Notes under the pieces: generated by a model
Database searches by the model: none
The model's input: the letters and a program-made list of their open reading frames with translations, nothing else
What the model was told of the DNA's origin: nothing
Assembly: GCA_958009085.1 (NCBI GenBank)
Contig: OY253677.1
Span: 620,001-684,000 of the forward strand
Length of the DNA: 64,000 nucleotides
Reading direction: 5' to 3'
Origin: Protoeuglena noctilucae
Taxonomy: Eukaryota
In this document: piece after piece, positions 1 through 64,000 of the stretch
Numbering within the stretch: position 1 is the stretch's first letter
Layout of the letters: every line of letters starts with the position of its first letter
Program-made: the position numbers and the translations under genes

Positions 1-71
1 CGCCTCCGCCGGCCACCGCCGAGCCCCACCGGCGCGCGTGCAGATACAGGACCCGATCCCGCTTCACTCAC

Positions 72-140
72 CGTCACCTCCACGCCATCGTCGTGGAGGA
101 TGAGCGCGGCGTACGTGCAAGCGAGCTCCGACTGCGACAT
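72..140 (-). CDS. RPLP1: 60S acidic ribosomal protein P1, first coding exon (gene continues off the left edge)
   Basis: Reverse strand reads ATG at 140 giving MSQSELACTYAALILHDDGVEVT, then a GTGAG donor at 71. This is the classic P1 N-terminus. A probable 5'UTR intron (donor ~247, acceptor ~142) lies just upstream. Confidence 0.92.
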
Positions 141-529
141 CCTGCGGCGAGGAGCGGATCCCCTAGTTTAGTCAAGCAATCACTCGGCGTCCTGCCAAGG
201 GTGGGGAGCGGGAGTCCAGCTGGACCGGAACGTCCTCCGCTGCTCACCTGAATGATATTAAGCCGGTCCGGCACAAACAGGGCTTGTCGCCACCAGGGAA
301 GGACGTGCGGGGGTGCGCGCGAGGCCAGTTGAGCGTACCGGTTCCAGTCAGACTGGGTCAGCGTCGGACCCGCGGGGCGCCGACTCTGGAGGACCTGCGA
401 CACGCGCGCTGGCCAATTTATCTGACCTTTCGCGTCATCGTGGCTGACGATCGGCTGCTGGGGCCTGGCATCGCGCGGGAGGGGTTCCAGACACGCATCG
501 CGGCCCTGCGTCGGCAGGCTGCGCACACG

Positions 530-1524
530 ATGGCGTACCGTGGCGGCCAGCGGGGTCGGGGCAGGTCCGGCGGGCGCGGGCGGGGTGAGAGCGGGGGGGA
601 CCTCCGTGCTCCGTGCTCCGGGCCGCTGGCGGGGCAGAGGCGGCATCCGTTTGCCCTCCTGATATCCCTGCGACGATCCTTCGGATGCGCGGGCGCGATG
701 GGGCGGCTCCCCAGCCGTTGGCGCCAGTCGCGGAATGCCGCGCCTGTGGCGTCCCCGGCCGAGCTCGGACGGCGGAGTGCGTAGGGGACAGCGCGACGCG
801 TGCTCCGGGCGCCGCGGCCTCGCCGACGATCGGCGCGCAACGACGGGGAGCCTCTGCACGGCGCAGGGAGACAGGTGGTGACCGTGGTGAAGGGCCGCGG
901 GTCGGGCGGGAACGCGGGTGGCGTGAGGAAGGGAGGTAGGGGGCGCGGAGGCAGGGGCGGGCCCCGGCGGGGCAGGGGCCAAGGGCGCGGGCGGGGGGAG
1001 GACCGGCGCCCGCCGAGCACGGACAAGCTGGACGACGCGGTGAGCGCCGGGCCTCGCCGCTCCTCGTCGCCCCGCACGATGCGCGCACTCTGCGACTCTG
1101 CAAACACCCAAGTGCTCCCCGCGCCCCGCAGCTCACCTCCTACTTCGCGGGCGACGAGGAGCTCAAGGCCCACCACGAGAGCCTGCAGCAGGAGCTGAGG
1201 AAGCAGAAGGTGAGGGGCTCCGTGTGGTATTCATGATCCTTGAGTGTCTCTCCTGTGATTTCGAAGGCTTGCTGCCCACTCTTTTTTGCACTCGGAGGGG
1301 GCCGGCCCCAACACGGGCCGCACTGCCGAGGACCAGAGCTACTTTGGGGGCAGAAGAGCCGCGCAGTCCGCCGTGGGTTTGCGTCTGAGTTGGACTTCGC
1401 TGTTTCTTTGTTCACGCAGGCCCAGAAGGAGCAGTCCAAGCTCGACAAGGAGCTGGAGGGGTACTTTGGCAACGCCGATGACGAGGACGAGGAGGCTGAG
1501 GCTGAGGCCAAGGTTGAGGCGTAG
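530..1524 (+). CDS. RGG-rich FoP/CHTOP-like RNA-binding protein (about 4 exons)
   Basis: Spliced model MAYRGGQRGRGRSGGRGRG|...RGRGGRGG...STDKLDDA|LTSYFAGDEE...RKQK|AQKEQSKLDKELEGYFG...VEA*. It has RGG repeats plus two LDxxLxxYF motifs of the FoP-duplication type, with GT-AG borders. Confidence 0.7.
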
Positions 1525-1856
1525 GACGGAGGGAGGCCGCACATGGCGACCGCGGGCTGCGGTTTTATGACGTCTGCGCCGCGCACGCGTGATGGTTTCT
1601 GTAGTTTGTTGAGGGGGTTCTCCGCATTTTGACGTTGGCTTCGGAGCTAACGGTCAATAACAGACCTACCTTGGCAGCCGCAATGCCGAATCGTTTGGCA
1701 TTGCGCGATGTGCCTGGCGTCAGCGCCAGCCTTCGAGGTTTCTGCCAAACAAGAGGCCGGACTTCCCCGAGCCTCCGCACATACGCACTTACTCACGCAT
1801 AATTCACGTTCGTTGCATCCGCCGGACTTCACGCGGGTCTTGTAGGCCGAGGGCCG

Positions 1857-3335
1857 ATGCTGAGCTGGAGCCGGGGCCTTTCCGACCTCTCGTCTTCCGT
1901 ACCCTTCGCCGACTTCGTCGCTGATTATGTGTTTGGGCTGACGACGACTGGACCGTCCCAGTCCCGGGCGCAGGGCGCGCCAGGGAAAGAGGGTGCGGAG
2001 GGTGCGGAGGGCAGGTCTTTGCCGCCGCGCGTCGCGTCGGAGGACTACTGGGCAGGGAGTCCCGGCTCGCCCTGTCCTGCCATGACCGTGCGCACTGTGG
2101 TGAGAGCGCGGGGCGTCGGCGTGCGCTCCCGGAGCGTGATGCCTCAGCCCTACGGCGCTGTTTGCCTGGGCGGCGCCTATAGCGGGACAGCCGCCACAGC
2201 TCGACAGCTGGCTTTGAGTTGCTTCTTGACACGGTCGCTGCGCCCCTTCTTCCTCCGCAGGCGAACGCGGTCGACAGCGACACGTCGAGCATCAACTTTG
2301 CGGCGTCGGGAGAGCGCGTGAGCGCCGAGGAGGAGGTCTCACGGTCGATACATGAGGACCTGGAGCTTTATATTCCCCCGCCGCGCCGCGGGCGGTTCCT
2401 CCGCGACCTCCGGTTCGTGCGGCAGGAGCGCACGTGGGACTGCGGGCTGGCCTGCGCCCTGATGGCGCTTCGGATGCTGGGCGACGTGGACGTGACGCTG
2501 GAGAGCCTCGCGATGTCGTGCGGGACGGAGTCCGTGTGGACCATCGACCTCGCGGTGCTGCTGCACCAGCGAGGGGCACGCGTCGACCTCCTCACGACCT
2601 CCGCGGGGGTCAGCGCCGACTACGACACCGTCCCTTTCTATCAGAACGCCATTTCCTCGGACCGAAAGCGCGTGCAGCAGCTGGTGAGTCGCCCCCGGAC
2701 GTCATAAACATCGCTGCGCCCCGTTGACGCCAGCGCTGGGAATCTCCGCGCGACGTCCGCGCCCCTCGCCCCGCCGCAGTTCGCGGGATGTTCGCGCGGC
2801 GCGGGCCTCCGCGTGCACATCCGCCACTTGGAGCCCAGCGAGCTGATGGACTTGGTGTTGGGAGGGCGCCATGTGGTGATTGCCCTGGTAGACAAGGTGA
2901 ACAACGAATGAAGCGGCGCTGCAGGCAACGTTGCTCGCGCAGCACCTGCCTGCCGCTTTCTGCTCTGCCGCTTCATGCTGCTGATGCGTGCGTCATGTCA
3001 AGTTATAGTTCATAACGACTCACTAGTTGATAACAACTTGCTGTAAACGTATGCCGTGTCGTTTGTCGCAGAGCGTCCTGTCCCACTGCGAGGAGGAGAC
3101 GGCGCGCCTGCGAACCGAGGCGGGGCTCACGGGCTACGTGGGGCATTACCTGGTGGTGGCGGGGGCCGATGCGGACCGCGGCACGTTTTGGGTCGCGGAC
3201 CCGAGCGTCCCCGGGGGTCCCATTGAGGTGCCGGGATCGGAGCTGGAGGCCGCGCGCACCGCGTTCGGGACCGACGAGGACCTCCTGCTCGTCAGCGTGC
3301 CAGAATCGATGCCAGAGTCCGTGCCAGAGGCATAG
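1857..3335 (+). CDS. GUCD1 / plant GC1-like (C39-like fold, Guanylate_cyc_2 family) protein
   Basis: Motifs FVRQERTWDCGLACALMAL, SVWTIDLAVLL, GYVGHYLVVAG and ARTAFGTDEDLL lie in exons ~2261-2682, ~2780-2896 and ~3072-3335. The start codon is uncertain. Confidence 0.8.
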
Positions 3336-4369
3336 GGCGGCGGTGGGGGCGGCGGCGGCGGTGTGGGGCGCGCAGGCGGTGGTTTGCGAGCTATGCTGGC
3401 AGTGCTAACTTGACAGTGTTTCGCTGCAGCCGTTTTCGCTTGTTGTGACAGAGACCTGAGTGAAGGGCTGATGAGACTCCGCCTGGGATACAAGCGACCA
3501 GGGGTGCTCAGTGCAAGCACTGCGTTGGCAGCAGCGTCGATGTCAGCAACTAAGGGTATTCAGTGCTAGTAACAGCATCGACTGCTCAACTTTGAGCCCC
3601 GAGGGATGCTCACGGGCGGGGTGGTGGTACCCACAGCTACGAGGCTCGTCACGGCTACAGAGACGCGCTGTGCTCGCTGCACACGCTAAGGCCTTGCCTT
3701 GCCGTCCCAGCGATATGGGCCTATCGACAGGAAGGTCCCATCGGCCCCATTTCAAACTCAACTCAAGTGACGATCGCGACGTGGCGGGCGGCGTCCCACT
3801 GCAAAGCAAACACAGCCTAAACACAGCTTTGGTGGAAACGAGCGATAACGATGATGATAACCATGGCGCAGGGTCGGTCTTGGTACTGGGCGCACGCCGC
3901 AAGGGGCAGCACAGCACGGCCCAGGGTGCAATCAAAAGCGACTCCTTGCGAGCGATGGTCGCCCGCGAGGTCGCTCGTAATGCCGACCAGACGCGACCAG
4001 CGACGATTACGTAGCCACGCTGTGTGGCGCACGGGTGCTGGTGGCATGGGCCATACACCGACTGACCGGCGACGGTGCCAAACCCCAAAGCTACCACCGT
4101 TACTACCAGCAACGATTGCGGCGTCAGGCTGAGCGGTGCCGATTGCTGGGTGGTGGAGGGGGAGTGGCGATACTGGTCGATCGGCCACTACGGCGACGAT
4201 GGGGCTCTACTGTAGGAAACCCAAACCCGCAAACCGGCTCTATTGTAGGAAATGCAACACAGGTGTAGGAAACGCAGCGGGGCGCACGACAAGTCCGGTC
4301 TGTGGCGAGGGGAGTGACTGGGCAGAGGGAAGCAAACAACAAGACTTATTGAGAGGGCCTGGCATGGGC

Positions 4370-4570
4370 ATGGCAGGTGTGACCCTGTCACGCCCTGTAC
4401 ACAACAGGTACGGCCCCGCATGTTGCAGGCGCGAGCCTGTCACCCTGTGCAGAACAGGTGCAGCCCCGTGACCCCCGCATGTGGCAGGTACGGCCCCGTC
4501 ACATCCCGCATCTGGCAGGCAGGTATGACCCTGTGACCCCAGGTATGACCCTGGCAGGTATGACCCTATG
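4370..4570. repeat. Degenerate tandem repeat array (CAGGT[AG][CT]G[AG]CCC-like units)
   Basis: About 8 related units, e.g. ggcaggtgtgaccctgtcac, caggtacggccccg and caggtatgaccct. Confidence 0.6.
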
Positions 4571-4863
4571 GCCCGAGCGCCCGGGACTACTGCTGGCGAC
4601 TGCCGGGGCTCAGTCCTGTGGCCTGGGTCCACGTCTACAGCAACATGGATCGAAAACACAAGGGCGGGGATCGAAAGGCCGACGACCGAAGGCGACCCAC
4701 CGCCCCACCACCCTCACCCCACACCCTTGCACTCTACAACCCCACACCTCCCCCCTCACACCCCCGGCCACCCATCCAGCCCCTCACACCAACACACCAA
4801 ACCCACCCTCTATCCACCCATACACCCAACCCGAATCGCCACCACCCACCCATCTTAACACCC

Positions 4864-7800
4864 TCACGCCTCTGCCCTGGACCCCACCCGGCTCCTCCCC
4901 GGCCCAGGCGTGTTGTGCCCCGACCCCCCTAAGGGCGCCAGCGACGCCCGCGACGCGCTTTGCGACATCCCCGCTGATGCCGTCCCCGACCGCACCTCCT
5001 CCGCCCGCTCCATATTCGTCCTCTTGAGCGCCTCTACGTTCGCGAATTCGAATCCCTCGAACGCCTTATCCAATGCCTCTTTTTCCTCCGAGTCCGTCGT
5101 GCTCTGGCTCTGGCACCCGCCGCTGTCAGAACCGCCGTCAGAATCGGAGTTTCGGCCGGACTGCGGGCTCCGCGGCTCCGGCGGGGAGCCGGCGGGTAAC
5201 GAGCATTGCGCATCGGCGTCCCGCGGGGCATCGTCCGCGGCAGCACCGGCGGCGGCAGTGGGGATGCGCACAGTGAGCGGCGGGCCGTGCGAGCTGCGGC
5301 GGCTGTGGGGCGGCGAGGGGCTGCGGCCGGAGCTGACGCTGCGGCCGCTCCTGCTCGTCCCGCCGCCCACGCTGCTGCCACCCGTGCCACCCATGCCACC
5401 GCCCACACCACCACCCATGCCACCCCCACCGCCCCCACTGCCACCCCCACTGCCACCCCCCAGGTAAAACCCCGCCGAGCTGCGCGGCGACGCCCCGGCC
5501 GCATTGGCATTGGCGTCCAGAACGTGCCGCAGCAGCGGGTTAGACGCCTCGCTGTTAGCACCAAACCCCGCGTGACCGGCATGCTGCGCGTGGCTTGCAT
5601 GGGGTGCGTAGACGCCACCACCCCCCACGCTCTGCGAATTCGCGGGGTGGATGCCGACCCCGTGCGCGCGCGGGTGCGCGTCCGGGGCAGAGGCGGCGGT
5701 GGCGAGCGTGGCGGGGATGTGGGCGGCAGCGGTGGCGTCATTGCCGAAGGACCCACGCCTGGGGTGGGGCGCGTGGCGATCTGCCGAGGAGCGGCGGGTG
5801 AGCGGTGGATCGATCGATGACCTCCCTGACGATTCGGTTTCCACGGAGTGACGGTTGGGATCGATGGGGATGCCCTGAGAGGAGCGGCGTGAGGTGGCGG
5901 TGGAGGGGACCGGGCGTCGTGGGTCGGTGGGGCTTCGCATGTCCGAGGGGAGGCGAGGGAGGGTCTGGGGGGGTGAGGGAGGAGGGGGAGGGGGTTGGGG
6001 GTGAGGGAGGGGTGGGGTGGGGGTGAGTGGGTGAGGGGGGGGTGAGGGGGGTGGGGGGGTGGGGAGGGGGTGGGGGAGGGAGGGCGAGGAGGAGTGAGGG
6101 GGGAAGGGTGGGGAGTGCTGTTGTAATCTGAGTGCTGCTGCTGACAAGAAGCAGCCGCCTGCACCCCCCCTTCCCTCACCTCAGCATCGCTGCTGTCTAA
6201 GCCAGTGCTATCATCAGTGCTACCATCAACCACTGCAACAACCACTCCCCTATGCACTCACCCTAGCACTCCCGCCCTCCGGCATAGACCACGCCGGCTC
6301 CTTCCCCCCCCCCGCAGCCGTAGCAGCCGACAGCGGAGATCTTGTGGTGGGCGCAAACAGCGACGATGCCGCCGCCATCCTCGCCCCGCCCGCCATCGCA
6401 GTTGCGTTGGCACCAGCGGGGGTGCTTTGGGGAGACGTGACGGATGTGGAGTGAGGCGGGAGGGTGGCGGAATGGACGGGGGATAGGTGGGATGGGCGGG
6501 GGGCGGAGGTGGGGGTGAGGGTGTGGGCGGAGTTGGTTTGGCTGAGGGGGCTGTGGATGGTGAGGGGCTCTCCGGTGAGCGAGCTGACGAAGGTGGTGGA
6601 CGCGAGGGGTGAGGGCGAGGTCTGGAGGGGTGACGGGGGGCTGCGGGGGGGGGGAAGGGGGGGGAGGGGGTGAGTGGATGAGGTGAGGTGAGAGATGGTA
6701 AGGGAAGGGGGGGTGGGGTGATGAGGTGAAAGCGACAACAACAATAATAAACAACGAACTCATCATCTCACATGCACTTTCAAAGAGCTCACATCCAGAT
6801 CCAAGCAACCCCCTTCCCCCCCCAACAGTCACGTCCCCGGCATCCCCCACCCTTTCCCACCACCACGCTTACCTCAACGCTAACAAGACTTGCTAAGAAC
6901 AACAACCCCACAATCAACAAACACCCCCCCCCCCCCCTCCTCCCTAATCACTCACGTCCCCGGCATGCCCCCCAATCCCCCCCCCTCCTCGCTTACCTCA
7001 ATGCTACCAACAAGTACCACTACAATTTCCACTACCAACGCATCACCCCACATCCAATCAACCCCCTTAACACCCACTCACGTCCCCGGCATCCCCAACC
7101 CTCCTCCCCCCTCCTCGCTGCTCTCCGGCCGCGAAGGCGCCGGCGACATGGGGTTGCTGGCCCCATCCATCGACGACCTCCTCACTCGATACCTCGTCAG
7201 TTGATCCACGCTCACGTCCGCCATATTACTCCGCCTTCTAGTCGACACCGATCCCGACCCGCCACCCCCCGCCCCACCCCCCGCCGCCGAGCTCCACCGG
7301 GATTGCGTGGACGCCCCCAGATCGCTGGCCATCTCCCGATCTGACACTGGTTTCTGGTAGAAGTAGCTGGTGTCGGTCGCGCTGTCGGTTTCTGGCACGA
7401 ACGCGGCCTTTTCCTTGGATAGGCTGCTCCAGTTGACGTGGGCGAACCAGGGGTGGGATTTGACCTCCTGGGCGCCGCGGTGGCCCAGGCGCTTGCTCGG
7501 GTCCATCTGTGAACGGGTGAGTGGGTACAAGTATAAACCATTGTAGCATAGACCAATATATCATCATTTCACAACCTCCCATCCACCAACTCACCGTGAG
7601 CAGCTTGTTGATCTGATCCAAGCACGGCTCCGACAGCAACTTACCATCTATCGATATTCTATATATATGCAAGTATAATCAGTATCACCCACCCCTCACC
7701 GTGAGCAGCTTGTTGATGAGGTCCACGCACGGCTCCGACAGCAGCGGCCTCCCGTCCTCCTCGGTCGGGAAACTTATTGCGCGCTCGAGAATATTGTCGA

Positions 7801-10800
7801 ATATTTCCTCGGGCGTGTCCGCGTGAAACGGGGGCAACCCCACGACTAATTCGTACACCACCACCCCCAGCGACCACCAATCCACCTCCGGCCCATGGGG
7901 CTGCCCCAGCAATATCTCGGGAGCGAGATAGTCCGGCGTACCCACTTTGCGCTTATCATCCACCCGCATTGCGCCGGGAGCGTGCGCGGACGGGTCACTG
8001 ACGGAGGCAGCGGAAAGAAACGACGGCACTTTGGCGGGTGCGTGGAGGGCGGGGGTGGCGGGGGTGGAGGCGATGGATGCGTGGGCGGTGAGGGAGGGGG
8101 CGTCGGGGAGCGACGGGGGTGGCAGCGAGGGTAGCGATGCGAGTGCGGGTGCGGTGGTGGTTGATGCCAGCACCGACGCAGTGGCGGGTGCAGTGGTTGA
8201 CACTGATAATGATCCCAATCCTGTCGCACCCCCCGCAGTGGCAGTAGATACCAACCCATGCCCCGTTGTAGGTGCGCTGGTTGACACCGATACCGACCCA
8301 TGCACCGCTGCCCCACCCCCCGCCGTTGCTGTCGACACCGACCGCGGTGTTTGGATGCCTGAGGAGGGCTCAGAGGGCGACCCCGATGAGCCGTCGCGGT
8401 GCGCGGGCGCTGCGTCCGGTGGCTGCGTGGAATAGACCACATCGGTGGCGCCGCGGGTGCTGAGGCCGAAGTCGGTGAGCTTGACGTGGCCGTCGGCGCC
8501 GATCAGGAGGTTGTCGGGCTTGATGTCCCTGAGATATGGGGAAGAGAGGGAATCAATAAATGGGATAAAGGAATTATTATCGATATAATGGTTAGTATAG
8601 GTGATGTCACAATAATTATAACTACTGTCATATATCACAGGAAACCATCTTACATCTCTATTATTACACAGTTATCGTCATAATAATCACCATATTCACT
8701 ACTTCGTCGCTACAACTGACAAATCCTCGCCTGTGTATGACCCCGTTGGCGTGGCAGTACTCGAGCGCCAGCACGGCTTCGGCCACGTACGTCCTCGCCA
8801 CGTCCTCATCCAAGCTCTCCAGGTTGCGCAGAAGCGAGAACAGGTCACCACCGGGCGAAAACTCCATCACCAGATAAACGTTCTCCTTTGACTGAAAGGA
8901 ATAGAAGAACCGGACCACAAAGGGGTTGTCGGTGGTCGCCAATATGTTGCGCTCGTTCTGGACGTTCTCCACCAGGTTCTTGCGCAGTAGGTCCTTCTTG
9001 CGCATCGCCTTGATGGCGAAGAGGTCGCCGGTGGCGCGCTTCTGGGGGGAAGGGGGGGAGGGGTGAGGGTGGGGTGGGTGGGGGTGGCAGTGGGGTTTGG
9101 GATGGGGGTGGCAGTGGGGGTGGGGTGAGGGGAGGGAGTGGGGGTGGCAGTGGGGGTGGGAGTGAGGGGGTGTGAGTGGTTGAGTGGTCGTCACATCCAC
9201 GCTTTTGATTCAGCATCGCCCTGTCAACCCACCCACCCTCACCTGCGCCAGGTACACCCTTTGTGCGCCCTTCTCACCACTACTACTCAACTTTACATTT
9301 AACAATCACCAATTCCCTTACAACCCACCCACTTTCTCACCTGCGCCAGGTACACCCTCCCGTGCGCCCCCCGGCTGATGGGCTTGAGGATGACAAAGTC
9401 GTCAATGCTCATGCTCGCCGCCACCTCCTCCCTCAAATCCCGCGCCGTGGGCCGCCGTTGCACCGACGCAATGAACTCCAGTTTCCGCTCCACCAGCCCC
9501 GCGAGCTTGAGCGCCCAGATTAGCGCGAGCGACTCCGCATTACGGTACTCCTTTTCCAGCGCCGTTTGGAATCCCCGTTGGTCCGAGCTGAGAGCGGAAA
9601 GCACGCGCTCCCTCCCCCGCACCGCCTTGCGCACTTGCTCCAGCAGATTGCTGCACCGGCGCTCGGGCAGAGCGGTCCCGTCCGGTTGCACGCTCGAGCA
9701 GACGCGGGCGAGGGACGCGAGCCGTCGCAGGAACGCGGCTTGTCGCGCGAGGACCTTGCCGGCGCTGGCCCCCGCGAACCCCTCGGCCCGGTCGCGCTCG
9801 CTGACTTTGGCAAAGGCTCGCTGCAGGCGGGCCAGCTCCTGGTCCTCAATGGCGTTGGCCAGGCGGGCGAGCAGGGGGTCCACGTCCCTGGAAATGGGAG
9901 AATGAAATGGGGATCATTACTTAACAGTGTACCAGGTACGCACACCTCGCCAAATCTGAGTGTCGACACCCCCACCGCTCCCCCCACTGCTACCCTCACA
10001 CCAACCTCCCTGCCACCCTCACTACCACTTACACCCTCACACCCATCCCCATCCTCACTGCCACCCCCACCACCATCCCCACAATCACCTACCCCAGCTG
10101 CTATCCCCTCACTACCGCACACTCACCCACACTCGCACTCACATTCCCACTCCCACTTTCAAATCCTCTCCATTCCCCTAACATTCCCACCCCCACCCCC
10201 ACCCCCCCTCACCTCCTCTCCGCCCCCGCCGCCTCCACCACCGCACACACACGCGAGTGGTCGGAGATCAGCGCCATGGGCACCATCGCCTCGCAGATGC
10301 GACAGATGACCTCCATCTTCGAAATGGGCTGCCGGTCAGCGTCAAGCGAGTAGCGCTGGGGGCGGCGGTGGGGGGTGTCGCCCCCGCTGTCTTGGGATGT
10401 GCGGTCGCGCGAGGGGAAGACGGGGCTCTGGGGGGGAGGGGGATAGGGGATTGATGTTAATTTGACATTATATATTGTACATTATGCTATATTTACCACG
10501 TTATGCTGTATGTATCCTTTAATTTCCTATAATACTCACCCTCACCATAGACAATAACAAGCGATCCCCGCCCAGTGATCAGCAATAAACACGTCATCCA
10601 TCCGAGCTTCATAACAACCACAACAACCATAGATCCACCCAAACCCACCTTGGGCTCCCCCCTCCCCTCCTCTGCAACACGCCCCCCTCACCACACAGCA
10701 AACGATAGCAGACGATAACCCAATAACAGATAACCATCCATCCATTTGGACATCGATAAACATCAACACTATCCATATTCCAACCCCACCCACACCCACC

Positions 10801-13794
10801 TTGGGCTCTCCCCTCCCCTCCTCCTCCCCCCCCTCCCCCCCCTCCCCCCCCTCGCCCCGACCCGCCCGTAACCCCTCCAAAAAGCTCGGCGGCACACCGT
10901 CCGCCGTCCTCCTCGCCATCGCCTGAACCAGCTCCTCCGAATGAGTCACTTGCAATCCCTCAATCGCCAAAGGCGCTGCGTTCATCGACCGCCGACCACG
11001 CACCGCCGCTGAGCGGGGCGGCCGACGCGACCCCTCACCCCCCACCCCCTCGCCCCTCGCCCCCGCCCCTTTCTTATTCCCCGATCCGCGGAACCAAGAC
11101 GTGATGCGCACCAGCCCAGCACGGAACAGGTTCGTTCTCCCACCCAAGTCGTCCACAGCACGTTCCCCCGCACCCCCGGTACCATAGCCCCCCTCCCCGT
11201 GCCCCCCCTCGCCCTCCTCCCCCTCCCCCCCCCACCTCGCCCGGCAGGTGGTGAAACTCGGATCTGGCGCGCTCCCTGTCAGTGGACTTGCCAGTTACCC
11301 TAATCACCTCGACGTCGGCGTCGCTGTCGCTCGGGGCCGTGTCGCGTAAGGATGTGTAGGATGATGACTCGCTGAGATAGGCTGGCTCGGGCTCGTCGCC
11401 GGAGAGGGCGTGCTTGGGGTCGCCGAAGCTGGGGGGGAGATGAGGGGGGTGGGGGTGTTAGTGGGGGGGTGAGGGGGGGGGGGGGGGGGGGTGTGAGTGG
11501 GGGGTTGGAATGCTTTGAAAGGATAGCTGAAGCTGTGAGAGTGGGGAGGGTGTGCAATGCTACCCCCTTCCAACACCCCCGCAACCCACCCCACCCACAC
11601 TCACAACGCAACACCCCTCAGTACTATCAACACCCAACCCCCCCATATAGTACTACTATACTGTCCAATCACGTCGCCTCGTAGCTCTTGGCCACCCCCC
11701 TCTACCAACAACACTCGCAACCATTACCAGTCACTCATAACCATCTACCCCACACATATATACATACGCACTCACGTGGCCTCGTAGCTCTTGGCCACCC
11801 CCCCCGGCCCGACCTCGCTGTAGTTCCCCAGCCGCTTGCGCATCGTCACTTTCCGCAGCCAATCACTGTCCCCCGCCCCCCTCTCAGGCGGCTTTCTCGC
11901 AGCTTCCCGGATCGCCCGCCGCTGCCGGCGCTTTTCGGCTAACAGCGCCTGGGCCAGCGCAGTGACGGTCACCAGCAGCTTGGTGACGAGCAAGCGTGTG
12001 CCACGGTGCAGCACAACTGCACGCATACCCTCCAATTCCGACCGCACGCTCGCGAGCCCTGACTCAAGCGCTGAATCAGTCATACCCAACACACGGTCGG
12101 CCGTCGCTTGCAATTGGTGCAATACGGCTTCGATTTCGTCAGTGGCGTCGGCGGAGAGGATGGGGGCGGTCAGGCGCACGCTCTGGCTGCGGGGCGGGCG
12201 GGGCGGGGAGGGGACCGCGAGGGTGGGCGGGGGTGGGAAGGTGTCGGCGGGGGCGTCGGTGGTGGTGTGGCGGGGCTGCGGGGAAGGTGGGAAGGGGGAG
12301 GGGTGAGGTGCGGAGTAGAGTGGGGTGGGGTGAGGTGTGGGTTAGGGAGTGGTGGGTGGGGGGGGAAGGGTGCGGTGCGGTGCGGGTGGGGAGCGGAGGG
12401 GCGAGGATTGAGGGGCGCCGCAACGCGGAGTGGCCCGCTGTCACCGTCAAGCGCATCGATACACCATCACCACCGCATCTAGCCCGTGACTCAGTAGTCG
12501 TCAGTCACCATCATGCACAGCGCTGGCGAATCGTGCGTTCATCCACACCTGCGCCAACACACCCCCCCACACACGCACCTGCCGCGCCCCCCCGGGGCTC
12601 TCCATCGCCTCCTCGTCATCCCGGCCCTCACTCCCCCCTCTCCCTCGTCCCCCTCATCCCCGAGCCCCTCCGCCTCCTCCTCGCTGTCGATCCCCAGCAG
12701 ACCCGTCGACGCGTACGCGGACTGCAACGCCAGCTTCTCCCGGATCCGCTCCGCGCGCTCCTTGTTGCCGACCAGCTGCGGAGGCGCCTCGCGGGTCCCT
12801 TCCCCGATATCCTGCCACCCCGCAACGGAAGCGCGGGCTCGCATCTGGCCCCGCCCCGCCCGGTCCGCCAGACGCTCCAAGCGCTGCAGCTCCATCTTGC
12901 GACGACGCTGCACATCGATCTCCTGCTCCACCTGGTGCTTGAAGAGCTCCAGCTCCAGGTGCATGCGCGTAATGAGCGAGTTCTTGTCCCTGCGAAGAGA
13001 TGCGGTCCCGGGGCGGCCCTCGGGCGATGCGGGGCGACCGGAGAGTGCTCAGGTGATATCTACAAGTAATATAAAGCTATCGCGCATGTCTGGCGATGCT
13101 CCCGCGCTGCGCAACGCTCACCCGGGGAGCAGGGTGGAGCTGCGCTTCTTGGCCAGCAGCGCGCGCGCGAGGTCCGTCGACTCGGGCTTCCGGCGCTGCT
13201 CCTTCCCCGGCTCGGTCTCCTCGGATCGACTCGTGCTCGCGCCTGCGGTCGCGGGGCGGGGGCAGGCGCGTCGGCGGGGCCGTGGACCGGCGACACGGGC
13301 GCGGCCGGGACGCCGCCCCCGAGGGTCTTGGCGGCACGACATACGACGGATGGACATACATCGACGCGAGGCCCGTCGCAGCGGCCGCGAAATCGCGCAA
13401 GCGCGTCCACGGGGCGCGCACCGTCCGAAACACGGGGCGTCGTGGGTCCCGACGTGGAGACGGACGCCCCCTCCAGTCCCGCGATGAGCTCGTCGATCCG
13501 GTGCGATCCAAGAATGCCACTGGCGACGGCCCGGCTCCCCGTGGGCGACGTGGAGCCCGAGGTCCGCGCGTCCTGGATGGAAAGTCGCTTCGACAGGCCG
13601 GGGACGGGGAGCTCGGGCACCCCGGCGCTCCCCGGGCTGCAGATAGGGATACGGGAATCGCATCCGTCGCTCCTGGCCCGGCGCAGGGGCACTTGAGATG
13701 GGCAAGCAACGCGCGAGGCCCTATGATGCAGGAGACGCTTTAAGACCCACCTGCCGCCCGCTCCCTTGGGCCCTTCATGCTCTTTACCCTTCAT
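4864..13794 (-). CDS. IRE/IREH1-MAST/Greatwall-type AGC Ser/Thr kinase, multi-exon
   Basis: Exons encode [64 protein letters not shown], a long activation-segment insert, [16 protein letters not shown] and an AGC tail with FEGFEFAN. The 5' exons and start codon are uncertain. Confidence 0.9.
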
Positions 13795-14767
13795 GGCGCC
13801 CTCCGACGCGGCCTACGCCGCGCGCGGTCCGCAGACGCGAGCCGCGAGTCGCGGTTCCTCGCCCGGGTGCCAAGGGCCAGGGCGCAGAGACACCGCTCGC
13901 GCGAGATGGCAATAAACGTGGCCCGGGGAGGCAGCGGGCGCCTTTCCAGCGCTTCCTGCGAAGCCAGTCCGCCCGGTCAAACCGGATTGTGAGATCGCCG
14001 ACAGAAGGCATGGCGCAATGCGGTTTGGGAATTCGAAGGCCGGTATGACATGCTAGTAACGCGCGGTCGCTCAGCGCTAGCGCATCGCGCGTGAGCAGGC
14101 TGAAGAAGGCTGTTCTGGTTTCGCCCTACGATTCCGGGCTGTCCTGGGCAGGGAATATGGGCTTTGAGTAGCTGTCGGACGCAGCGTAGACCCCTGGCAG
14201 CGTAGGGTTCGCAGGCATCGCGGGGGCAGCGTCCCCAACCCTCGCGCACGGGCGACGCCGCGAGGGGCGCGCCATGGTGCGCAAGAAGCCAGTCCCGTCT
14301 CGCAGGGCTCATGCAGAAGGCGGCGGCAATGATGACGGGCAGGACAACGAGGTGAGTGATCGTTTGCGGGCCGCGTAAATGACAGCCCGGCCACGGCAGG
14401 CTCTTTCGCGCGCACGGCTGCGTCTCAATCGCGGATCCATCGCGAACCTGTTCTTTTGGTGACACAAAAACCAGACATGCGAAGCCTATGATTTCTCATC
14501 GACGCATTCCCTCCCCATTCGCGGCCCGCAGACCCCATACTTTGCCGAACAGGCCGCAGCGCTGGGTGCAGGGCTCGGCCTGGGCATATCGGTCGCGCCG
14601 GGCGGGCATCTGGCCGCGGCATTGCAGAACGCGCAGAGGCAAGTGGTGCTGTGTGTAAGGAGCGGTGGCTTTTCCACATCACGCGCTGGCGAGCCGCTCA
14701 GTCTCTTCGATTTGACTCCCTTCGCAGGCGGGAGGCGAGCGGCGTGTCGAGTAAAAGAGTCTCGTCC

Positions 14768-15172
14768 ATGAAACGCCCGCGGGAGGCCGGCCCGGCGCCG
14801 CTGCCGGTCAGCGCGGCCCTCGACGCAGACGCACCAGTGCTGACGCGACTCCCGCTGGCCCTCGCCGCCCCCGGCGGCCCCCCGCACCCGTCATCTATCG
14901 CACATATGCGATTGCTGCCGAGTACAAGTGCCAAGAGACCGCGCCAGACCGGAGTTTCAAGGACATCCAGTGGCGACGCGGCCGCAAGCGACACCCACCC
15001 TCATCCCAGCGTCAACGGCGAGCTCACCACCCTGGCAGCCAGCCCCGCCGGAGCGCCGGTGGCTTTGCACCTCACCGACGGCCGCATTGTCGATGCGACG
15101 ATCGACTGCGGTGCGGAGTCGGCAGAGCTTTTGGACGCCGCAACACGCAAAGGCGTCGTCTTGCTGGTGGTC

Positions 15173-15208
<36 letters not shown>

Positions 15209-18200
15209 GCAACAGTGGCGGCGGCTATATCCACCCCTCTTCCTGCATCTACTTCCGCACCCCCGCTCGCCACACCTCCACTCGCCGCCACGCCCCCCCC
15301 GCTCCCCTCTCCCCTCACCCTCGCCGTGGCCCTCTCCCCCCGCTTCCTCGCCAAGCACCGCGCCTTGAGCCCAGAGGATTTGACCACCCACCCCGCCCAG
15401 TCGGCGTTTCTGGCACTGGCACGCGCCCTGTCCCCCGCCCTCGCAACCACCCTCCACGACAGCTCATCGACTGCCCTTGGTTCCGACGCGCGCCCCTTCG
15501 ACACCGCGGCGCTATTCGAGGCAATTAAGCCTGGTCCCAATTGGCCAGAATACCGGGGTAGCTTGCCGGCGCTCGTACCTGTGTTGCGGCCTTACCAACG
15601 GCGCGCGGTGGCGTGGATGCTGGGAAGGGAGCGAGCAAGCGAGGTGGGTGATGCTTTTGGAGGAAATGGTGGGCGTCGTGTGCGGTTGGTGCGTGGGGTG
15701 ATGATGCGTGGCTGGGGTGCTGGAGGGGTGGCGGTGGCATGGGTGTGGGGGTGGCGTGCTTGCGAGTGGCGACGAATCAACAACTAGCTGCGTCACGATG
15801 ACACAAACACTGACATTGCTTTTCCTTTTTGTCGATTGCAGGGTGGCAGCGGCAGTGGGGTGCGTGTGGCTGCGGCTGCGGGTGCGGGTGCGACGGATGC
15901 ACTGCACCCACTATGGGCGCGGCTTCGCTGTGACAATGGTCGCGAGGTGTTTGTGAACACATTCACGGGCCGTGTGTCGGAGCAGCGGTTTGCTGCGAAG
16001 GGGCCTGCGAGCGTCCGCGGTGGCATCCTGTGCGACGAGGTGAGGAGGGGTGGCGGTGGTGGTGGTGGTGGTGGTGGTGGTGTTGAGGGTGAGGGTGGCG
16101 TGTGTTGTGCGATGAAGTAAGGGGGTTGATCTTGGCAGGGCCACCTTGATTGCTTGTTACCGGAGCTTTCTATTGTTGCAATTGCTGCCACATCTAGTGC
16201 CACTATCTAGTGTCTACTATGCAATACCACCCAACTATCGACACCCTTACTGCCTCGCTTATGACTCGCAGATGGGCCTGGGGAAGACCGTGGAGTTGCT
16301 GGCATGCATTCTGGCACATCCACGGGGAGAGGGGGATGGGATGGGGGGCGATGCTGATGACAGCGACGGTGATAGCGATGGTGGGGAGAGTGATGGGGGG
16401 GAGGGCATGGATGGGGGCAGTGGTGGTGGTGGTGGGGGTATAGGGGGCAGGGGTGGGGGCAGTGGTAGGTATTTGAGGGGGGTTGGCATGAGGGGCAGAG
16501 GTGGGGGCAGCGGTGGTGGGGATGGCATGGGTGGGAAGGGCGGCGGTGGGGATGACAGCAATGCGGATAGCGATGTGGATGTGGATGTGGATGATCATTC
16601 CGACACAGCCACCCGCTGCGCTGCGTGCGGGAGCAGGGCGGAGGACCGGTGGTGGGTGCAGTGCGACGATTGCGGTGCGTGGCTGCATCTGCGGTGCACG
16701 GGGCTCAAGAGGGTGCCTGGGAGGGAGGAGGCGTTCGCGTGCAACGATTGCGTGGTGAAGAGGGTGCAGGTGAGTTGGGGAGATGCATGGGTGTGTTGTG
16801 ATATCACTGCCAGCGAGTGCGTGGTGAAGAGGGTGCAGGTGAGTGAGATGGGGTCGTGGTTGTGATGAGCGTGTGGGTGTGACGAGTGCGTGGTGGAGAG
16901 GGTGCAGGTGAGCTGCTCTGTCTGTCCCCATCTCATTTCTCTCTCTTTCACCTGGCTTCACTTGTCAACGCCCCATCCCTGTCATCCACCCCACTTTTTC
17001 ACCCACCCCTCCCGCCCCACCAACCCCCACCCCTCCCCCCCATCTCTCTCGATTACACATGGCTTCACTCTGATCACCCCACCCCAACCCCCTCTCCCCC
17101 ACCCCCCCCAGCGCCCCCGCCCCCTCCCCAGCCCAGCCACGCTCGTCGTCTGCCCCCAGCCCCTCCTTCGCCAATGGGCAGAGGAGATACACCGTCATAT
17201 ATTGCCAAATACACTGCGCGTGGTTATCTACAGAGGGCAAGGGGCTGCGACCAGCAATGCGGCATTGAGGGTGGTGACGCCGGAGGAGCTGGCGGGGGCG
17301 GATATCGTGCTGACGACCTACGACGTGCTCAGGTGCGAGGTTGTTTGTTATGATTGAGTTATTGCAAATTGCACCGTTATGATGTACATTTAGTAGGTGT
17401 TTATTTTGCTTGCCACCTACGACGTGCTCGGGCGAGGTCGTTGTGGTTGTGTAGATGGTAGTGTTATTTATAATATCGAGTCCTTTATATTCAAACACCT
17501 TCCCCCCTTATCGCCCCTCGCAGGCGTGAGGTTCACCTCCACCCCTCCTCCTCCCCCCCCCGCCCCCTCCGGCGCCCCAAGCGCTTTGCGGTCGTGCCCA
17601 CCCCCCTCACCCGCGTGCAATGGTGGCGCGTGTGTCTGGACGAAGCGCAAATGGTCGACAGCGGCGCGAGCAAGGCGGCCGAGATGGCGCTGCATCTGCA
17701 TGCTGTCAATCGGTGGTGCGTGACTGGCACGCCCGTCAATCGCGGGATTGAAGACCTGCAGGGGCTGCTCATGTTCCTCAGGCGAGGGATACTAGTGGTT
17801 GGTGTTTTAATAGTTATGATAATAGTTGTAGTTGCAGCTATTGTGATTTGCAGGGGCTCCTCATGTTCCTCAGGCGAGAGAGGGGGTGGTTGGTTTAGTG
17901 TTATAATAATTACAATTATTGTATATAATGATTCTAACGATAATGGGTAAGCTCCATATGTTCCTTTTTCTGAGAATGATAATAATAATCAAACACATCC
18001 CCTCCCCCCCACCCACCCAGGCTCCCCCCTTGGTCCCACCGGCCCTGGTTCCGCCGGGCCATCCAAGACCCCGTGCTGGCGAATTCGAATTTGAATCCCA
18101 ACCCCGGCGATTTCAAATTCGAATTCAAACCTTCCCAAAACACCGACACCGCCCCCTCTTCTGCCTGGGCCGCGCTGCTCTCCGCGCTTCGCCCCGCCCG

Positions 18201-21200
18201 GGGCGGGGTGATGTGGCGAAACGGCAAATCTGACGTCAAAAACGAGCTGTGTCTGCCGGACCTGGAGCACGTGGGGACGCGGCTGAGGATGGAGGGGGTG
18301 GAGGTGAGGGAATGCGGGGTGGGGGTTGATAATTGGATAATATGTAGTAATTAAATAGTATGTGGCTGCTGGACAGTAGCTGATGATTAGACCTTCTCCA
18401 TTTATATATCAGGCAATCCCACCACACGCACACGATCACGCTCATATCTCGTCACTCACTCTCACCCACTCACTCATTCACTCACCCCCTCATCATCCCT
18501 TGTCCCTCCCCCCAGCGTCACTTCTACGTCCAGCAGCACAGCAAAGTGGTGAAAGAGGCACGGGCAGTGCTGGCGGCGTGGGCGGGGCAAGTGATGAGGG
18601 GGGCGGGGGGTGGGGGTGCGGTGGGTGGGGGTGGCGATGTGAGGGGTGGCATTGGGGGCGGGGAGGGAGTGGTGGGTGGGGACGGGGCAGGGGGTGCAGT
18701 GAGGGGTGGGGATGGGGATGGCGATAGGAGGGGCGGGGGACAAGCGGGGAGTGGTGATGGTGGTAGGGAGGGTGGCGGTGGGGACGGGGGTGGCGGTGCG
18801 GGTGCGGGTGCGGGGGCGGGTGGCGGTGCGGGCGAGTGTGCGGGTGCGGGTGCGGGTGCGGGGGTCAGTGCAGGTGCGGATGTGGGCACATCCCATGATC
18901 ATCAGGACCGTGCTTTGACGGATCGCGAGGCCCGCAAGTTGCTCAACTCCCTGCGCCGCCTGCGCCAGGCGTGCTGTCACCCCCAAGTGGGCGCGGGGGG
19001 GCTGAAGGGGCCACGGCAGGCCACGGCGCCCATGACCATGGACGAGGTGGGGTGGGGTGTGGGGGGTGGGGTATATGTTATATCAACACATATGAGATAT
19101 AATTGTTATTATATCAACATTTCATATTTTGGTTATTATTATTAAATGTAATTTATTTATTATTTTTATAGATAACAGATAAGGAATTACAAGTAATATC
19201 AATATCGAAGCTCCCTGTATCCCCCCCATCCAGGTCCTGGACGCGTTGGTGTCGCGCGCCCGTACCGACGCTGAGGAGGCGCAGCGTCTGCTGGTGGCGA
19301 GTCTGAATGGACTGGCAGCCCTCGCATTATTGCGGAACGAGCCGCACGAGGCGATCCGATATTACCGCGAAGCTCTGCGGCAGGAGGAGGCGACCCGGGG
19401 GGTCACGCGGGTGGACCCCTGGCAGCAGCTGCACACGATGGTGAGGGAAGGAATGGTTATTGTGAATATTATTGTAGAAATTATTGCAGTGAACTTATAC
19501 TCGTGTAGAAGTGGATGGCATAGAGGAGGGGTCACGTGGGTGGACCCCTGGCAGCAGCTGCACACCATAGTGAGGGGGGGGTGATAGTATGATGAGAGCA
19601 TTAATCGCACAGTGCTTGTGTTAAAATCTGCACATTGTTGCCTCTGGTTTTAATACTAGTAATTTTAAGATAATAGTATTTCATTTGAAACTAACATTAC
19701 CTCCCCTCCCCCCTCCGCAGCACAACCTGGCGAGCGTGATCGACGCTCACCCCGAGGCCCTCGCTGTTGCTGGCCACACGCGGAGGGACGGGTCACTGAA
19801 AGCGCAAGCGGCCGATATCGAAAACGGCCTCTTAGCCGCCAACACCGCGAAGCTGGTCGAGGAGGATCGGGAGTTCGCCAAGGCGAGGGGGTTGTGGGGG
19901 GGAATATGGTCATGATATTGTGATTGTACTATGTTTATTATTGTGATTATTATTTTATAGTTTATAATTCTCTTATATATACTATATACATGGATATTTC
20001 ATGAGATAACAATCGCTATTGGGTTAGGGTTAGGGTAGTGATAATTCAATCGTGTCTCGTCTTCCCCCAGGAGCTGGCTGCGTGGGAGGAGGCGAGGAGA
20101 GAAGCGAAAGAGTGCCTGGGTGGCAACGGGGAGCAGGGGTACGCGTTCGTCATCGACGCGCTCGAGAGGGGTGAGTAAAGTTGTAGTAAGTATATGCTAT
20201 ACTGTTGATAGCTACAATTAATTATGTGCAATGCTAGAGTGGTGCGCGTTCGTCATCGACGCCCTCGAGAGGGGTGAGGGGTGGCCGTGGATGTGATTGA
20301 TACTAACTGTGATGATAACGATGAACATTATTACCACTGCAATAATGATTTCGGTCATATACTAGTCGTCATAAACATGACTTGCCCCAACCCCCCTCCC
20401 CCCCACTCAGGCCTCCCCGATTCTGGCGCCGAGGTGGCCCAGTCCGTCAAAGACAAGCTGCTCGAAACGTTCGGGGATTCCTACAACAGGATCACGCAAG
20501 TGAACGCGGCGTCGCTGGGCAGGAAGTTTCAAACGCTATCCGGGCTCAAGGCGGTGCTGTTGCGGGCGATGGGGGAGGGGCAGCGGGCGAGGGAGAGGGC
20601 GAGGGAGGGGGTGGAGGAGATGAGGTGAGGGGGGGTGGGGGTGGGGATGGGGTGGGGTGTTGGTGATTGTCGAATTGCGTTGATTTTTGGTCAATATTAG
20701 ACTACATATCTATATTACCTATTGCACGCCCCTTCGCCGGCACCCCCCTTCAATAGATTTGATATTATAGTCACACATGTTTTATATACAAATGAGTACG
20801 TAATCATCAACAAATACTTCCTCACCCCCCACCCCACCCCAGGTCTCTGTGCTGGCACCCACCCCCCGCCCTTGTCTCCCTTGCCGGCCAGTGCCGCCAA
20901 TGCCGCACGGTCGATACCGGCGTGATTGGAATCGAATGCCGGCACTGCCAATTGGACAATATCGCCATCGGGCCTTGGGAAGCCACGCTGTTTGACGTGA
21001 GAGCAACGGCGGTGACGGCGGGGGGGAGCGTGAGTGCGGTGGATGCGGCTGCTGTGGCGGCTGCGAGGGTCAGGGATCGGATGGACAGGGGAGGGATACT
21101 GGGAGAGGGTGGGGGCGTGGGTGGGGTAGGTGATAAGGGTGGCAGTGGGGGCGAGAATGGCAGCAATGGTGGCAGTGGCAGTGAGGTGATGAATTTGAAT

Positions 21201-24200
21201 GCCGGGGCAGCAAGGGGCGGCGCGGCTGGGACGGTGACGGTGGTGCGCCATCCCAGTGAGGCCGAGCGCGTGCTGCACATGCTGGCGGCGGCCGCCAGAA
21301 ACGCGGGGAGGAGGGGGGGGTGAGAATTTGGATGGGAATGGGGATGTGAGGGTGTGGGGATGGGATGGGGATAGGGGAGGAGGGGGGGTGAGTGGTGTGG
21401 GGGAGTGCAGATGTGGGGATAGGGGTATGGCGATGTGGGGATAGGGGGAGAGAGGGTGGGTGAGTGTGAGTGTTGGGGGGGTTGGGAATGGGGTTGGATG
21501 CACATCACATCAAACTCACCCTTCTCACATTACATTCCACCATCACTCACCCCGCCCCACCCTACATCACACCCCACCACACTCACCCCACTCACCCCCT
21601 GCACATTCACACCCACACTCACCCCACCACTCACCCCACCCCCCAGCCCCGCCATCGACCCCTCCCTCCTGCAAGCATCCGAAAAGCACCTCGAGGCCAT
21701 CGCCAGAGAACGAAAGCTCTTCCTCAAAGCACGTTCGCTGCTACTGGCACAGCGCGGCACGTTGATTGCGAAAGATGAAATCGCAATGTGTTTGTCGCGC
21801 GTTAGGCTGCGGCAGGAGGGGGAGTGGGTGGAGGAGGGGTCTTTGGATGCGTTGCACAAGATTCGGGGATGGGAGGTGCCGGTGAAGACGAGGGAGATGG
21901 AGGGGGAGAGGGGTGAGTGTGTTGGTGTATTGGGGGGAGTAGGGGGTGAGGGTGGGGTGGAGGGGGTTAGTGAGGGGGGAGGAGGGTGGGGTGGCGTGGG
22001 GGAAGGGGTGAGGGTGAGGGCGGGTAACTGATGGGCTTATGAGGCACAGAGCTTTGGTAAATAGCTTTGGTTAATAAAGTTAGCAGCTATTACAGTTATT
22101 AGCAGTTAGCAGTTATTACAACTCATCCCCGTCATCCCACGCTATTCCCCCCCTTCTCGCAGCTGCCAGTGCCGCTGATCTGACCAAGGCAATGGGGTCG
22201 CTGCGGTATCTGTTAAACCTGCAAGCAGCGCAGAGGAGGGCGAGGGGGGCCAGGAATGCAGAGGGGGGTGCGGTGGGGGGTGGGGGTGGGAGTGCGGGTG
22301 GGGGTGGGAGTGGGAGTAAGAATGAGGGTGCGGGTGGTGGTGGAGGTGCGGGTGGGAATGAGGGTGGGAGTGAGGAGGGTGGAGGTGCGGGTGCGGGTGC
22401 AGAGGTGAAGGGTGCAAGCGCGGATGGGAATGAGGGTGCCGCCGCTGTTAAGCCGACGGGAGCGGATGGGGTGGCGGCGACGATGGCAGATGGGACGATG
22501 GCAGATGGGTCATCTCCTATTCAACCACCCACCGCTCCCCACCCCACCACCGCTACTCACCCCCCCACCACTCCCCCCGACCCCACCCCACCCCCCAACA
22601 GCGACTTCGCCCACCTCCCCACCTCCTGCCCCATCTGCCACGACGACCTAAACGCCGATCTGGCGATGTTCCCCTGCGGCCACGCGCTCTGCACGCGCTG
22701 CTGTTTCAAACTCCTCGAGCGCGCCAGAGCGCCCGTTTCGCACCATCGCCACGTGTCGTGCGCTATGTGTAAAGCGAGGGCAATGGCGGAGGACGTCGCG
22801 TTCGTGACTGGGGGAGGTGCGGGGGGTGCGGAGGCGGGTGCGGGTGCGCAAGTGACGAGCGGGGGGGTGGATGGGGAAAGTGCAGTGGCGTTGCGCGGCT
22901 CAACCACCAGCACCAAGATCGGCGCTGTGGTGCGGAGGATCAAGTATTTACTCAATGCGAATATTGACGAGAGAATCGTGGTGTTTAGTTCGTGGGGGGA
23001 GGTGCTGGATCTGGTGGGGCACGCTTTGGGGGAGAATGGGGTGGGGTTTGTGAGGGCGGCGGGGGGCAGGGACGTGGCGAGGGCTCTGGGGGAATTCAAA
23101 AATGGGTATGGCGGGGAGGGGAGGGGAGGGGGAGGTGGGGGGGTGATGCCTGGGGCGGTCGAGGCAGGGACGGTGGTGCGGGGTGAGTGGGGGTGGGCCA
23201 TGGTGGGTAATGATTGAAGGTAGTGAGTTGTTGTTGAGGGGTGACGGCTGGTGAGGGGTGGGGTGAATGAATGAAGGCAGCGATTGTTGTGGATGGCGGT
23301 GGGTGGTAATGGGCGATAGCGGTGGGGCAAGTGGGTGCAGTGCACCCCACACCCTCCCTCACCCCCCTCTCATCCAATCCCATCCCTCTCCCCCCTTCTC
23401 TCCCCCTCAGGCAAGCTCACCCAACAATCCCGCCCACCTCGCTCACGCCCACGCCCACCATCCACCCCCACCGCCACCACCACCCCCACCACCCCATCTC
23501 TGCTACCACCACCCGCCACCCCACCGCCCCCACCCCCACCCCGCGTGCTGCTGCTCCCCCTATCTCTGGGTGCCAATGGTTTGAATATCACAGAGGCGTG
23601 TCACGTGGTGTTCTGCGAACCACTGCTGGACCCGGGGGAGGAGGCGCAGGCGATCGGGAGGATACACAGGCGAGAGATAGATGGGGTAGATATTATATGT
23701 GTGGGTACATTTGGGTATGTAATGGGATGTATGTATGGGATAGTGATGGTTAGAATGGATGGACCCAGCTGACGAGGCGCAGGCGATTGGGCGCATTCAC
23801 AGGTGAGGGAAATATGTGTTTTGTTAATGTTGGTTTATAAAGGATATGTACCTGGGCTAGTTTGGAGGCAAGATTGGGAGGGATGCCTCACCCACTCACC
23901 CACTAACACCCTCACCCTCACCCACTCACCCCTCCACCACTCACCCTCCCTCACCCCCCTCACCCACTCACCCCCTCACCCCCACTCCCCATTCCCCTCA
24001 CCCCCCCAGGATCGGCCAGACTCGTCCCTGTTTCGTGCACCACTTCGTCATCGATAGCACAGTCGAGGACAACGTCTATCGATTGGCTGAGGAAAGGCGA
24101 TTGGTGATGGGGGTGAATGGGAGTAAGAGCGGGGGGCAGGGTGTGGGGGTCAGGCAGAGGGCGGAGTGGGGGCTGACGGTGGGGGAGGTGGCGAGGCTGC

Positions 24201-24217
24201 TGAGGGAGAGGGGGTGA
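14768..24217 (+). CDS. SHPRH: SHPRH-like SNF2 helicase / PHD / RING E3 ubiquitin ligase, multi-exon
   Basis: [27 protein letters not shown], a PHD finger (CAAC..CDDC..HLRC..CNDC), [24 protein letters not shown], a RING finger (CPICH..CGHALC..C..CAMC) and [13 protein letters not shown]. Confidence 0.92.
15173..15213 (+). repeat. (ACA)n trinucleotide repeat encoding poly-Thr in SHPRH exon 1
   Basis: acaacaaca... run in the reading frame that gives TTTTTTTTTTTT. Confidence 0.9.
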
Positions 24218-25331
24218 GGGGGGGTGAGGGGTGAGGGGTGAGGGAGGAGGGGTGGAGGGGTGAATGGAAGAAGAGTGAGGGAGTGGGAGGGGGAGAGGAG
24301 AGGGAAAGCAAGAGGGATAGTGAGGTGGAGAGGAGAGATGGGGCAGCTCAGCTCAATTCAATTTCTAAACACATGCGAGAGATGGCAGTTTCGCTTTAGC
24401 TGCACACGCGCTTTTCACTCCCCACTTCTATAGACGCTATAAATGCCTTTTACTGGCTCTATTGCGTCGCACCAGGCACCAGGCGGGCCCTTTTGTATTC
24501 CTCCACTTTCACTCTATCGCTTGTCGTGCCCGTATTGCTCTCAGGGCTGCATCGCCTGCTAACAGTCATCGCCTGCTGTCAGCCCCGCCACGGAGCGACA
24601 CCCGCACCCTGGGTGTGCACCCACTCAATTCAAACAGATGCTCTATTGCACTGGCTATACGCATACACCTGCACACCTGCACCTGCATCTGCATCTGCAC
24701 CGATGCGGAGCTCCTCTGACCGGCCTCGTCAGCCTTGCCAATGGACGTGCAATGATGAACCTTGGAAACCAAAGCCCCATTCGGGCGTGCCAGATTCTTG
24801 CAATTTACGCCTGCCGGGGTCGTTTGTTCAGCGTCATGCGCGTGTGGCCGTACTGCATTCCACGTACTTGACGACGTGGGTGGCTGCATGGGAGATATCC
24901 TATGCATATGCTCTCATCGTCGCAGAAAGCACGAGCTTGGGTGCCGCACCGTCACGCTGCTGGATAAGCGCTTCCATGCGACCGTGTACCACTTGCTCTA
25001 AGCAAAGGTCATTTTGCCGGGCCACGTGTCGCGTGCGGCACCCGAGCAGTCTAGCCTCGCTCGCACTGCTAGCTCACTCACTACACCTCTCTCAGGGACG
25101 TGCACGGCACCGCAGCTTCGCTCTGTTGCACTAAGTGCAGCATGCGGATGTGCCGACCTCGGTACAGTCAAACGGTACGGCCTGCTCGTCGCACCGATGT
25201 GAATGGCATGGGTGGGACGGGCACGCGGTGTCTTTTGACCGCCCCGAGGTCGGCGCGTGCGTGTGCTGTGCTTGCTGCAACATTGCCAAGCTGCGTGTGG
25301 TGTGCTATGCTCTAGGCTTTCTGCGACTCAC

Positions 25332-25778
25332 TGGTGTGGTGTGGTGTGGTGTGGTGTGGTGTGGTGTGGTGTGGTGTGGTGTGGTGTGGTGTGGTGTGGT
25401 GTGGTGTGGTGTGGTGTGGTGTGGTGTGGTGTGGTGTGGTGTGGTGTGGTGTGGTGTGGTGTGGTGTGGTGTGGTGTGGTGTGGTGTGGTGTGGTGTGGT
25501 GTGGTGTGGTGTGGTGTGGTGTGGTGTGGTGTGGTGTGGTGTGGTGTGGTGTGGTGTGGTGTGGTGTGGTGTGGTGTGGTGTGGTGTGGTGTGGTGTGGT
25601 GTGGTGTGGTGTGGTGTGGTGTGGTGTGGTGTGGTGTGGTGTGGTGTGGTGTGGTGTGGTGTGGTGTGGTGTGGTGTGGTGTGGTGTGGTGTGGTGTGGT
25701 GTGGTGTGGTGTGGTGTGGTGTGGTGTGGTGTGGTGTGGTGTGGTGTGGTGTGGTGTGGTGTGGTGTGGTGTGGTGTG
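25332..25778. repeat. Perfect (TGGTG)n pentanucleotide microsatellite, ~445 bp (~89 units)
   Basis: Uninterrupted gtggt units between the SHPRH and VPS4 3' ends. Confidence 0.98.
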
Positions 25779-26178
25779 CTCTGTGCAACTCACTTTGCAA
25801 GCCGCTGCGGCTGTCGTGCATTCGCAGCACCTGTCACACAAACACAGCTTGGTATACAAGAGTGTATACAAGTGCATCGCTATTCCCTCTCTCTTGAATG
25901 ACCCGCACAACTTGTTATCCCTTTATCCCTGAGTCAAAGCTACCTGTATGTGGCAAAAATTCAGACACCCCTCTCTTGATCTTCTTCAACCTCAGCACCA
26001 CTGCCGCCGCCGCCCTCGCGCCAACCCCACCAACGCTACCTCTCTCAACCACACCCTCCGCTCTTCATATCACCAATACCAACCGCACCCTCTACCCCGC
26101 CACCCCTACCCCACCCCAACTACCACCCTCACGACCCCCCCACCCCCCACCCCACCCACCACCCCACAACCCCTTCCC

Positions 26179-28453
<2,275 letters not shown>

Positions 28454-29829
28454 GGCTCCGCGCCGCTCGCGTCACGCGCGGGTGGCGCGATGGGTGACGC
28501 GGCAGGAGCGGAGCGCAGCGCACCTGCGAGCGAAACGCGGCCGCGGGATGCGTATCGCTGAGCTGGCGGATTGTACGGGACTTTCGCCACGCGAGCGAGG
28601 CCGCGGGCACGTGCGGGGCTCCGATTTCAGCCCCGCTGCGGTCACCTCCGCACGCTGCCCTGGGCTAGGGTGCGCCCTTGGCCCGATTCGCCGCGACTTC
28701 AGCCCCACGGGCACCGCCACGTAGAAACACACGTCACCTGCGTGCGCGGAGCCCCGATGTCAGGGTGGGTCCAAGCGTGCTCACGGGGCCAGCCCCAGGG
28801 TTCCCAGGACTGCCTGGATGGGTGCTCCAAAACTCCCGCAACGCATATGAGATGTCGAGCTATCGACCTGTGGGTGCCCGCGGCCACCCCAGAGCCGGCC
28901 CAGGCTGGAGGGACGTGCAACGCGCGTCAAGGGTTGTCCCGCGGCCCTCGCCACGCCGGGGCCGGGATGCGCAGTGCGAGCGGTATCCGACACGCACCAG
29001 ATCCCGCCCAACTCACCGGCGACGAAGGATTCTCTGCGAAAAAGCACACGCGGCCCCGCGGGTCCAGCGACCGACAAAAAGCACGTCCCGAAACACCCAC
29101 AGTTCCGCTCGGCGCATTGCTTGTTACGGGACAGCCGGCGGAGCCGCTGGGAGATCAGGAGAAGCTGGTAGGGTTTGCCCGCACTTGCCAGAGTTCGGGC
29201 AGCCGGTCCAAGACTCGCCTTCGCCCAACGACCCGCTCCCAGTCACCAACGTAACTTCGTCGTGCGCAGACAGGGTCGTGACCAGGATGTCCGCGTTCGT
29301 CGGGGCCTCGTTCGTCCGGGGGGTTTCCCTCCCGGCCCCCTGCGCTTCCAGGTGCGAACCATGCCATGTACACGTTATCATGACGCCATTGTGAACACGA
29401 TGGGGCGGGCGCGTGGAGCTTGGAGTCGGGGGAAACGGATAGGCCCGGTTTCGTCCCGGCGCGGGCGAGGGAGGGCTGCTGACGGCTTGACGAGATACAT
29501 TTGTTTCCGAATTAATGGAAGGCGGCGTGGCTTTCCCTAGCCGCCGCTTGCGGCGCCGGCGCGGCCGTGGGGCTCGGGTGCTTGGCTGGCTGCGCTGCTC
29601 GCCGGGAGAGAGGCGACCTGCCCCACTCCCAGCGTAGGGTCCTGCAGCTGGTTCGTCTCTGTCCCCTTCGCCGCAGCTTTCGCTGCCGGGCCTGCGCCTG
29701 GGCTCATGGCAAAGGCCATGCGGCTTGCTCGTCGCCGTTCGACGGTCCCCGGTTGCGCCCATGCGCGTGGAAGGACCGCCTCCTCTCCCTCCTTGCACTC
29801 GCAGCTCGGGGAGCAGGTCGGTGACGTGC

Positions 29830-30309
29830 ATGGCGCAGCGCCTGCAGGGCACGGTGGTGTCGACGGCGATGCAGAAGTCGATCACCGTTTCGGTGGCCAG
29901 CCTCGTGCCGCACCCCATCTACACGAAGCGCGTGAAGGTGCGGAACGCACGGGAGCGCCTCGCCCGTCCGGATCCGGCGGCTGCGCGCGGGAGCTTCGCT
30001 GCAATGGCTGCCGCACCGCGTTATGTGCCCTCCTCCACCCTGCCCACCCGCAGTCGACCAAGATGTACATTGTGCACGACGAGGAGGGCACTGCGAAGGT
30101 CGGTGACTACGTGGAGCTGCTGCCGACCCGCCCCATCTCCAAGAACAAGCGCTTCAAGCTCGGGTGCGTGCATGGCCCGGCCTGGGCCCATTTGGGCCTG
30201 CCTGCCCTGCTCCATTGCCCATGCGCTCTGTTTGCACTTAAAGTGTACCGGCAAACTCATCGTCACTGCGTTGGTCCGTCGCAGGGAGGTCCTCCGCGAG
30301 GCCATCTGA
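29830..30309 (+). CDS. Organellar (probably plastid) ribosomal protein uS17; transit-peptide exon(s) upstream unresolved
   Basis: MAQRLQGTVVSTAMQKSITVSV..HPIYTKRVK|STKMYIVHDE..KVGDYVELLPTRPISKNKRFKL|EVLREAI* is a bacterial-type S17 sequence. Confidence 0.85.
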   Translation: MAQRLQGTVVSTAMQKSITVSVASLVPHPIYTKRVKVRNARERLARPDPAAARGSFAAMAAAPRYVPSSTLPTRSRPRCTLCTTRRALRRSVTTWSCCRPAPSPRTSASSSGACMARPGPIWACLPCSIAHALCLHLKCTGKLIVTALVRRREVLREAI

Positions 30310-30512
30310 GCCATCTGAGGTGTCAACTCTCACCAAGCGCCTGCTCCTAGACCGGACTGGGCGACCCAACCCTTGCGTTGTGACTGTGCATTCCTGCGCA
30401 GCTGAACATGAGCTAAGGCGCGCGTTTCCACGCTCCCTTGAACCGCAACGACAGCTAGTAGCGTGCTCGGCATCTACCCCGCTCGACGCAACGTGCAACC
30501 CCGACCGCCGCA

Positions 30513-32186
30513 TCACGGCTTCGGGTCCTTCCCGCCGTCCTTGTCCTCCCCGTCCTTCTTCTTCGCCTCTTCCGCCGCGTCCATCATGCTCATCTGCATC
30601 GCCATCTGAAGCTCCGGGTCCGCGTCAAACATCCCCGCATCCGCCGACCCCCCCGCCGCCCCACCCCTGGCCTCCGCCTGCAAGCACACGAGCCCCGGGG
30701 CATTCGTAACATCCGCAGCGCATCCGCGAGACGCCGCTGCCGCAGCGTGGGCGGCCACGCACCGCAGAGCCCTGCTGTGCAGCAGGGGCAGACCCCGTGC
30801 CACCCTGCGCGCCACCCTGCGCCTGGTCCCCTCGAGACAGCTCGATCGCGCGCTGCAGCAGCGCGTCCTCGTCCAAATCCATCGCGTCCGGCGCGCCGGG
30901 CGCAGCCTCCCCGCTCGCTGCAGCCGCTGTTGCAGCTGCCTGCGCCTCCTGCGCCGACATCTGCAGCGCCATCGCCATCTCCGGGTCCAGGTTCGGGTCG
31001 ACTCCGAACTGCGAGAAGCGAAACGGAGCGCACGCCGTTCTCCTGTGTCATCGAATCGCAGCCTCGCAGCGAAGAGAGCGAACGCAAACATGACTCTACC
31101 AGCAAAAAGCGCGCCCGGGCCCCGGGGAACCTCGACGCAGCGCCGCGCACCTCGTTCAGACTGCCCCCGCCGTTCTCCTGAATGATTCGCGAGGAGATGA
31201 GGCAGTCGTCCAGGTGCTGCCCCGGGTGGACCTCGACCAGCGTCGCGTTCCCGTTCTCCGCGGCCTGGAAGAAGGCCCGCAGGTCCTCGTGCGATTCGGA
31301 CTCGGATCCGAAAAGCACCAGATCGAGCGAGATGTTGTTCTTCTTGAGCTTCTTGGCGATCTTGACCAGCGCGTCGCGCGACTCCGCGATGGGGCTCCCG
31401 ACGAACAGCACGATGCGCTGACGCTGGTTCTTGTTCTCCCTGCGAGCGAGCAAATCACCGCAGTCATCGCCACGGACGCCACACCGCAGCGAGCCGGGAA
31501 GAAAGGGCACGAATGCACGCAGCGACGAGGCGACGTCCTCACCGATGCTTGAGCGCTAGCTGCGCGATCTGGATGCCCGTCGCCAGGTTGATGCGCCCCC
31601 CGACCTTCATATCATGCATGCAGTTGAGGATTTTGCCTTGGTTCTGCGGAAGGGCGGGGGGGAGCAGTTGGCGACGCGTTTCGCTCACGCACACGCCGCC
31701 CGCGCGACTATCGCGCCGTCTAGATGCACAAGGTGCAAAGACCATTAGTAAGAGTCCACTTGACACTGTCAAGGCGCGCATTTGAGCATGGGATCTTGCA
31801 CGAGGACCTTTCCATGCCCACACCGACGCCACCCAGCTCCACCTGGCCGGAGAAACCAGGCGCGGCATTGTCTACAAAGCATACATGCACACGCGGAGGG
31901 TGCCACGTCACCAGTGCTCCTGTGCTGCTGGCACAGGCTGCCTCTCCCTTTGATGGCCAAAACAGCGGGCCCCGGCCCCGAACATCACCTGCGTCGGCGT
32001 CACGACGATCGTGGGTGCCTTCCCCGCCAGCGAGAGGATACCGACGGTCGTCTCGGGGTTCCCGTCCGTCTTGGCGCTCGCGAGCACCGTGACAACATCA
32101 TGCTGCGCCTGCCACCGGCTCGGTAAGTAGTCCTCATTGAGGGCGTACTCCGAGTTGTCCACGGCAATGATGATGCATTCGCTCAT
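30513..32186 (-). CDS. RPN10: 26S proteasome ubiquitin receptor Rpn10/PSMD4
   Basis: vWA domain (IIAVDNSEY..PSRWQAQ, GIQIAQLALKHR|ENKNQRQRIVLFVGSP) followed by UIMs (DPEMAMALQMS, EDALLQRAIELS, DPELQMAMQMS). Confidence 0.95.
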
Positions 32187-32831
32187 CTTGCCAAGAGCCT
32201 CCCTGAAGCCCCACGGGGCGGCAGCACAGTTACTGGACCAGCCCTAGGCGCGAGGAGGTTTACGGACAGCACAAGGGAGCTTTCGAGTACTCGGCAGTGT
32301 GGCAAGAGCACGGGGCCAACGCAGTCGAGAGCAGCGGTGCACCCGTAGCTGACGTTCACGAGCGTCAGTTCAGTTGAGTTGCCCAATTCCCTAAACGGCC
32401 ATGCTGGACGCTGTCGACATCTCACTGACGCGCGGTTGGCTGGATCAGCAAACCAGGTTTTGGCTCGAGTTTTGCTCGCTCAAAGTCACACGTGCGCTGC
32501 GCCTTCCAAACGCTCTCCCATCCGACGCTGCGCATGCATCGCCCAGCTGCAATTCAAAAGTACCTGGCGTAGCGCGTGGCCCACTTGCAGGCGCCGGGCT
32601 GCTTTGGGGGCCCCAGCATCGGCCGGGCCTCTCTTGGACGGCCATGCGCGCGCCTGGCGCACCGTGTGCCGTGCCCGCGGCTCTAGGCTCCTCGCAATCG
32701 TTGCCGAGGCTCCTCTCCCGCGCTGCGCCTCTCCATCCGCATGCCCCGAGGCGAGTGCTGCAGTCTCCACTCGTCTAGGCCGCAGCTGTGGCCCGTCGCG
32801 GCCGCGTCGGCTTCGTGACTTCTTCGCAAGT

Positions 32832-35800
32832 ATGTCTTGTGCGCGCAGTCTACCGCGGCGGGCGCCCGCCCGGCCGCGCCGGGTCCGCACGCGCAACATG
32901 GAGGGCGCGGACCTGCAAGTCGACGCCCCCGTCGCGGCTGCGGTCGATATAAGCGGCGTCTCCGATCGCGAGACGGAGCGTCTATCTCGTTCGGACAATG
33001 CCGCGGGCCCGCACGACGCAGCCGCGGCGTCCCCGTCGCGCCACGGGGCGCCCTCAAAGCATCACGATCCCCGCCCGTCCCTGGCCCGCCGCATGCTGAG
33101 CCAAGATGGCCTGGAGGGCAACCCCCTGGAGCTATTGGAAGTCACGGAGCGTTTCTGGTCTGCGCTCAGGCACCAGAAGAGGCCTGCCAAGGGGCCGACG
33201 GTGGTGAAAGAGGATTCAGGCCCGATGCCCCCCCGGCCGGGTGTGGGTGTGGGTGTGGATGGTACGGGGCAAGGTGCGGGTGGCGGTGGAGGTTCAAAGC
33301 ACGATTACGACGCCGTGGTGTGCGGGGGTACGCTCGGGGTGGTGCTGGGGCTGGCGCTGCAGCTGCGGGGGCTGTCAGTGTGCATTGTGGAGAAGCGGCT
33401 TCTGAGGGGGCGCACGCAGGTGAGATGGGAGATGAATGGGGTGGTGTTGGTGGTGGTGTGAGATGAGGCTGTCGGTGTGCATTGTGGAGAAGCGGTTGCT
33501 GCGAGGGGGCGGCCAGAGGTGGGTCGAGGTAGCCAAGGGGAAGTGTGGGTGGGTGAGGAGTAGAGTGGCTGTGCCAATCTGTGCCTCATTGCACCCACCC
33601 ATGAGCCACTTATAATGACCATCTCACCACCACCCCCCATTCACACCCCATCACGTCACCCACCCATCCCCGCAGGAGTGGAATGCGTCATGGGACGAGC
33701 TCATGGCCCTGGTACACGAGGGCCTCATCAGCGAGTCCGAACTGCGCGACTGCGTCAAGTCCGAGTTCAATCCTATCCGAGTGGGCTTCAAGGGCATGAG
33801 GGAAGACCTCTACACTACCGACGTACTCAACATCGGGTTGGCGCCCGATGCGCTCATCTCGCGCCTGCGGGCACGATACCTGGCGGCGGGCGGGGCGTTG
33901 CACGAGCGCACTGCCTTTCGCAATGCGACGGTGTATGCGGACGGGGTGGTGGTGAGGGTGGCGCCGGAGCCAGTGGGGGCGGGGGCGGTGCTGGACGCGG
34001 GGGACGTGACACGGCCCACTCTGGCACAGGGGGACGGGTGCCAGAATCGCCAGAATGGGGAACGGGGTGGGGTGGCGGGGGGAGAGGGGGAGCGGGGTGG
34101 GGTGGCGGGTGGGGGCGAGCGTGGGGAGAGTGCGAGTGCCAGTGCGAGTGGCAGGCATGGACACAGTTACGAGGTTCAAAAGACGGGGCCTTTCGAAATC
34201 CGATCTCGTCTGGTGATCGACTGCATGGGTCATTACAGCAACATCGTGAAGCAGGCGCGTGGGGGGGGCAAACCCCCAGCGATGGTGGTGGTGGTCGGGG
34301 GGTGTCATCCGGGGGTGGCTGAGGGTGGCAACACGCATGCGGATCTGCTGTATACGTTTCAGGATGCGGAGGACGATCTGCAGATGGTGAGGGGCTTATT
34401 GGGTACCAGTGAGGTAGTGAGGGAGATAGTGGCGTGTGTGAGAGGAGCGGAGGGGCGAAGGGCGTTGTGCGTAAGTGAGAGTGACACCCGGTGTCCGGTG
34501 TGTCTCCTCATCGCAGTACTGGGAGGCGTTCCCTGCCGAGGGTGGTGCACTGAGGACCACGTACATGTTTACCTACTGCGACGCCAACGGTGAGGGACTG
34601 GTGAAGAGTGGATGGGTGTATTACTTGCATGTTCACCTGTCCTGTTACCTCCTCACTGCCACCCCTTCCCCCCCCCCCCCCCCCCCCCTCACCCCACCCA
34701 TCACCCTCATCCTCTTCCCTCCCCCCCAGCGTCGCGTCCCCCCATCGAATCCTTCCTCGACACCTATTTCCAATCCCTCCCCGACTACCAAGGAACACCC
34801 CTCGACGACCTCCGTTTCAAGCGGATCCTGTTCGGGGCATTCCCCGCCTACCCGGACGGCCCCCTGCGCCCCGCCTTCGATCGCGTGGTGCAGGCGGGGG
34901 ATGCCGCGGCCATGCAGTCGCCGCTGGTGAGGGGATATGTATTAGATGCATCATGATTAGTATCATGTGTGTACTATAATGCCACTGTACTATAATAATG
35001 ACTGCTGTACTGCTGTTTTACAATAGTACCACTGTAGTAATGCAGTAACAATAACTTACATGACATAATCAATGCCCCTTCCTCTCCCCAGTCCTTCGGC
35101 GGCTTCGGCTCCATGCTCCGCCACCTCCCCCGCCTGTCCCGGGGCCTCCACCGCGCCCTCATCCACGACCGCCTCAGCAAACGAGACCTGGCGTGGCTGC
35201 ACCCGTACCAGCCCGCCCTCTCCCTCGCCTGGCTGTACCAGCGATCCATGGCCATGCCGATTGGGGCGCTCAAGAGCACAGGCGAGACGTGATGTGCTGT
35301 GCATGTGTGGGGAAACGATCGTGCTGGGGTTGTGTGGGATGACGGTGTGAATGGGACAGTCAGTGTTGATTTGGGACATTAATGAAGCAGTACCAGTAAA
35401 TTGCTCTGTAGAACAACAATAGTAAATTTAACAGCTTCTAGAAAGCCTTGCAGCTATGCATACCAAAGCCTCACCCCCCTTTACCCTAATCACAGAGGGC
35501 GGCGGTGGCTTCGTGACCCCCTCCCACATCAACCGCCTGCTGCGGTGCAGCTTCACCGTCATGGCGTCGCTGGGGGAGTGGGTGCTCAGGCCATTCCTGC
35601 AGGTGCGTTGGCAGGGTATTGTCTCTTTGTTTGTATGGCGTAGACTGGGGACTGGGTGCCCAGGCCAATCCTGCAGGTGCATTGTGCTGGGCAATCACGA
35701 AAGTTGACCTGGGCTCACTTGCACCCGCGTTGACATATCACACGATGAAACTTAACATGACTAAAGCCCATCACTCTCACACTCATATTCTCTCCCCACT

Positions 35801-36171
35801 CAATACACCCACAGGACACGATTCAGCTCCTCCCCCTGAGCGCCACCATGCTGGGCATGATGGCACGGGACCCAATCGCCATTGCCGCCGTATTAAAACA
35901 AGTCGGGTACAGAACCCTGTTCGCCTGGTTCGGTCACTGGGTCGCCCTTTTGGCATATACGGTCGGGGCGTGGCTGGTCCGCGCTATGTGCTGCGTACCG
36001 GGGGTGCGGGGGGTGCTGGAGTCGCATTTCGTGCTTTCGTGCTTTGCGGACGCGCTGGAGTGGGGGTCCGGGATGGATCACGGGGGCAACCATCGGCGAG
36101 GGGCGGCGGGAGAGGGGGGGGAGGCAAAGGCGGCAACGACGGCAACAACCACGCCCGCCTATGCTGCATGA
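32832..36171 (+). CDS. CruP/CruA-family FAD-dependent lycopene-cyclase-like oxidoreductase with putative transit peptide
   Basis: YDAVVCGGTLG..EKRLLRGRTQ|EWNAS, RLVIDCMGH, YWEAFPA, TTYMFTY, GDAAAMQSPL|SFGGFGSMLRHL and YQPALS. Confidence 0.82.
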
Positions 36172-36630
36172 AGCAGTGCTATGGTCGATTGTCATGTTCA
36201 GCGTCATGTTTAGTACTACGGACCCTCGTTGTGGTCATGGACCGTTGTCATGGTCACGAACCATGGTGGTGGGCTGTCTGACTACTCGGTTTTCGTGCTG
36301 TGCTTTTTGTGCCGCGCACGGCCCCTGCTCGGCAAGGCAGTCTCTACAAACCCGTGGCGTGCGGCTGTTGGCTACTCACGATGAGCCAATGTGCGCATAG
36401 GTGCAGTTCAAGCGGACAATAACGTACAGCATTGAACAACAAACCCTCTCAGAATGGGCGAGTGACTGAATGAGACTCGGTCATTCTAGCCGCCGTAGCA
36501 TCTCACACCCCAGTGCCATCCGCGCCACCCTCACTGCGCCATGATGGGGTAGTAGACTGTGACTGACGCTATCATCTCAGCCCCAGCATCTCTCTCTCAG
36601 CCCCTGCCATCCAGCCCCTGCCATCCGCCC

Positions 36631-37898
36631 TCACTGCACCATGATGGGCGCGACGGCCTGGGCGCCCCACCCGCCCACCGCCCGCCCCTCCCCCACGACC
36701 CCCATCGACACGCTGCCCTCGCTGCCAGAAGCAGAGTCGGACTCTGACGAAGAGCTGGACTCATCACTCGATGAAGACTCATCATCAGATGACTCGCTCG
36801 ACGATGACTCTGATGAAGACGACTCTGACTCACTGGACGATTCAGTCGATGACGACTCGCTTGACGACGACGACTCCCCCGATGCCTCCATCAACGCAGC
36901 TGCATCTCCATAAGACGACCCCAGTCCCCCACCGTCGCTGTCACCGTCGCTGCCGCGGATGTCGACCTTGGCCCTCGTCAGCGCCACCAGGGGCACCGCG
37001 CCCTCCTCCACGTTGGCGATGGCGAAGGCGTAGCGGACCTGGCCGAGGGACAGCTTCTGCGGGGCAGGAAAGCAGTCACAGGGTATGGGGGGTGTGGGGC
37101 GGGGCGAGAAGAGAGGTGTTGTGGCAAGGAGTGCGACACGCAGCGATGGGTGCTGCATGTGCTCTTATCGCTCATAAGCAGCAACAGTTGGCATTGCAAC
37201 GCCATGCTCGGTCTCTCAGGAACAGCGCAGCGCACCTTGGCGTTCAGCGGCCCCGGTCCCTCGGCGTGGGGCGCGGGCGTGATGCTGAAGCTGACGTCCA
37301 CGCACGTGAGCTGGTTGGAGTCGTCGTCGACCGCCACCAAATGCACCGAGTAGTTGCCCGCGGGAACGACGGGCGGGAGCTTCTCCTGCGCGTATTAAAA
37401 CATCGCAAAAGAGTCGCCTCGGGAACGGCGCGCTCGCTGCGGCGCGCGCGGCCCGCGGCGACGACGCGGACGCACCGTGGCGTGAATGACGATCTGCCCG
37501 GGCTGCACGGGGCAGTCAGTCCGCGAGCAGAGGTCGTCGAGCTCGTGCCAGATGGGGATGCCTTGGACCTTCACGTCGATGGTCACCTTGCCGCTCTCGA
37601 CCGTCACTGAGGGGCGCGACCGATAGTATGGGTGTCATTCTGCGCGACAGTCGGGCCCTCGGGCCCGTCGAGCGCTGCCACGCGCGCGGGGCGCACCTGA
37701 CGAGTCGCAGATGACCTGGATGTTCAGCAGGTCGCCCGGGTGGGGCTCCGGCGGGTCGAGCACGACGTCCGTGACCACGATGGGGGAATCATCGGCACCG
37801 CAGGTCCGGAACGAGGGCTCGTTCGCCCCAGCCGCGAGGGCAGCGGGGGCGAGCCACAGGCCCAGGAGGGGCGCGAGGAGGGCCAGGCGCCGCGCCAT
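36631..37898 (-). CDS. Secreted ML (MD-2/NPC2-like lipid-recognition) domain protein with Ser/Glu-rich C-tail
   Basis: Signal peptide MARRLALLAPLLGLWLAPAALA, then FRTCG..VVLDPPEPHPGD, DLCSRTDCPVQPG, PAGNYSV and LTCVDV, with the ML-domain cysteine pattern. Confidence 0.85.
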
Positions 37899-38168
37899 CG
37901 AGGCGGGCCCGCGAACAATCGAAGGACACAGGCTCGAACGCGCGGGCGCACGGGCTCAAGGGCGCGCGAGGAAGGCGGAGTCGACCGAGCGTGATGCACG
38001 AGACTTTGCGAAGTGTTTATGCAGAATAGCGGGGATCTTCAAGCAGCAACCGAGGCAGAAGAGGCTGCAGAATGGCACGGAAGTAGCGCGGAGCTACAGC
38101 GACGAGCGGCGAGACAGCAAACGAAGGACTGACGCAATTCCAGCGAGCCGTGCAGTTAATCGGGCGCT

Positions 38169-40092
38169 TTACTTGGACGTTTTCAGCCATTTCGGAACTC
38201 CCCGAGGCTGGTGCACCTGCTGGTTGCGCGCCAGCGTGCTCTCGCTGAAGTCCGCGGCGCCACCAACTCCCGTGACGACGCCCCCGTCCGCCTCCGCCTC
38301 ATTGCTCCGCGACCCCTCAGCGGCCGCGACCGGCGGCGTCGGGGACTCCATCCGCGGCGCCGCGCCCCTCCTCCGCATCGCAGCCTCGGAAAGCAGCGCG
38401 GCGGGACCCCCTCCCGCACCAGCCCTGAACCCAACGTGCACGTTGGCGTTGGGCACCAGCCCCACCTGCGAGCATCACAGTAACTAACAGACAGTTCTTG
38501 TCATGCGATGCTACATCATGGCCCTTGACAAGCACAGCACTTGGCTTGGTCACTACCCCCAGGTCCGTCCATCAGCATCAGCACATGCGCACGCTTACGG
38601 CCCTCTCATTGCTAATGAGACTCGCCAAGCACCGGCTGCTTCTCTCATCCCCTCGCCTGGAACAGCGTCTTGTCCAGGTCGTCGCCCCCCAGCTCCCGCT
38701 TGGGAGGCGTCGTGTACAGATGCGCCGCCTCTGCCAGTCCCGGCGCCAGCAGCAGCTTGAGCAGGCTGTAGAGCGTCCGCGCCCGGTGCGTCGCCTGGAA
38801 CTCCGCCTGCACGATGGTGCCCTGGGCGTCGGGGAGCAGATACCTGCGACGCAAACGATAGGCAAGGTCAGTGTCACAGGAAGGAACATCGCCTCGTCTG
38901 TGTCGAGCAGCACAGAAAGCCCTTGGCAAACACAGTGATGAACGCATCAAATCCAACACCACCTCACCGGATGTGTACGACCCCCATGGCCTGCGCCCTC
39001 TGCATCTCTTCTCGCTCCCGCATCGCACGTGTCGCCATCGTCTTTGGCTCCCGCGCCACCGACCGCCGATGCTCGTCCATCAGGCGCCCGTAGTCCTCCG
39101 GCGTCAAGTCAAAGTACTCTGGCGGCAGCTCCTCGGACGCAATCGCACCCACGGACGGCCCCGTGCTCTGCAGCACAACACGCAGCACTGAGACCGTCGT
39201 TCCCCGCCGCACCCCCTTTGCCACCCCGCCCCAACTGCCCTTTCTCGCCTTCAGATCCTCGCGCGTAAACACGAGCACGTTCCTCCGCTCAAACACCTCC
39301 TCGGGGGTCAGGGGCGGCTGGGCTGCATTCGCGCCAGCACCGGCTTGCGCTTGGGCAGGCTCCGTCATTGGCGCAGAGCCCCAGTCGATCTTGATACCGC
39401 CGCCGATGTTGGTGCCGGGTCGCGAGGGTGAGATAGAAGAGGGCACGTCCCACGGGATGCCCGACCCGGCCGGGCGGGAGCTGGGCGGTTGCGGCGCAGC
39501 GCTCGCGGGCCCTGCAGCGCCTTCGCCGCGCCGCGAGGTCGCCGGCCCGGCGTCCCCCGACCTCCCTTTCTGACCAAACTGCTTCTCCAGCTGCCAGTCG
39601 GTCGACTGCGCCTGCGCCAAAGCGGGCTCGCGAGCAGGCCCGCAGTACTCCACCTCGAGGTTCGCGCCTGCGTGCGAACGGCGGGGACGCGTCCAGATCC
39701 CGCGTCGTCCATGTGTACATAGCACACAAATGGTCGCAGGCGGAGCGTCTTCTGCGAGAGAGATAGTCTTGGTGCGCGAGGAAAGACACCCTCTGCGCTT
39801 GCCTGCCGGGATGTTGGCGAAGCGTATCGGTTCGTCCAGATCCAGCTTCTTCCGCGCATGCATAAGAGAGCAGTGCTGCACGCTCCATGACCCCTTGCCC
39901 GCCTGCGAACGAGGACGCGGCTGGGAGGGGTGCGTTGGGACCGGGGCACGCCCACGGCCTTCCCCCTGCGCGCTACTGGGGCCAACTCCTCGCCTGCCGG
40001 AGCGCGTCCTCCAAAATCTGCTGCAGCTTCGTCATGGGCGTCGTCTTCACCGCATACCGCTTACCCTCGATGCGCACGCCGAGCGAGGACAT
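38169..40092 (-). CDS. ASPSCR1/TUG(PUX1)-like UBX domain protein
   Basis: N-terminal UBL (RYAVKTTPMTKLQQILEDA, KKLDLDEPIRFANIP), EELPPEYFDLTPED, UBX domain (IR|YLLPD..QAEF..LYTTPPK, GLVPNANVH) and C-terminal VPKWLK. Confidence 0.85.
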
Positions 40093-40451
40093 CGCGGCCG
40101 TCCTCTGACTCGCGGCCCGGCCCCGGGATCGCAGAGACCACTTGACAGCGTCTGCAAGGGCGTCTAGAAACACAGTATTGCAATTTTGGGCTGATTTTCT
40201 CGTCCATTATGTCAAACGGAGCTCGTGTCGGTAGGGTTCGCCGGGGGGTGTGACCCAAAACAGGTCCGGCGAGCAAAAGAGCGCCTTCAGTGTGCAGCCG
40301 ACCAACACATCTGTCATCGCTGCGCGTGCATCGCATCCCGCTCGTCCGTCAGCGTTGGCGGCGAGAGGCTTGTCGAGCGTGACCGCGATTGGCGGCTGAC
40401 TTTGGCTCGTGCGGCGTCATCGAAGTTATCTAGACATTCCTGTTACATCGG

Positions 40452-43400
40452 ATGGCGCTGTCCGCCTCGGCAGCGGCGAGGGCCGGCCCTCCCGGCGTCT
40501 CCGGGAGGTGTCGCCCCGATGGCCCTGATGCCGGCGCGATGAGCTGTCGTGTGGGCACATCACGGGCAGCGGCGGGGGACGCGCACGCCAGGTGGGTCGG
40601 CTCTGCTCCCGACAGCCCCATCCGAAGGCGAGGAACGGGCGAGGCCGCTCTGCCCTCTTGCCCATGCGTGACTGAAGCATAAGTTCACTAGGTCGTTGCT
40701 GCCGCGCGGAAAGGCCGGTCGGCACCGGAGGGGCGCGGCACTCGCACCTTCTCGCCGTCCCATTGATTGCGCCCGCCTGCCGCCCTGTGAGTCAAGCAAC
40801 GTTGGGTAACCTGCCCCTCCCGCGCCTTCTCGCAGCCATCCTTTGCTGCAGCGGCGGGGACCGCGTCAGGGACCGGTGTTGTCCGCCGGGAGGGGCGAGG
40901 ACGTGGCGGCTGGGCCTCGGCCGGACTTGGAAGGCCTGCTCGAGCGTGATGGCGAGTCCCCTGCGCGCGAGATGATTAGATCAATCTTCCCGCTCGCGTC
41001 TCGCGTTCCACCGCCCGCGGAAAGGTCGTGCCGGGACGCTTCAACACGCTCCTGTGTGCAAACTCGCAGGCCCGGAGCCGTCGGCGGCGCGGCGGGCGTG
41101 GCCGACTCGTCTGGCGAAGACTGCGCTTTACGCCACGGCAACTGTCGCGGCGGGCTTGGCCACTTCGCTCCTCAGGCCGGGGCACGCCTTTGCAGCCCCT
41201 GCTTCGTCGACCAAGACGACCAAGACGACCGCCCCGGCGACCAAGGCGCGTTCGATTTCTCTTATTTATATCCCTGACCATAACATGCATCTGTAGAAAG
41301 GGCCCCGGGGCGGCCAGGCTCGCCCAGCGCTGCAGGCTTGGAAGGCATAGGGTGCATGTGTGTGGCCTATCGCATGACCTCGTTCCGTGCTCTGTCGCAG
41401 GAAACGGAGGAGAAGAAGTTCGTATCGACGACGGAGATCGTGCAGGCGGGCGAGAGGATGATCAAGAAGGACCCACGCAAGGCAGAGGTGCGTGGCGGTG
41501 GGGCATGGGCGGGGTGCGGATATGGTGTGGGGTGTTGAGTGGCATGGATTGGGTGGAGTGTGTACTCGCATCTGATCATCTCGCTCGCGCCCGCAGCTTG
41601 CATCTTATCTGCCTGCCCTTGCCCCCACTCGCACCTCACCTCCCCACCCCCACCCCCGCCCGCAGCGCTACCGCCCCTTCAAGGGCAACAAGGTCGACGT
41701 GACCAAGCCCGCCCAGCAGGGCATCCCCGACCCGACGGACGTGCCCCAAACGGAGGAAGAATTCAAAAAGCGCATCGCGGACATGCGCATGCAGGAGCCC
41801 CTCACGGTCTGGCGCGTCGACCGACTCCGCCAGATGACCTACACGCAGCTGTGGAAGCTCGTGGGGGCGGGGCACGTGGACTGGGTGCAGCCGACCATGG
41901 ACCAGCGGAGCTTGGTCGTGCGCACGCGGGACAGGTGAGGGTTGGGGTATGGGGGTGGGTGTGGGGGACAGGTGGGGGGTAACACAGAGTAGTGCACACG
42001 CGGGACAAGTGAGTGGGGTTTGGGGTGGGAGTAGCGCCCGCTGGCTGACTACCCGCACCCACATGCCTCACCCTCACCCACACCCCCACCAACACCCTCA
42101 ACCTCACCCACCCACCCCCGCAGCGCCCCCGGCGGCGCCCGCACCGAGCGCGTGGGCATGCCCTACGACGAGGAGCTCTTCGACCACTTGCTGTCCAATG
42201 GAGTCGAAGTGCGGTCTCCCTACAACAACCCCTGGCTCCCCGTGATGAATGCCCTCGCCCGTCTCCTGCTGCCCTTCCTCTTCTCGGTGTGGCTCGTGCA
42301 GATCGCGTTCCGGCTGGGGCGAAAGAAGAAGAGGGACAAGGCGAGGGGGGTGGGGGTGGGGTGGTGGTAGTGGTGGTGTGCATGATTGAGAGGTGGAGGA
42401 GAGGGACAAGGCGAGGGGGGTTAAGTGGGTGGGGTGTTGGAGGTGGTGGTGGTAGTGCATGATTGAGAGGAGAAGCAGAGGGACAAGGCGAGTGGGGGGT
42501 GCAGAAGGGGTAGTGGAGTAGAATGAGCGAGAGATGGGGGACGAGGCGGCATGGGGTGCAGTCCTGCTCTCTCCTTTCAACCCTCGAGCTTCCCAACACC
42601 CACTCCTCTCCCCTCACTCCCCCTCCCCCGCAGCTCTTTGGCGGTGCGCGCATGGAGATGGTCAAGGGGCTGGGCGTGTCGTTCGACGACGTGGCCGGCA
42701 TCGACGAGGTCAAGGCCGAGGTGAGGAAGGGGTTCGACCGCAGTTACGACATTCTCAGCTAGGCTATTGGATGTTCAGGCCTTGATTTCGCCCGCTCTCC
42801 CCTCCCCACGCCTCGCATAACGATTATCGCCTTCCCCTCACCCCCACGCCTCGCCCGTGCCCCCAGATTATGGAGGTGGTGCAGTTCCTCCGCGACCCCG
42901 AGCGATTCCTGTCGCTCGGCGCCCGCTCCCCCGCCGGCGTCCTCCTGGTCGGGCCCCCCGGCACCGGTAAAACCCTGCTCGCGAAGGCGATCGCGGGCGA
43001 GGCCGGCGTGCCGTTCTTCTCCGTCGCCGGCACGGAATTTATGGAAATGTTCGTCGGCGTCGGCGCGTCGCGCGTCCGCGACATGTTCGAGAAGGCCCGG
43101 AAGAACGCCCCGTGCATCCTCTTTATCGACGAGTTCGACGGCATCGGGAAGGCGCGCGACGACTCGGGCTTCGGGAACGACGAGGGCGTCACGACGGTCA
43201 ACCAGCTGCTGACGGAGATGGACGGCTTCGACGACAACACGGGCGTGGTGGTCATGGCGGCGACCAACCGCCCCGCGGCTTTGGACAAGGCCCTGACGCG
43301 CCCGGGACGCTTCGATCGCGTCATTCACCTCCCGCTCCCGAACGTGGAGGGCCGCGAGGCGATCCTGCAGGTCCACGCGCGCGGCAAGACCGTCGACCCG

Positions 43401-44765
43401 TCCCTCGATTGGAATCGCATGGCCCGCGCCACGGCCGGCTTCACCGGAGCGGAGCTCATGAACCTCATGAACGCGGCCGCGATTCAGGCGGTGCGCGACG
43501 GCCGCACGGTGATCAACGAGGAGATCCTGCTCAAGGCGCTCGACCGTGTCATGGAGGAGCGGCATGCGAGGCGCACCGCTGCGGCCAGCATCCAGCGCGA
43601 GTTTGCGGAGGACGCCGTTCCGCCGCTGCTGCGCCGGCAGGTGGCCGTGTACGAGGCGTCCAAGGCCCTGGTCGCGTACATGACGCCCGACTTTGACGAA
43701 GTGGCCAAAGTGCAGTGCTGCCCCGGGGGCCTGGTCACGGGCCAGACGTACCTGATCCCTCAGGAGATCCACCTCGAGGTTCCCGTGTTCACGCGGGGGT
43801 ACCTGGAGGCCAAGATCGTGATGCTGCTCGCGGGGCGGTGCGGGGAGCGACTGGCGCTGGGGGACGAGGCGCTCTCGACCGCCGGGCTGGGCGACGCGAG
43901 GGCAGCGAACGACCTCGCGCGGCAGATGGTGCTGCGGTACGCGTTCAACAGCCGGCTGGGACCGATGGTCTTCGTCGACCCGACCGCCAAGAGCTACCTC
44001 AAGAGCGAGCAGTACCAGCCCTACATCGACATGTCGGCCCCCCTCGCACGGGCCGCGTTGCAGGACATAACCGAGATCCTCGAGTCTGCCCAGGCCAAGG
44101 CGTTCTACGGGCTGGCGATGAACTGGCGCGCGCTCAACGCGCTGACCGACGCCCTCATGACGAAAGACACGATCGTGAGGGAGGAGCTGGAGAGGATCTT
44201 CGAGGCCAGCGGCGTCAGGAAGTTCCGCGACGATGCGCTGGAGGGGTTCGGGTGAGGATGGGGGGTTGTGGTTGGGATGATGGGTGGGTGCGAGGGGGTC
44301 GGTGGGGTGGGAGCGAGGGGTGGGGGATGTGCGAGGGGGTGCGGGTGGTGCAGAGTTGGGCGTGCATGACATCTGACACTAGTGAATGGGGTAGCACTGC
44401 AGTAGTGCTGAGCTAGTAGGGTTTGGCTGTTGGGAGAGACCCATCTCTTGCCCATCTGGTGCTCCCCTTGCACCGCATCATAGCGACAGGTGTGTCTTCG
44501 CCCATCTGTTCCTATCCCCAACTGCCCACGCCCCCGCACTGCTCCCCGCCATCGCAGTTGGGATGAGCAAGGCAGGGTCGTGTACCCCAAGGAAGAAGCG
44601 CTGGCGGAGAGTCGGGCGTTGGACGGCGTGCGGAGGGACGTGCGGGGACCTGGGGCAAAGAACAGGATGCCCTTCCGTCTCACGCTGCGGGGGGAGGACA
44701 TCGCTGACATCGACCGCATCATCGCGGCCAGCAGCAAGGCGGCGGCTAGCGGGCCACTCAACTGA
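40452..44765 (+). CDS. Plastid FtsH-like AAA protein lacking the HEXXH zinc motif (FtsHi-like)
   Basis: Putative transit peptide and transmembrane segment, [28 protein letters not shown] and RPGRFDR. The M41 region reads [11 protein letters not shown] instead of HEAGH. The start and first donor are uncertain. Confidence 0.85.
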
Positions 44766-45067
44766 CGCTGGCTGCATGATGCGGCACGCAGCGAGGCAGC
44801 AAGGCGGCAGCGAATGGGCCTTTGAACTGAGCGACCCCGGCGCAGTGCGGTGTCGCAACAGGGGTTTGGTGGTTGGCGACATGGAGTTTGAACTGAGTCG
44901 AGCACTGCTGGGCGACGTGGGGAAGTAGCTGCACACGCTTTGGCCATGGAAGCGCTGACGTGCACCGTCGGGCAGCAGATCGTTTCAAGAGTATGAAGAG
45001 TACACAGGCAGAGTACAGCAAGTGTTGCAAAGCATCCGAATCACAGATGTGAGTAAGGGTGGCTACG

Positions 45068-46556
45068 TCAAGACACCATAACATCTGGTTCCCCCTCTCC
45101 CCGCCTCCGCAAGCCCCTCGCTGCCCTCCCCCCTTCGCCCCCCACATCCTCCCCGCGCCCTTGCAACCCCCCGTCCACCCCACCCCCCCACGGCGCAACC
45201 CCCGCCGCCGCCCCCGCCCCTGCCCTCACCCCCCGTGGGCTGTTGCCCCCAGACACAGAGCACGTGGACTCGCTCCCTGACTCAGCCGCGTCAGAAACGC
45301 GGTCCGAGGCGCCCTCGGACGCCTTGTCACCCCCAGCTGCCCCCCGCTCCGCCTTCGTTTGAAACTCTGCCAGTGTCGGAGCCCCGTGGGTGGCGCTGTG
45401 GACCATAGCGTCGTAAGCCGGGTGCATCGTGGACATCCAACGGTCCCAGTGCGTGAAGTAGAGGCTGCGGGGGTCGGGGATTGGGTGGGGAGCGTTACTG
45501 TCACTGTCACAGGGTCGAGCCCCGGTGCTGTGGGGTAAGGGATAATAAACATGTCACAGCAGCAAGCAGCTATACACTGCATATATGTCGACCCGCCACC
45601 CATCGCTTCGCTCGCTACCCAAACCCCACAGCACGTCCCCGCCGCACCTGAAATGCTTGTTGGGGAATCGATGGTGCATGTCGTGGTGCTGTACGGTGTT
45701 GAGGCCGGGGTGGGGCTTCCCGCGCCCGATCACGAGGGCCGCGAGGCCGGCGAGCGTGGGAACAAACGGCGCCAATTCGTACCCGCAGTGGCCCCCGTTG
45801 TGGATGACGGTAGCAAAGAGGTGGTAGGCGCGGTGCAGGCGGTGGTGGATGGGGAACAGGAAGGTGACGATGATCTCGTTCGCGAACACCAGGGCCGCCT
45901 CTACCCAATGGAAGCTGTAGCCGGTGTATGCCGTGGGGATGGAGGATTGGTGGTGCATGAGGTGGACGCGGCGCATGAGGGGGCCCCAGTGAAGCAATCG
46001 GTGCGTCCAGTAGAACCATGTGTCATGGAGGTAGTCCAGCGCCACGACGCAGGCCGCCAAGTACAGCCACGCGCGCACGCCCGACACCGGCCCACCGTAC
46101 ATCTGCGGAGGTGCAGGTGGGTGGGGGCGATGTTTGAGGCCCGGCGAGGCGATGTGGGCGGTGCATGTAATAATCACGGCTTTCATTGGCTCGCCTTGTT
46201 CAGGCCGCGGTGGTAGAGCTCCTCCGCGATGGCCAGAATGCACGCCTTGACGAGATTGGAGGTCAGGGCACGTCGGGCGTCCCGCAGGCGCTGGCCCTGC
46301 GGAGATGGCAAGCCAAGGTGTCTGTAAGAGCAAGCGGGCGGAGCGGGCGGCGAAGTGAGCCGCGCGCACGGGCGACCCAACTCACCGAGGGTTGTGGGGC
46401 GACCTGCACGGACTTGGGGCTTGCGAGGCGCGGCAGGATAGAGTCCAGGAGAAACGCGGAGCCGTAGTACGCGATCAGGCTCTGCGCGTAGGCCCGGCCA
46501 ACCGACCCCGCGAACCGCAGCCCGCCGGCCATCACCTCGTCCCACGCACCCGCCAT
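45068..46556 (-). CDS. Sterol desaturase / fatty-acid hydroxylase superfamily membrane protein (C5-desaturase-like)
   Basis: His boxes HDTWFYWTHRLLH, VHLMHHQS, HNGGHCGYE and HHDMHHRF, then SLYFTHWDRWMST. Confidence 0.88.
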
Positions 46557-47332
46557 CCGCCCGCTGCAGGGGGATAAACGGGGTGGAGATGCTTGCCGCG
46601 CGTAGACAGCGATACGCTCGCTGCGTTGACGAACTATCTCGGCGCAGCAGCCGCCTGCGCGCCCCAGCCCATCCGATTAGATGAGCTGCCCGTGGCAGCC
46701 CTGGTGCGCGCTGTCCCGGCATCCACACGAGCGCCACAGAGGCGCGATGGACAATTGAGACTCTGAGTTATTATGCGCACCACGCCTAGCGCAATGCGCA
46801 GCGCCTCTGCGGCCCCCGGGCCCCGTCGCCAGCGCAGGAAGCCGAAGGGACCCGCAGCAGGGGCCGAGGAGTCCGGCCGTCGGGACCAAGCGCCGACTAG
46901 CCAGCGTCGGAAACACACCTGGAGGCTGTCACAGGGGCGCGGGGTGGCTTCAGCTGCGCCAAGAGATGGGCACAAGTCAGTGGGAGCCACACGGAATGGG
47001 ACGCAGCGAGCCACGCATCGCAGGCATCGCATTTACACATGTTGGTGGCATGGCTACGTCCTCGTCTGCGAAGGCTCGTCGGGCAGTCGAGTCAGGGCTT
47101 GTCAGGGATCTGGGGAGCGCTCAAACAACGGCTCTGCGCCACATTCTCGCTACTGGATTGCCTGTAGTGCATGGGGGAGGACCGCCGCCGCTGCCGCGCT
47201 TTCATTCGACGGACTCAGTCAGGACAGCCCAACCCCACAGTCCATTTCGGCCCTTCGCGCGGTCATCGGTGGATACGATCTGACTGAGGGCGTGGGCGGC
47301 CTGTCGGCGGAGGCGGTGGCGGGGGGCGGACG

Positions 47333-50300
47333 ATGGGCGCGGTGCTGCCGGCCAAGGACGAAAAGCGCTTCAGGTGACACAGACGGCGGCAGCGATGCGC
47401 CGAGCTTTGTGTATTGAACAACGTGGGGAGACGGGCTGGACCCCGGGTCGACCGGCGGCCGAGACTCGACCCCCGCGTTCTCCTGGGCGCCTCTTTCGCC
47501 GCGATCCAAATTCAAACAGCTTTTTCGTATGTTGATTATGAAGCGCGCGCCTTGCACACGTTGCCGGAGCGAGCCGCGGGGGCCGCGAAGAGACTCGGGT
47601 GCAGGCCTCGCTCCCCCCGCCCTCCCCGCGCCTCCACGCGTCCCCGCGCGGTAGCTCTGAGGAATACATCCTGATGCGATGCCTGCTGCACCCCGGGTCG
47701 CGCATGAGCCCGCTCGCACTCGGCCCAGGGCGACCGGCCGCCACGCGCGCCATCCGCAGGGAAGTGCTCCGGCTGTACGAGTCCAAGCTGTACAAAAAGG
47801 GCTTGAAGGCCGCGGACAAGCTTTTGAAGGACTACCCTACGCACGCGGGCACGCTCTCGCTCAAGGGCCTCATCCTGGCCAACGAGCGGCACCCGGAGCG
47901 ATGCGACGAGGCGCACCAGCTCTGCCGCGAGGCGCTGCGCCTCGACATCAAGAGCCACATGTCGTGGCACATCTTTGGACTCCTCCACAAGCTCGAGCGC
48001 AATTACAAGGAGGCCATTAAGTGCTATGCGACGGCCATGCGCATCAACCCTGATAACCAGCAAGTCGTCCGCGACCTCTCCCTCCTCCAGATCCAGGTGC
48101 GTTGTGCGGGTGGTGCTTAGAGTTACAGACTCTCGGAGGCCGGGCCTTTGTCGCAGCCCAAAGGCACGTGCGTCTCCTTAGCCATGCTGAAGCGTGCCTC
48201 CCTCACCCTATATGCACAAGAGAGATGCCCATTCGTCATCCCCGTTGCTTATCTGCAGGACAGAGACTTGGACGGTTTCCTGGCGACTCGGCAGGCGATG
48301 CTCAACGCCCGCGCGAACGTGAACGTGCACTGGGTGGGCGTGGCTGTGGCACACCACCTGTGCGGCAACCACGACATGGCGCTGCAGGTCCTGGACCTGT
48401 ACAAGTCCGTCACCAGCGACGCCAAGGAGGGGGCCGAGGACGAGGCGTTTGAGGCGTCCGAGGTAAGCGCTTTTTGTTAGCGAGGAGTGTAGCCATCGTT
48501 ACCCAGTGCGGGTGCCCAGGGTGGGTTTACATGGGTTACGGTTCTGGCGCATCAACACTGCTTCCAATCTCACTCTTTGCTTCCCACTCAGCACCGACTC
48601 CCTCATCACACGCACCCTCACACCGCACACTGCACACACAGCCCTCCCCCAACCTCCCCCCCTCCCTGCAGACGGTGCTGTACCGCGCCCAGGTCCTGGA
48701 GGAGTCCGGGAAGGTCACCGAGGCCCTCCAGCTCCTCACAGACTCGGACGCTGTCATCGTGGACCGACTGGGGCTGCAAGAGACACGCGCATCGCTGTTG
48801 CTGCAAAAGGGCGACGCCGCTGCGGCCGCTGACACCTACCGCCAGCTCCTCGACCTCAACCCGGAGAACTATCGCTACCACGAGGGCCTGCGAGCGGCGT
48901 TGGGGCAGCAGGGTGACGGCGCGTCGACCAGCGGACTCACCGACCTGTACAGGGAGCTTCAAAAGGCGCACCCCCGCAGCAACGCGTGCCGGCGCATCCC
49001 GCTCGACTTCCTGAGTGGGGCGGAGTTCGAGTCCGCAGCGGCGGAGTACGCGGGGCCGTACTTGGACCGTGGTATACCCTCGCTGTTTGTGGCGCTCCGG
49101 CCGCTTTACGAGGACCGGGCCAAGGCCGAGGCACTGGGGCGGCTCGCGAGGGGGTGGGTCGACGGGTCGACCGGGGAGCGCCGCGTGTGGGCGCAGCTGT
49201 TTCTGGCACAGCATCTGGCGCACGTGGGGGATCCCGAGGGGGCGCTGGCGGTGCTGGGGGAGGCGGTGGCGGCCGCGCCGGGGACCATCGAGCTGCGGAG
49301 CTGCCGGGCGGACGTGCTGGCGGCGGTGGGGGACAAGCACGGGGCCGTCAGCGAGGCAGACGTGAGTGCTGAGGGTTGGGGGTGCGCTGGGGATGGGTGA
49401 TGCGATGGCGATGCGCTGGGTTTTGTTTGTTTGCTTGCGAGTGGCATGTGGGTTAGCGTGCCGTGCTCCTCCTCCACGCACACCTAACCCCCATTCTCGC
49501 CTCCAAACCCCACTCCACCCCTCTCGCACCCTTTGCTCCACACCCCCCCGTACCCACCGCACCCCACCACCACCACCACCACCCAACCCCCACTACCCAC
49601 CCCACCACGCCCCTCAAAGTTGGTCCGGGGCCTTCCCTCCATGGCCCTCGGCACCCGTTCCCTGGGGCCAGAAACGGCGGCGCGTCGCCGGCCTAGGAAA
49701 CCGACGGCGCGCCTGAGCCCCGCTATCTCGGCCGGGCGACTCGACACGCCCGGCTGGGACTCTGTGGCTCGCACATGCCACACCCGGTTTGCACACTGTG
49801 GTGTTGTGGTGTGCTGTGCGTACTGCTGTACCTAGTGTGCTGTAGTACTACGCACGCACCCGCACCCGCGCACGTGCGCCCGTCTCTGTGACCTGTCCAT
49901 CGCTGCGATCAGACCACCACCCACACCACGCCCCTCCCCACCCTCCCAGGCGGCACGTGAGATGGACCTGCAGGACCGATACCTGAACTGCGCGGCCGTG
50001 AAGCACATGTTTGCTGCCGGGGAGGTCGAGCGAGGCGAGGCCGTCGCCGGCCTCTTCACCAAGGAGGGCAACGGGCTGAACAACCTCTACGCGATGCAAG
50101 CGACGTGGTACGAGACCAGCTGCGGGCGGGGCCACCTGTCCCGCGGCGAGTTTGGTTTGGCTCTCAAGAAGCTCATGTCGGTATTCAAGCACTTTTCGGA
50201 CTATATCGAGGACCAGTACGACTTCCACACGTACTGCCTGCGCAAGATGACGCTGAGGGCGTACGTGGACATGCTGCGCATGGTGGACGGGATCTACGGT

Positions 50301-51974
50301 CAGGGGGAGTTTCACGAGGCGGCGAGGGTCGCGTGCGGGGCGCTGGTGGAGGTGGCGGACCGGCCGGAGCTACGGAGGTCGCCGGAGGAGGTGGAGGAGG
50401 CGAAACTGGCGGGGATGAGCAAGGTGAGGGGGGGTGGGGTGGGGTGGGGTGGGTGATGAGGGTTGTAGTGACCCCGGTGAGGGGATGCGCCGTCGCAAGG
50501 CGCCTCTTATCGTCACACAGCTGCTGCTGCAGTGCGCATAGCATCTCCTGGCATCTTACACCCCACAGTGTTACGCGCCTATTGCAACGCACACTCCGCA
50601 CACTACCCATTGTGACACAGACCCCTTACCCTCACCCCCTCCACCCTCCCCAGGCCGAGCGCAAGGAGTACCGCAAGGCCAAGGCCGAGGAGGAGGAGCA
50701 GCGTCGTCGCAACAAGCCGGGACATGGCCCCGCGCCCTGGGGCCCTCGCGATAAAGCAGACGAGGACCCCGACGGTCAGCGGTGGCTCCACGCGCACGAC
50801 CCATTGGAGGAAGCGGCGGTGTTGGTGGACCGCATGCGGCAGTTCTGCAGGGATCGGATCGGGACGCACGTGGCGGCGTTCGAGGTGCACTTGAGGCGGG
50901 GAAGCGGCTGCTGGCGCTGCAGGCGGTGAGGGAGGCGGTCAGGGTCGGGGGCGAGGGGTGCGTGGAGGTGGTGGCGATGGCGGCGCGGCTCGCGGTGCAC
51001 GTGCGGGGCGGGGCGGCGGGCGCGGCGGTGGCGAACGGGGGGGAGGGGGACGGGCGGGGGGCGGCGGTGGAGGCGGTGCTGGTGGAGGGGGTGGCGGCGC
51101 TGGTGGGGGCGGACGCGGGGGCGTACGTGCAGGCGTGGGGTGCCAAGCACGGGGAGGCGTCGGTGGAGCACGCGGCGAGGTTGGCCGAGGTGAGGGGGGC
51201 GAGGGGGGCAGGGCTGTGATTGGGGGCTGTGATTGGGGTGTGACTGGTTACAGTGTTGCGTTTGGCTGAGAAGAGCGGGTGGGGCTAATGGTGCTCTGCA
51301 GTCAAGTAGTACTAGCAATGGGCGAGGGTTGCCGGCGATGTGAGGGGTGCACGCTTGCTTGCTTGCTCGCGTCATTACAGACTAGCATACATAGTGCCGG
51401 TCGCCACCCCAGCCTCTCTCCCTCACTTCTTCACCTCTCTCCCTCTCCCCTACCCAGGCGCGGGTGGTGACGGGGACGCCCGTAGCGGAGGCAGTGCGGC
51501 CTCTGCTGGACCCCAAATGGCTTGCCCAGTGCGGTGACGCGGATGTGGGGCGCTTCGAGGCGCTTCACCGGGACTTGACGCTCGGCACATCCAGGCTCCA
51601 CTGCCCAGAGGCCGCCGAGGAGTTTTGGAAGCAGGTGAGATAACCGTGGGGGCATGTGAGGCAGTAGGTGGTGGGGGAGGGGACTCTACAGACGATGCGG
51701 TTTGCGGTAGTGTGGCATTCGCAGGCCGCCTGTACCTTATACTACCCTGGTGGCAATTGCTGGCCCTTTGTTCTTGATCTGAATTGCTGTACTTAGGTGA
51801 ACCGTGGCTCCCTCTGGCGTTTCGCAGTGCCAGAAGCGATTCCGTCGCAGCACGTACTTTGGGGGCGAGCTGGCGGCGCCGCGGCAGCCGTGGACCCGGG
51901 GAGGCGCGGGCGGCAAGGCCGACGTGGCGGATAAGATGGCAGGGCTCGCGCTGAGCGGCTCCAAAGGATCGTGA
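47333..51974 (+). CDS. NAA15: NatA auxiliary subunit NAA15 (TPR); apparent 1-nt frameshift at ~50900
   Basis: MGAVLPAKDEKRFR|EVLRLYESKLYKKGLK, SHMSWHIFGL, RDLSLLQIQ, MDLQDRYLN, DQYDFHTYCLRKMTLRAY and DEDPDG. Confidence 0.95.
49617..49800. ncRNA. Candidate structured RNA (four hairpins plus closing helix) inside an NAA15 intron; family unassigned
   Basis: Helices visible by eye: 49626-31/49717-22, 49642-47/49665-70, 49679-87/49705-13, 49730-38/49747-55 and 49763-68/49777-82. Confidence 0.35.
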
Positions 51975-52111
51975 ATGCTGGCTGGGTTGATAATTGATGG
52001 GATGCCGTGCTGTGACCGGGGCTGGCGGGGCGTACGAGAGTGTGGGTTGGCAGAGCCAGAGCCGGCGGGGCACTGTCGAGCGTTTAAACAATTTGAAATA
52101 CACTGCCGTGT

Positions 52112-53101
52112 CTAGTGCGCTGGACGGAGGAACCGCAAACGCGAGAAAAGAAAGGGTTTGAGGGAGGGCCGTAGAGGGAGGAACGGGCCAGGAAAGGAAG
52201 TAAGGTAGCTTGCGTTCACTGCCGCAGTTGGCTCGCCGTGCTGCTGCGCTTGGAGACGGTCGACTCGTGCCGCGCTCCCCTGCCGGCCGTGGCCAGGGCA
52301 TCCAACGCCGCCTGGCGCGTCCTCTGCGGACGGCAAGTCTTCCGCTTTCGAGGCTTGCGGGAGCCTCCGCCGCTGGCAGGTAGCATCACATGACAAATAT
52401 AAACTCACTTTGGGGATCTTGGCCAGCACCGCGAGCTCCTGCGTGAGCTTCTCGTGCGCCCTCCAGTGGTGGCCAGGAAGCACCGTAAACAGGTTCTGTC
52501 GCTGGTGTTCCACCGCGCTCGTCGCCATACCGTTCACGCGCCCCTTGGTCGGGCTCAGGGAGCGGTAGTCGAAGCTCGGCGGCACCCACCCTGCGCGCGG
52601 CAAACATGCAGGGGCCTCGCGCGGCGCCCCGCGCGGGCGTCGCAACGCCCGATGCGTTCGAGAGCGAACAAATTTGAACTATCATCGCCAGGAGACCATC
52701 AAACGCGACAGATATCGTCCCAGAGAGCCCCGCGGAGGGGCATGCAGCAGCGGTTTCATGATGACTGCGCTCCGCTGTGAGCCGCGAGGCAGGTGAGCCG
52801 CGAGGCAGGAAAGCCGGCGGCGTACGATCCATGGCAACGCACCGATGTCACCGGGCCGCAGGCCACGGTGCGGCGTGGAGTACATGGCTCGATACTCGAC
52901 GTAGCCCACCCCCGCCAGGCCACGCTGGCTGTCCTTGACGCCGAACATGTGCATGCCCCCCTGTCTCTTGGCCACCGTCTCGGTCAAGGGCGCGGCTGCC
53001 ACGTCGTCCGGGCTCGATGCTCTGTCCTCGCTGGCGCTGCTGGCGGTGCCGCGCGCGGGGCTCCGCAGCGGCGGCAGGCTCGGGACCGCTGAGGTCGCCA
53101 T
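52112..53101 (-). CDS. Hypothetical spliced protein
   Basis: Protein-like segments MATSAVPSLPPLRSP..GVGYVEYRAMYSTP, GWVPPSFDYRSLSP..LAKIPK| and RRRLPQ.., with plausible GT/AG borders. No family recognised, and the 3' end is uncertain. Confidence 0.5.
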
Positions 53102-53450
53102 GGGGGGCTGAGCTGGCGGCCAGCTCGTCCGCCCCCCTCGGGGGTGCAAGTCAAGCTGCGAGGCCTCCCTGTGCACGCCAAGCACGCAACTGGGACCTGA
53201 AACACGTACGACTATCTTTCAAAAATGCCATCCCAGCCCGCCTGCACGAGTATAACAGCAGCGCCAGCTCTGAACCTGACGGTCTCTGGCGGACCGCCAA
53301 TTGACCGCCATCGGCTGAAGATCCCCGTCACCGCGCCCCTGCAGATCATGTTCAGCGTCGAAATCAGAGTCCTGCCACACTTGTTCGCCGCGGCGCGCAG
53401 CCTCCCGACAGCTTCACGACCTTGTTCGCTTGGGCGCGCCCTGGGGTGCC

Positions 53451-55547
53451 ATGTCGGGGGCCAGGCCAGTCAATCGGCCCGACCTGGAAGAGGCCATCTT
53501 GAAAGAGTATGGCTTCGGGCCAAGCTTCTTTGCAGGTGCGCGCGGGGGCTCGAGTTTGGGTCCGAGGGAGAAACGCTGACTGTGCACCTCGAACGAGGCC
53601 CCGCTTTGGTCTGACACTCGTCAAGGGCTTCGTGCTTGACGGATTTGGCATGTGGATGCACCGGGGCTGCGGAGGCGCTCGCGCGACGCGGGCTAGGCCG
53701 CCCGATGCGCTCGCGCTGCCTGCCCTGCGCAGGGAAGGAGGTGATGGGTGACCAGGGCTTCCTGGAGTTCTTCGAGAACAGTCAAGGTCTGCAGCTGTGC
53801 TCCTACTACTGGCCGGCGCAGAAGCCCAAGGGCGTGGTGGTGCTTGCCCACGGCCACGGCTCGTACATCCAAGTGGACTGGCTCAAGCACAGGTCCGGGG
53901 CTTTAGGATCTCTGTACTCCATGTACCTCTCTCTGCGGCGCTCCTCGGGATGGATAGATGGCGCGCCGGCGCGTGGTCCACGGCTTCCAAAAGTGGATCT
54001 ACGTGCCTGCAGGGCCCTCGGGGAGCCGCACATCTACGCGGGCTCGTGGGTCGAGAGGCTCAACAAGGCTGGCTACTCTTGCGTCGGACTCGATGCGCAG
54101 AGGTGGGGGAAAGCGGCTCCGCAAGCTGCGCTGAAACTCCTCCCAGCTGCGCTCCATCGCCGCCAGTTTTAGCGCACCGAACGCGCCTTGCAGTTATATT
54201 CGTTGCTCTCTATCGCATGCATGCTCGGTGGCGCGAGCGGCAATCGCTGCGCCCCGCACTCCCCTGCCCCGCAGCCACGGGCGTTCCCAGGGCCTGAACG
54301 GCCTCCGCTGCTACGTCCGGTCGTTCGACGACCTCGTGGACGATCAGCTGCAGGTGTTGAGAAACCTCTCACAGAAGGACGGCTTCAAGAACCTCCCCGT
54401 CTACACCCTGGGCCTCTCAATGGGCGGCATGATCGCCCTCCTCACCGCCCACCGCGCCGGCCCGCAGTGCCAGGGAGCCTGCCTCTTGGCCCCTATGCTC
54501 TCGCTCGAGAAGCTCGCGAAGAAGGCGAGGTCGCTGCGCTCGCCGGATAACCTCGCGAGAGTGGCACCCTGCAGGGTAGTGTAGTCACTCGCAGCTGTTA
54601 CCTCGCCCCAGGGCATGAACCGCGTCCTCCGGCCCGTCGTCGACCTCGTCGCGTGGCTCGCCCCCACCTGGCGCATCGCGGCCGTCGAGACCAACAAGCT
54701 CTTCCCCGACATCCAGGCGCGTTTCGTGCTGCGATGTGCTGGGCTGGCAGAGGCACGTCTATTGGGTGCTCATACACTCTACAGATCTTCTGCTGGGTCC
54801 TTGTCATATCACTGAGTCATCTCCTCCGCAATTCCCGACGACTCGATCACTCCTCTCCCTTCGCAAGACCCCAACGTGCTTTGTCGCCCACTCGCACCGC
54901 TCAGCTGGCAGGGACTCGATGGTCCGCCCCGCCCCTTCCTTCATCCCCGCAGGAGCAGTGGGACCGCGACCCGATGTCCATCAAGGGCCCCACCCGCGCC
55001 AAGAACGCGCAGCAGTTCTTGCGCATTTGCGAGCGCACCATCCGGGAGACGGTGCAGGAGGTCTCGTGTCCCTTCATCACCTTCCATTCGGAACGTGATA
55101 CGTTCGTCGACGTCGATTCCTCGAAGATTCTCTACGATAAGTGCCTCAGCACCGACAAGACCATCCGACTGGTCAGCCACGTGAGTTGGAATGGGATGTG
55201 ATGTGATGTGATGTGATGTGGGGTGGTGGGGTGGGGTGGTGGGGTGAGATGGAATGGTACTTGCTAGCGCAGTGTGGGTGGATGGATGCAGTGCACATGT
55301 GCCACCAGTAAGCAGGGTGTGCATGTTTTAATCATGCACAGCATATGCACCCAGGTCACCAACACGCCATCCCTGTGCCTCGACTGCCTCTCTCTCTCTC
55401 TCTCTCATCTCTCAGATGTGGCACGTGCTAGTGAAGGAGCCTGGCAACGAGGGCATCCTGCAGGACATCATGGCATGGCTGGACGAGCGGTGCACGCGGG
55501 GGGGGGCGGGGTGCTTCCGGGGAAGCAACGCAGAGGAGGTTAATTGA
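53451..55547 (+). CDS. Alpha/beta hydrolase, monoacylglycerol lipase / caffeoylshikimate-esterase-like
   Basis: GVVVLAHGHG, HGRSQG, nucleophile motif GLSMGG, FHSERDTFVD (Asp) and MWHVLVKEP (His). Confidence 0.9.
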
Positions 55548-56083
55548 TGAGGGGAGGGGGTGGGGACTGGGACGAGCAAGGGGGGATCGTTGATGGGGAA
55601 TGGAGGACACATGCTCCCTCTTAGATGAGGGAAGGGTCGTTGGAGTGAGAGGGCATCTGAGATCTGGTTCCCTGCACATCTGTTTCCCGCTTGCGTTGCC
55701 GCGCCGCAGCTCTGCTGGCCGTGACGCTGTGCTTCTATCACTCACAACTTCACTGCACAAATCGTGTCACTTTACTCGAGCAATGGCATCCCTCGCAATC
55801 GCCGGCCGTGCTCGCAGCTGGCTGCGGTGCTTGCTGCGATATGCGGCGCTTGCTGCCTGTCGTGGTGTTTTGCTTCTTTCGTGAACACGCCCGCTGCCAC
55901 ACGTCGCTTGAGACTTCAAAGCACGTAACAAAGCACGAAAGAAATGGGCAGTCCAAAGCACGCAGACCAAGCAGGCCATGGAGGACGCCACCAGACCACT
56001 AGCTGAGTGCTATCCGCATAGGGCAAGCAGCAGCATGCTAGCTACTGAGCGCCAGTATATGCACACCACCCCCACTACCCCCA

Positions 56084-59000
56084 CTACGCATCCCCTTCCC
56101 TCGCCACCCCCGCACCCGCCGACCCCCCCACCGCCGCCTCCGCCTCCGCCCCTGTCTTTGCCGCTTTGGCATCGCGACCCACAGGGCTCCACCCCCTCCC
56201 CAGCCTCCTACCCCGCCGCCCACGCCCACCCTCCCTATCGCCACCCTCACCCCCATCCCCACTCCCACCCTCACCACTCCCGCCCTCTGCAGATGCACCC
56301 TCCCCACCTTCCGCACTCCCAACCCCATGCCCCCGCTCCTCACCCCCACCCTCTGCCCCCCCACTCCCACCCCCAACTACGCAAGCCTCCAATATCGCAT
56401 TCCCCGCCGTCCCCGCGTCCTCCGCCCTCCCCTCCGCATCTGTTGAAGCTCCCGGCCCGTCTGCCCCCTCCACTGCCTTGTATAGGGGACTGTCCTCCGA
56501 TGGGGGAGGGCGCACCAATGGCTGAGACCCGCGACCCTCGGGGTATATTACCAGCCACTCCTCACTGCATGAAGGGGGATAGAGCAATGGAATTAGCATT
56601 GGTGAACTGTCGTTGTGGGTGTGCTGTACATGGTACACCACCGGCCACTCCGCACGGCGAGCGGCGATGTTGGGAATGAGGCTAGCAGCGCCCACCCATA
56701 CACCCCCTCACCTGTCTGTGATGGGCAGCGCCCATCCCCCATTGGTGAGCTGCTGTATGGCTCGTGAGAATGGCGCAGGGGGCGACAGCTGTATCACCGG
56801 CTGCGTCTCACCACCCTTGAATGCGTAGTGCACCTGGTGCCTCTGGCGCCACTTCTGTGTAAAAGAGCACGGTAGCACGATTGCATGCATTGCATGAGTG
56901 AGAATAGGGAAAGTAGTGGCGTGTTACCACTGGCATAGGTATCACTAGTGACACTGACCCGACAGATGGTCACGCATGAGGTCACTAATCGATGAACATG
57001 TGCATGTGAACACACTTTTAATCACTCATCACCCATCACTCGCCTTGAAGTACTTGGGCGCCAGGAGGCTGAACAGGTGGTCGCGCATGAGGTCATTCGA
57101 AATGAGCATACCGCGCTCCCCCGCAGCCACCGCCGCATAGAGCCAGTACCAGTCGTCGTTCGATCCCGTGGGGGTGACAAACAAAGCGTGGCAGCGCTTC
57201 AGGTCCGCCAAAAAGGCCTGGGACTGCGGGGGGGAGAGGGGGGGGGGTTGGGGTTGAGGATGGGGGTGGGGGTGGGGTGGGGGGTTAGGGAGGTAAGCTG
57301 TTGGGGTGAGGGGTGATGAGGGGTGATGAGGGGTGAGGGAGATACAGGGTGAGAGACGAAGTGAAGGACGGGCACTGCCTCTCCCCCTCACCTTGACATC
57401 TCCCGTTCCCCCCTTCCCCACCCACCCCACCCATCCATAATACCCCCCCCCCCCCCCCCCCCCCACACCCCCTCACCTCGACGTCGCTCGCCTCCCTGGA
57501 CCTCGTCCTCCCCACATTCAGAAACACGAGTGGTTTCAAATCGGGGTACTTGTCCCGCAGCAGACGCACGCAGGCGCGGATCTGGGAGAACCGAAAGCAG
57601 CCCTCGGCGTAGTTCTGGCCGAAGAGGGCCACGTTGGCGCCGTCGATGATGGCTGCGAGTGGATGGGAGGAAATGAGTACTGAATTACAAGGCTAATACT
57701 GATGCAACCACCCCTTTCATAACCCATCCTCACCACCACCACCCACCTCACCCCCTCTCCCACCCCCACCACCCCCTCTCCCCCCCTGACCCCCACCCAA
57801 CCTCCTCACCGTGGTACGGCCCGTGCCGCTGCAGCCAGTCCACGAACTGGCTGAAGCTCTGCTGCTTGCGGTTCTCCCGCTGCTCCGCCAGCTCCCGCAC
57901 GGCGCCCAGGAAGTCCCCCCACTCGCGGCCCTCGAGGGCCACGGGCAAAAGGTCCCCGCCGGGGGTCGAACCCGCGCCATCCGCCGCGATGCGCGCGGAG
58001 GCCCACCGCTCCCCGCGCCCGTGCATGGCCGCGCCGGGGGCAAATGCCGCGTTGCCCGCGGTGCGGAAGAAGTCCTCCACGACGTCCGCGGTGGCGCCCG
58101 TCACGTCCACCAGCTCCTCACGCATCTCCGACAGCGTCGCCAGAAACGCGTCGACGTCCCCCGCGCCCGCGTAGCAGCGCAGCAGCGCCTGGTACTCGTG
58201 CTCCGTCAGCGCGATGCCCGCGTCGCGGATCAGCGACTGCGCGCGGCGCGCGGCGGGCGCCGCGCCGGAGAAACAGAAGCCGAGCAGTGCGGGGGCGAAC
58301 GTGCGGAGCTTGGCGGCCCCCGCGGCCCGCGCCTCGTCCGCCGTCAGCAGCGCCCCGTCGAAATCACCACTCATGGCCTGCAGACGCGCGCGCGCTGTCT
58401 GAAACATCTCCGATTTGCGCATGCCCGCGTCGCAAGCGCACAGCGCTGCCAGCTCCTTGCCCCTGGCAACGTCCATGCCCTTCTCCGGCGCACGACCTGC
58501 GCGCACGGCGCCGACACTCGTAAACAACACGCGGCGATCACTGCGGCGGCGCTAGCGCGGAACCAGGCGCCGCGCAGCGCGACGCAAGATGGGGCACGGC
58601 AGCCCCGCGAATCGCGCAAACCCGCCGAGTTTGCCGCCCCTCGAAGGCACTCAGACATTCAGCACTTACCTCTCACGATGTCGGACAGCTTTTCCTCCCA
58701 ATCGTCCCCTCCCGCGCAGAGATGGACCAACACCATGAGGCTGTGCGTCTGGACCTTCACCCCGAGCTCCACGGCCTTGTCGTACGCCGCGAGGCCCCGC
58801 TCGCAGTCCTTGTTCTTTGCCGCTGCAAGAAGGACGGGTGAAAAGCTGAGAATATCGAGCGTGCGGGCGCGAGGGCAGCAGTCCACGCGTGGCGCAGCAA
58901 CAGCGGCGCGAAACGCCCCGCGCCGGAAGGCGGCGGCGGGGTCCGCTCACCATAATCGATGCAGAAACGCACGTGGCTGCTCAGTTGCTTGCTGGGGACG

Positions 59001-59107
59001 TCGCTGATGTCGCCCAGAGGAACGTCCGGCGACAGCTCCAGCCGCTCCACCCGCTTGGCGTCGCGGCGCGGCTTCTTCGCGGGGTGGACCTCCACATCCG
59101 AAGGCAT
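56084..59107 (-). CDS. PRORP: Protein-only RNase P (PRORP): PPR repeats plus NYN metallonuclease
   Basis: PPR-like helices (KLRTFAPALLGFC, EHEYQALLRCY), then IIDGANVALFGQN, TPTGSNDDWYWLYAA, ISNDLMRDHLF and KWRQRHQV. Confidence 0.95.
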
Positions 59108-59695
59108 GGAGCGAGGTATCACTATGGAGTATGGCTGGGGCGGCAAGGCAACGCCGGGCCGCCGGAGGCGCGTCAGTGGGGACGGCTGCAAGGGAGGGCC
59201 AGGGCGAGGCAGCGTGGCACGTTGGACGCGCGATGTAACACTAGCGCGTTTTTTATGACATATGCGATCGATGACAGACGGCCACGAGCGCTGGAATGAC
59301 CCCCGCGCGCTTCCGCACCAGGGCCAGTTGCGCCGCTCACCGCGTCGTCCGGTTTGGCCAGCGCCTGCAGCCACCAGAGCAGGGCGTTGGAAGCAGGAGA
59401 TGGGAACTGGCGGAGGAGCACGGCGGTCCTGAATTGCGGCAGGGGACGGCTGCGCAGGGGTGCCAGGAGAGTGCTCACGGCTTGGGGACGGCAACACGAG
59501 CGCATGGACGCGGCAGCCCGGCAAGGGTTGGGTTTCAACGGAACACTGTTTTCCCCGTGCTGCTGCCGCGCGGAGGCCTCTCGACGACCGCTGAATCCGC
59601 GCTTTGGGCCAGTGCCCTAGGGTTGCATGAACGCAGGCGCTCCCGCGCGCAGCCGAGAACCCACAAATGCTTTTTCATCGTGCCTGCATCCTGCT

Positions 59696-61112
59696 CTAGC
59701 TGTGCTTCGGGCCCGGCGACACCCCAGCGAGGAATCGGATGCCGGAAAGAGCGACGCTGTGCGCGCCCTCCCGTGGCTCCATCTGCACCTGAATCTCCAC
59801 CCCCTCCCTCCGCAGCACGCCGGTGCGGTCCCGCAACGACGTGCCCTGACATGGCAAGCCGTTCGGATCGTACTGGAACGACCCCAGCTCAGTCCAGTTG
59901 CGCTCGGGACCAGCCCGCGCCAGCACCCGCACCGCCGCAGGACCCAGCAGGTGCAGCGGCGAGCCGGGGGAAGAGGGCGCGGTGCTGTCGACGGCCACCG
60001 CTTCGATGTCACGGCAGTCGCTCCCGCATCCCGCGACCGTCACGGTGGCCTTTGGGCCCAGGAAGGCGATCCACGCGTGGGAGGGGCTGCGCGGCGCCGC
60101 GACCAGGGCGCGCGTGGCGGGGCCCGCGAGCGGCGCAGCGCTGAAGAGGCCGCGCACGCGCATGAGCAGCATCTCGGCCACGGTGGTGCTGCGGAGGGGG
60201 CGCGCGGGCGAGTGCGCGACGACCGCCATCGAGGGAGGGTGCACCTCGCGAGCCGTGGGCGGCGCCACCCGCCCGTCGATGAGCGGAGTGCGCGCCACCA
60301 GCGCCCGCGTGATCTCCTCCACCTGAGTCAGCCCGCCCTCGGCGTCCTCCACTGCAGGAACGTAAGCACGCTTTGCGTCGTGGCTTAGCGAAGCTGTAGC
60401 CCATTGAAGAATTGAAATGCCAGAGAGTAAGATTATGAAGTAAGCTTTATTAATGAGGAATTTCGCTGGTCATCGCATCGCGATCGGCACCTGCCGTGTC
60501 CAGGCGTGAGGAGACCTGGGACATTTGCCCCGCCACGTCGTCCAGTCGCTGAGACAGGGCGCGCACGACGCCCGTGAGATTCGTCACCGAATGTTGGATG
60601 TTCCACAGCTGGTGCACGACGCTGGAGACGGTCAGAGCGACGACCGCCCACAGCAGCAGGCGCAGGCACCGGGCCCCCGCCGCGCGCACCGCAGCCACGC
60701 GGGAGGGCGGCGCGGGTGGAACCGGCGAAATCTCCGCGACATATGCTGGAGCCGTCCGCTCTTTGGTCTGCGGGCGCATCGCAGAGGTCTCCGGAGGAAT
60801 CACACAAGCAGCGTTTTTGCATCACTGTTGTGCTGTGCCGCGGGCTCGCCTTGGCGATTTTCTTCTGCTGTGGCTTGGGGGCGTCCGGGACCTTCTTCTG
60901 AGCGTCATGGACTTGGGACCGAGATGGGAGCTCGGAAGGTTGCGAGGCCGCGTCGGCAGGCCGCGGCACGGCCCCCTGCGGAGCGCATCGCCAGAGCGCA
61001 GGAACCTCGCGATGGACGCTAAGTCGTCTCCCATTTATCATGGATGGCAGAAAAAGACAGGTGCTCGCGAGAAAGGCTGAAGCAAGCCCCGGACCTGGTC
61101 GGGCCTGGACAT
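59696..61112 (-). CDS. Divergent SUN-domain-like nuclear envelope protein (TM, coiled coil, C-terminal beta domain)
   Basis: TM segment LRLLLWAVVALTVSSVV and heptads LTGVVRALSQRLDDVAGQMSQV. The C-terminal exon has WTELGSFQYDPNG..Q and ALSGIRF, resembling SUN-domain terminal strands. The 5' exons are uncertain. Confidence 0.5.
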
Positions 61113-61698
61113 GTTCTCCGAGTTGGCCAATATTTCGTCCCGATGCTCTTCTCTGCGCCTCCTGGCTTGCGAGCGAGTCAGTGGGCTCCCTGCGGGGCGA
61201 TCCTCCCTCGGAGACGCCTCGGCCATCCTTCGCGCGCGCCCTAACCCAGCAGCACCCTGTCGTGCGGAGCGAGGCGCGATTCCTCCCGCACCAGCATGCC
61301 AGCGCACACATCAGTCGAAGATGATGCTTGATTTCTACTTTTCGCTGAGATTTCGCCTGTCACTGAACTCTGGCAGCTGACGAGGCCTTTTCCCAGCCGC
61401 ATGCGCACTCTCGGGAGCCCCACATTGTGTTCGCCCAGCTCTCAAGTTCATTTCCTCGGCCCCGCGTCCCCAAAGGCCCCGCGAGCCAGCCGCCGCTCGA
61501 GCAACCGCTTCCGCACTTCGCTCCCAAGCGCCCGACGCGCCCGTGGACACGCCTGCCTGATCATTCATTGTTCGATTAGTCACTGGCGCGTCGCGCGTTG
61601 CGAAAATCGATCGAGGGGGTCAGCTGCGAGGTCGGGCACCGCCGCCGCCCCCAGCCGAGACAGCTCCGGGGCCGAGGCCGCGCGGGTCCACTGAGGAC

Positions 61699-62701
61699 AT
61701 GTCGGGAGGCTCTGCGCACCGCACCAGGTGCCTCGCGTCCCGCGGCCGCGGCGTGCCTCAAGCGCACGGCGCAGGGGTCCGTCGGGGGCCCACGGGGGCG
61801 CGCTCGGGCCGGGAGCCGCGCCTCTCTCAGCCTATTCGGATGTCTTTGGTCTTATGCTTGCCGTACATGCTCGCGAATGCCGCGAGGTGCGCGGCCGCTC
61901 GAGCGTGGCGGAGAATAGAGCGCGGGACCTGGCTTCCCGCCGCACTCCGCAGGCCCAACATCCTCGTGACCGGCACGCCCGGCACCGGGAAGACGTCCCT
62001 TTGCAATGCGATAGCCAGCCAGACGGGGTTCACCCACATCAACCTGGGCGACCTCGTCAAGGAGAGGGAGCTGCACGACGGCTACGACGCGGAGATGGAC
62101 TGCTACATCCTCGACGAGGACAAGGTGCGTGAGGGTGTTTCCTACGCTTTCGTCGGTGCGGCCGGGCGGTCCGTCCCGCCCCCGCGGCCCGCGCTGCAGC
62201 GCAACTTGCCAACCCTAATTCCGCTGGCATCGGTGTCGCCGACCGGCCGCTCGGTCCCGCGCGGCAGGTCTGTGACGCGCTGGAGGACCAGATGGACGCG
62301 GGCGGCAACATCGTCGACCACCACTCGTGCGACTTCTTCCCCGAGCGTTGGTTCGACCTGGTTGTCGTGCTGCAGTGCGACAACACGGTCCTCTGGAACC
62401 GCCTCGAGAAGCGCGGCTACTCCAAGAGCAAAATCCAGGAGAACGTGCAGTGCGAGGTGACCGCGCGGGCTCTCGGGACGTCCGCAGCTCCCGATATGCA
62501 ACGTGCGACCGTTCTTTTGCTCATTATCATCGCCGCGACGCGCCTCACCCTCCGCCGCAGATCATGATGGTGAAAGCTGAGGAGGCCTCCGAGTCCTATC
62601 GCCCCGAGATCGTCAAGTACCTCCGCAGCGACTCGGTTGATGACATGGAACGAAACACCGACACGATCGTCGACTGGGTGCGCGCCGTCGCGCCATGCTG
62701 A
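61699..62701 (+). CDS. AK6: Adenylate kinase 6 (AK6/Fap7/hCINAP)
   Basis: [53 protein letters not shown] and [21 protein letters not shown]. Confidence 0.96.
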
Positions 62702-63431
62702 CGGACGCGGCCGGTCGAGGACTCGAGACGTTGCTTTTCGCGTCCCGCGGCTCCCTCCGCCGTCAGGTCTCGCCCCTCAGTCGCCTTGGCAAGACCCTCA
62801 CTTTGCGTGTTGGTTCCTGTTCCCACCCACCCCACCTTTGGTTCTCAGCCCCCCGCCCACCCCGTTGCATCGCACTGTTCTATCTTCCTTGATCCAGAGC
62901 TGCTAGCCTCTCGAAGAAGATTCGGCGCAGTCGCTTAGCTTCACACCCAACAGGCGCCATCGTCGCACGCTATCGGGTTGTGTTAGAGGTTCACAACGCG
63001 TCACCCTCTATGCAAGCCACACTCACAGTAAGGACAAGACAGTTGCATGGCTTCGCACGGAAAGACCCACGAAAGCAGCCCCACGCATCTCCCTCAGCCC
63101 CCTCTCAGCCCCTCTCACCCCAACTCCCTCATCTCTCGCCCCCAGTGCCTCATCCCATCACCCCCACATGGCCACATTGGTCGAGAACGACCTCGTCCGC
63201 CCCAAGCTCTCCCGCGCAGGGAATCCACCTGCTGGGAAATCCACCTGCAGCCTCGGCAACGCCATCCCCTCAATCCCATCGCGACCACCCAAGCGACTCC
63301 TATCGCTGGCCGCCCTCGTGGGACGCTCCTTGACAACACGCACCCCCGCACCCGCCCCCGCCCCACTCTCCCCCGCCACCCCGCGCCCTTCCCCCCGCCT
63401 CTCCGGCGCCTCAAACCACAGCGGCGGCGCC

Positions 63432-64000
63432 TCAAAACACCGACGCCCCACCCGCCCGCGCACCGCCAAACACCTCAGCGCTCCTCCCGCGCGACTCGCT
63501 GACCCCCGCATCCCCACGCTTGGCCCTAGATGACGACCCCGGTCTGTCACGCGCTGCCCCCTCCTCGCCAGTCCCAGAGCTCCCGCCCGCCTTCGCCTGG
63601 CCCGACTCAGCGCCTCGGCCCGACAGTGCGGAGAGCAGTCCTCGGGACACAGACACGGCCGCGGCCAGGAGCAGCCGCCGCTTCCATTTGGGGTGGGCGT
63701 TGCGGGTGCGACGCGCGCGCCTGATCATCGCAGCTGCAACAGGGTGGGAGGGGTGGGGTCACTCGTCGATAACTGTACATTTGCAGTGCAGTCACCGCCG
63801 CCATAGGCCTGACTTAGCACAGTAAGTGCTCACCCCACCACAAGCAGCGGTCACCGCACACCATCTTCACCCCAGCCGCTGCTCACCGCTGGGTTGGCTC
63901 ACCCCACAACAAACAACACAGCACTCATTAAGCCCAAATCAGCCAACACTCATTCATCGCTCGCCCCACCCCCTTCAAATCCCTCACCGCTGGGGTCGGC
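63432..64000 (-). CDS. Probable last exon(s) of a minus-strand gene entering from the right edge
   Basis: GTGAG donor near 63987, acceptor TTGCAG near 63734, and an open frame to 63432. Product unknown. Confidence 0.3.

Follow-up and report, generated by a model that had tools for sequence, protein, structure and literature searches.

Exon ends and donors copied into introns of four genes

The window is a 64,000-nt stretch from the marine green alga Protoeuglena noctilucae (GCA_958009085.1, contig OY253677.1, positions 620,001 to 684,000 of the forward strand). Four of its genes, for a kinase (minus strand), SHPRH, FtsHi and a protein with the putative name 'CruP', contain introns in which the end of the preceding exon is repeated together with its G[TC] donor. 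These second and sometimes third copies are referred to as echoes herein. Local alignments with rechecked coordinates confirmed 18 echoes in 15 introns (Table 1). The exon-derived part measures 14-50 nt, the period is 69-151 nt (median 98) and the G[TC] donor is retained in 18/18 echoes. A preliminary description of this DNA had listed at least 16 such introns in the four genes, with the last ~15-50 exon nucleotides and a GT/GC donor recurring 68-150 nt downstream, sometimes twice. Its dimensions held, as did the double copies, which local alignment found for the junctions at 16769, 7082 and 42340 with near-equal periods within each array (69/69, 126/123 and 70/77). The count did not: the pair it gave as 21320 to 21388 (21319 to 21387 after rechecking; 21305..21392, plus strand) was rejected, as its 19/20 match sits inside a G-run and is ambiguous.

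Table 1. Exon ends with their donors and the corresponding echoes in the window (positions count from the first base of the 64,000-nt stretch)
Gene	Feature	Positions	Strand	Last exon base or its copy	Period or offset (nt)	Identity	Basis and remarks
SHPRH	exon end, used donor GTGAGT, first copy	16742..16775	+	16769			alignment; homologues support exon end
SHPRH	echo 1 of 16769	16811..16844	+	16838	period 69	32/34	repeat scan, alignment
SHPRH	echo 2 of 16769	16869..16915	+	16907	offset 138	39/47	repeat scan, alignment
SHPRH	exon end, donor GTGCGA	17308..17344	+	17332			alignment; Chlorella SHPRH collinear over 17342/17522
SHPRH	echo of 17332	17406..17440	+	17430	period 98	31/37	two 1-nt deletions at junction
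SHPRH	exon end, GC donor GCGAGG	17757..17789	+	17781			alignment, homologue collinearity
SHPRH	echo of 17781	17849..17881	+	17873	period 92	31/33	GC donor retained
SHPRH	exon end, donor	19399..19447	+	19440			local alignment
SHPRH	echo of 19440	19528..19576	+	19569	period 129	46/49	repeat scan, alignment
SHPRH	exon end, donor	20135..20175	+	20170			local alignment
SHPRH	echo of 20170	20238..20278	+	20273	period 103	38/41	repeat scan, alignment
SHPRH	exon end, GC donor	23627..23677	+	23669			alignment, homologue collinearity
SHPRH	echo of 23669	23760..23810	+	23802	period 133	41/51	GT in echo, GC in used donor
'CruP' (putative)	exon end, donor	33370..33425	+	33419			local alignment
'CruP' (putative)	echo of 33419	33467..33522	+	33516	period 97	40/45 over core	
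'CruP' (putative)	exon end, donor GTGCGT	35561..35610	+	35602			local alignment
'CruP' (putative)	echo of 35602	35635..35684	+	35676	period 74	44/51	local alignment
FtsHi	exon end, used donor	41915..41939	+	41934			transcript-derived proteins P0002, P0246, P0247
FtsHi	echo of 41934	41989..42013	+	42008	period 74	22/25	within spliced-out intron
FtsHi	exon end, used GC donor	42327..42351	+	42340			transcript-derived proteins
FtsHi	echo 1 of 42340	42397..42421	+	42410	period 70	24/25	entire unit still alignable
FtsHi	echo 2 of 42340	42471..42501	+	42487	offset 147	28/31	local alignment
Kinase	exon end, donor	11769..11803	-	11776			local alignment
Kinase	echo of 11776	11666..11700	-	11673	period 103	33/35	one site polymorphic among strains
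Kinase	exon end, donor GTGGGT	10788..10838	-	10800			local alignment
Kinase	echo of 10800	10637..10692	-	10649	period 151	46/56	rare GTGGGT donor in both
Kinase	exon end, donor	9336..9369	-	9341			local alignment
Kinase	echo of 9341	9238..9270	-	9243	period 98	31/34	local alignment
Kinase	exon end, donor	7689..7743	-	7700			reading, local alignment
Kinase	echo of 7700	7583..7638	-	7595	period 105	50/56	reading, local alignment
Kinase	putative exon end, donor	7075..7119	-	7082			from open frame; outside gene model
Kinase	echo 1 of 7082	6949..6993	-	6956	period 126	39/45	reading, local alignment
Kinase	echo 2 of 7082	6826..6869	-	6833	offset 249	38/45	donor weakened (GTGACT)
Further gene	decayed echo	31033..31045	-			13 nt, perfect	copy of exon bases 31168-31180; donor stretch missing
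PRORP-type gene	decayed echo	56962..56984	-			21/23	copy of exon bases 57073-57095; donor part lost
	ambiguous pair	36525..36649	-		period 100		36625-36649 copied at 36525-36549

Direct reading of the sequence and two repeat scans that use no gene model located the repeats where the preliminary description had put them. One of the scans (offset 30-300, at least 18/20 identical, low-complexity filtered) placed 25 of its 31 rows at 14 of the introns in the preliminary description. The other six rows comprise the array 4372-4570 and the pairs 36525/36625 and 56962/57073; on the minus strand, the pair 36525/36625 can be read either as a coding-frame end with TGA or as an ATG/GTGCAG donor.

Echoes lie in roughly one intron in eight, or about 12-15% of the modelled introns in the window. 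These counts rest on our own gene finder (117 modelled introns), which recovered the transcript-derived FtsHi protein at 99.7% without gaps and is imperfect elsewhere. When exon ends were aligned to their own introns (score of at least 16), we found donor-side copies in 14/117 introns and an acceptor-side copy in 1/117, itself a low-complexity match (Fisher p = 7e-4), while the same queries against other introns gave 3/4680 for donors and 5/4680 for acceptors. The control proposed in the preliminary description, which sets exon ends against their own intron, other introns and the acceptor side, thus returned a signal far above chance and on the donor side among the window's 117 introns, in line with its statement that acceptor mirror cases are missing and the pattern is polar. 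Echoes were present in 14/57 introns of the four genes and 0/60 introns of twelve genes (p = 1.7e-5), a clustering that could be a sign of a local mutational cause. Three of the four echo genes show the lowest GC3 values (0.82-0.83), which is expected if the insertions are slightly deleterious and selection is weak.

Donor use and the state of the copies

In five introns, the first (upstream) copy is the spliced donor. The transcript-derived FtsHi proteins P0002 (665 aa, 2483-nt contig) and P0246/P0247 (825 aa, 2.9-3.0 kb contigs) all join 41934/42124 and 42340/42634, and the FtsHi protein cluster (10 members) contains no echo-spliced form. Likewise, SHPRH homologues are collinear over about 17332/17524, 17781/18021-31 and 23669/24008, with no insertion at these echo introns. 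Donor strength averages 8.9 bits for echoes versus 10.25 bits for used donors, and 7/18 echo donors equal or exceed the score of the used one. Such good echo donors count against tandem duplication, under which they would have to be ignored.

The exon-derived part of the echoes is 88% identical to the exon (653/740 columns, summed over local alignments). The flanking intron had been described as poorly similar, which is true and incomplete: the spacer after the donor and the stretch that follows the echo donor share weak collinear homology (combined p = 1.8e-6, 8/18 at p<0.05), and in the cases quoted these alignments run near full length at 64-70% identity with many indels. This gap exceeds the at most about two-fold difference given by neutral drift; the faster decay of the spacers may stem from slippage in their G/T- and A/T-rich sequence. 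In the youngest array (42324-42498), the copies still form a simple tandem repeat (TRF period 77 x 2.4). Moreover, rare donor types are common to donor and echo (GTGGGT once, GCGAGG twice, GTGCGT once), and therefore the copy includes intron bases. The copies have since diverged independently, and two further echoes have lost the donor through internal deletion (31033..31045 and 56962..56984). Echo introns, which span 190-370 nt, are longer than others (median 286 versus 172 nt, p = 0.001), and by our subtraction of the echo offsets they return to ordinary intron length.

Origin of the echoes and of their polarity

On balance, we lean towards the reading that echoes are head-to-tail duplications over the exon-intron 5' junction that were silent and then decayed, with selection as the main source of polarity. 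A duplicated unit of 69-151 nt would combine 14-50 nt from the exon with the donor and 32-112 nt from the intron. The spliceosome would stay with the original upstream donor and the new copy would leave with the intron, which would gain one unit in length before the copy decays; unequal exchange or slippage would occasionally lift an array to three copies. With the upstream donor still in use, the mRNA would be unaltered and such a duplication silent, hence neutral or slightly harmful. Under random placement, units over the acceptor would outnumber those over the donor by a factor of 1.16, whereas one dubious acceptor case and 14 donor cases were observed. The polarity probably comes mainly from selection, since acceptor-spanning and exon-internal duplications would change the mRNA, and selection by itself would account for the acceptor deficit.

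A mutational process anchored at the donor is a possible though rather unlikely alternative, kept in view because the exon part outlasts the spacer, is short, and echoes occur in four genes only. Breaks or template switches would arise preferentially just downstream of 5' splice sites, for example at a G-rich, R-loop- or G4-prone intron start, and repair would copy a bounded stretch back over the donor into the last tens of exon bases. Introns are G-rich at their start (first fifth 44% G, last fifth 44% C), but no G-runs were seen at unit ends when junctions were examined by eye. The exon-derived length is below the expectation for random placement, at 14-56 nt across all 15 introns with units up to 151 nt (P about 1e-4; KS p = 9e-5), and the donor sits at 0.20-0.57 of the unit (mean 0.33). 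This bound favors an anchored process, but selection against long exon copies readable as pseudo-exons could also limit the length; our gene finder made micro-exons from several echoes. Every non-low-complexity local duplication (offset 40-400), coding repeats aside, touches an exon end, again as anchoring would have it. However, nothing follows from the lack of purely intronic duplications: our screen would detect 0/18 of the known spacer pairs alone and 1/18 without the complexity filter.

It is improbable that the echoes are long target duplications, left when foreign DNA was inserted at the donor and the 25-60 nt stagger of the break was filled in. Introners with target duplications are described (PMC9860276), 10/18 spacers lack significant similarity to the sequence after the echo, and similarity falls off a few bases past the donor. 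Yet the spacers are homologous and collinear overall, spacers and introns form no sequence family (9 plus- and 15 minus-strand HSPs, each of them short and rich in G or C), and a target-duplication signal looked for at intron ends was absent. The equal-period three-copy arrays also suit tandem amplification better.

The preliminary description had offered either a donor-targeted duplication process or a maintained system of donors. Duplication that leaves an exon end and 5' splice site in the intron stands, and its targeting to donors may hold, while maintenance as decoys, backups, intronic U1 sites or recursive (AG/GT) splice sites finds no support and is quite improbable. The conserved G[TC], its good consensus in most echoes and the better preservation of the exon-derived part would suit such a role, and the 10/18 echoes with AG before G[TC] could serve as a 3' site that regenerates a 5' site. 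However, AG is absent in 8/18, its frequency is no more than the donor consensus gives (A at -2 58%, G at -1 95%, from the gene finder), and 103/117 introns have no echo. Echo-exon mismatches fall at all codon positions (11/165, 11/174 and 26/169 sites), the residue would change in 26/48 echo states, and 5/18 donors have fallen to 7.1 bits or below, besides the two donorless echoes. In addition, one base in the kinase echo of 11776 differs between two strain variants.

Alternative coding is very improbable; under it, echoes would be short duplicated exons or alternative 5' sites and would contribute extra segments to the protein. In-frame AG...GT micro-exons can be placed on several echoes by gene finding and the frame is open through the first 69-nt unit (16770-16838), but 6/18 periods are divisible by three, as by chance, the echo segments are absent from the transcript-derived FtsHi proteins, and SHPRH homologues lack an insertion at the three echo introns compared.

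An assembly or haplotype-merging artefact can practically be dismissed, as exon and echo copies differ by 3-20% where artefactual duplicates would match fully, and ORFs spanning donor, spacer and echo recur letter-exact on public contigs (SHPRH 17651-17947 on 19 from ENA; 'CruP' 35456-35704 on 35 from Logan/ENA; kinase 11557-11784 on 4, with a 1-residue variant on 3), while metagenome runs of another study contain 0.68-0.89 of the sampled words of 16000-25000. The tested introns were missing from the closest relative in 6/6 cases.

Relation to known junction duplications

The preliminary description knew of no account of echoes as a pervasive intron feature, and the literature we searched held none. 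A tandem-duplication model of intron gain reportedly goes back to Rogers in 1989 and to Gao and Lynch in 2009. As this model is presented in PMC2891723, duplication of an exonic AG/GT yields a new intron bounded by the first GT and the second AG. The end of this intron then repeats the end of the exon before it, and its start repeats the start of the exon after it. Potato RdRp is described as a case of internal tandem duplication including a splice site (PMC4974935). Echoes resemble the model in being short, head-to-tail intragenic duplications with a splice signal, in which the mRNA can stay unchanged and the duplicate becomes intron. Unlike in the model, they duplicate an existing exon-intron junction and create no new intron position, and the in-register similarity it predicts was absent from these introns.

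Introners were reportedly treated by Huff et al. in 2016. They are described as transposon-derived introns with target-site duplications of 3-9 bp at the opposite intron end; they fall into sequence families and frequently have inverted ends (Gozashti et al. 2022, PMC9860276), and Micromonas is reported to carry them (PMC3879977). In both cases, a marine alga has numerous introns that look young, and a copy of gene sequence lies in the intron beside a splice signal. Echoes, however, consist of 14-50 nt plus donor in mid-intron, and their introns show no family or end duplication. A true introner-type (target-duplication) example was seen at an unrelated metagenome locus, L077.

Recursive splice sites, or ratchet points, are a feature of very long introns in Drosophila and vertebrates; each comes with its own pyrimidine tract and lacks a copy of the exon. 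The internal AG/GT of 10/18 echoes could, by its sequence, act similarly as an acceptor and then a regenerated donor, but echo introns are short rather than very long and carry a copied exon end. Tandem 5' splice sites (GYNGYN etc.) also offer two competing donors per intron, but these are described as 3-12 nt apart and as giving subtle protein variants (PMC1779574, PMC2423196), whereas here 69-151 nt separate the donors and the exon end is copied along with them. Lastly, human disease alleles duplicate an exon-intron junction with its donor, as described for FGG exon 8-intron 8 (PMC9052919) and for 8 bp of OCT1 (PMC8137991), and would be the same type of mutational event. Unlike these isolated, harmful alleles, as the sources present them, junction duplications of the echo type are tolerated and common here, in about 12-15% of the window's modelled introns.

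Donor echoes and their polarity

Echoes, by which we mean intron-internal copies of the preceding exon's end together with its 5′ splice site (donor), are visible as repeats in the sequence and were recovered by both model-free scans and local alignments, in keeping with the preliminary description. Model-free scanning at offsets of 30-300, with 18 or more of 20 nt identical and low-complexity sequence filtered out, gave 31 rows, 25 of which lie at 14 of the introns listed there. Comparing the window with itself with gaps allowed (offsets of 40-400, matches of 22 nt or more, complexity filter) yielded 14 matches, comprising 11 exon ends repeated with their donor in the intron, two coding repeats, and one exon piece found in its own intron. 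Self-matches removed by the filter belonged either to the echo families already identified or to arrays of G-rich, C-rich or microsatellite type. By local alignment we obtained 18 echoes in 15 introns, three of which carry two echoes. Hence, 15 of the 16 introns originally listed in the kinase, SHPRH, 'CruP' and FtsHi genes were retained, whereas the pair 21320 to 21388, with 19 of 20 positions identical inside a G-run, was left uncounted. In each high-identity core, an exon-derived part of 14-50 nt is followed by 5-12 intron nt, and summed over the alignments the exon end and the echo agree at 653 of 740 columns (88%). The echo period is 69-151 nt with a median of 98 nt. When the same scan was applied to 80 unrelated or distantly related metagenome loci (957 kb), we found 6 matches per 100 kb versus 22 per 100 kb in the window. 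These control matches trace to a small number of arrays and transposon-like introns; the locus of the closest relative, L001, has none. One ambiguous repeat pair (36525-36649, see table) may represent a duplication over a stop codon instead of a donor. Separately, the stretch between convergent gene ends at 4372-4570 contains an array of CAGGTA/CAGGTG motifs that resemble donors, about eight in number and repeating every 30-35 nt.

For the polarity test, the donor query, made of the final 40 exon nt and 8 intron nt, was aligned to its own intron's interior, and the mirror query consisted of the last 8 intron nt plus the first 40 exon nt. Introns were counted from a purpose-written gene finder (16 genes, 119 introns in 64 kb), and two echo micro-exons made by the finder were merged beforehand. 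At a score of at least 16, the donor side matched in 14 of 117 introns and the acceptor side in 1 of 117 (Fisher p = 7e-4), the sole acceptor-side match being low-complexity sequence of the GGGGCAG type; prior to merging, the counts were 12 of 119 and 1 of 119, respectively. The same queries against other introns gave 3 of 4680 (donor) and 5 of 4680 (acceptor). The alignment check that had been proposed for the echoes, run here on the modelled introns of the window, thus shows own-intron donor matches far exceeding both other-intron and acceptor matches, and the claim that the pattern is polar holds within the window. The donor-echo observation is confirmed and statistically solid. When the observed unit lengths were dropped at random in gene spans, acceptor-spanning placements were 1.16 times as frequent as donor-spanning ones.

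Features with coordinates in the window
Feature	Position	Strand	Detail
Ambiguous repeat pair	36525-36649	minus	25-nt stretch read as open-frame end with TGA or as ATG/GTGCAG donor; copy 100 nt downstream
Decayed echo	31033-31045		donor-bearing stretch deleted
Decayed echo	56962-56984		donor-bearing stretch deleted
Exact ORF	17651-17947		19 contigs
Exact ORF	35456-35704		35 contigs
Exact ORF	11557-11784		4 contigs

Gene content, donor use and authenticity of the repeats

The window has a G+C content of 62-68% and densely packed, intron-rich genes. Pfam identified a protein kinase (minus strand, about 7.7-8.7 kb), Vps4, ribosomal protein S17 and an FtsH-type AAA protease, as well as a fatty-acid hydroxylase, a NatA auxiliary subunit, a PRORP-type protein and an adenylate-kinase-like protein. 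Much of the window is present in marine metagenome and metatranscriptome runs, as a weak hint from shares of sampled words. We take the organism to be a marine core chlorophyte without annotated proteins in the collection searched. An SHPRH homologue occupies 14.3-24.2 kb on the plus strand; one of its exons is about 60-74% identical to SHPRH-named proteins of Chlorella, a pedinophyte, Chloropicon and animals. Protein searches for same-species SHPRH transcripts returned relatives only: one gave a single match at 37% identity, another a best match at about 70-74%. For the 'CruP' gene, NCBIfam and Pfam gave no name, and the protein atlas gave sub-threshold FAD-oxidoreductase leads only. The FtsH-type protein, read off the transcript-derived protein P0002, has YEASK at the position of the zinc motif of active FtsH, so that the name 'FtsHi' is reasonable. 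Its best named relatives are a pedinophyte and trebouxiophytes (59-61%). Three simple repeats also lie in this region: an (ACA)14 run at 15173-15214 that forms a threonine tract in an open frame where the SHPRH gene region begins; a perfect pentanucleotide microsatellite of about 450 nt (GGTGT-type unit, 25332-25778) in the gap beyond the SHPRH gene; and a G-rich minisatellite in a Vps4 intron (26544-26960) with a unit of about 23 nt and self-matches also at offsets 70-244.

To identify which donor is used, we relied on the transcript-derived FtsHi proteins. The 665 residues of P0002 come from a public 2483-nt contig, and the same residues cover 2929 nt in the window; since the contig is shorter than this span, it must be a spliced transcript. 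Two further proteins, P0246 and P0247 (825 residues, contigs of 2.9-3.0 kb), have identical junctions. These junctions, 41934 to 42124 and 42340 to 42634, place all three FtsHi echoes in spliced-out introns and imply that the upstream donor is used. For FtsHi, an alternative 5′ splice site or a duplicated cassette exon finds no support, as P0002, P0246 and P0247 skip all three echoes; an echo insertion was found in 0 of 10 members of the FtsHi protein cluster. SHPRH homologues are collinear across 17332/17524, 17781/about 18021-18031 and 23669/24008. In the kinase, the junction at 7700 brings ...INKLLT next to MDPSKRLG, which presumably corresponds to a conserved kinase motif. For the remaining echo introns, the donor was assigned from the open frame and the gene model only. 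Compared with the used donors, 7 of 18 echo donors score at least as high, and 5 of 18 are weakened to 7.1 bits or less. By our own count, 10 of 18 echoes end in AG before the donor, which equals the frequency set by the donor consensus itself. The window thus offers about fifteen natural cases of two to three near-identical 5′ splice sites per intron, with the upstream one used where this can be checked, and such introns would allow direct tests, in this organism, of how a donor is chosen.

Our gene finder's FtsHi model agrees with P0002 at 99.7% without gaps. In its final form, the finder still turns some echoes into micro-exons, and it inserted duplicated peptide segments at several of them. 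The finder called small in-frame exons on echoes bordered by AG and GT at 7595-7627, 17838-17873, 33490-33552, 42393-42410 and 42470-42487. Because echoes mimic small in-frame exons, automatic gene models of this genome are likely to be erroneous at these places, that is, its automatic annotation likely carries echo-exon errors.

The repeats are not an assembly artefact, since the copies within pairs differ by 3-20%, and duplicates made by faulty assembly would be identical. Three ORFs extending over the real donor, spacer (the stretch between used donor and echo) and echo match a public protein collection letter for letter (see table). They were the 3 found in an exact look-up of 20 guessed echo-crossing ORFs, a look-up that depends on the guessed start codon; the 17 misses are probably due to start-codon guesses or strain differences. 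For the kinase ORF at 11557-11784, a one-residue variant occurs on three further contigs. It reflects one base at 11674-11676 within the echo of the kinase intron with last exon base 11776, where the variant base is the state of the exon copy. Thus, this echo is polymorphic and is carried by two or more strain variants.

Probable duplication and decay of the echoes

We compared the sequence following the used donor with that following the echo donor and found the two homologous overall (combined p = 1.8e-6); individually, 8 of 18 pairs reached p < 0.05. A near-full-length collinear spacer alignment, at 64-70% identity, was obtained for about half of the pairs. Collinearity over most of the spacer was seen, naming introns by their last exon base, in kinase 11776, 10800 and 7082 (both echoes), SHPRH 17781, 20170 and 23669, and FtsHi 42340 (both echoes). 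The youngest echo family, at 42324-42498, is still recognisable as a tandem repeat, and rare donor types are common to a donor and its own echo (GTGGGT, GCGAGG twice, and GTGCGT). Taken together, spacer homology, the tandem repeat and the shared rare donors imply head-to-tail duplication and not copying of the exon end alone. The duplicated unit would comprise the exon end, the donor and the intron start, copied head to tail. Most likely, the echoes reflect tandem duplication plus selection, a process ordinary in kind and unusual in its frequency and clean polarity.

The preliminary description had proposed either a donor-targeted process or maintained donors. One reading of the former kind is that break repair linked to splicing or transcription acts at 5′ splice sites and would repeatedly place in the intron a copy of limited length, made up of the final 14-56 exon bases, the donor and the beginning of the intron. 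We give this reading a low but appreciable probability; it finds support in the exon-derived part, which stays within 56 nt in units of up to 151 nt (P about 1e-4 if placement were random; KS p = 9e-5). However, the bound may instead reflect selection against long exon copies, which are read as exons by gene finders and perhaps by spliceosomes. No excess of donor-like motifs on the sense strand of introns was observed (76 sense and 149 antisense, with about 40 in shuffled sequence and 101 in exons). The lack of purely intronic duplications was discarded as evidence for donor targeting: when known pairs were stripped of their exon part, the screen detected 0 of 18, and 1 of 18 without the complexity filter, so that absence of such duplications is unusable as evidence. 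If true, donor-anchored copying would be a main growth route of recently gained introns and a new source of intron DNA. It would also give an intron more than one equally good donor, with the first always taken by the cell, a natural test bed for the choice among identical 5′ sites, and a bounded exon part arising from mechanism and not from selection would indicate a mutational process tied to the 5′ splice site.

A maintained function of the echoes is unlikely. Mismatches between exon end and echo at codon positions 1, 2 and 3 number 11, 11 and 26 (p = 0.009; 16 echoes in 14 introns). Those at positions 1 and 2 (6.5% different) must mostly be changes in the echo, and the excess at position 3 corresponds to synonymous exon changes that the echo did not follow. 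This pattern implies neither strong homogenisation nor coding constraint on the echo. The exon-derived part is 88% identical, as opposed to 64-70% with many indels for the spacer; sites that are neutral in both copies are expected to show no more than about double the divergence of the echo alone. In the youngest pair the ratio of spacer to exon-part divergence is about two, plus indels in G-runs, which makes slippage in spacers rich in G/T and A/T a plausible cause of the spacer divergence. We also found two decayed echoes (see table). Echo introns are longer than others (286 versus 172 nt) and lower in G+C (0.53 versus 0.63). Echoes are confined to four genes, with 14 of 57 introns there versus 0 of 60 in the other twelve, and three of the four echo genes have the lowest GC3 of the window. 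We read the echoes as neutral or slightly harmful duplications that survive under weak selection and then erode.

Age and origin of the introns

All five introns of the FtsHi gene (41374-44765) are missing from L001 (positions 1242-3452), the metagenome locus of the closest relative found. The two FtsHi proteins share 75% identity in one uninterrupted 741-residue match, and the DNA is about 72-82% identical in aligned exon stretches. L001 holds two convergent genes and is therefore genomic DNA. The five introns are likewise missing from six more distant metagenome relatives, and an intron of the neighbouring gene (45468-45647) is missing from L001. Recent intron gain in the window's lineage would be the simpler reading of these sequence comparisons; intron loss in the relatives instead is an admissible alternative. 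With 119 introns modelled in 64 kb and six of six tested absent from the closest relative, this lineage seems to have gained many introns, and the echoes would then mark young introns that lengthen in steps of about 100 nt.

Among 69 modelled introns of at least 160 nt, composition shifts from 44% G and 16% C in the first fifth to 20% G and 44% C in the last fifth, which makes the intron halves complementary in composition. In a check for terminal inverted repeats, complementarity of the two halves of the same intron was only slightly above that of cross-pairs (mean z 0.52; z > 3 in 3 of 69).

Recursive splice sites consist of an internal AG directly followed by a donor, and single duplications of an exon-intron junction occur in human disease. 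A tandem-duplication model of intron gain is reportedly found in Rogers 1989 and in Gao and Lynch 2009, and introners reportedly in Huff et al. 2016. The kinds closest to the echoes are internal gene duplications that include splice sites and the tandem-duplication model of intron gain (PMC2891723), then introners with target duplications (PMC9860276, PMC3879977), and also direct repeats at intron borders (PMC11782384). None of these is described with a mid-intron copy of exon end plus donor as a frequent feature, and we found no account of one in the open-access papers and preprints searched, consistent with the preliminary description.

In a Rogers-type model, the 3′ end of the intron repeats the end of the exon before it, and the 5′ end repeats the start of the exon after it (PMC2891723). 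Our in-register comparisons gave own means of 5.82 and 6.68 matches of 20 against nulls of 5.82 and 6.39, and an origin from duplication of an exonic AG/GT was rejected on these near-null values. Target-site duplication at intron ends (intron end with exon end; intron start with next exon start) was likewise at the level of shuffled pairs. The test of 5′ against 3′ junctions at a score of at least 12 gave four matches, namely three echoes that the gene model had split into micro-exons and one decayed echo. All-against-all blastn of the 119 introns in 64 kb uncovered no intron families, the 9 plus-strand and 15 minus-strand HSPs all being short and G- or C-rich. The 64 kb searched are thus without the repeated introner families that explain such intron bursts elsewhere. 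A Micromonas-like introner origin was set aside given the best named FtsH relatives among Pedinophyceae and trebouxiophytes, no intron families and no end duplication. Lacking families, end duplications and a Rogers signature, transposon insertion and AG/GT intron creation are unsupported.

An unrelated metagenome FtsH gene (L077, positions 1141-2234, and L078) contains introns whose inverted ends measure about 30 nt and whose target is directly repeated over 8 nt, e.g. GGCGCAAG. These are classical transposon-type introners, in contrast to the introns of the window.

Follow-up and report, generated by a model that had tools for sequence, protein, structure and literature searches.

Near the 3' end of a gene in this GC-rich marine alga, the last bases of the penultimate exon recur in diverged form within the intron that follows, and this copy (hereafter the echo) is followed by a GT donor where the exon itself is followed by GC. 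The question is why an intron should hold such a readable copy of coding sequence, i.e. whether the echo is used in the mRNA, is kept in step with the exon or is a relic. The stretch of DNA analysed (the window) is 64 kb long. In the host gene, Pfam searches with the exon translations identified, in this order, an SNF2-related domain (SNF2-rel_dom, E 7e-11 and 4.4e-17), a PHD finger (E 1.4e-7), a RING finger (zf-C3HC4, E 1e-5 to 2e-6) and Helicase_C (E 5.6e-6), the order of a SHPRH-like SNF2 protein; the domain search did not return the name SHPRH, which we presume for this gene. In the penultimate exon, whose acceptor would lie at 23410-23411, the coding sequence for a Pro/Thr-rich linker precedes that for the final part of the Helicase_C domain. 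Joining 23669 to 24011 gives the protein junction GRIHR-IGQTR, matching the intronless orthologue P0001/L024. The elements of this region are as follows.

23412..23669, + strand: penultimate exon of the SNF2/SHPRH-like gene (Pfam Helicase_C at 23542-23667; orthologue alignment)
23627..23669, + strand: terminal 43 nt of the exon (exon-end copy), either parent or sister of the echo (repeat family D14)
23670..23675, + strand: presumed authentic 5' splice site of GC type, gcgaga (sequence and orthologue junction)
23676..23759, + strand: spacer, the C-poor, G/T/A-rich intron start and putative intron part of the first unit (sequence, composition)
23760..23802, + strand: echo, the diverged exon-end copy (repeat search, alignments; the frame of the sequence-only reading starts at 23759)
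23803..23808, + strand: pseudo 5' splice site of the echo, of GT type, gtgagg (sequence, motif count)
23809..23877, + strand: post-echo sequence with a weak, gapped alignment to the spacer (local score 15.5)
23878..24010, + strand: C-rich 3' part of the intron, acceptor cag at 24008-24010 (tblastn matches of orthologues begin at 24008)
24011..24217, + strand: last exon, ending LLRERG and stop codon (orthologue alignments, tblastn)

GC donors are common among GC-rich marine algae: in Emiliania huxleyi they make up 56-65% (PMC4028052), in Micromonas pusilla 25.6% (PMC4815162) and in pelagophytes ~14-17% (bioRxiv 10.1101/2024.10.30.620910).

The echo was first described in a reading made from the sequence alone, and the exon and echo letters quoted there were recovered exactly, with 23669 and 23802 as their last bases. 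The exon end at 23627-23669 is repeated at 23760-23802 (43 nt, offset 133 nt); a repeat search of the window aligned 23627-23683 with 23760-23816 (57 nt, 79% identical, spacing 133), and an offset scan over the whole window recovered the pair twice. Its local score is 25, whereas the query reached no more than 14 on other introns, which makes a chance origin untenable. The exon reads ctg gac ccg ggg gag gag gcg cag gcg atc ggg agg ata cac ag, then donor gcgag, and the echo atg gac cca gct gac gag gcg cag gcg att ggg cgc att cac ag, then gtgag, so that the reported contrast between the two donors is real on direct reading. Nine of the 44 bases differ between exon and echo, and three of these differences alter the residue (L/M, G/A and E/D). 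Since amino-acid identity (12/15) is no higher than nucleotide identity (35/44), it was an overstatement that the echo had diverged almost only at synonymous sites. In the 3' half of the echo, all four differences are silent. Apart from the gtgagg at 23803..23808, no G[TC]GAG motif occurs within 200 nt of the intron start, and no further copies of the spacer 23676..23759 were found in the window.

At least 14 exon ends of the window are followed, 69-151 nt downstream, by a donor echo of this kind, with cases on both strands. Seventeen of the 19 rows of the offset scan that passed the filters were exon-end-plus-donor pairs, and pair B was added from the repeat search. Besides the pair at 23669/23802, the following echoes were identified.

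16731..16907, + strand: echo set A, same helicase gene, PHD-finger exon (PHD match); exon end 16731-16769, echoes 16800-16838 and 16869-16907, 69-nt units (families D11/D15)
17303..17431, + strand: echo B; exon end 17303-17332 with GT donor, echo 17402-17431 with GC donor (family D19)
17757..17873, + strand: echo C; exon end 17757-17781, echo 17849-17873, GC donors on both (family D18)
19399..19569, + strand: echo D; exon end 19399-19440, echo 19528-19569 (family D16)
20135..20273, + strand: echo E; exon end 20135-20170, echo 20238-20273 (family D17)
33369..33519, + strand: echo G, in a different gene; exon end 33419, echo end 33519, 2-nt insertion in the echo relative to the exon
35561..35676, + strand: echo H; exon end 35602, echo end 35676, in-frame TAG in the echo
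42327..42487, + strand: echo set I, upstream of FtsH-like AAA/M41 exons; exon end 42340, echo ends 42410 and 42487, three GC donors
6833..7119, - strand: echo set J, in a protein-kinase gene; last exon base 7082, echo ends 6956 and 6833
7595..7743, - strand: echo K, beside the kinase gene; last exon base 7700, echo end 7595
9243..9358, - strand: echo L, same gene (...GRVYLAQ; Pkinase match on the neighbouring exon); last exon base 9341, echo end 9243
10649..10823, - strand: echo M; last exon base 10800, echo end 10649
11673..11803, - strand: echo N; last exon base 11776, echo end 11673

The donor type changes in both directions, from GC after the exon to GT after the echo at 23669 and from GT to GC in B. 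The repeats are of variable length, comprising 14-44 nt of exon and 1-14 nt of intron, and in all 16 comparisons the similarity stops 1-14 nt past the donor. Within the helicase gene, 6 of the 15 donors have an echo (scores 21-33, compared with at most 14 for the nine others), while none of the 13 acceptors (scores 6-11.5) exceeds the range obtained on other introns (one-sided Fisher P ~0.013). This asymmetry bears on the possibility that a second haplotype or a paralogue was joined in tandem during assembly, the case that the sequence-only reading had named as fatal to its own proposal. Both copies are exon-like in composition and the differences of the 23669/23802 pair lean synonymous, as such an artefact would have it; nevertheless, we regard it as very improbable, because echoes occur at donors only and in both gene orientations. 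The pattern follows gene orientation on both strands and in several genes, the copied piece measures merely 14-57 nt, and the echoes contain indels and stops. Moreover, 85-96% of the sampled 31-mers of 15300-24400, the region of the gene, were present in runs from two studies, marine metagenomes included, an indirect indication based on word matching.

A role of the echo in the mRNA also appears improbable, if less so than an assembly artefact. The echo could act as an alternative 5' splice site, giving an isoform that is out of frame and degraded. Alternatively, cag/gcgatc within the exon copy (the slash marking the junction) and the matching cag/ of the echo could delimit a mini-intron of 133 nt, in which case the last 20 nt of the echo with its GT donor would be the real exon end. 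In favour of such use, the GT donor of the echo is nearer to the canonical consensus than the GC donor of the exon, the differences in the 3' half are silent and both copies carry AG/GC at the same position. However, use of the distal donor adds 133 nt (3 x 44 + 1), which shifts the frame, as had been pointed out, and translation continuing past the exon runs into TGA at 23770-23772. The frame of the echo is closed by stops on either side with 19 codons open, and this, together with an offset that is not a multiple of three, renders use as coding sequence unlikely. Sister echoes are not kept as open reading frames either (a 2-nt indel in G, an in-frame TAG in H). A protein search with the read-through ORF 23320-23769 gave no match. 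A mini-intron of this kind would start from a weak donor (gcgat) and lack a C-rich tract, unlike the other introns here, and it cannot be the general rule since the internal AG/G[TC] is missing in pairs such as C, D and K. In any such model only one copy is coding, and silent-only differences are explained no better than by chance. The echo was also considered as an alternative or mutually exclusive exon, and this was rejected: it is not open in-frame, it has no C-rich acceptor tract upstream, and read-through ends at the stop at 23770-23772.

Does the substitution pattern indicate that the echo is constrained? Nei-Gojobori counts were pooled over one echo per exon (13 independent pairs, 132 codons), giving sd 18.3 for S 90.5 and nd 26.7 for N 305.5, i.e. 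a dN/dS of 0.39 (bootstrap 95% interval 0.21-0.73; 0.50 without the 23669/23802 pair). The sequence-only reading had proposed this comparison and held that a ratio near 1 would speak against constraint; the pooled value does lie below 1, but it also fits a neutral echo, as one constrained exon and one free copy are expected to give about (1+w)/2, ~0.5-0.55, not 1. With only one copy constrained, a synonymous-leaning pattern therefore arises without selection on the echo. Purifying selection on both copies would put dN/dS well below 0.5, which is not what the pooled values show, while the interval of 0.21-0.73 leaves room for some constraint on echoes. The 23669/23802 pair alone (sd 5, nd 3 in 13 codons) has a dN/dS of 0.10, based on only 8 differences; the probability that at least five of eight differences are synonymous is 0.10-0.13 under the constrained-plus-free model, before correction for picking the most extreme of at least 13 pairs. 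The synonymous bias of this pair is not significant and the pair is no outlier, so that the argument that a neutrally decaying copy could not look this way does not hold. Orthologues, which were to tell whether relatives match the echo or the exon, gave a mixed answer. The search with the last exon among longer proteins returned only a 56% orthologue, and a metagenome scan for related loci yielded 78 loci (best identity 78%, none from the same species); this intron was absent from all 15 of these loci that were examined for it. The closest orthologue, P0001/L024, has A as in the echo at the G/A site, and L and E as in the exon, whereas other relatives have G. Because both G and A are common at this site among orthologues, polarising the three residue differences is ambiguous.

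The sequence around the echoes is less easily accommodated by simple decay. C content is 22% in echoes and 23% in exons, compared with 6% in the pooled spacers, and C was lost at 10 and gained at 13 echo positions. The repeated islands are 80-100% identical, while similarity between spacer and post-echo sequence has z <1 in 7 of the 17 comparisons (A1, B, D, E, G, H, K) and is in some of the remaining ones weak and gapped only. At the echo under study, the spacer and 23809..23877 align with a score of 15.5, compared with 8.8 +/- 1.7 on other introns (z 3.9; z 6.6 against shuffles), a weak and gapped match; 23809..23877 probably represents the intronic portion of another unit of 133 nt. Pair D is young, with 3 differences in 42 nt, and since in such young pairs the islands are far better kept than their flanks, duplication of a whole unit followed by a uniform clock is insufficient as an explanation.

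These observations argue for a reading that we consider possible yet doubtful, namely that the echo islands are maintained by an active process, as is the exon end, be it by gene conversion from the selected exon copy, repeated re-copying or selection on an RNA-level role. The role would be that of a backup or decoy U1 site or of an AG/GT ratchet site, a variant that we hold with the same reserve: a first splice from the real donor to the echo-terminal AG would recreate the same junction with a GT donor. The constant stop of similarity just past the donor, flanks that are non-homologous or much more diverged than the islands, echoes that do not drift toward spacer composition and the bimodal scores in the helicase gene are all in line with active upkeep. 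So is the terminus of the echo, cag/gtgagg at 23800-23808, an AG/GT junction that is a potential acceptor as well as donor and is preceded by 43 nt of exon-like, purine-rich sequence; in introns B to F the echo donor is the only pseudo-donor motif in the intron stretch scanned. On the other hand, a pooled dN/dS of ~0.4-0.5 together with indels and stops fits drift equally well, homologous tracts of just 14-57 nt are short for efficient gene conversion, the purine-rich echo has no pyrimidine tract ahead of its AG, and homology confined to the islands could be present from birth if the copies arose by microhomology-primed templated copying. Nor does the intron with the echo fold better than shuffles; the idea of a hairpin was dropped, as the exon end plus intron (23620-24025) folds less well than shuffled sequence (z +2.67). 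The wider form of this reading, to which we give slightly less credence, would make 5' splice sites hot spots of directed copying, at which exon end and donor are re-copied or gene-converted 70-150 nt into the intron and the islands, typically ending in AG/GT and possibly serving as ratchet or backup donors, are kept in step while their surroundings turn over. If true, it would mean a genome-wide, donor-specific interplay of DNA repair and splicing, of which we found no description in the literature.

Several candidate signals were tried and rejected. An acceptor-like YAG lies within 6 nt upstream of 5 of the 17 echoes, compared with a null of 0.21 (P 0.29), and an excess of NAG upstream of echoes (12/17, P 0.002) is a confounded result, since part of the AG-rich echo itself falls inside the stretch tested. 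The idea that spacers form a mobile family or are locally templated copies was likewise dismissed: within the 64 kb, the A/T-rich spacers match only themselves, those of G and I1 additionally match G-rich simple sequence, and the scores of spacers against other introns equal shuffle scores.

On balance, we think it probable that the echo is a neutral, non-coding remnant left when sequence spanning the 5' splice site was duplicated locally, and that splicing takes the upstream donor; the notion of a fossil in the sequence-only reading is borne out insofar as the repeat and the alignments identify the echo as a diverged copy of the exon end. In this proposal, a small duplication would have spanned the exon-intron junction of the penultimate exon, the duplicated unit most likely being ~133 nt long and made up of 43 nt of exon end, the donor and ~85 nt of intron. 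If the spliceosome takes the upstream GC donor, the second copy with its GT pseudo-donor would stay within the intron and be merely intron. Since the duplication, the exon copy would have changed nearly only at silent sites because it encodes the end of the helicase domain, while the echo would drift freely, and, GC donors being tolerated in this organism, the T/C difference at donor position +2 would be one more such substitution. Many donors of the genome may have undergone the same process, as the 14 or more exon ends suggest, and its traces would be confined to donors, since a duplication spanning an acceptor, or lying within an exon, would harm the mRNA. The repeat, its recurrence at other exon ends, its restriction to donors, the pooled substitution counts and the closed frames are direct results, whereas donor usage, neutrality and mutational mechanism are inferred. 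Where flanks are homologous, slippage or unequal exchange are candidate mechanisms; where they are not, the candidate is microhomology-primed templated copying at the GTGAG-like motif. At +7 to +206 after 15 donors, G[TC]GAG occurs 21 times, compared with 10 expected from composition, ~7-8 of the 21 being echo-borne; this excess agrees with microhomology priming but is no proof of it.

Known systems share parts of this proposal. In the model ascribed to Rogers, and reportedly in Hellsten et al. 2011 and in cases from Drosophila, introns are gained or changed by tandem duplication of an AGGT-containing segment. As in the alga, splice signals are duplicated locally, the extra copy is spliced out and the mRNA is unchanged; there, however, a new intron arises inside an exon, using GT of the first copy and AG of the second, whereas in the alga an existing intron would be lengthened at its 5' end with no new intron position. 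Introners and introner-like elements form sequence families, and short target-site duplications of fixed length supply a splice site. The algal echoes resemble them in that an intronic insert is flanked by directly repeated sequence of the gene itself, with the donor on the first of the two repeats. An introner-type element was nonetheless rejected here: the spacers are unique and form no sequence family in the 64-kb window, the repeats are variable (14-57 nt) rather than short and fixed in length, and the second copy lies inside the intron, not at its 3' end. Synthesis-dependent, microhomology-mediated end joining of the polymerase theta type yields templated insertions. Short direct copies within ~100-150 bp, one-sided microhomology (here the GTGAG-like motif) and unrelated flanks are features in common with the echoes. 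Copies reaching 57 nt are rather long for this process, which is a candidate only, and we could demonstrate neither an empty-site allele nor microhomology at the left junction.

A further parallel is intron 7 of human F7, in which, according to Borensztajn et al. 2006 (PMC1557585), the first unit of a 37-bp VNTR spans the boundary of exon 7 and IVS7 and splicing selects the upstream-most donor although stronger pseudo-sites with a better U1 match lie downstream. There too, the repeat unit holds the last exon bases and the 5' splice site, and pseudo-donors follow in the intron. A repeat of exon end plus donor motif of this kind was found at the 23669 pair (43 nt plus g[ct]gag) and at 13 other exon ends. 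In the F7 account, however, a single locus carries 6-9 near-identical contiguous 37-bp units, whereas the alga has offsets of 69-151 nt and mostly two copies, conserves only the exon-plus-donor part well and shows the arrangement at 14 or more exon ends in 64 kb, with donor choice presumed. If upstream-most choice as described for F7 also applied here, it would explain why the GT echo need not compete with the GC donor. We found no published description of widespread donor echoes in algae, and one may stand in the Emiliania genome paper or its supplements.

A preponderance of silent differences in an exon copy is no proof of selection on that copy, as a constrained partner alone halves dN/dS. 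For annotation, echoes place strong pseudo-donors less than 150 nt from the true site, here a GT after the real GC, so that gene predictors preferring GT would be misled. With 6 of 15 donors in one gene carrying an echo, this alga offers a natural experiment on 5' splice-site choice among near-identical competitors, and its echo-rich genome also bears on the growth of introns at their 5' ends.

The plus-strand gene studied here encodes, in order, four domains (an SNF2-related domain, a PHD finger, a RING finger and Helicase_C), which we take to be SHPRH-type architecture, and the end of its penultimate exon encodes the last conserved helicase motif. This exon reads ...cac ag to 23669 and is followed by gcgaga; its last 43 bases appear again from 23760, 133 nt downstream, followed by gtgagg. 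The letters quoted in the sequence-only reading for the exon and for this diverged intronic copy ("echo"), with a GC donor versus a GT donor, are thus present exactly as described, and a repeat search of the window recovered the pair as a repeat of 57 nt with 79% identity (family D14). Joining 23669 to 24011 gives the same protein junction as in the closest orthologue from a metagenome scan (P0001/L024), which is intronless. The G+C content of the window is about 65%, and most of its words were found in runs of one organism and in marine metagenomic and metatranscriptomic data, which points to a GC-rich alga of marine origin.

Main pair and others of the echo-bearing exon ends (A to N) named in the text
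23627-23669 (+): end of the penultimate exon, main pair
23676-23759 (+): spacer between upstream donor and echo, main pair
23760-23802 (+): echo, main pair
17303-17431 (+): B
33369-33519 (+): G
35561-35676 (+): H
42327-42487 (+): I
6833-7119 (-): J

The main echo had been read as diverged almost only at synonymous sites, and hence as a fossil, spliced in or gene-converted. The two copies of the main pair differ at 9 of 44 bases and at 3 of 15 residues (L/M, G/A, E/D), so protein identity is no higher than DNA identity. Reading frames of the pairs were assigned by codon-position G+C, and substitutions were counted by the Nei-Gojobori method.

dN/dS between exon ends and echoes
One echo per exon, pooled (13 pairs, 132 codons): 0.39 (95% interval 0.21-0.73)
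Same set minus the main pair: 0.50 (95% interval 0.25-1.03)
Main pair alone: 0.10 (sd 5, nd 3; 8 differences only)

A decaying copy is expected at a dN/dS of about 1, as had been assumed, only if both copies are free; a constrained exon paired with a free echo leads to an expectation of about 0.5. The pooled value is near this one-constrained, one-free value, under which at least five silent differences out of eight have P = 0.10-0.13, uncorrected for the selection of the pair as the most extreme one. In its own frame, the main echo is open over 19 codons flanked by stops, and read-through from the exon into the intron reaches a stop inside the echo. There is no support for the view that the main echo has to be coding, selected or spliced in. 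Echo G carries a 2-nt insertion and echo H an in-frame TAG, and clearly neither is being maintained as coding sequence.

Orthologues side with neither copy throughout: at the G/A site the closest relative has A, as in the echo, while its L and E are those of the exon, and more distant relatives vary between G and A. The main-pair intron (23670-24010) was absent from 15 of 15 relatives examined, and introns in this region are likewise missing from most other relatives, so the many introns of the window gene are lineage-specific. The closest orthologue found (L024, and L022, the contig of P0001) is an intronless gene on a metagenome contig with 78% G+C. The SNF2-gene introns (15600-24010, e.g. 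23183-23411) have a two-part build, with a G/T/A-rich, C-poor 5' part (pooled spacers 6% C) and a strongly C-rich, G-poor 3' part of CCCTCACCC-like repeats up to the acceptor. Within exons of this gene, long in-frame G-rich stretches (16330-16590 and 18600-18890) may represent either unrecognised introns or low-complexity coding sequence rich in Gly/Asp. The spacer between the SNF2 gene and the adjoining minus-strand gene holds a long, perfect tandem array of a 10-nt unit, (GTGTGGTGTG)n (25334-25780, family D5); this neighbour is a VPS4/katanin-like AAA ATPase (Pfam AAA matches), an intron of which contains a GGGGGTGACAGTGGGGTGGCAGT-like tandem array with a period of 11-12/23 nt (26524-26830, family D3).

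Across the whole window, 17 of the 19 non-simple local repeats left by an offset scan were exon-end-plus-donor pairs, to which a separate repeat search added pair B. In total, 14 exon ends (A to N), distributed over both strands and several genes, have an echo at offsets of 69-151 nt, and three of them (A, I, J) have two; among the sites are a protein kinase gene and the stretch adjoining an FtsH-like gene. In the SNF2 gene as modelled, an echo follows 6 of the 15 donors (local scores 21-33 versus at most 14 at echo-less donors), and mirror-image echoes were found at none of 13 acceptors (scores 6-11.5). Tied to gene orientation and confined to donors, this pattern speaks against an artefact of haplotype or assembly, and fits simple tolerance: a duplication spanning a donor would not alter the mRNA as long as the first donor is used, but one spanning an acceptor or lying within an exon would. 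In human F7 intron 7, the one well-studied analogue, the upstream-most repeated donor is chosen even over stronger downstream copies (PMC1557585). A change of donor type from exon to echo is seen in either direction, GC to GT in the main pair and GT to GC in B. GC donors occur at 3 of 14 echo-bearing exons and, as predicted by the exon model, at 3 of 15 SNF2-gene donors; a further probable GC donor of this gene (aag|gcgagg, 19877-19890) has no echo. In GC-rich marine algae, GC donors have been documented at high proportions: 56-65% in Emiliania huxleyi (PMC4028052), 25.6% in Micromonas pusilla (PMC4815162) and about 14-17% in pelagophytes (bioRxiv 10.1101/2024.10.30.620910).

In the main pair, the spacer aligns weakly but significantly with the post-echo sequence (z 3.9 against other introns, 6.6 against shuffles), a resemblance that points to tandem duplication of a putative unit of about 133 nt. 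In set J, part of the unit's intron portion is repeated too (6856-6886 / 6980-7010, offset 124, 84%), making at least this set a true three-unit tandem array. Tandem duplication alone is not the whole story, given that 7 of 17 comparisons showed no flank similarity despite 81-94% identity in the island, the exon-like echo tract plus donor. Exon/echo similarity ends 1-14 nt past the donor in 16 of 16 comparisons, and C content is 22% in echoes, as in exons, and 6% in spacers. An introner-like family was unsupported, the spacers being unlike each other and the A/T-rich ones without a match elsewhere within the window; spacers G and I1 have additional matches to G-rich simple sequence there. The island pattern may reflect any of three processes: very rapid turnover, driven by indels, of the simple intron sequence; templated copying, primed by microhomology at a GTGAG-like motif, that gave rise to the island alone; or conversion from the exon that homogenises the island. 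For the main echo itself, we regard a neutral duplication relic, with moderate confidence, as the most likely explanation. No description of abundant donor echoes with island-like conservation was found in the literature searched, and their genome-wide abundance and conservation in this form are unusual.
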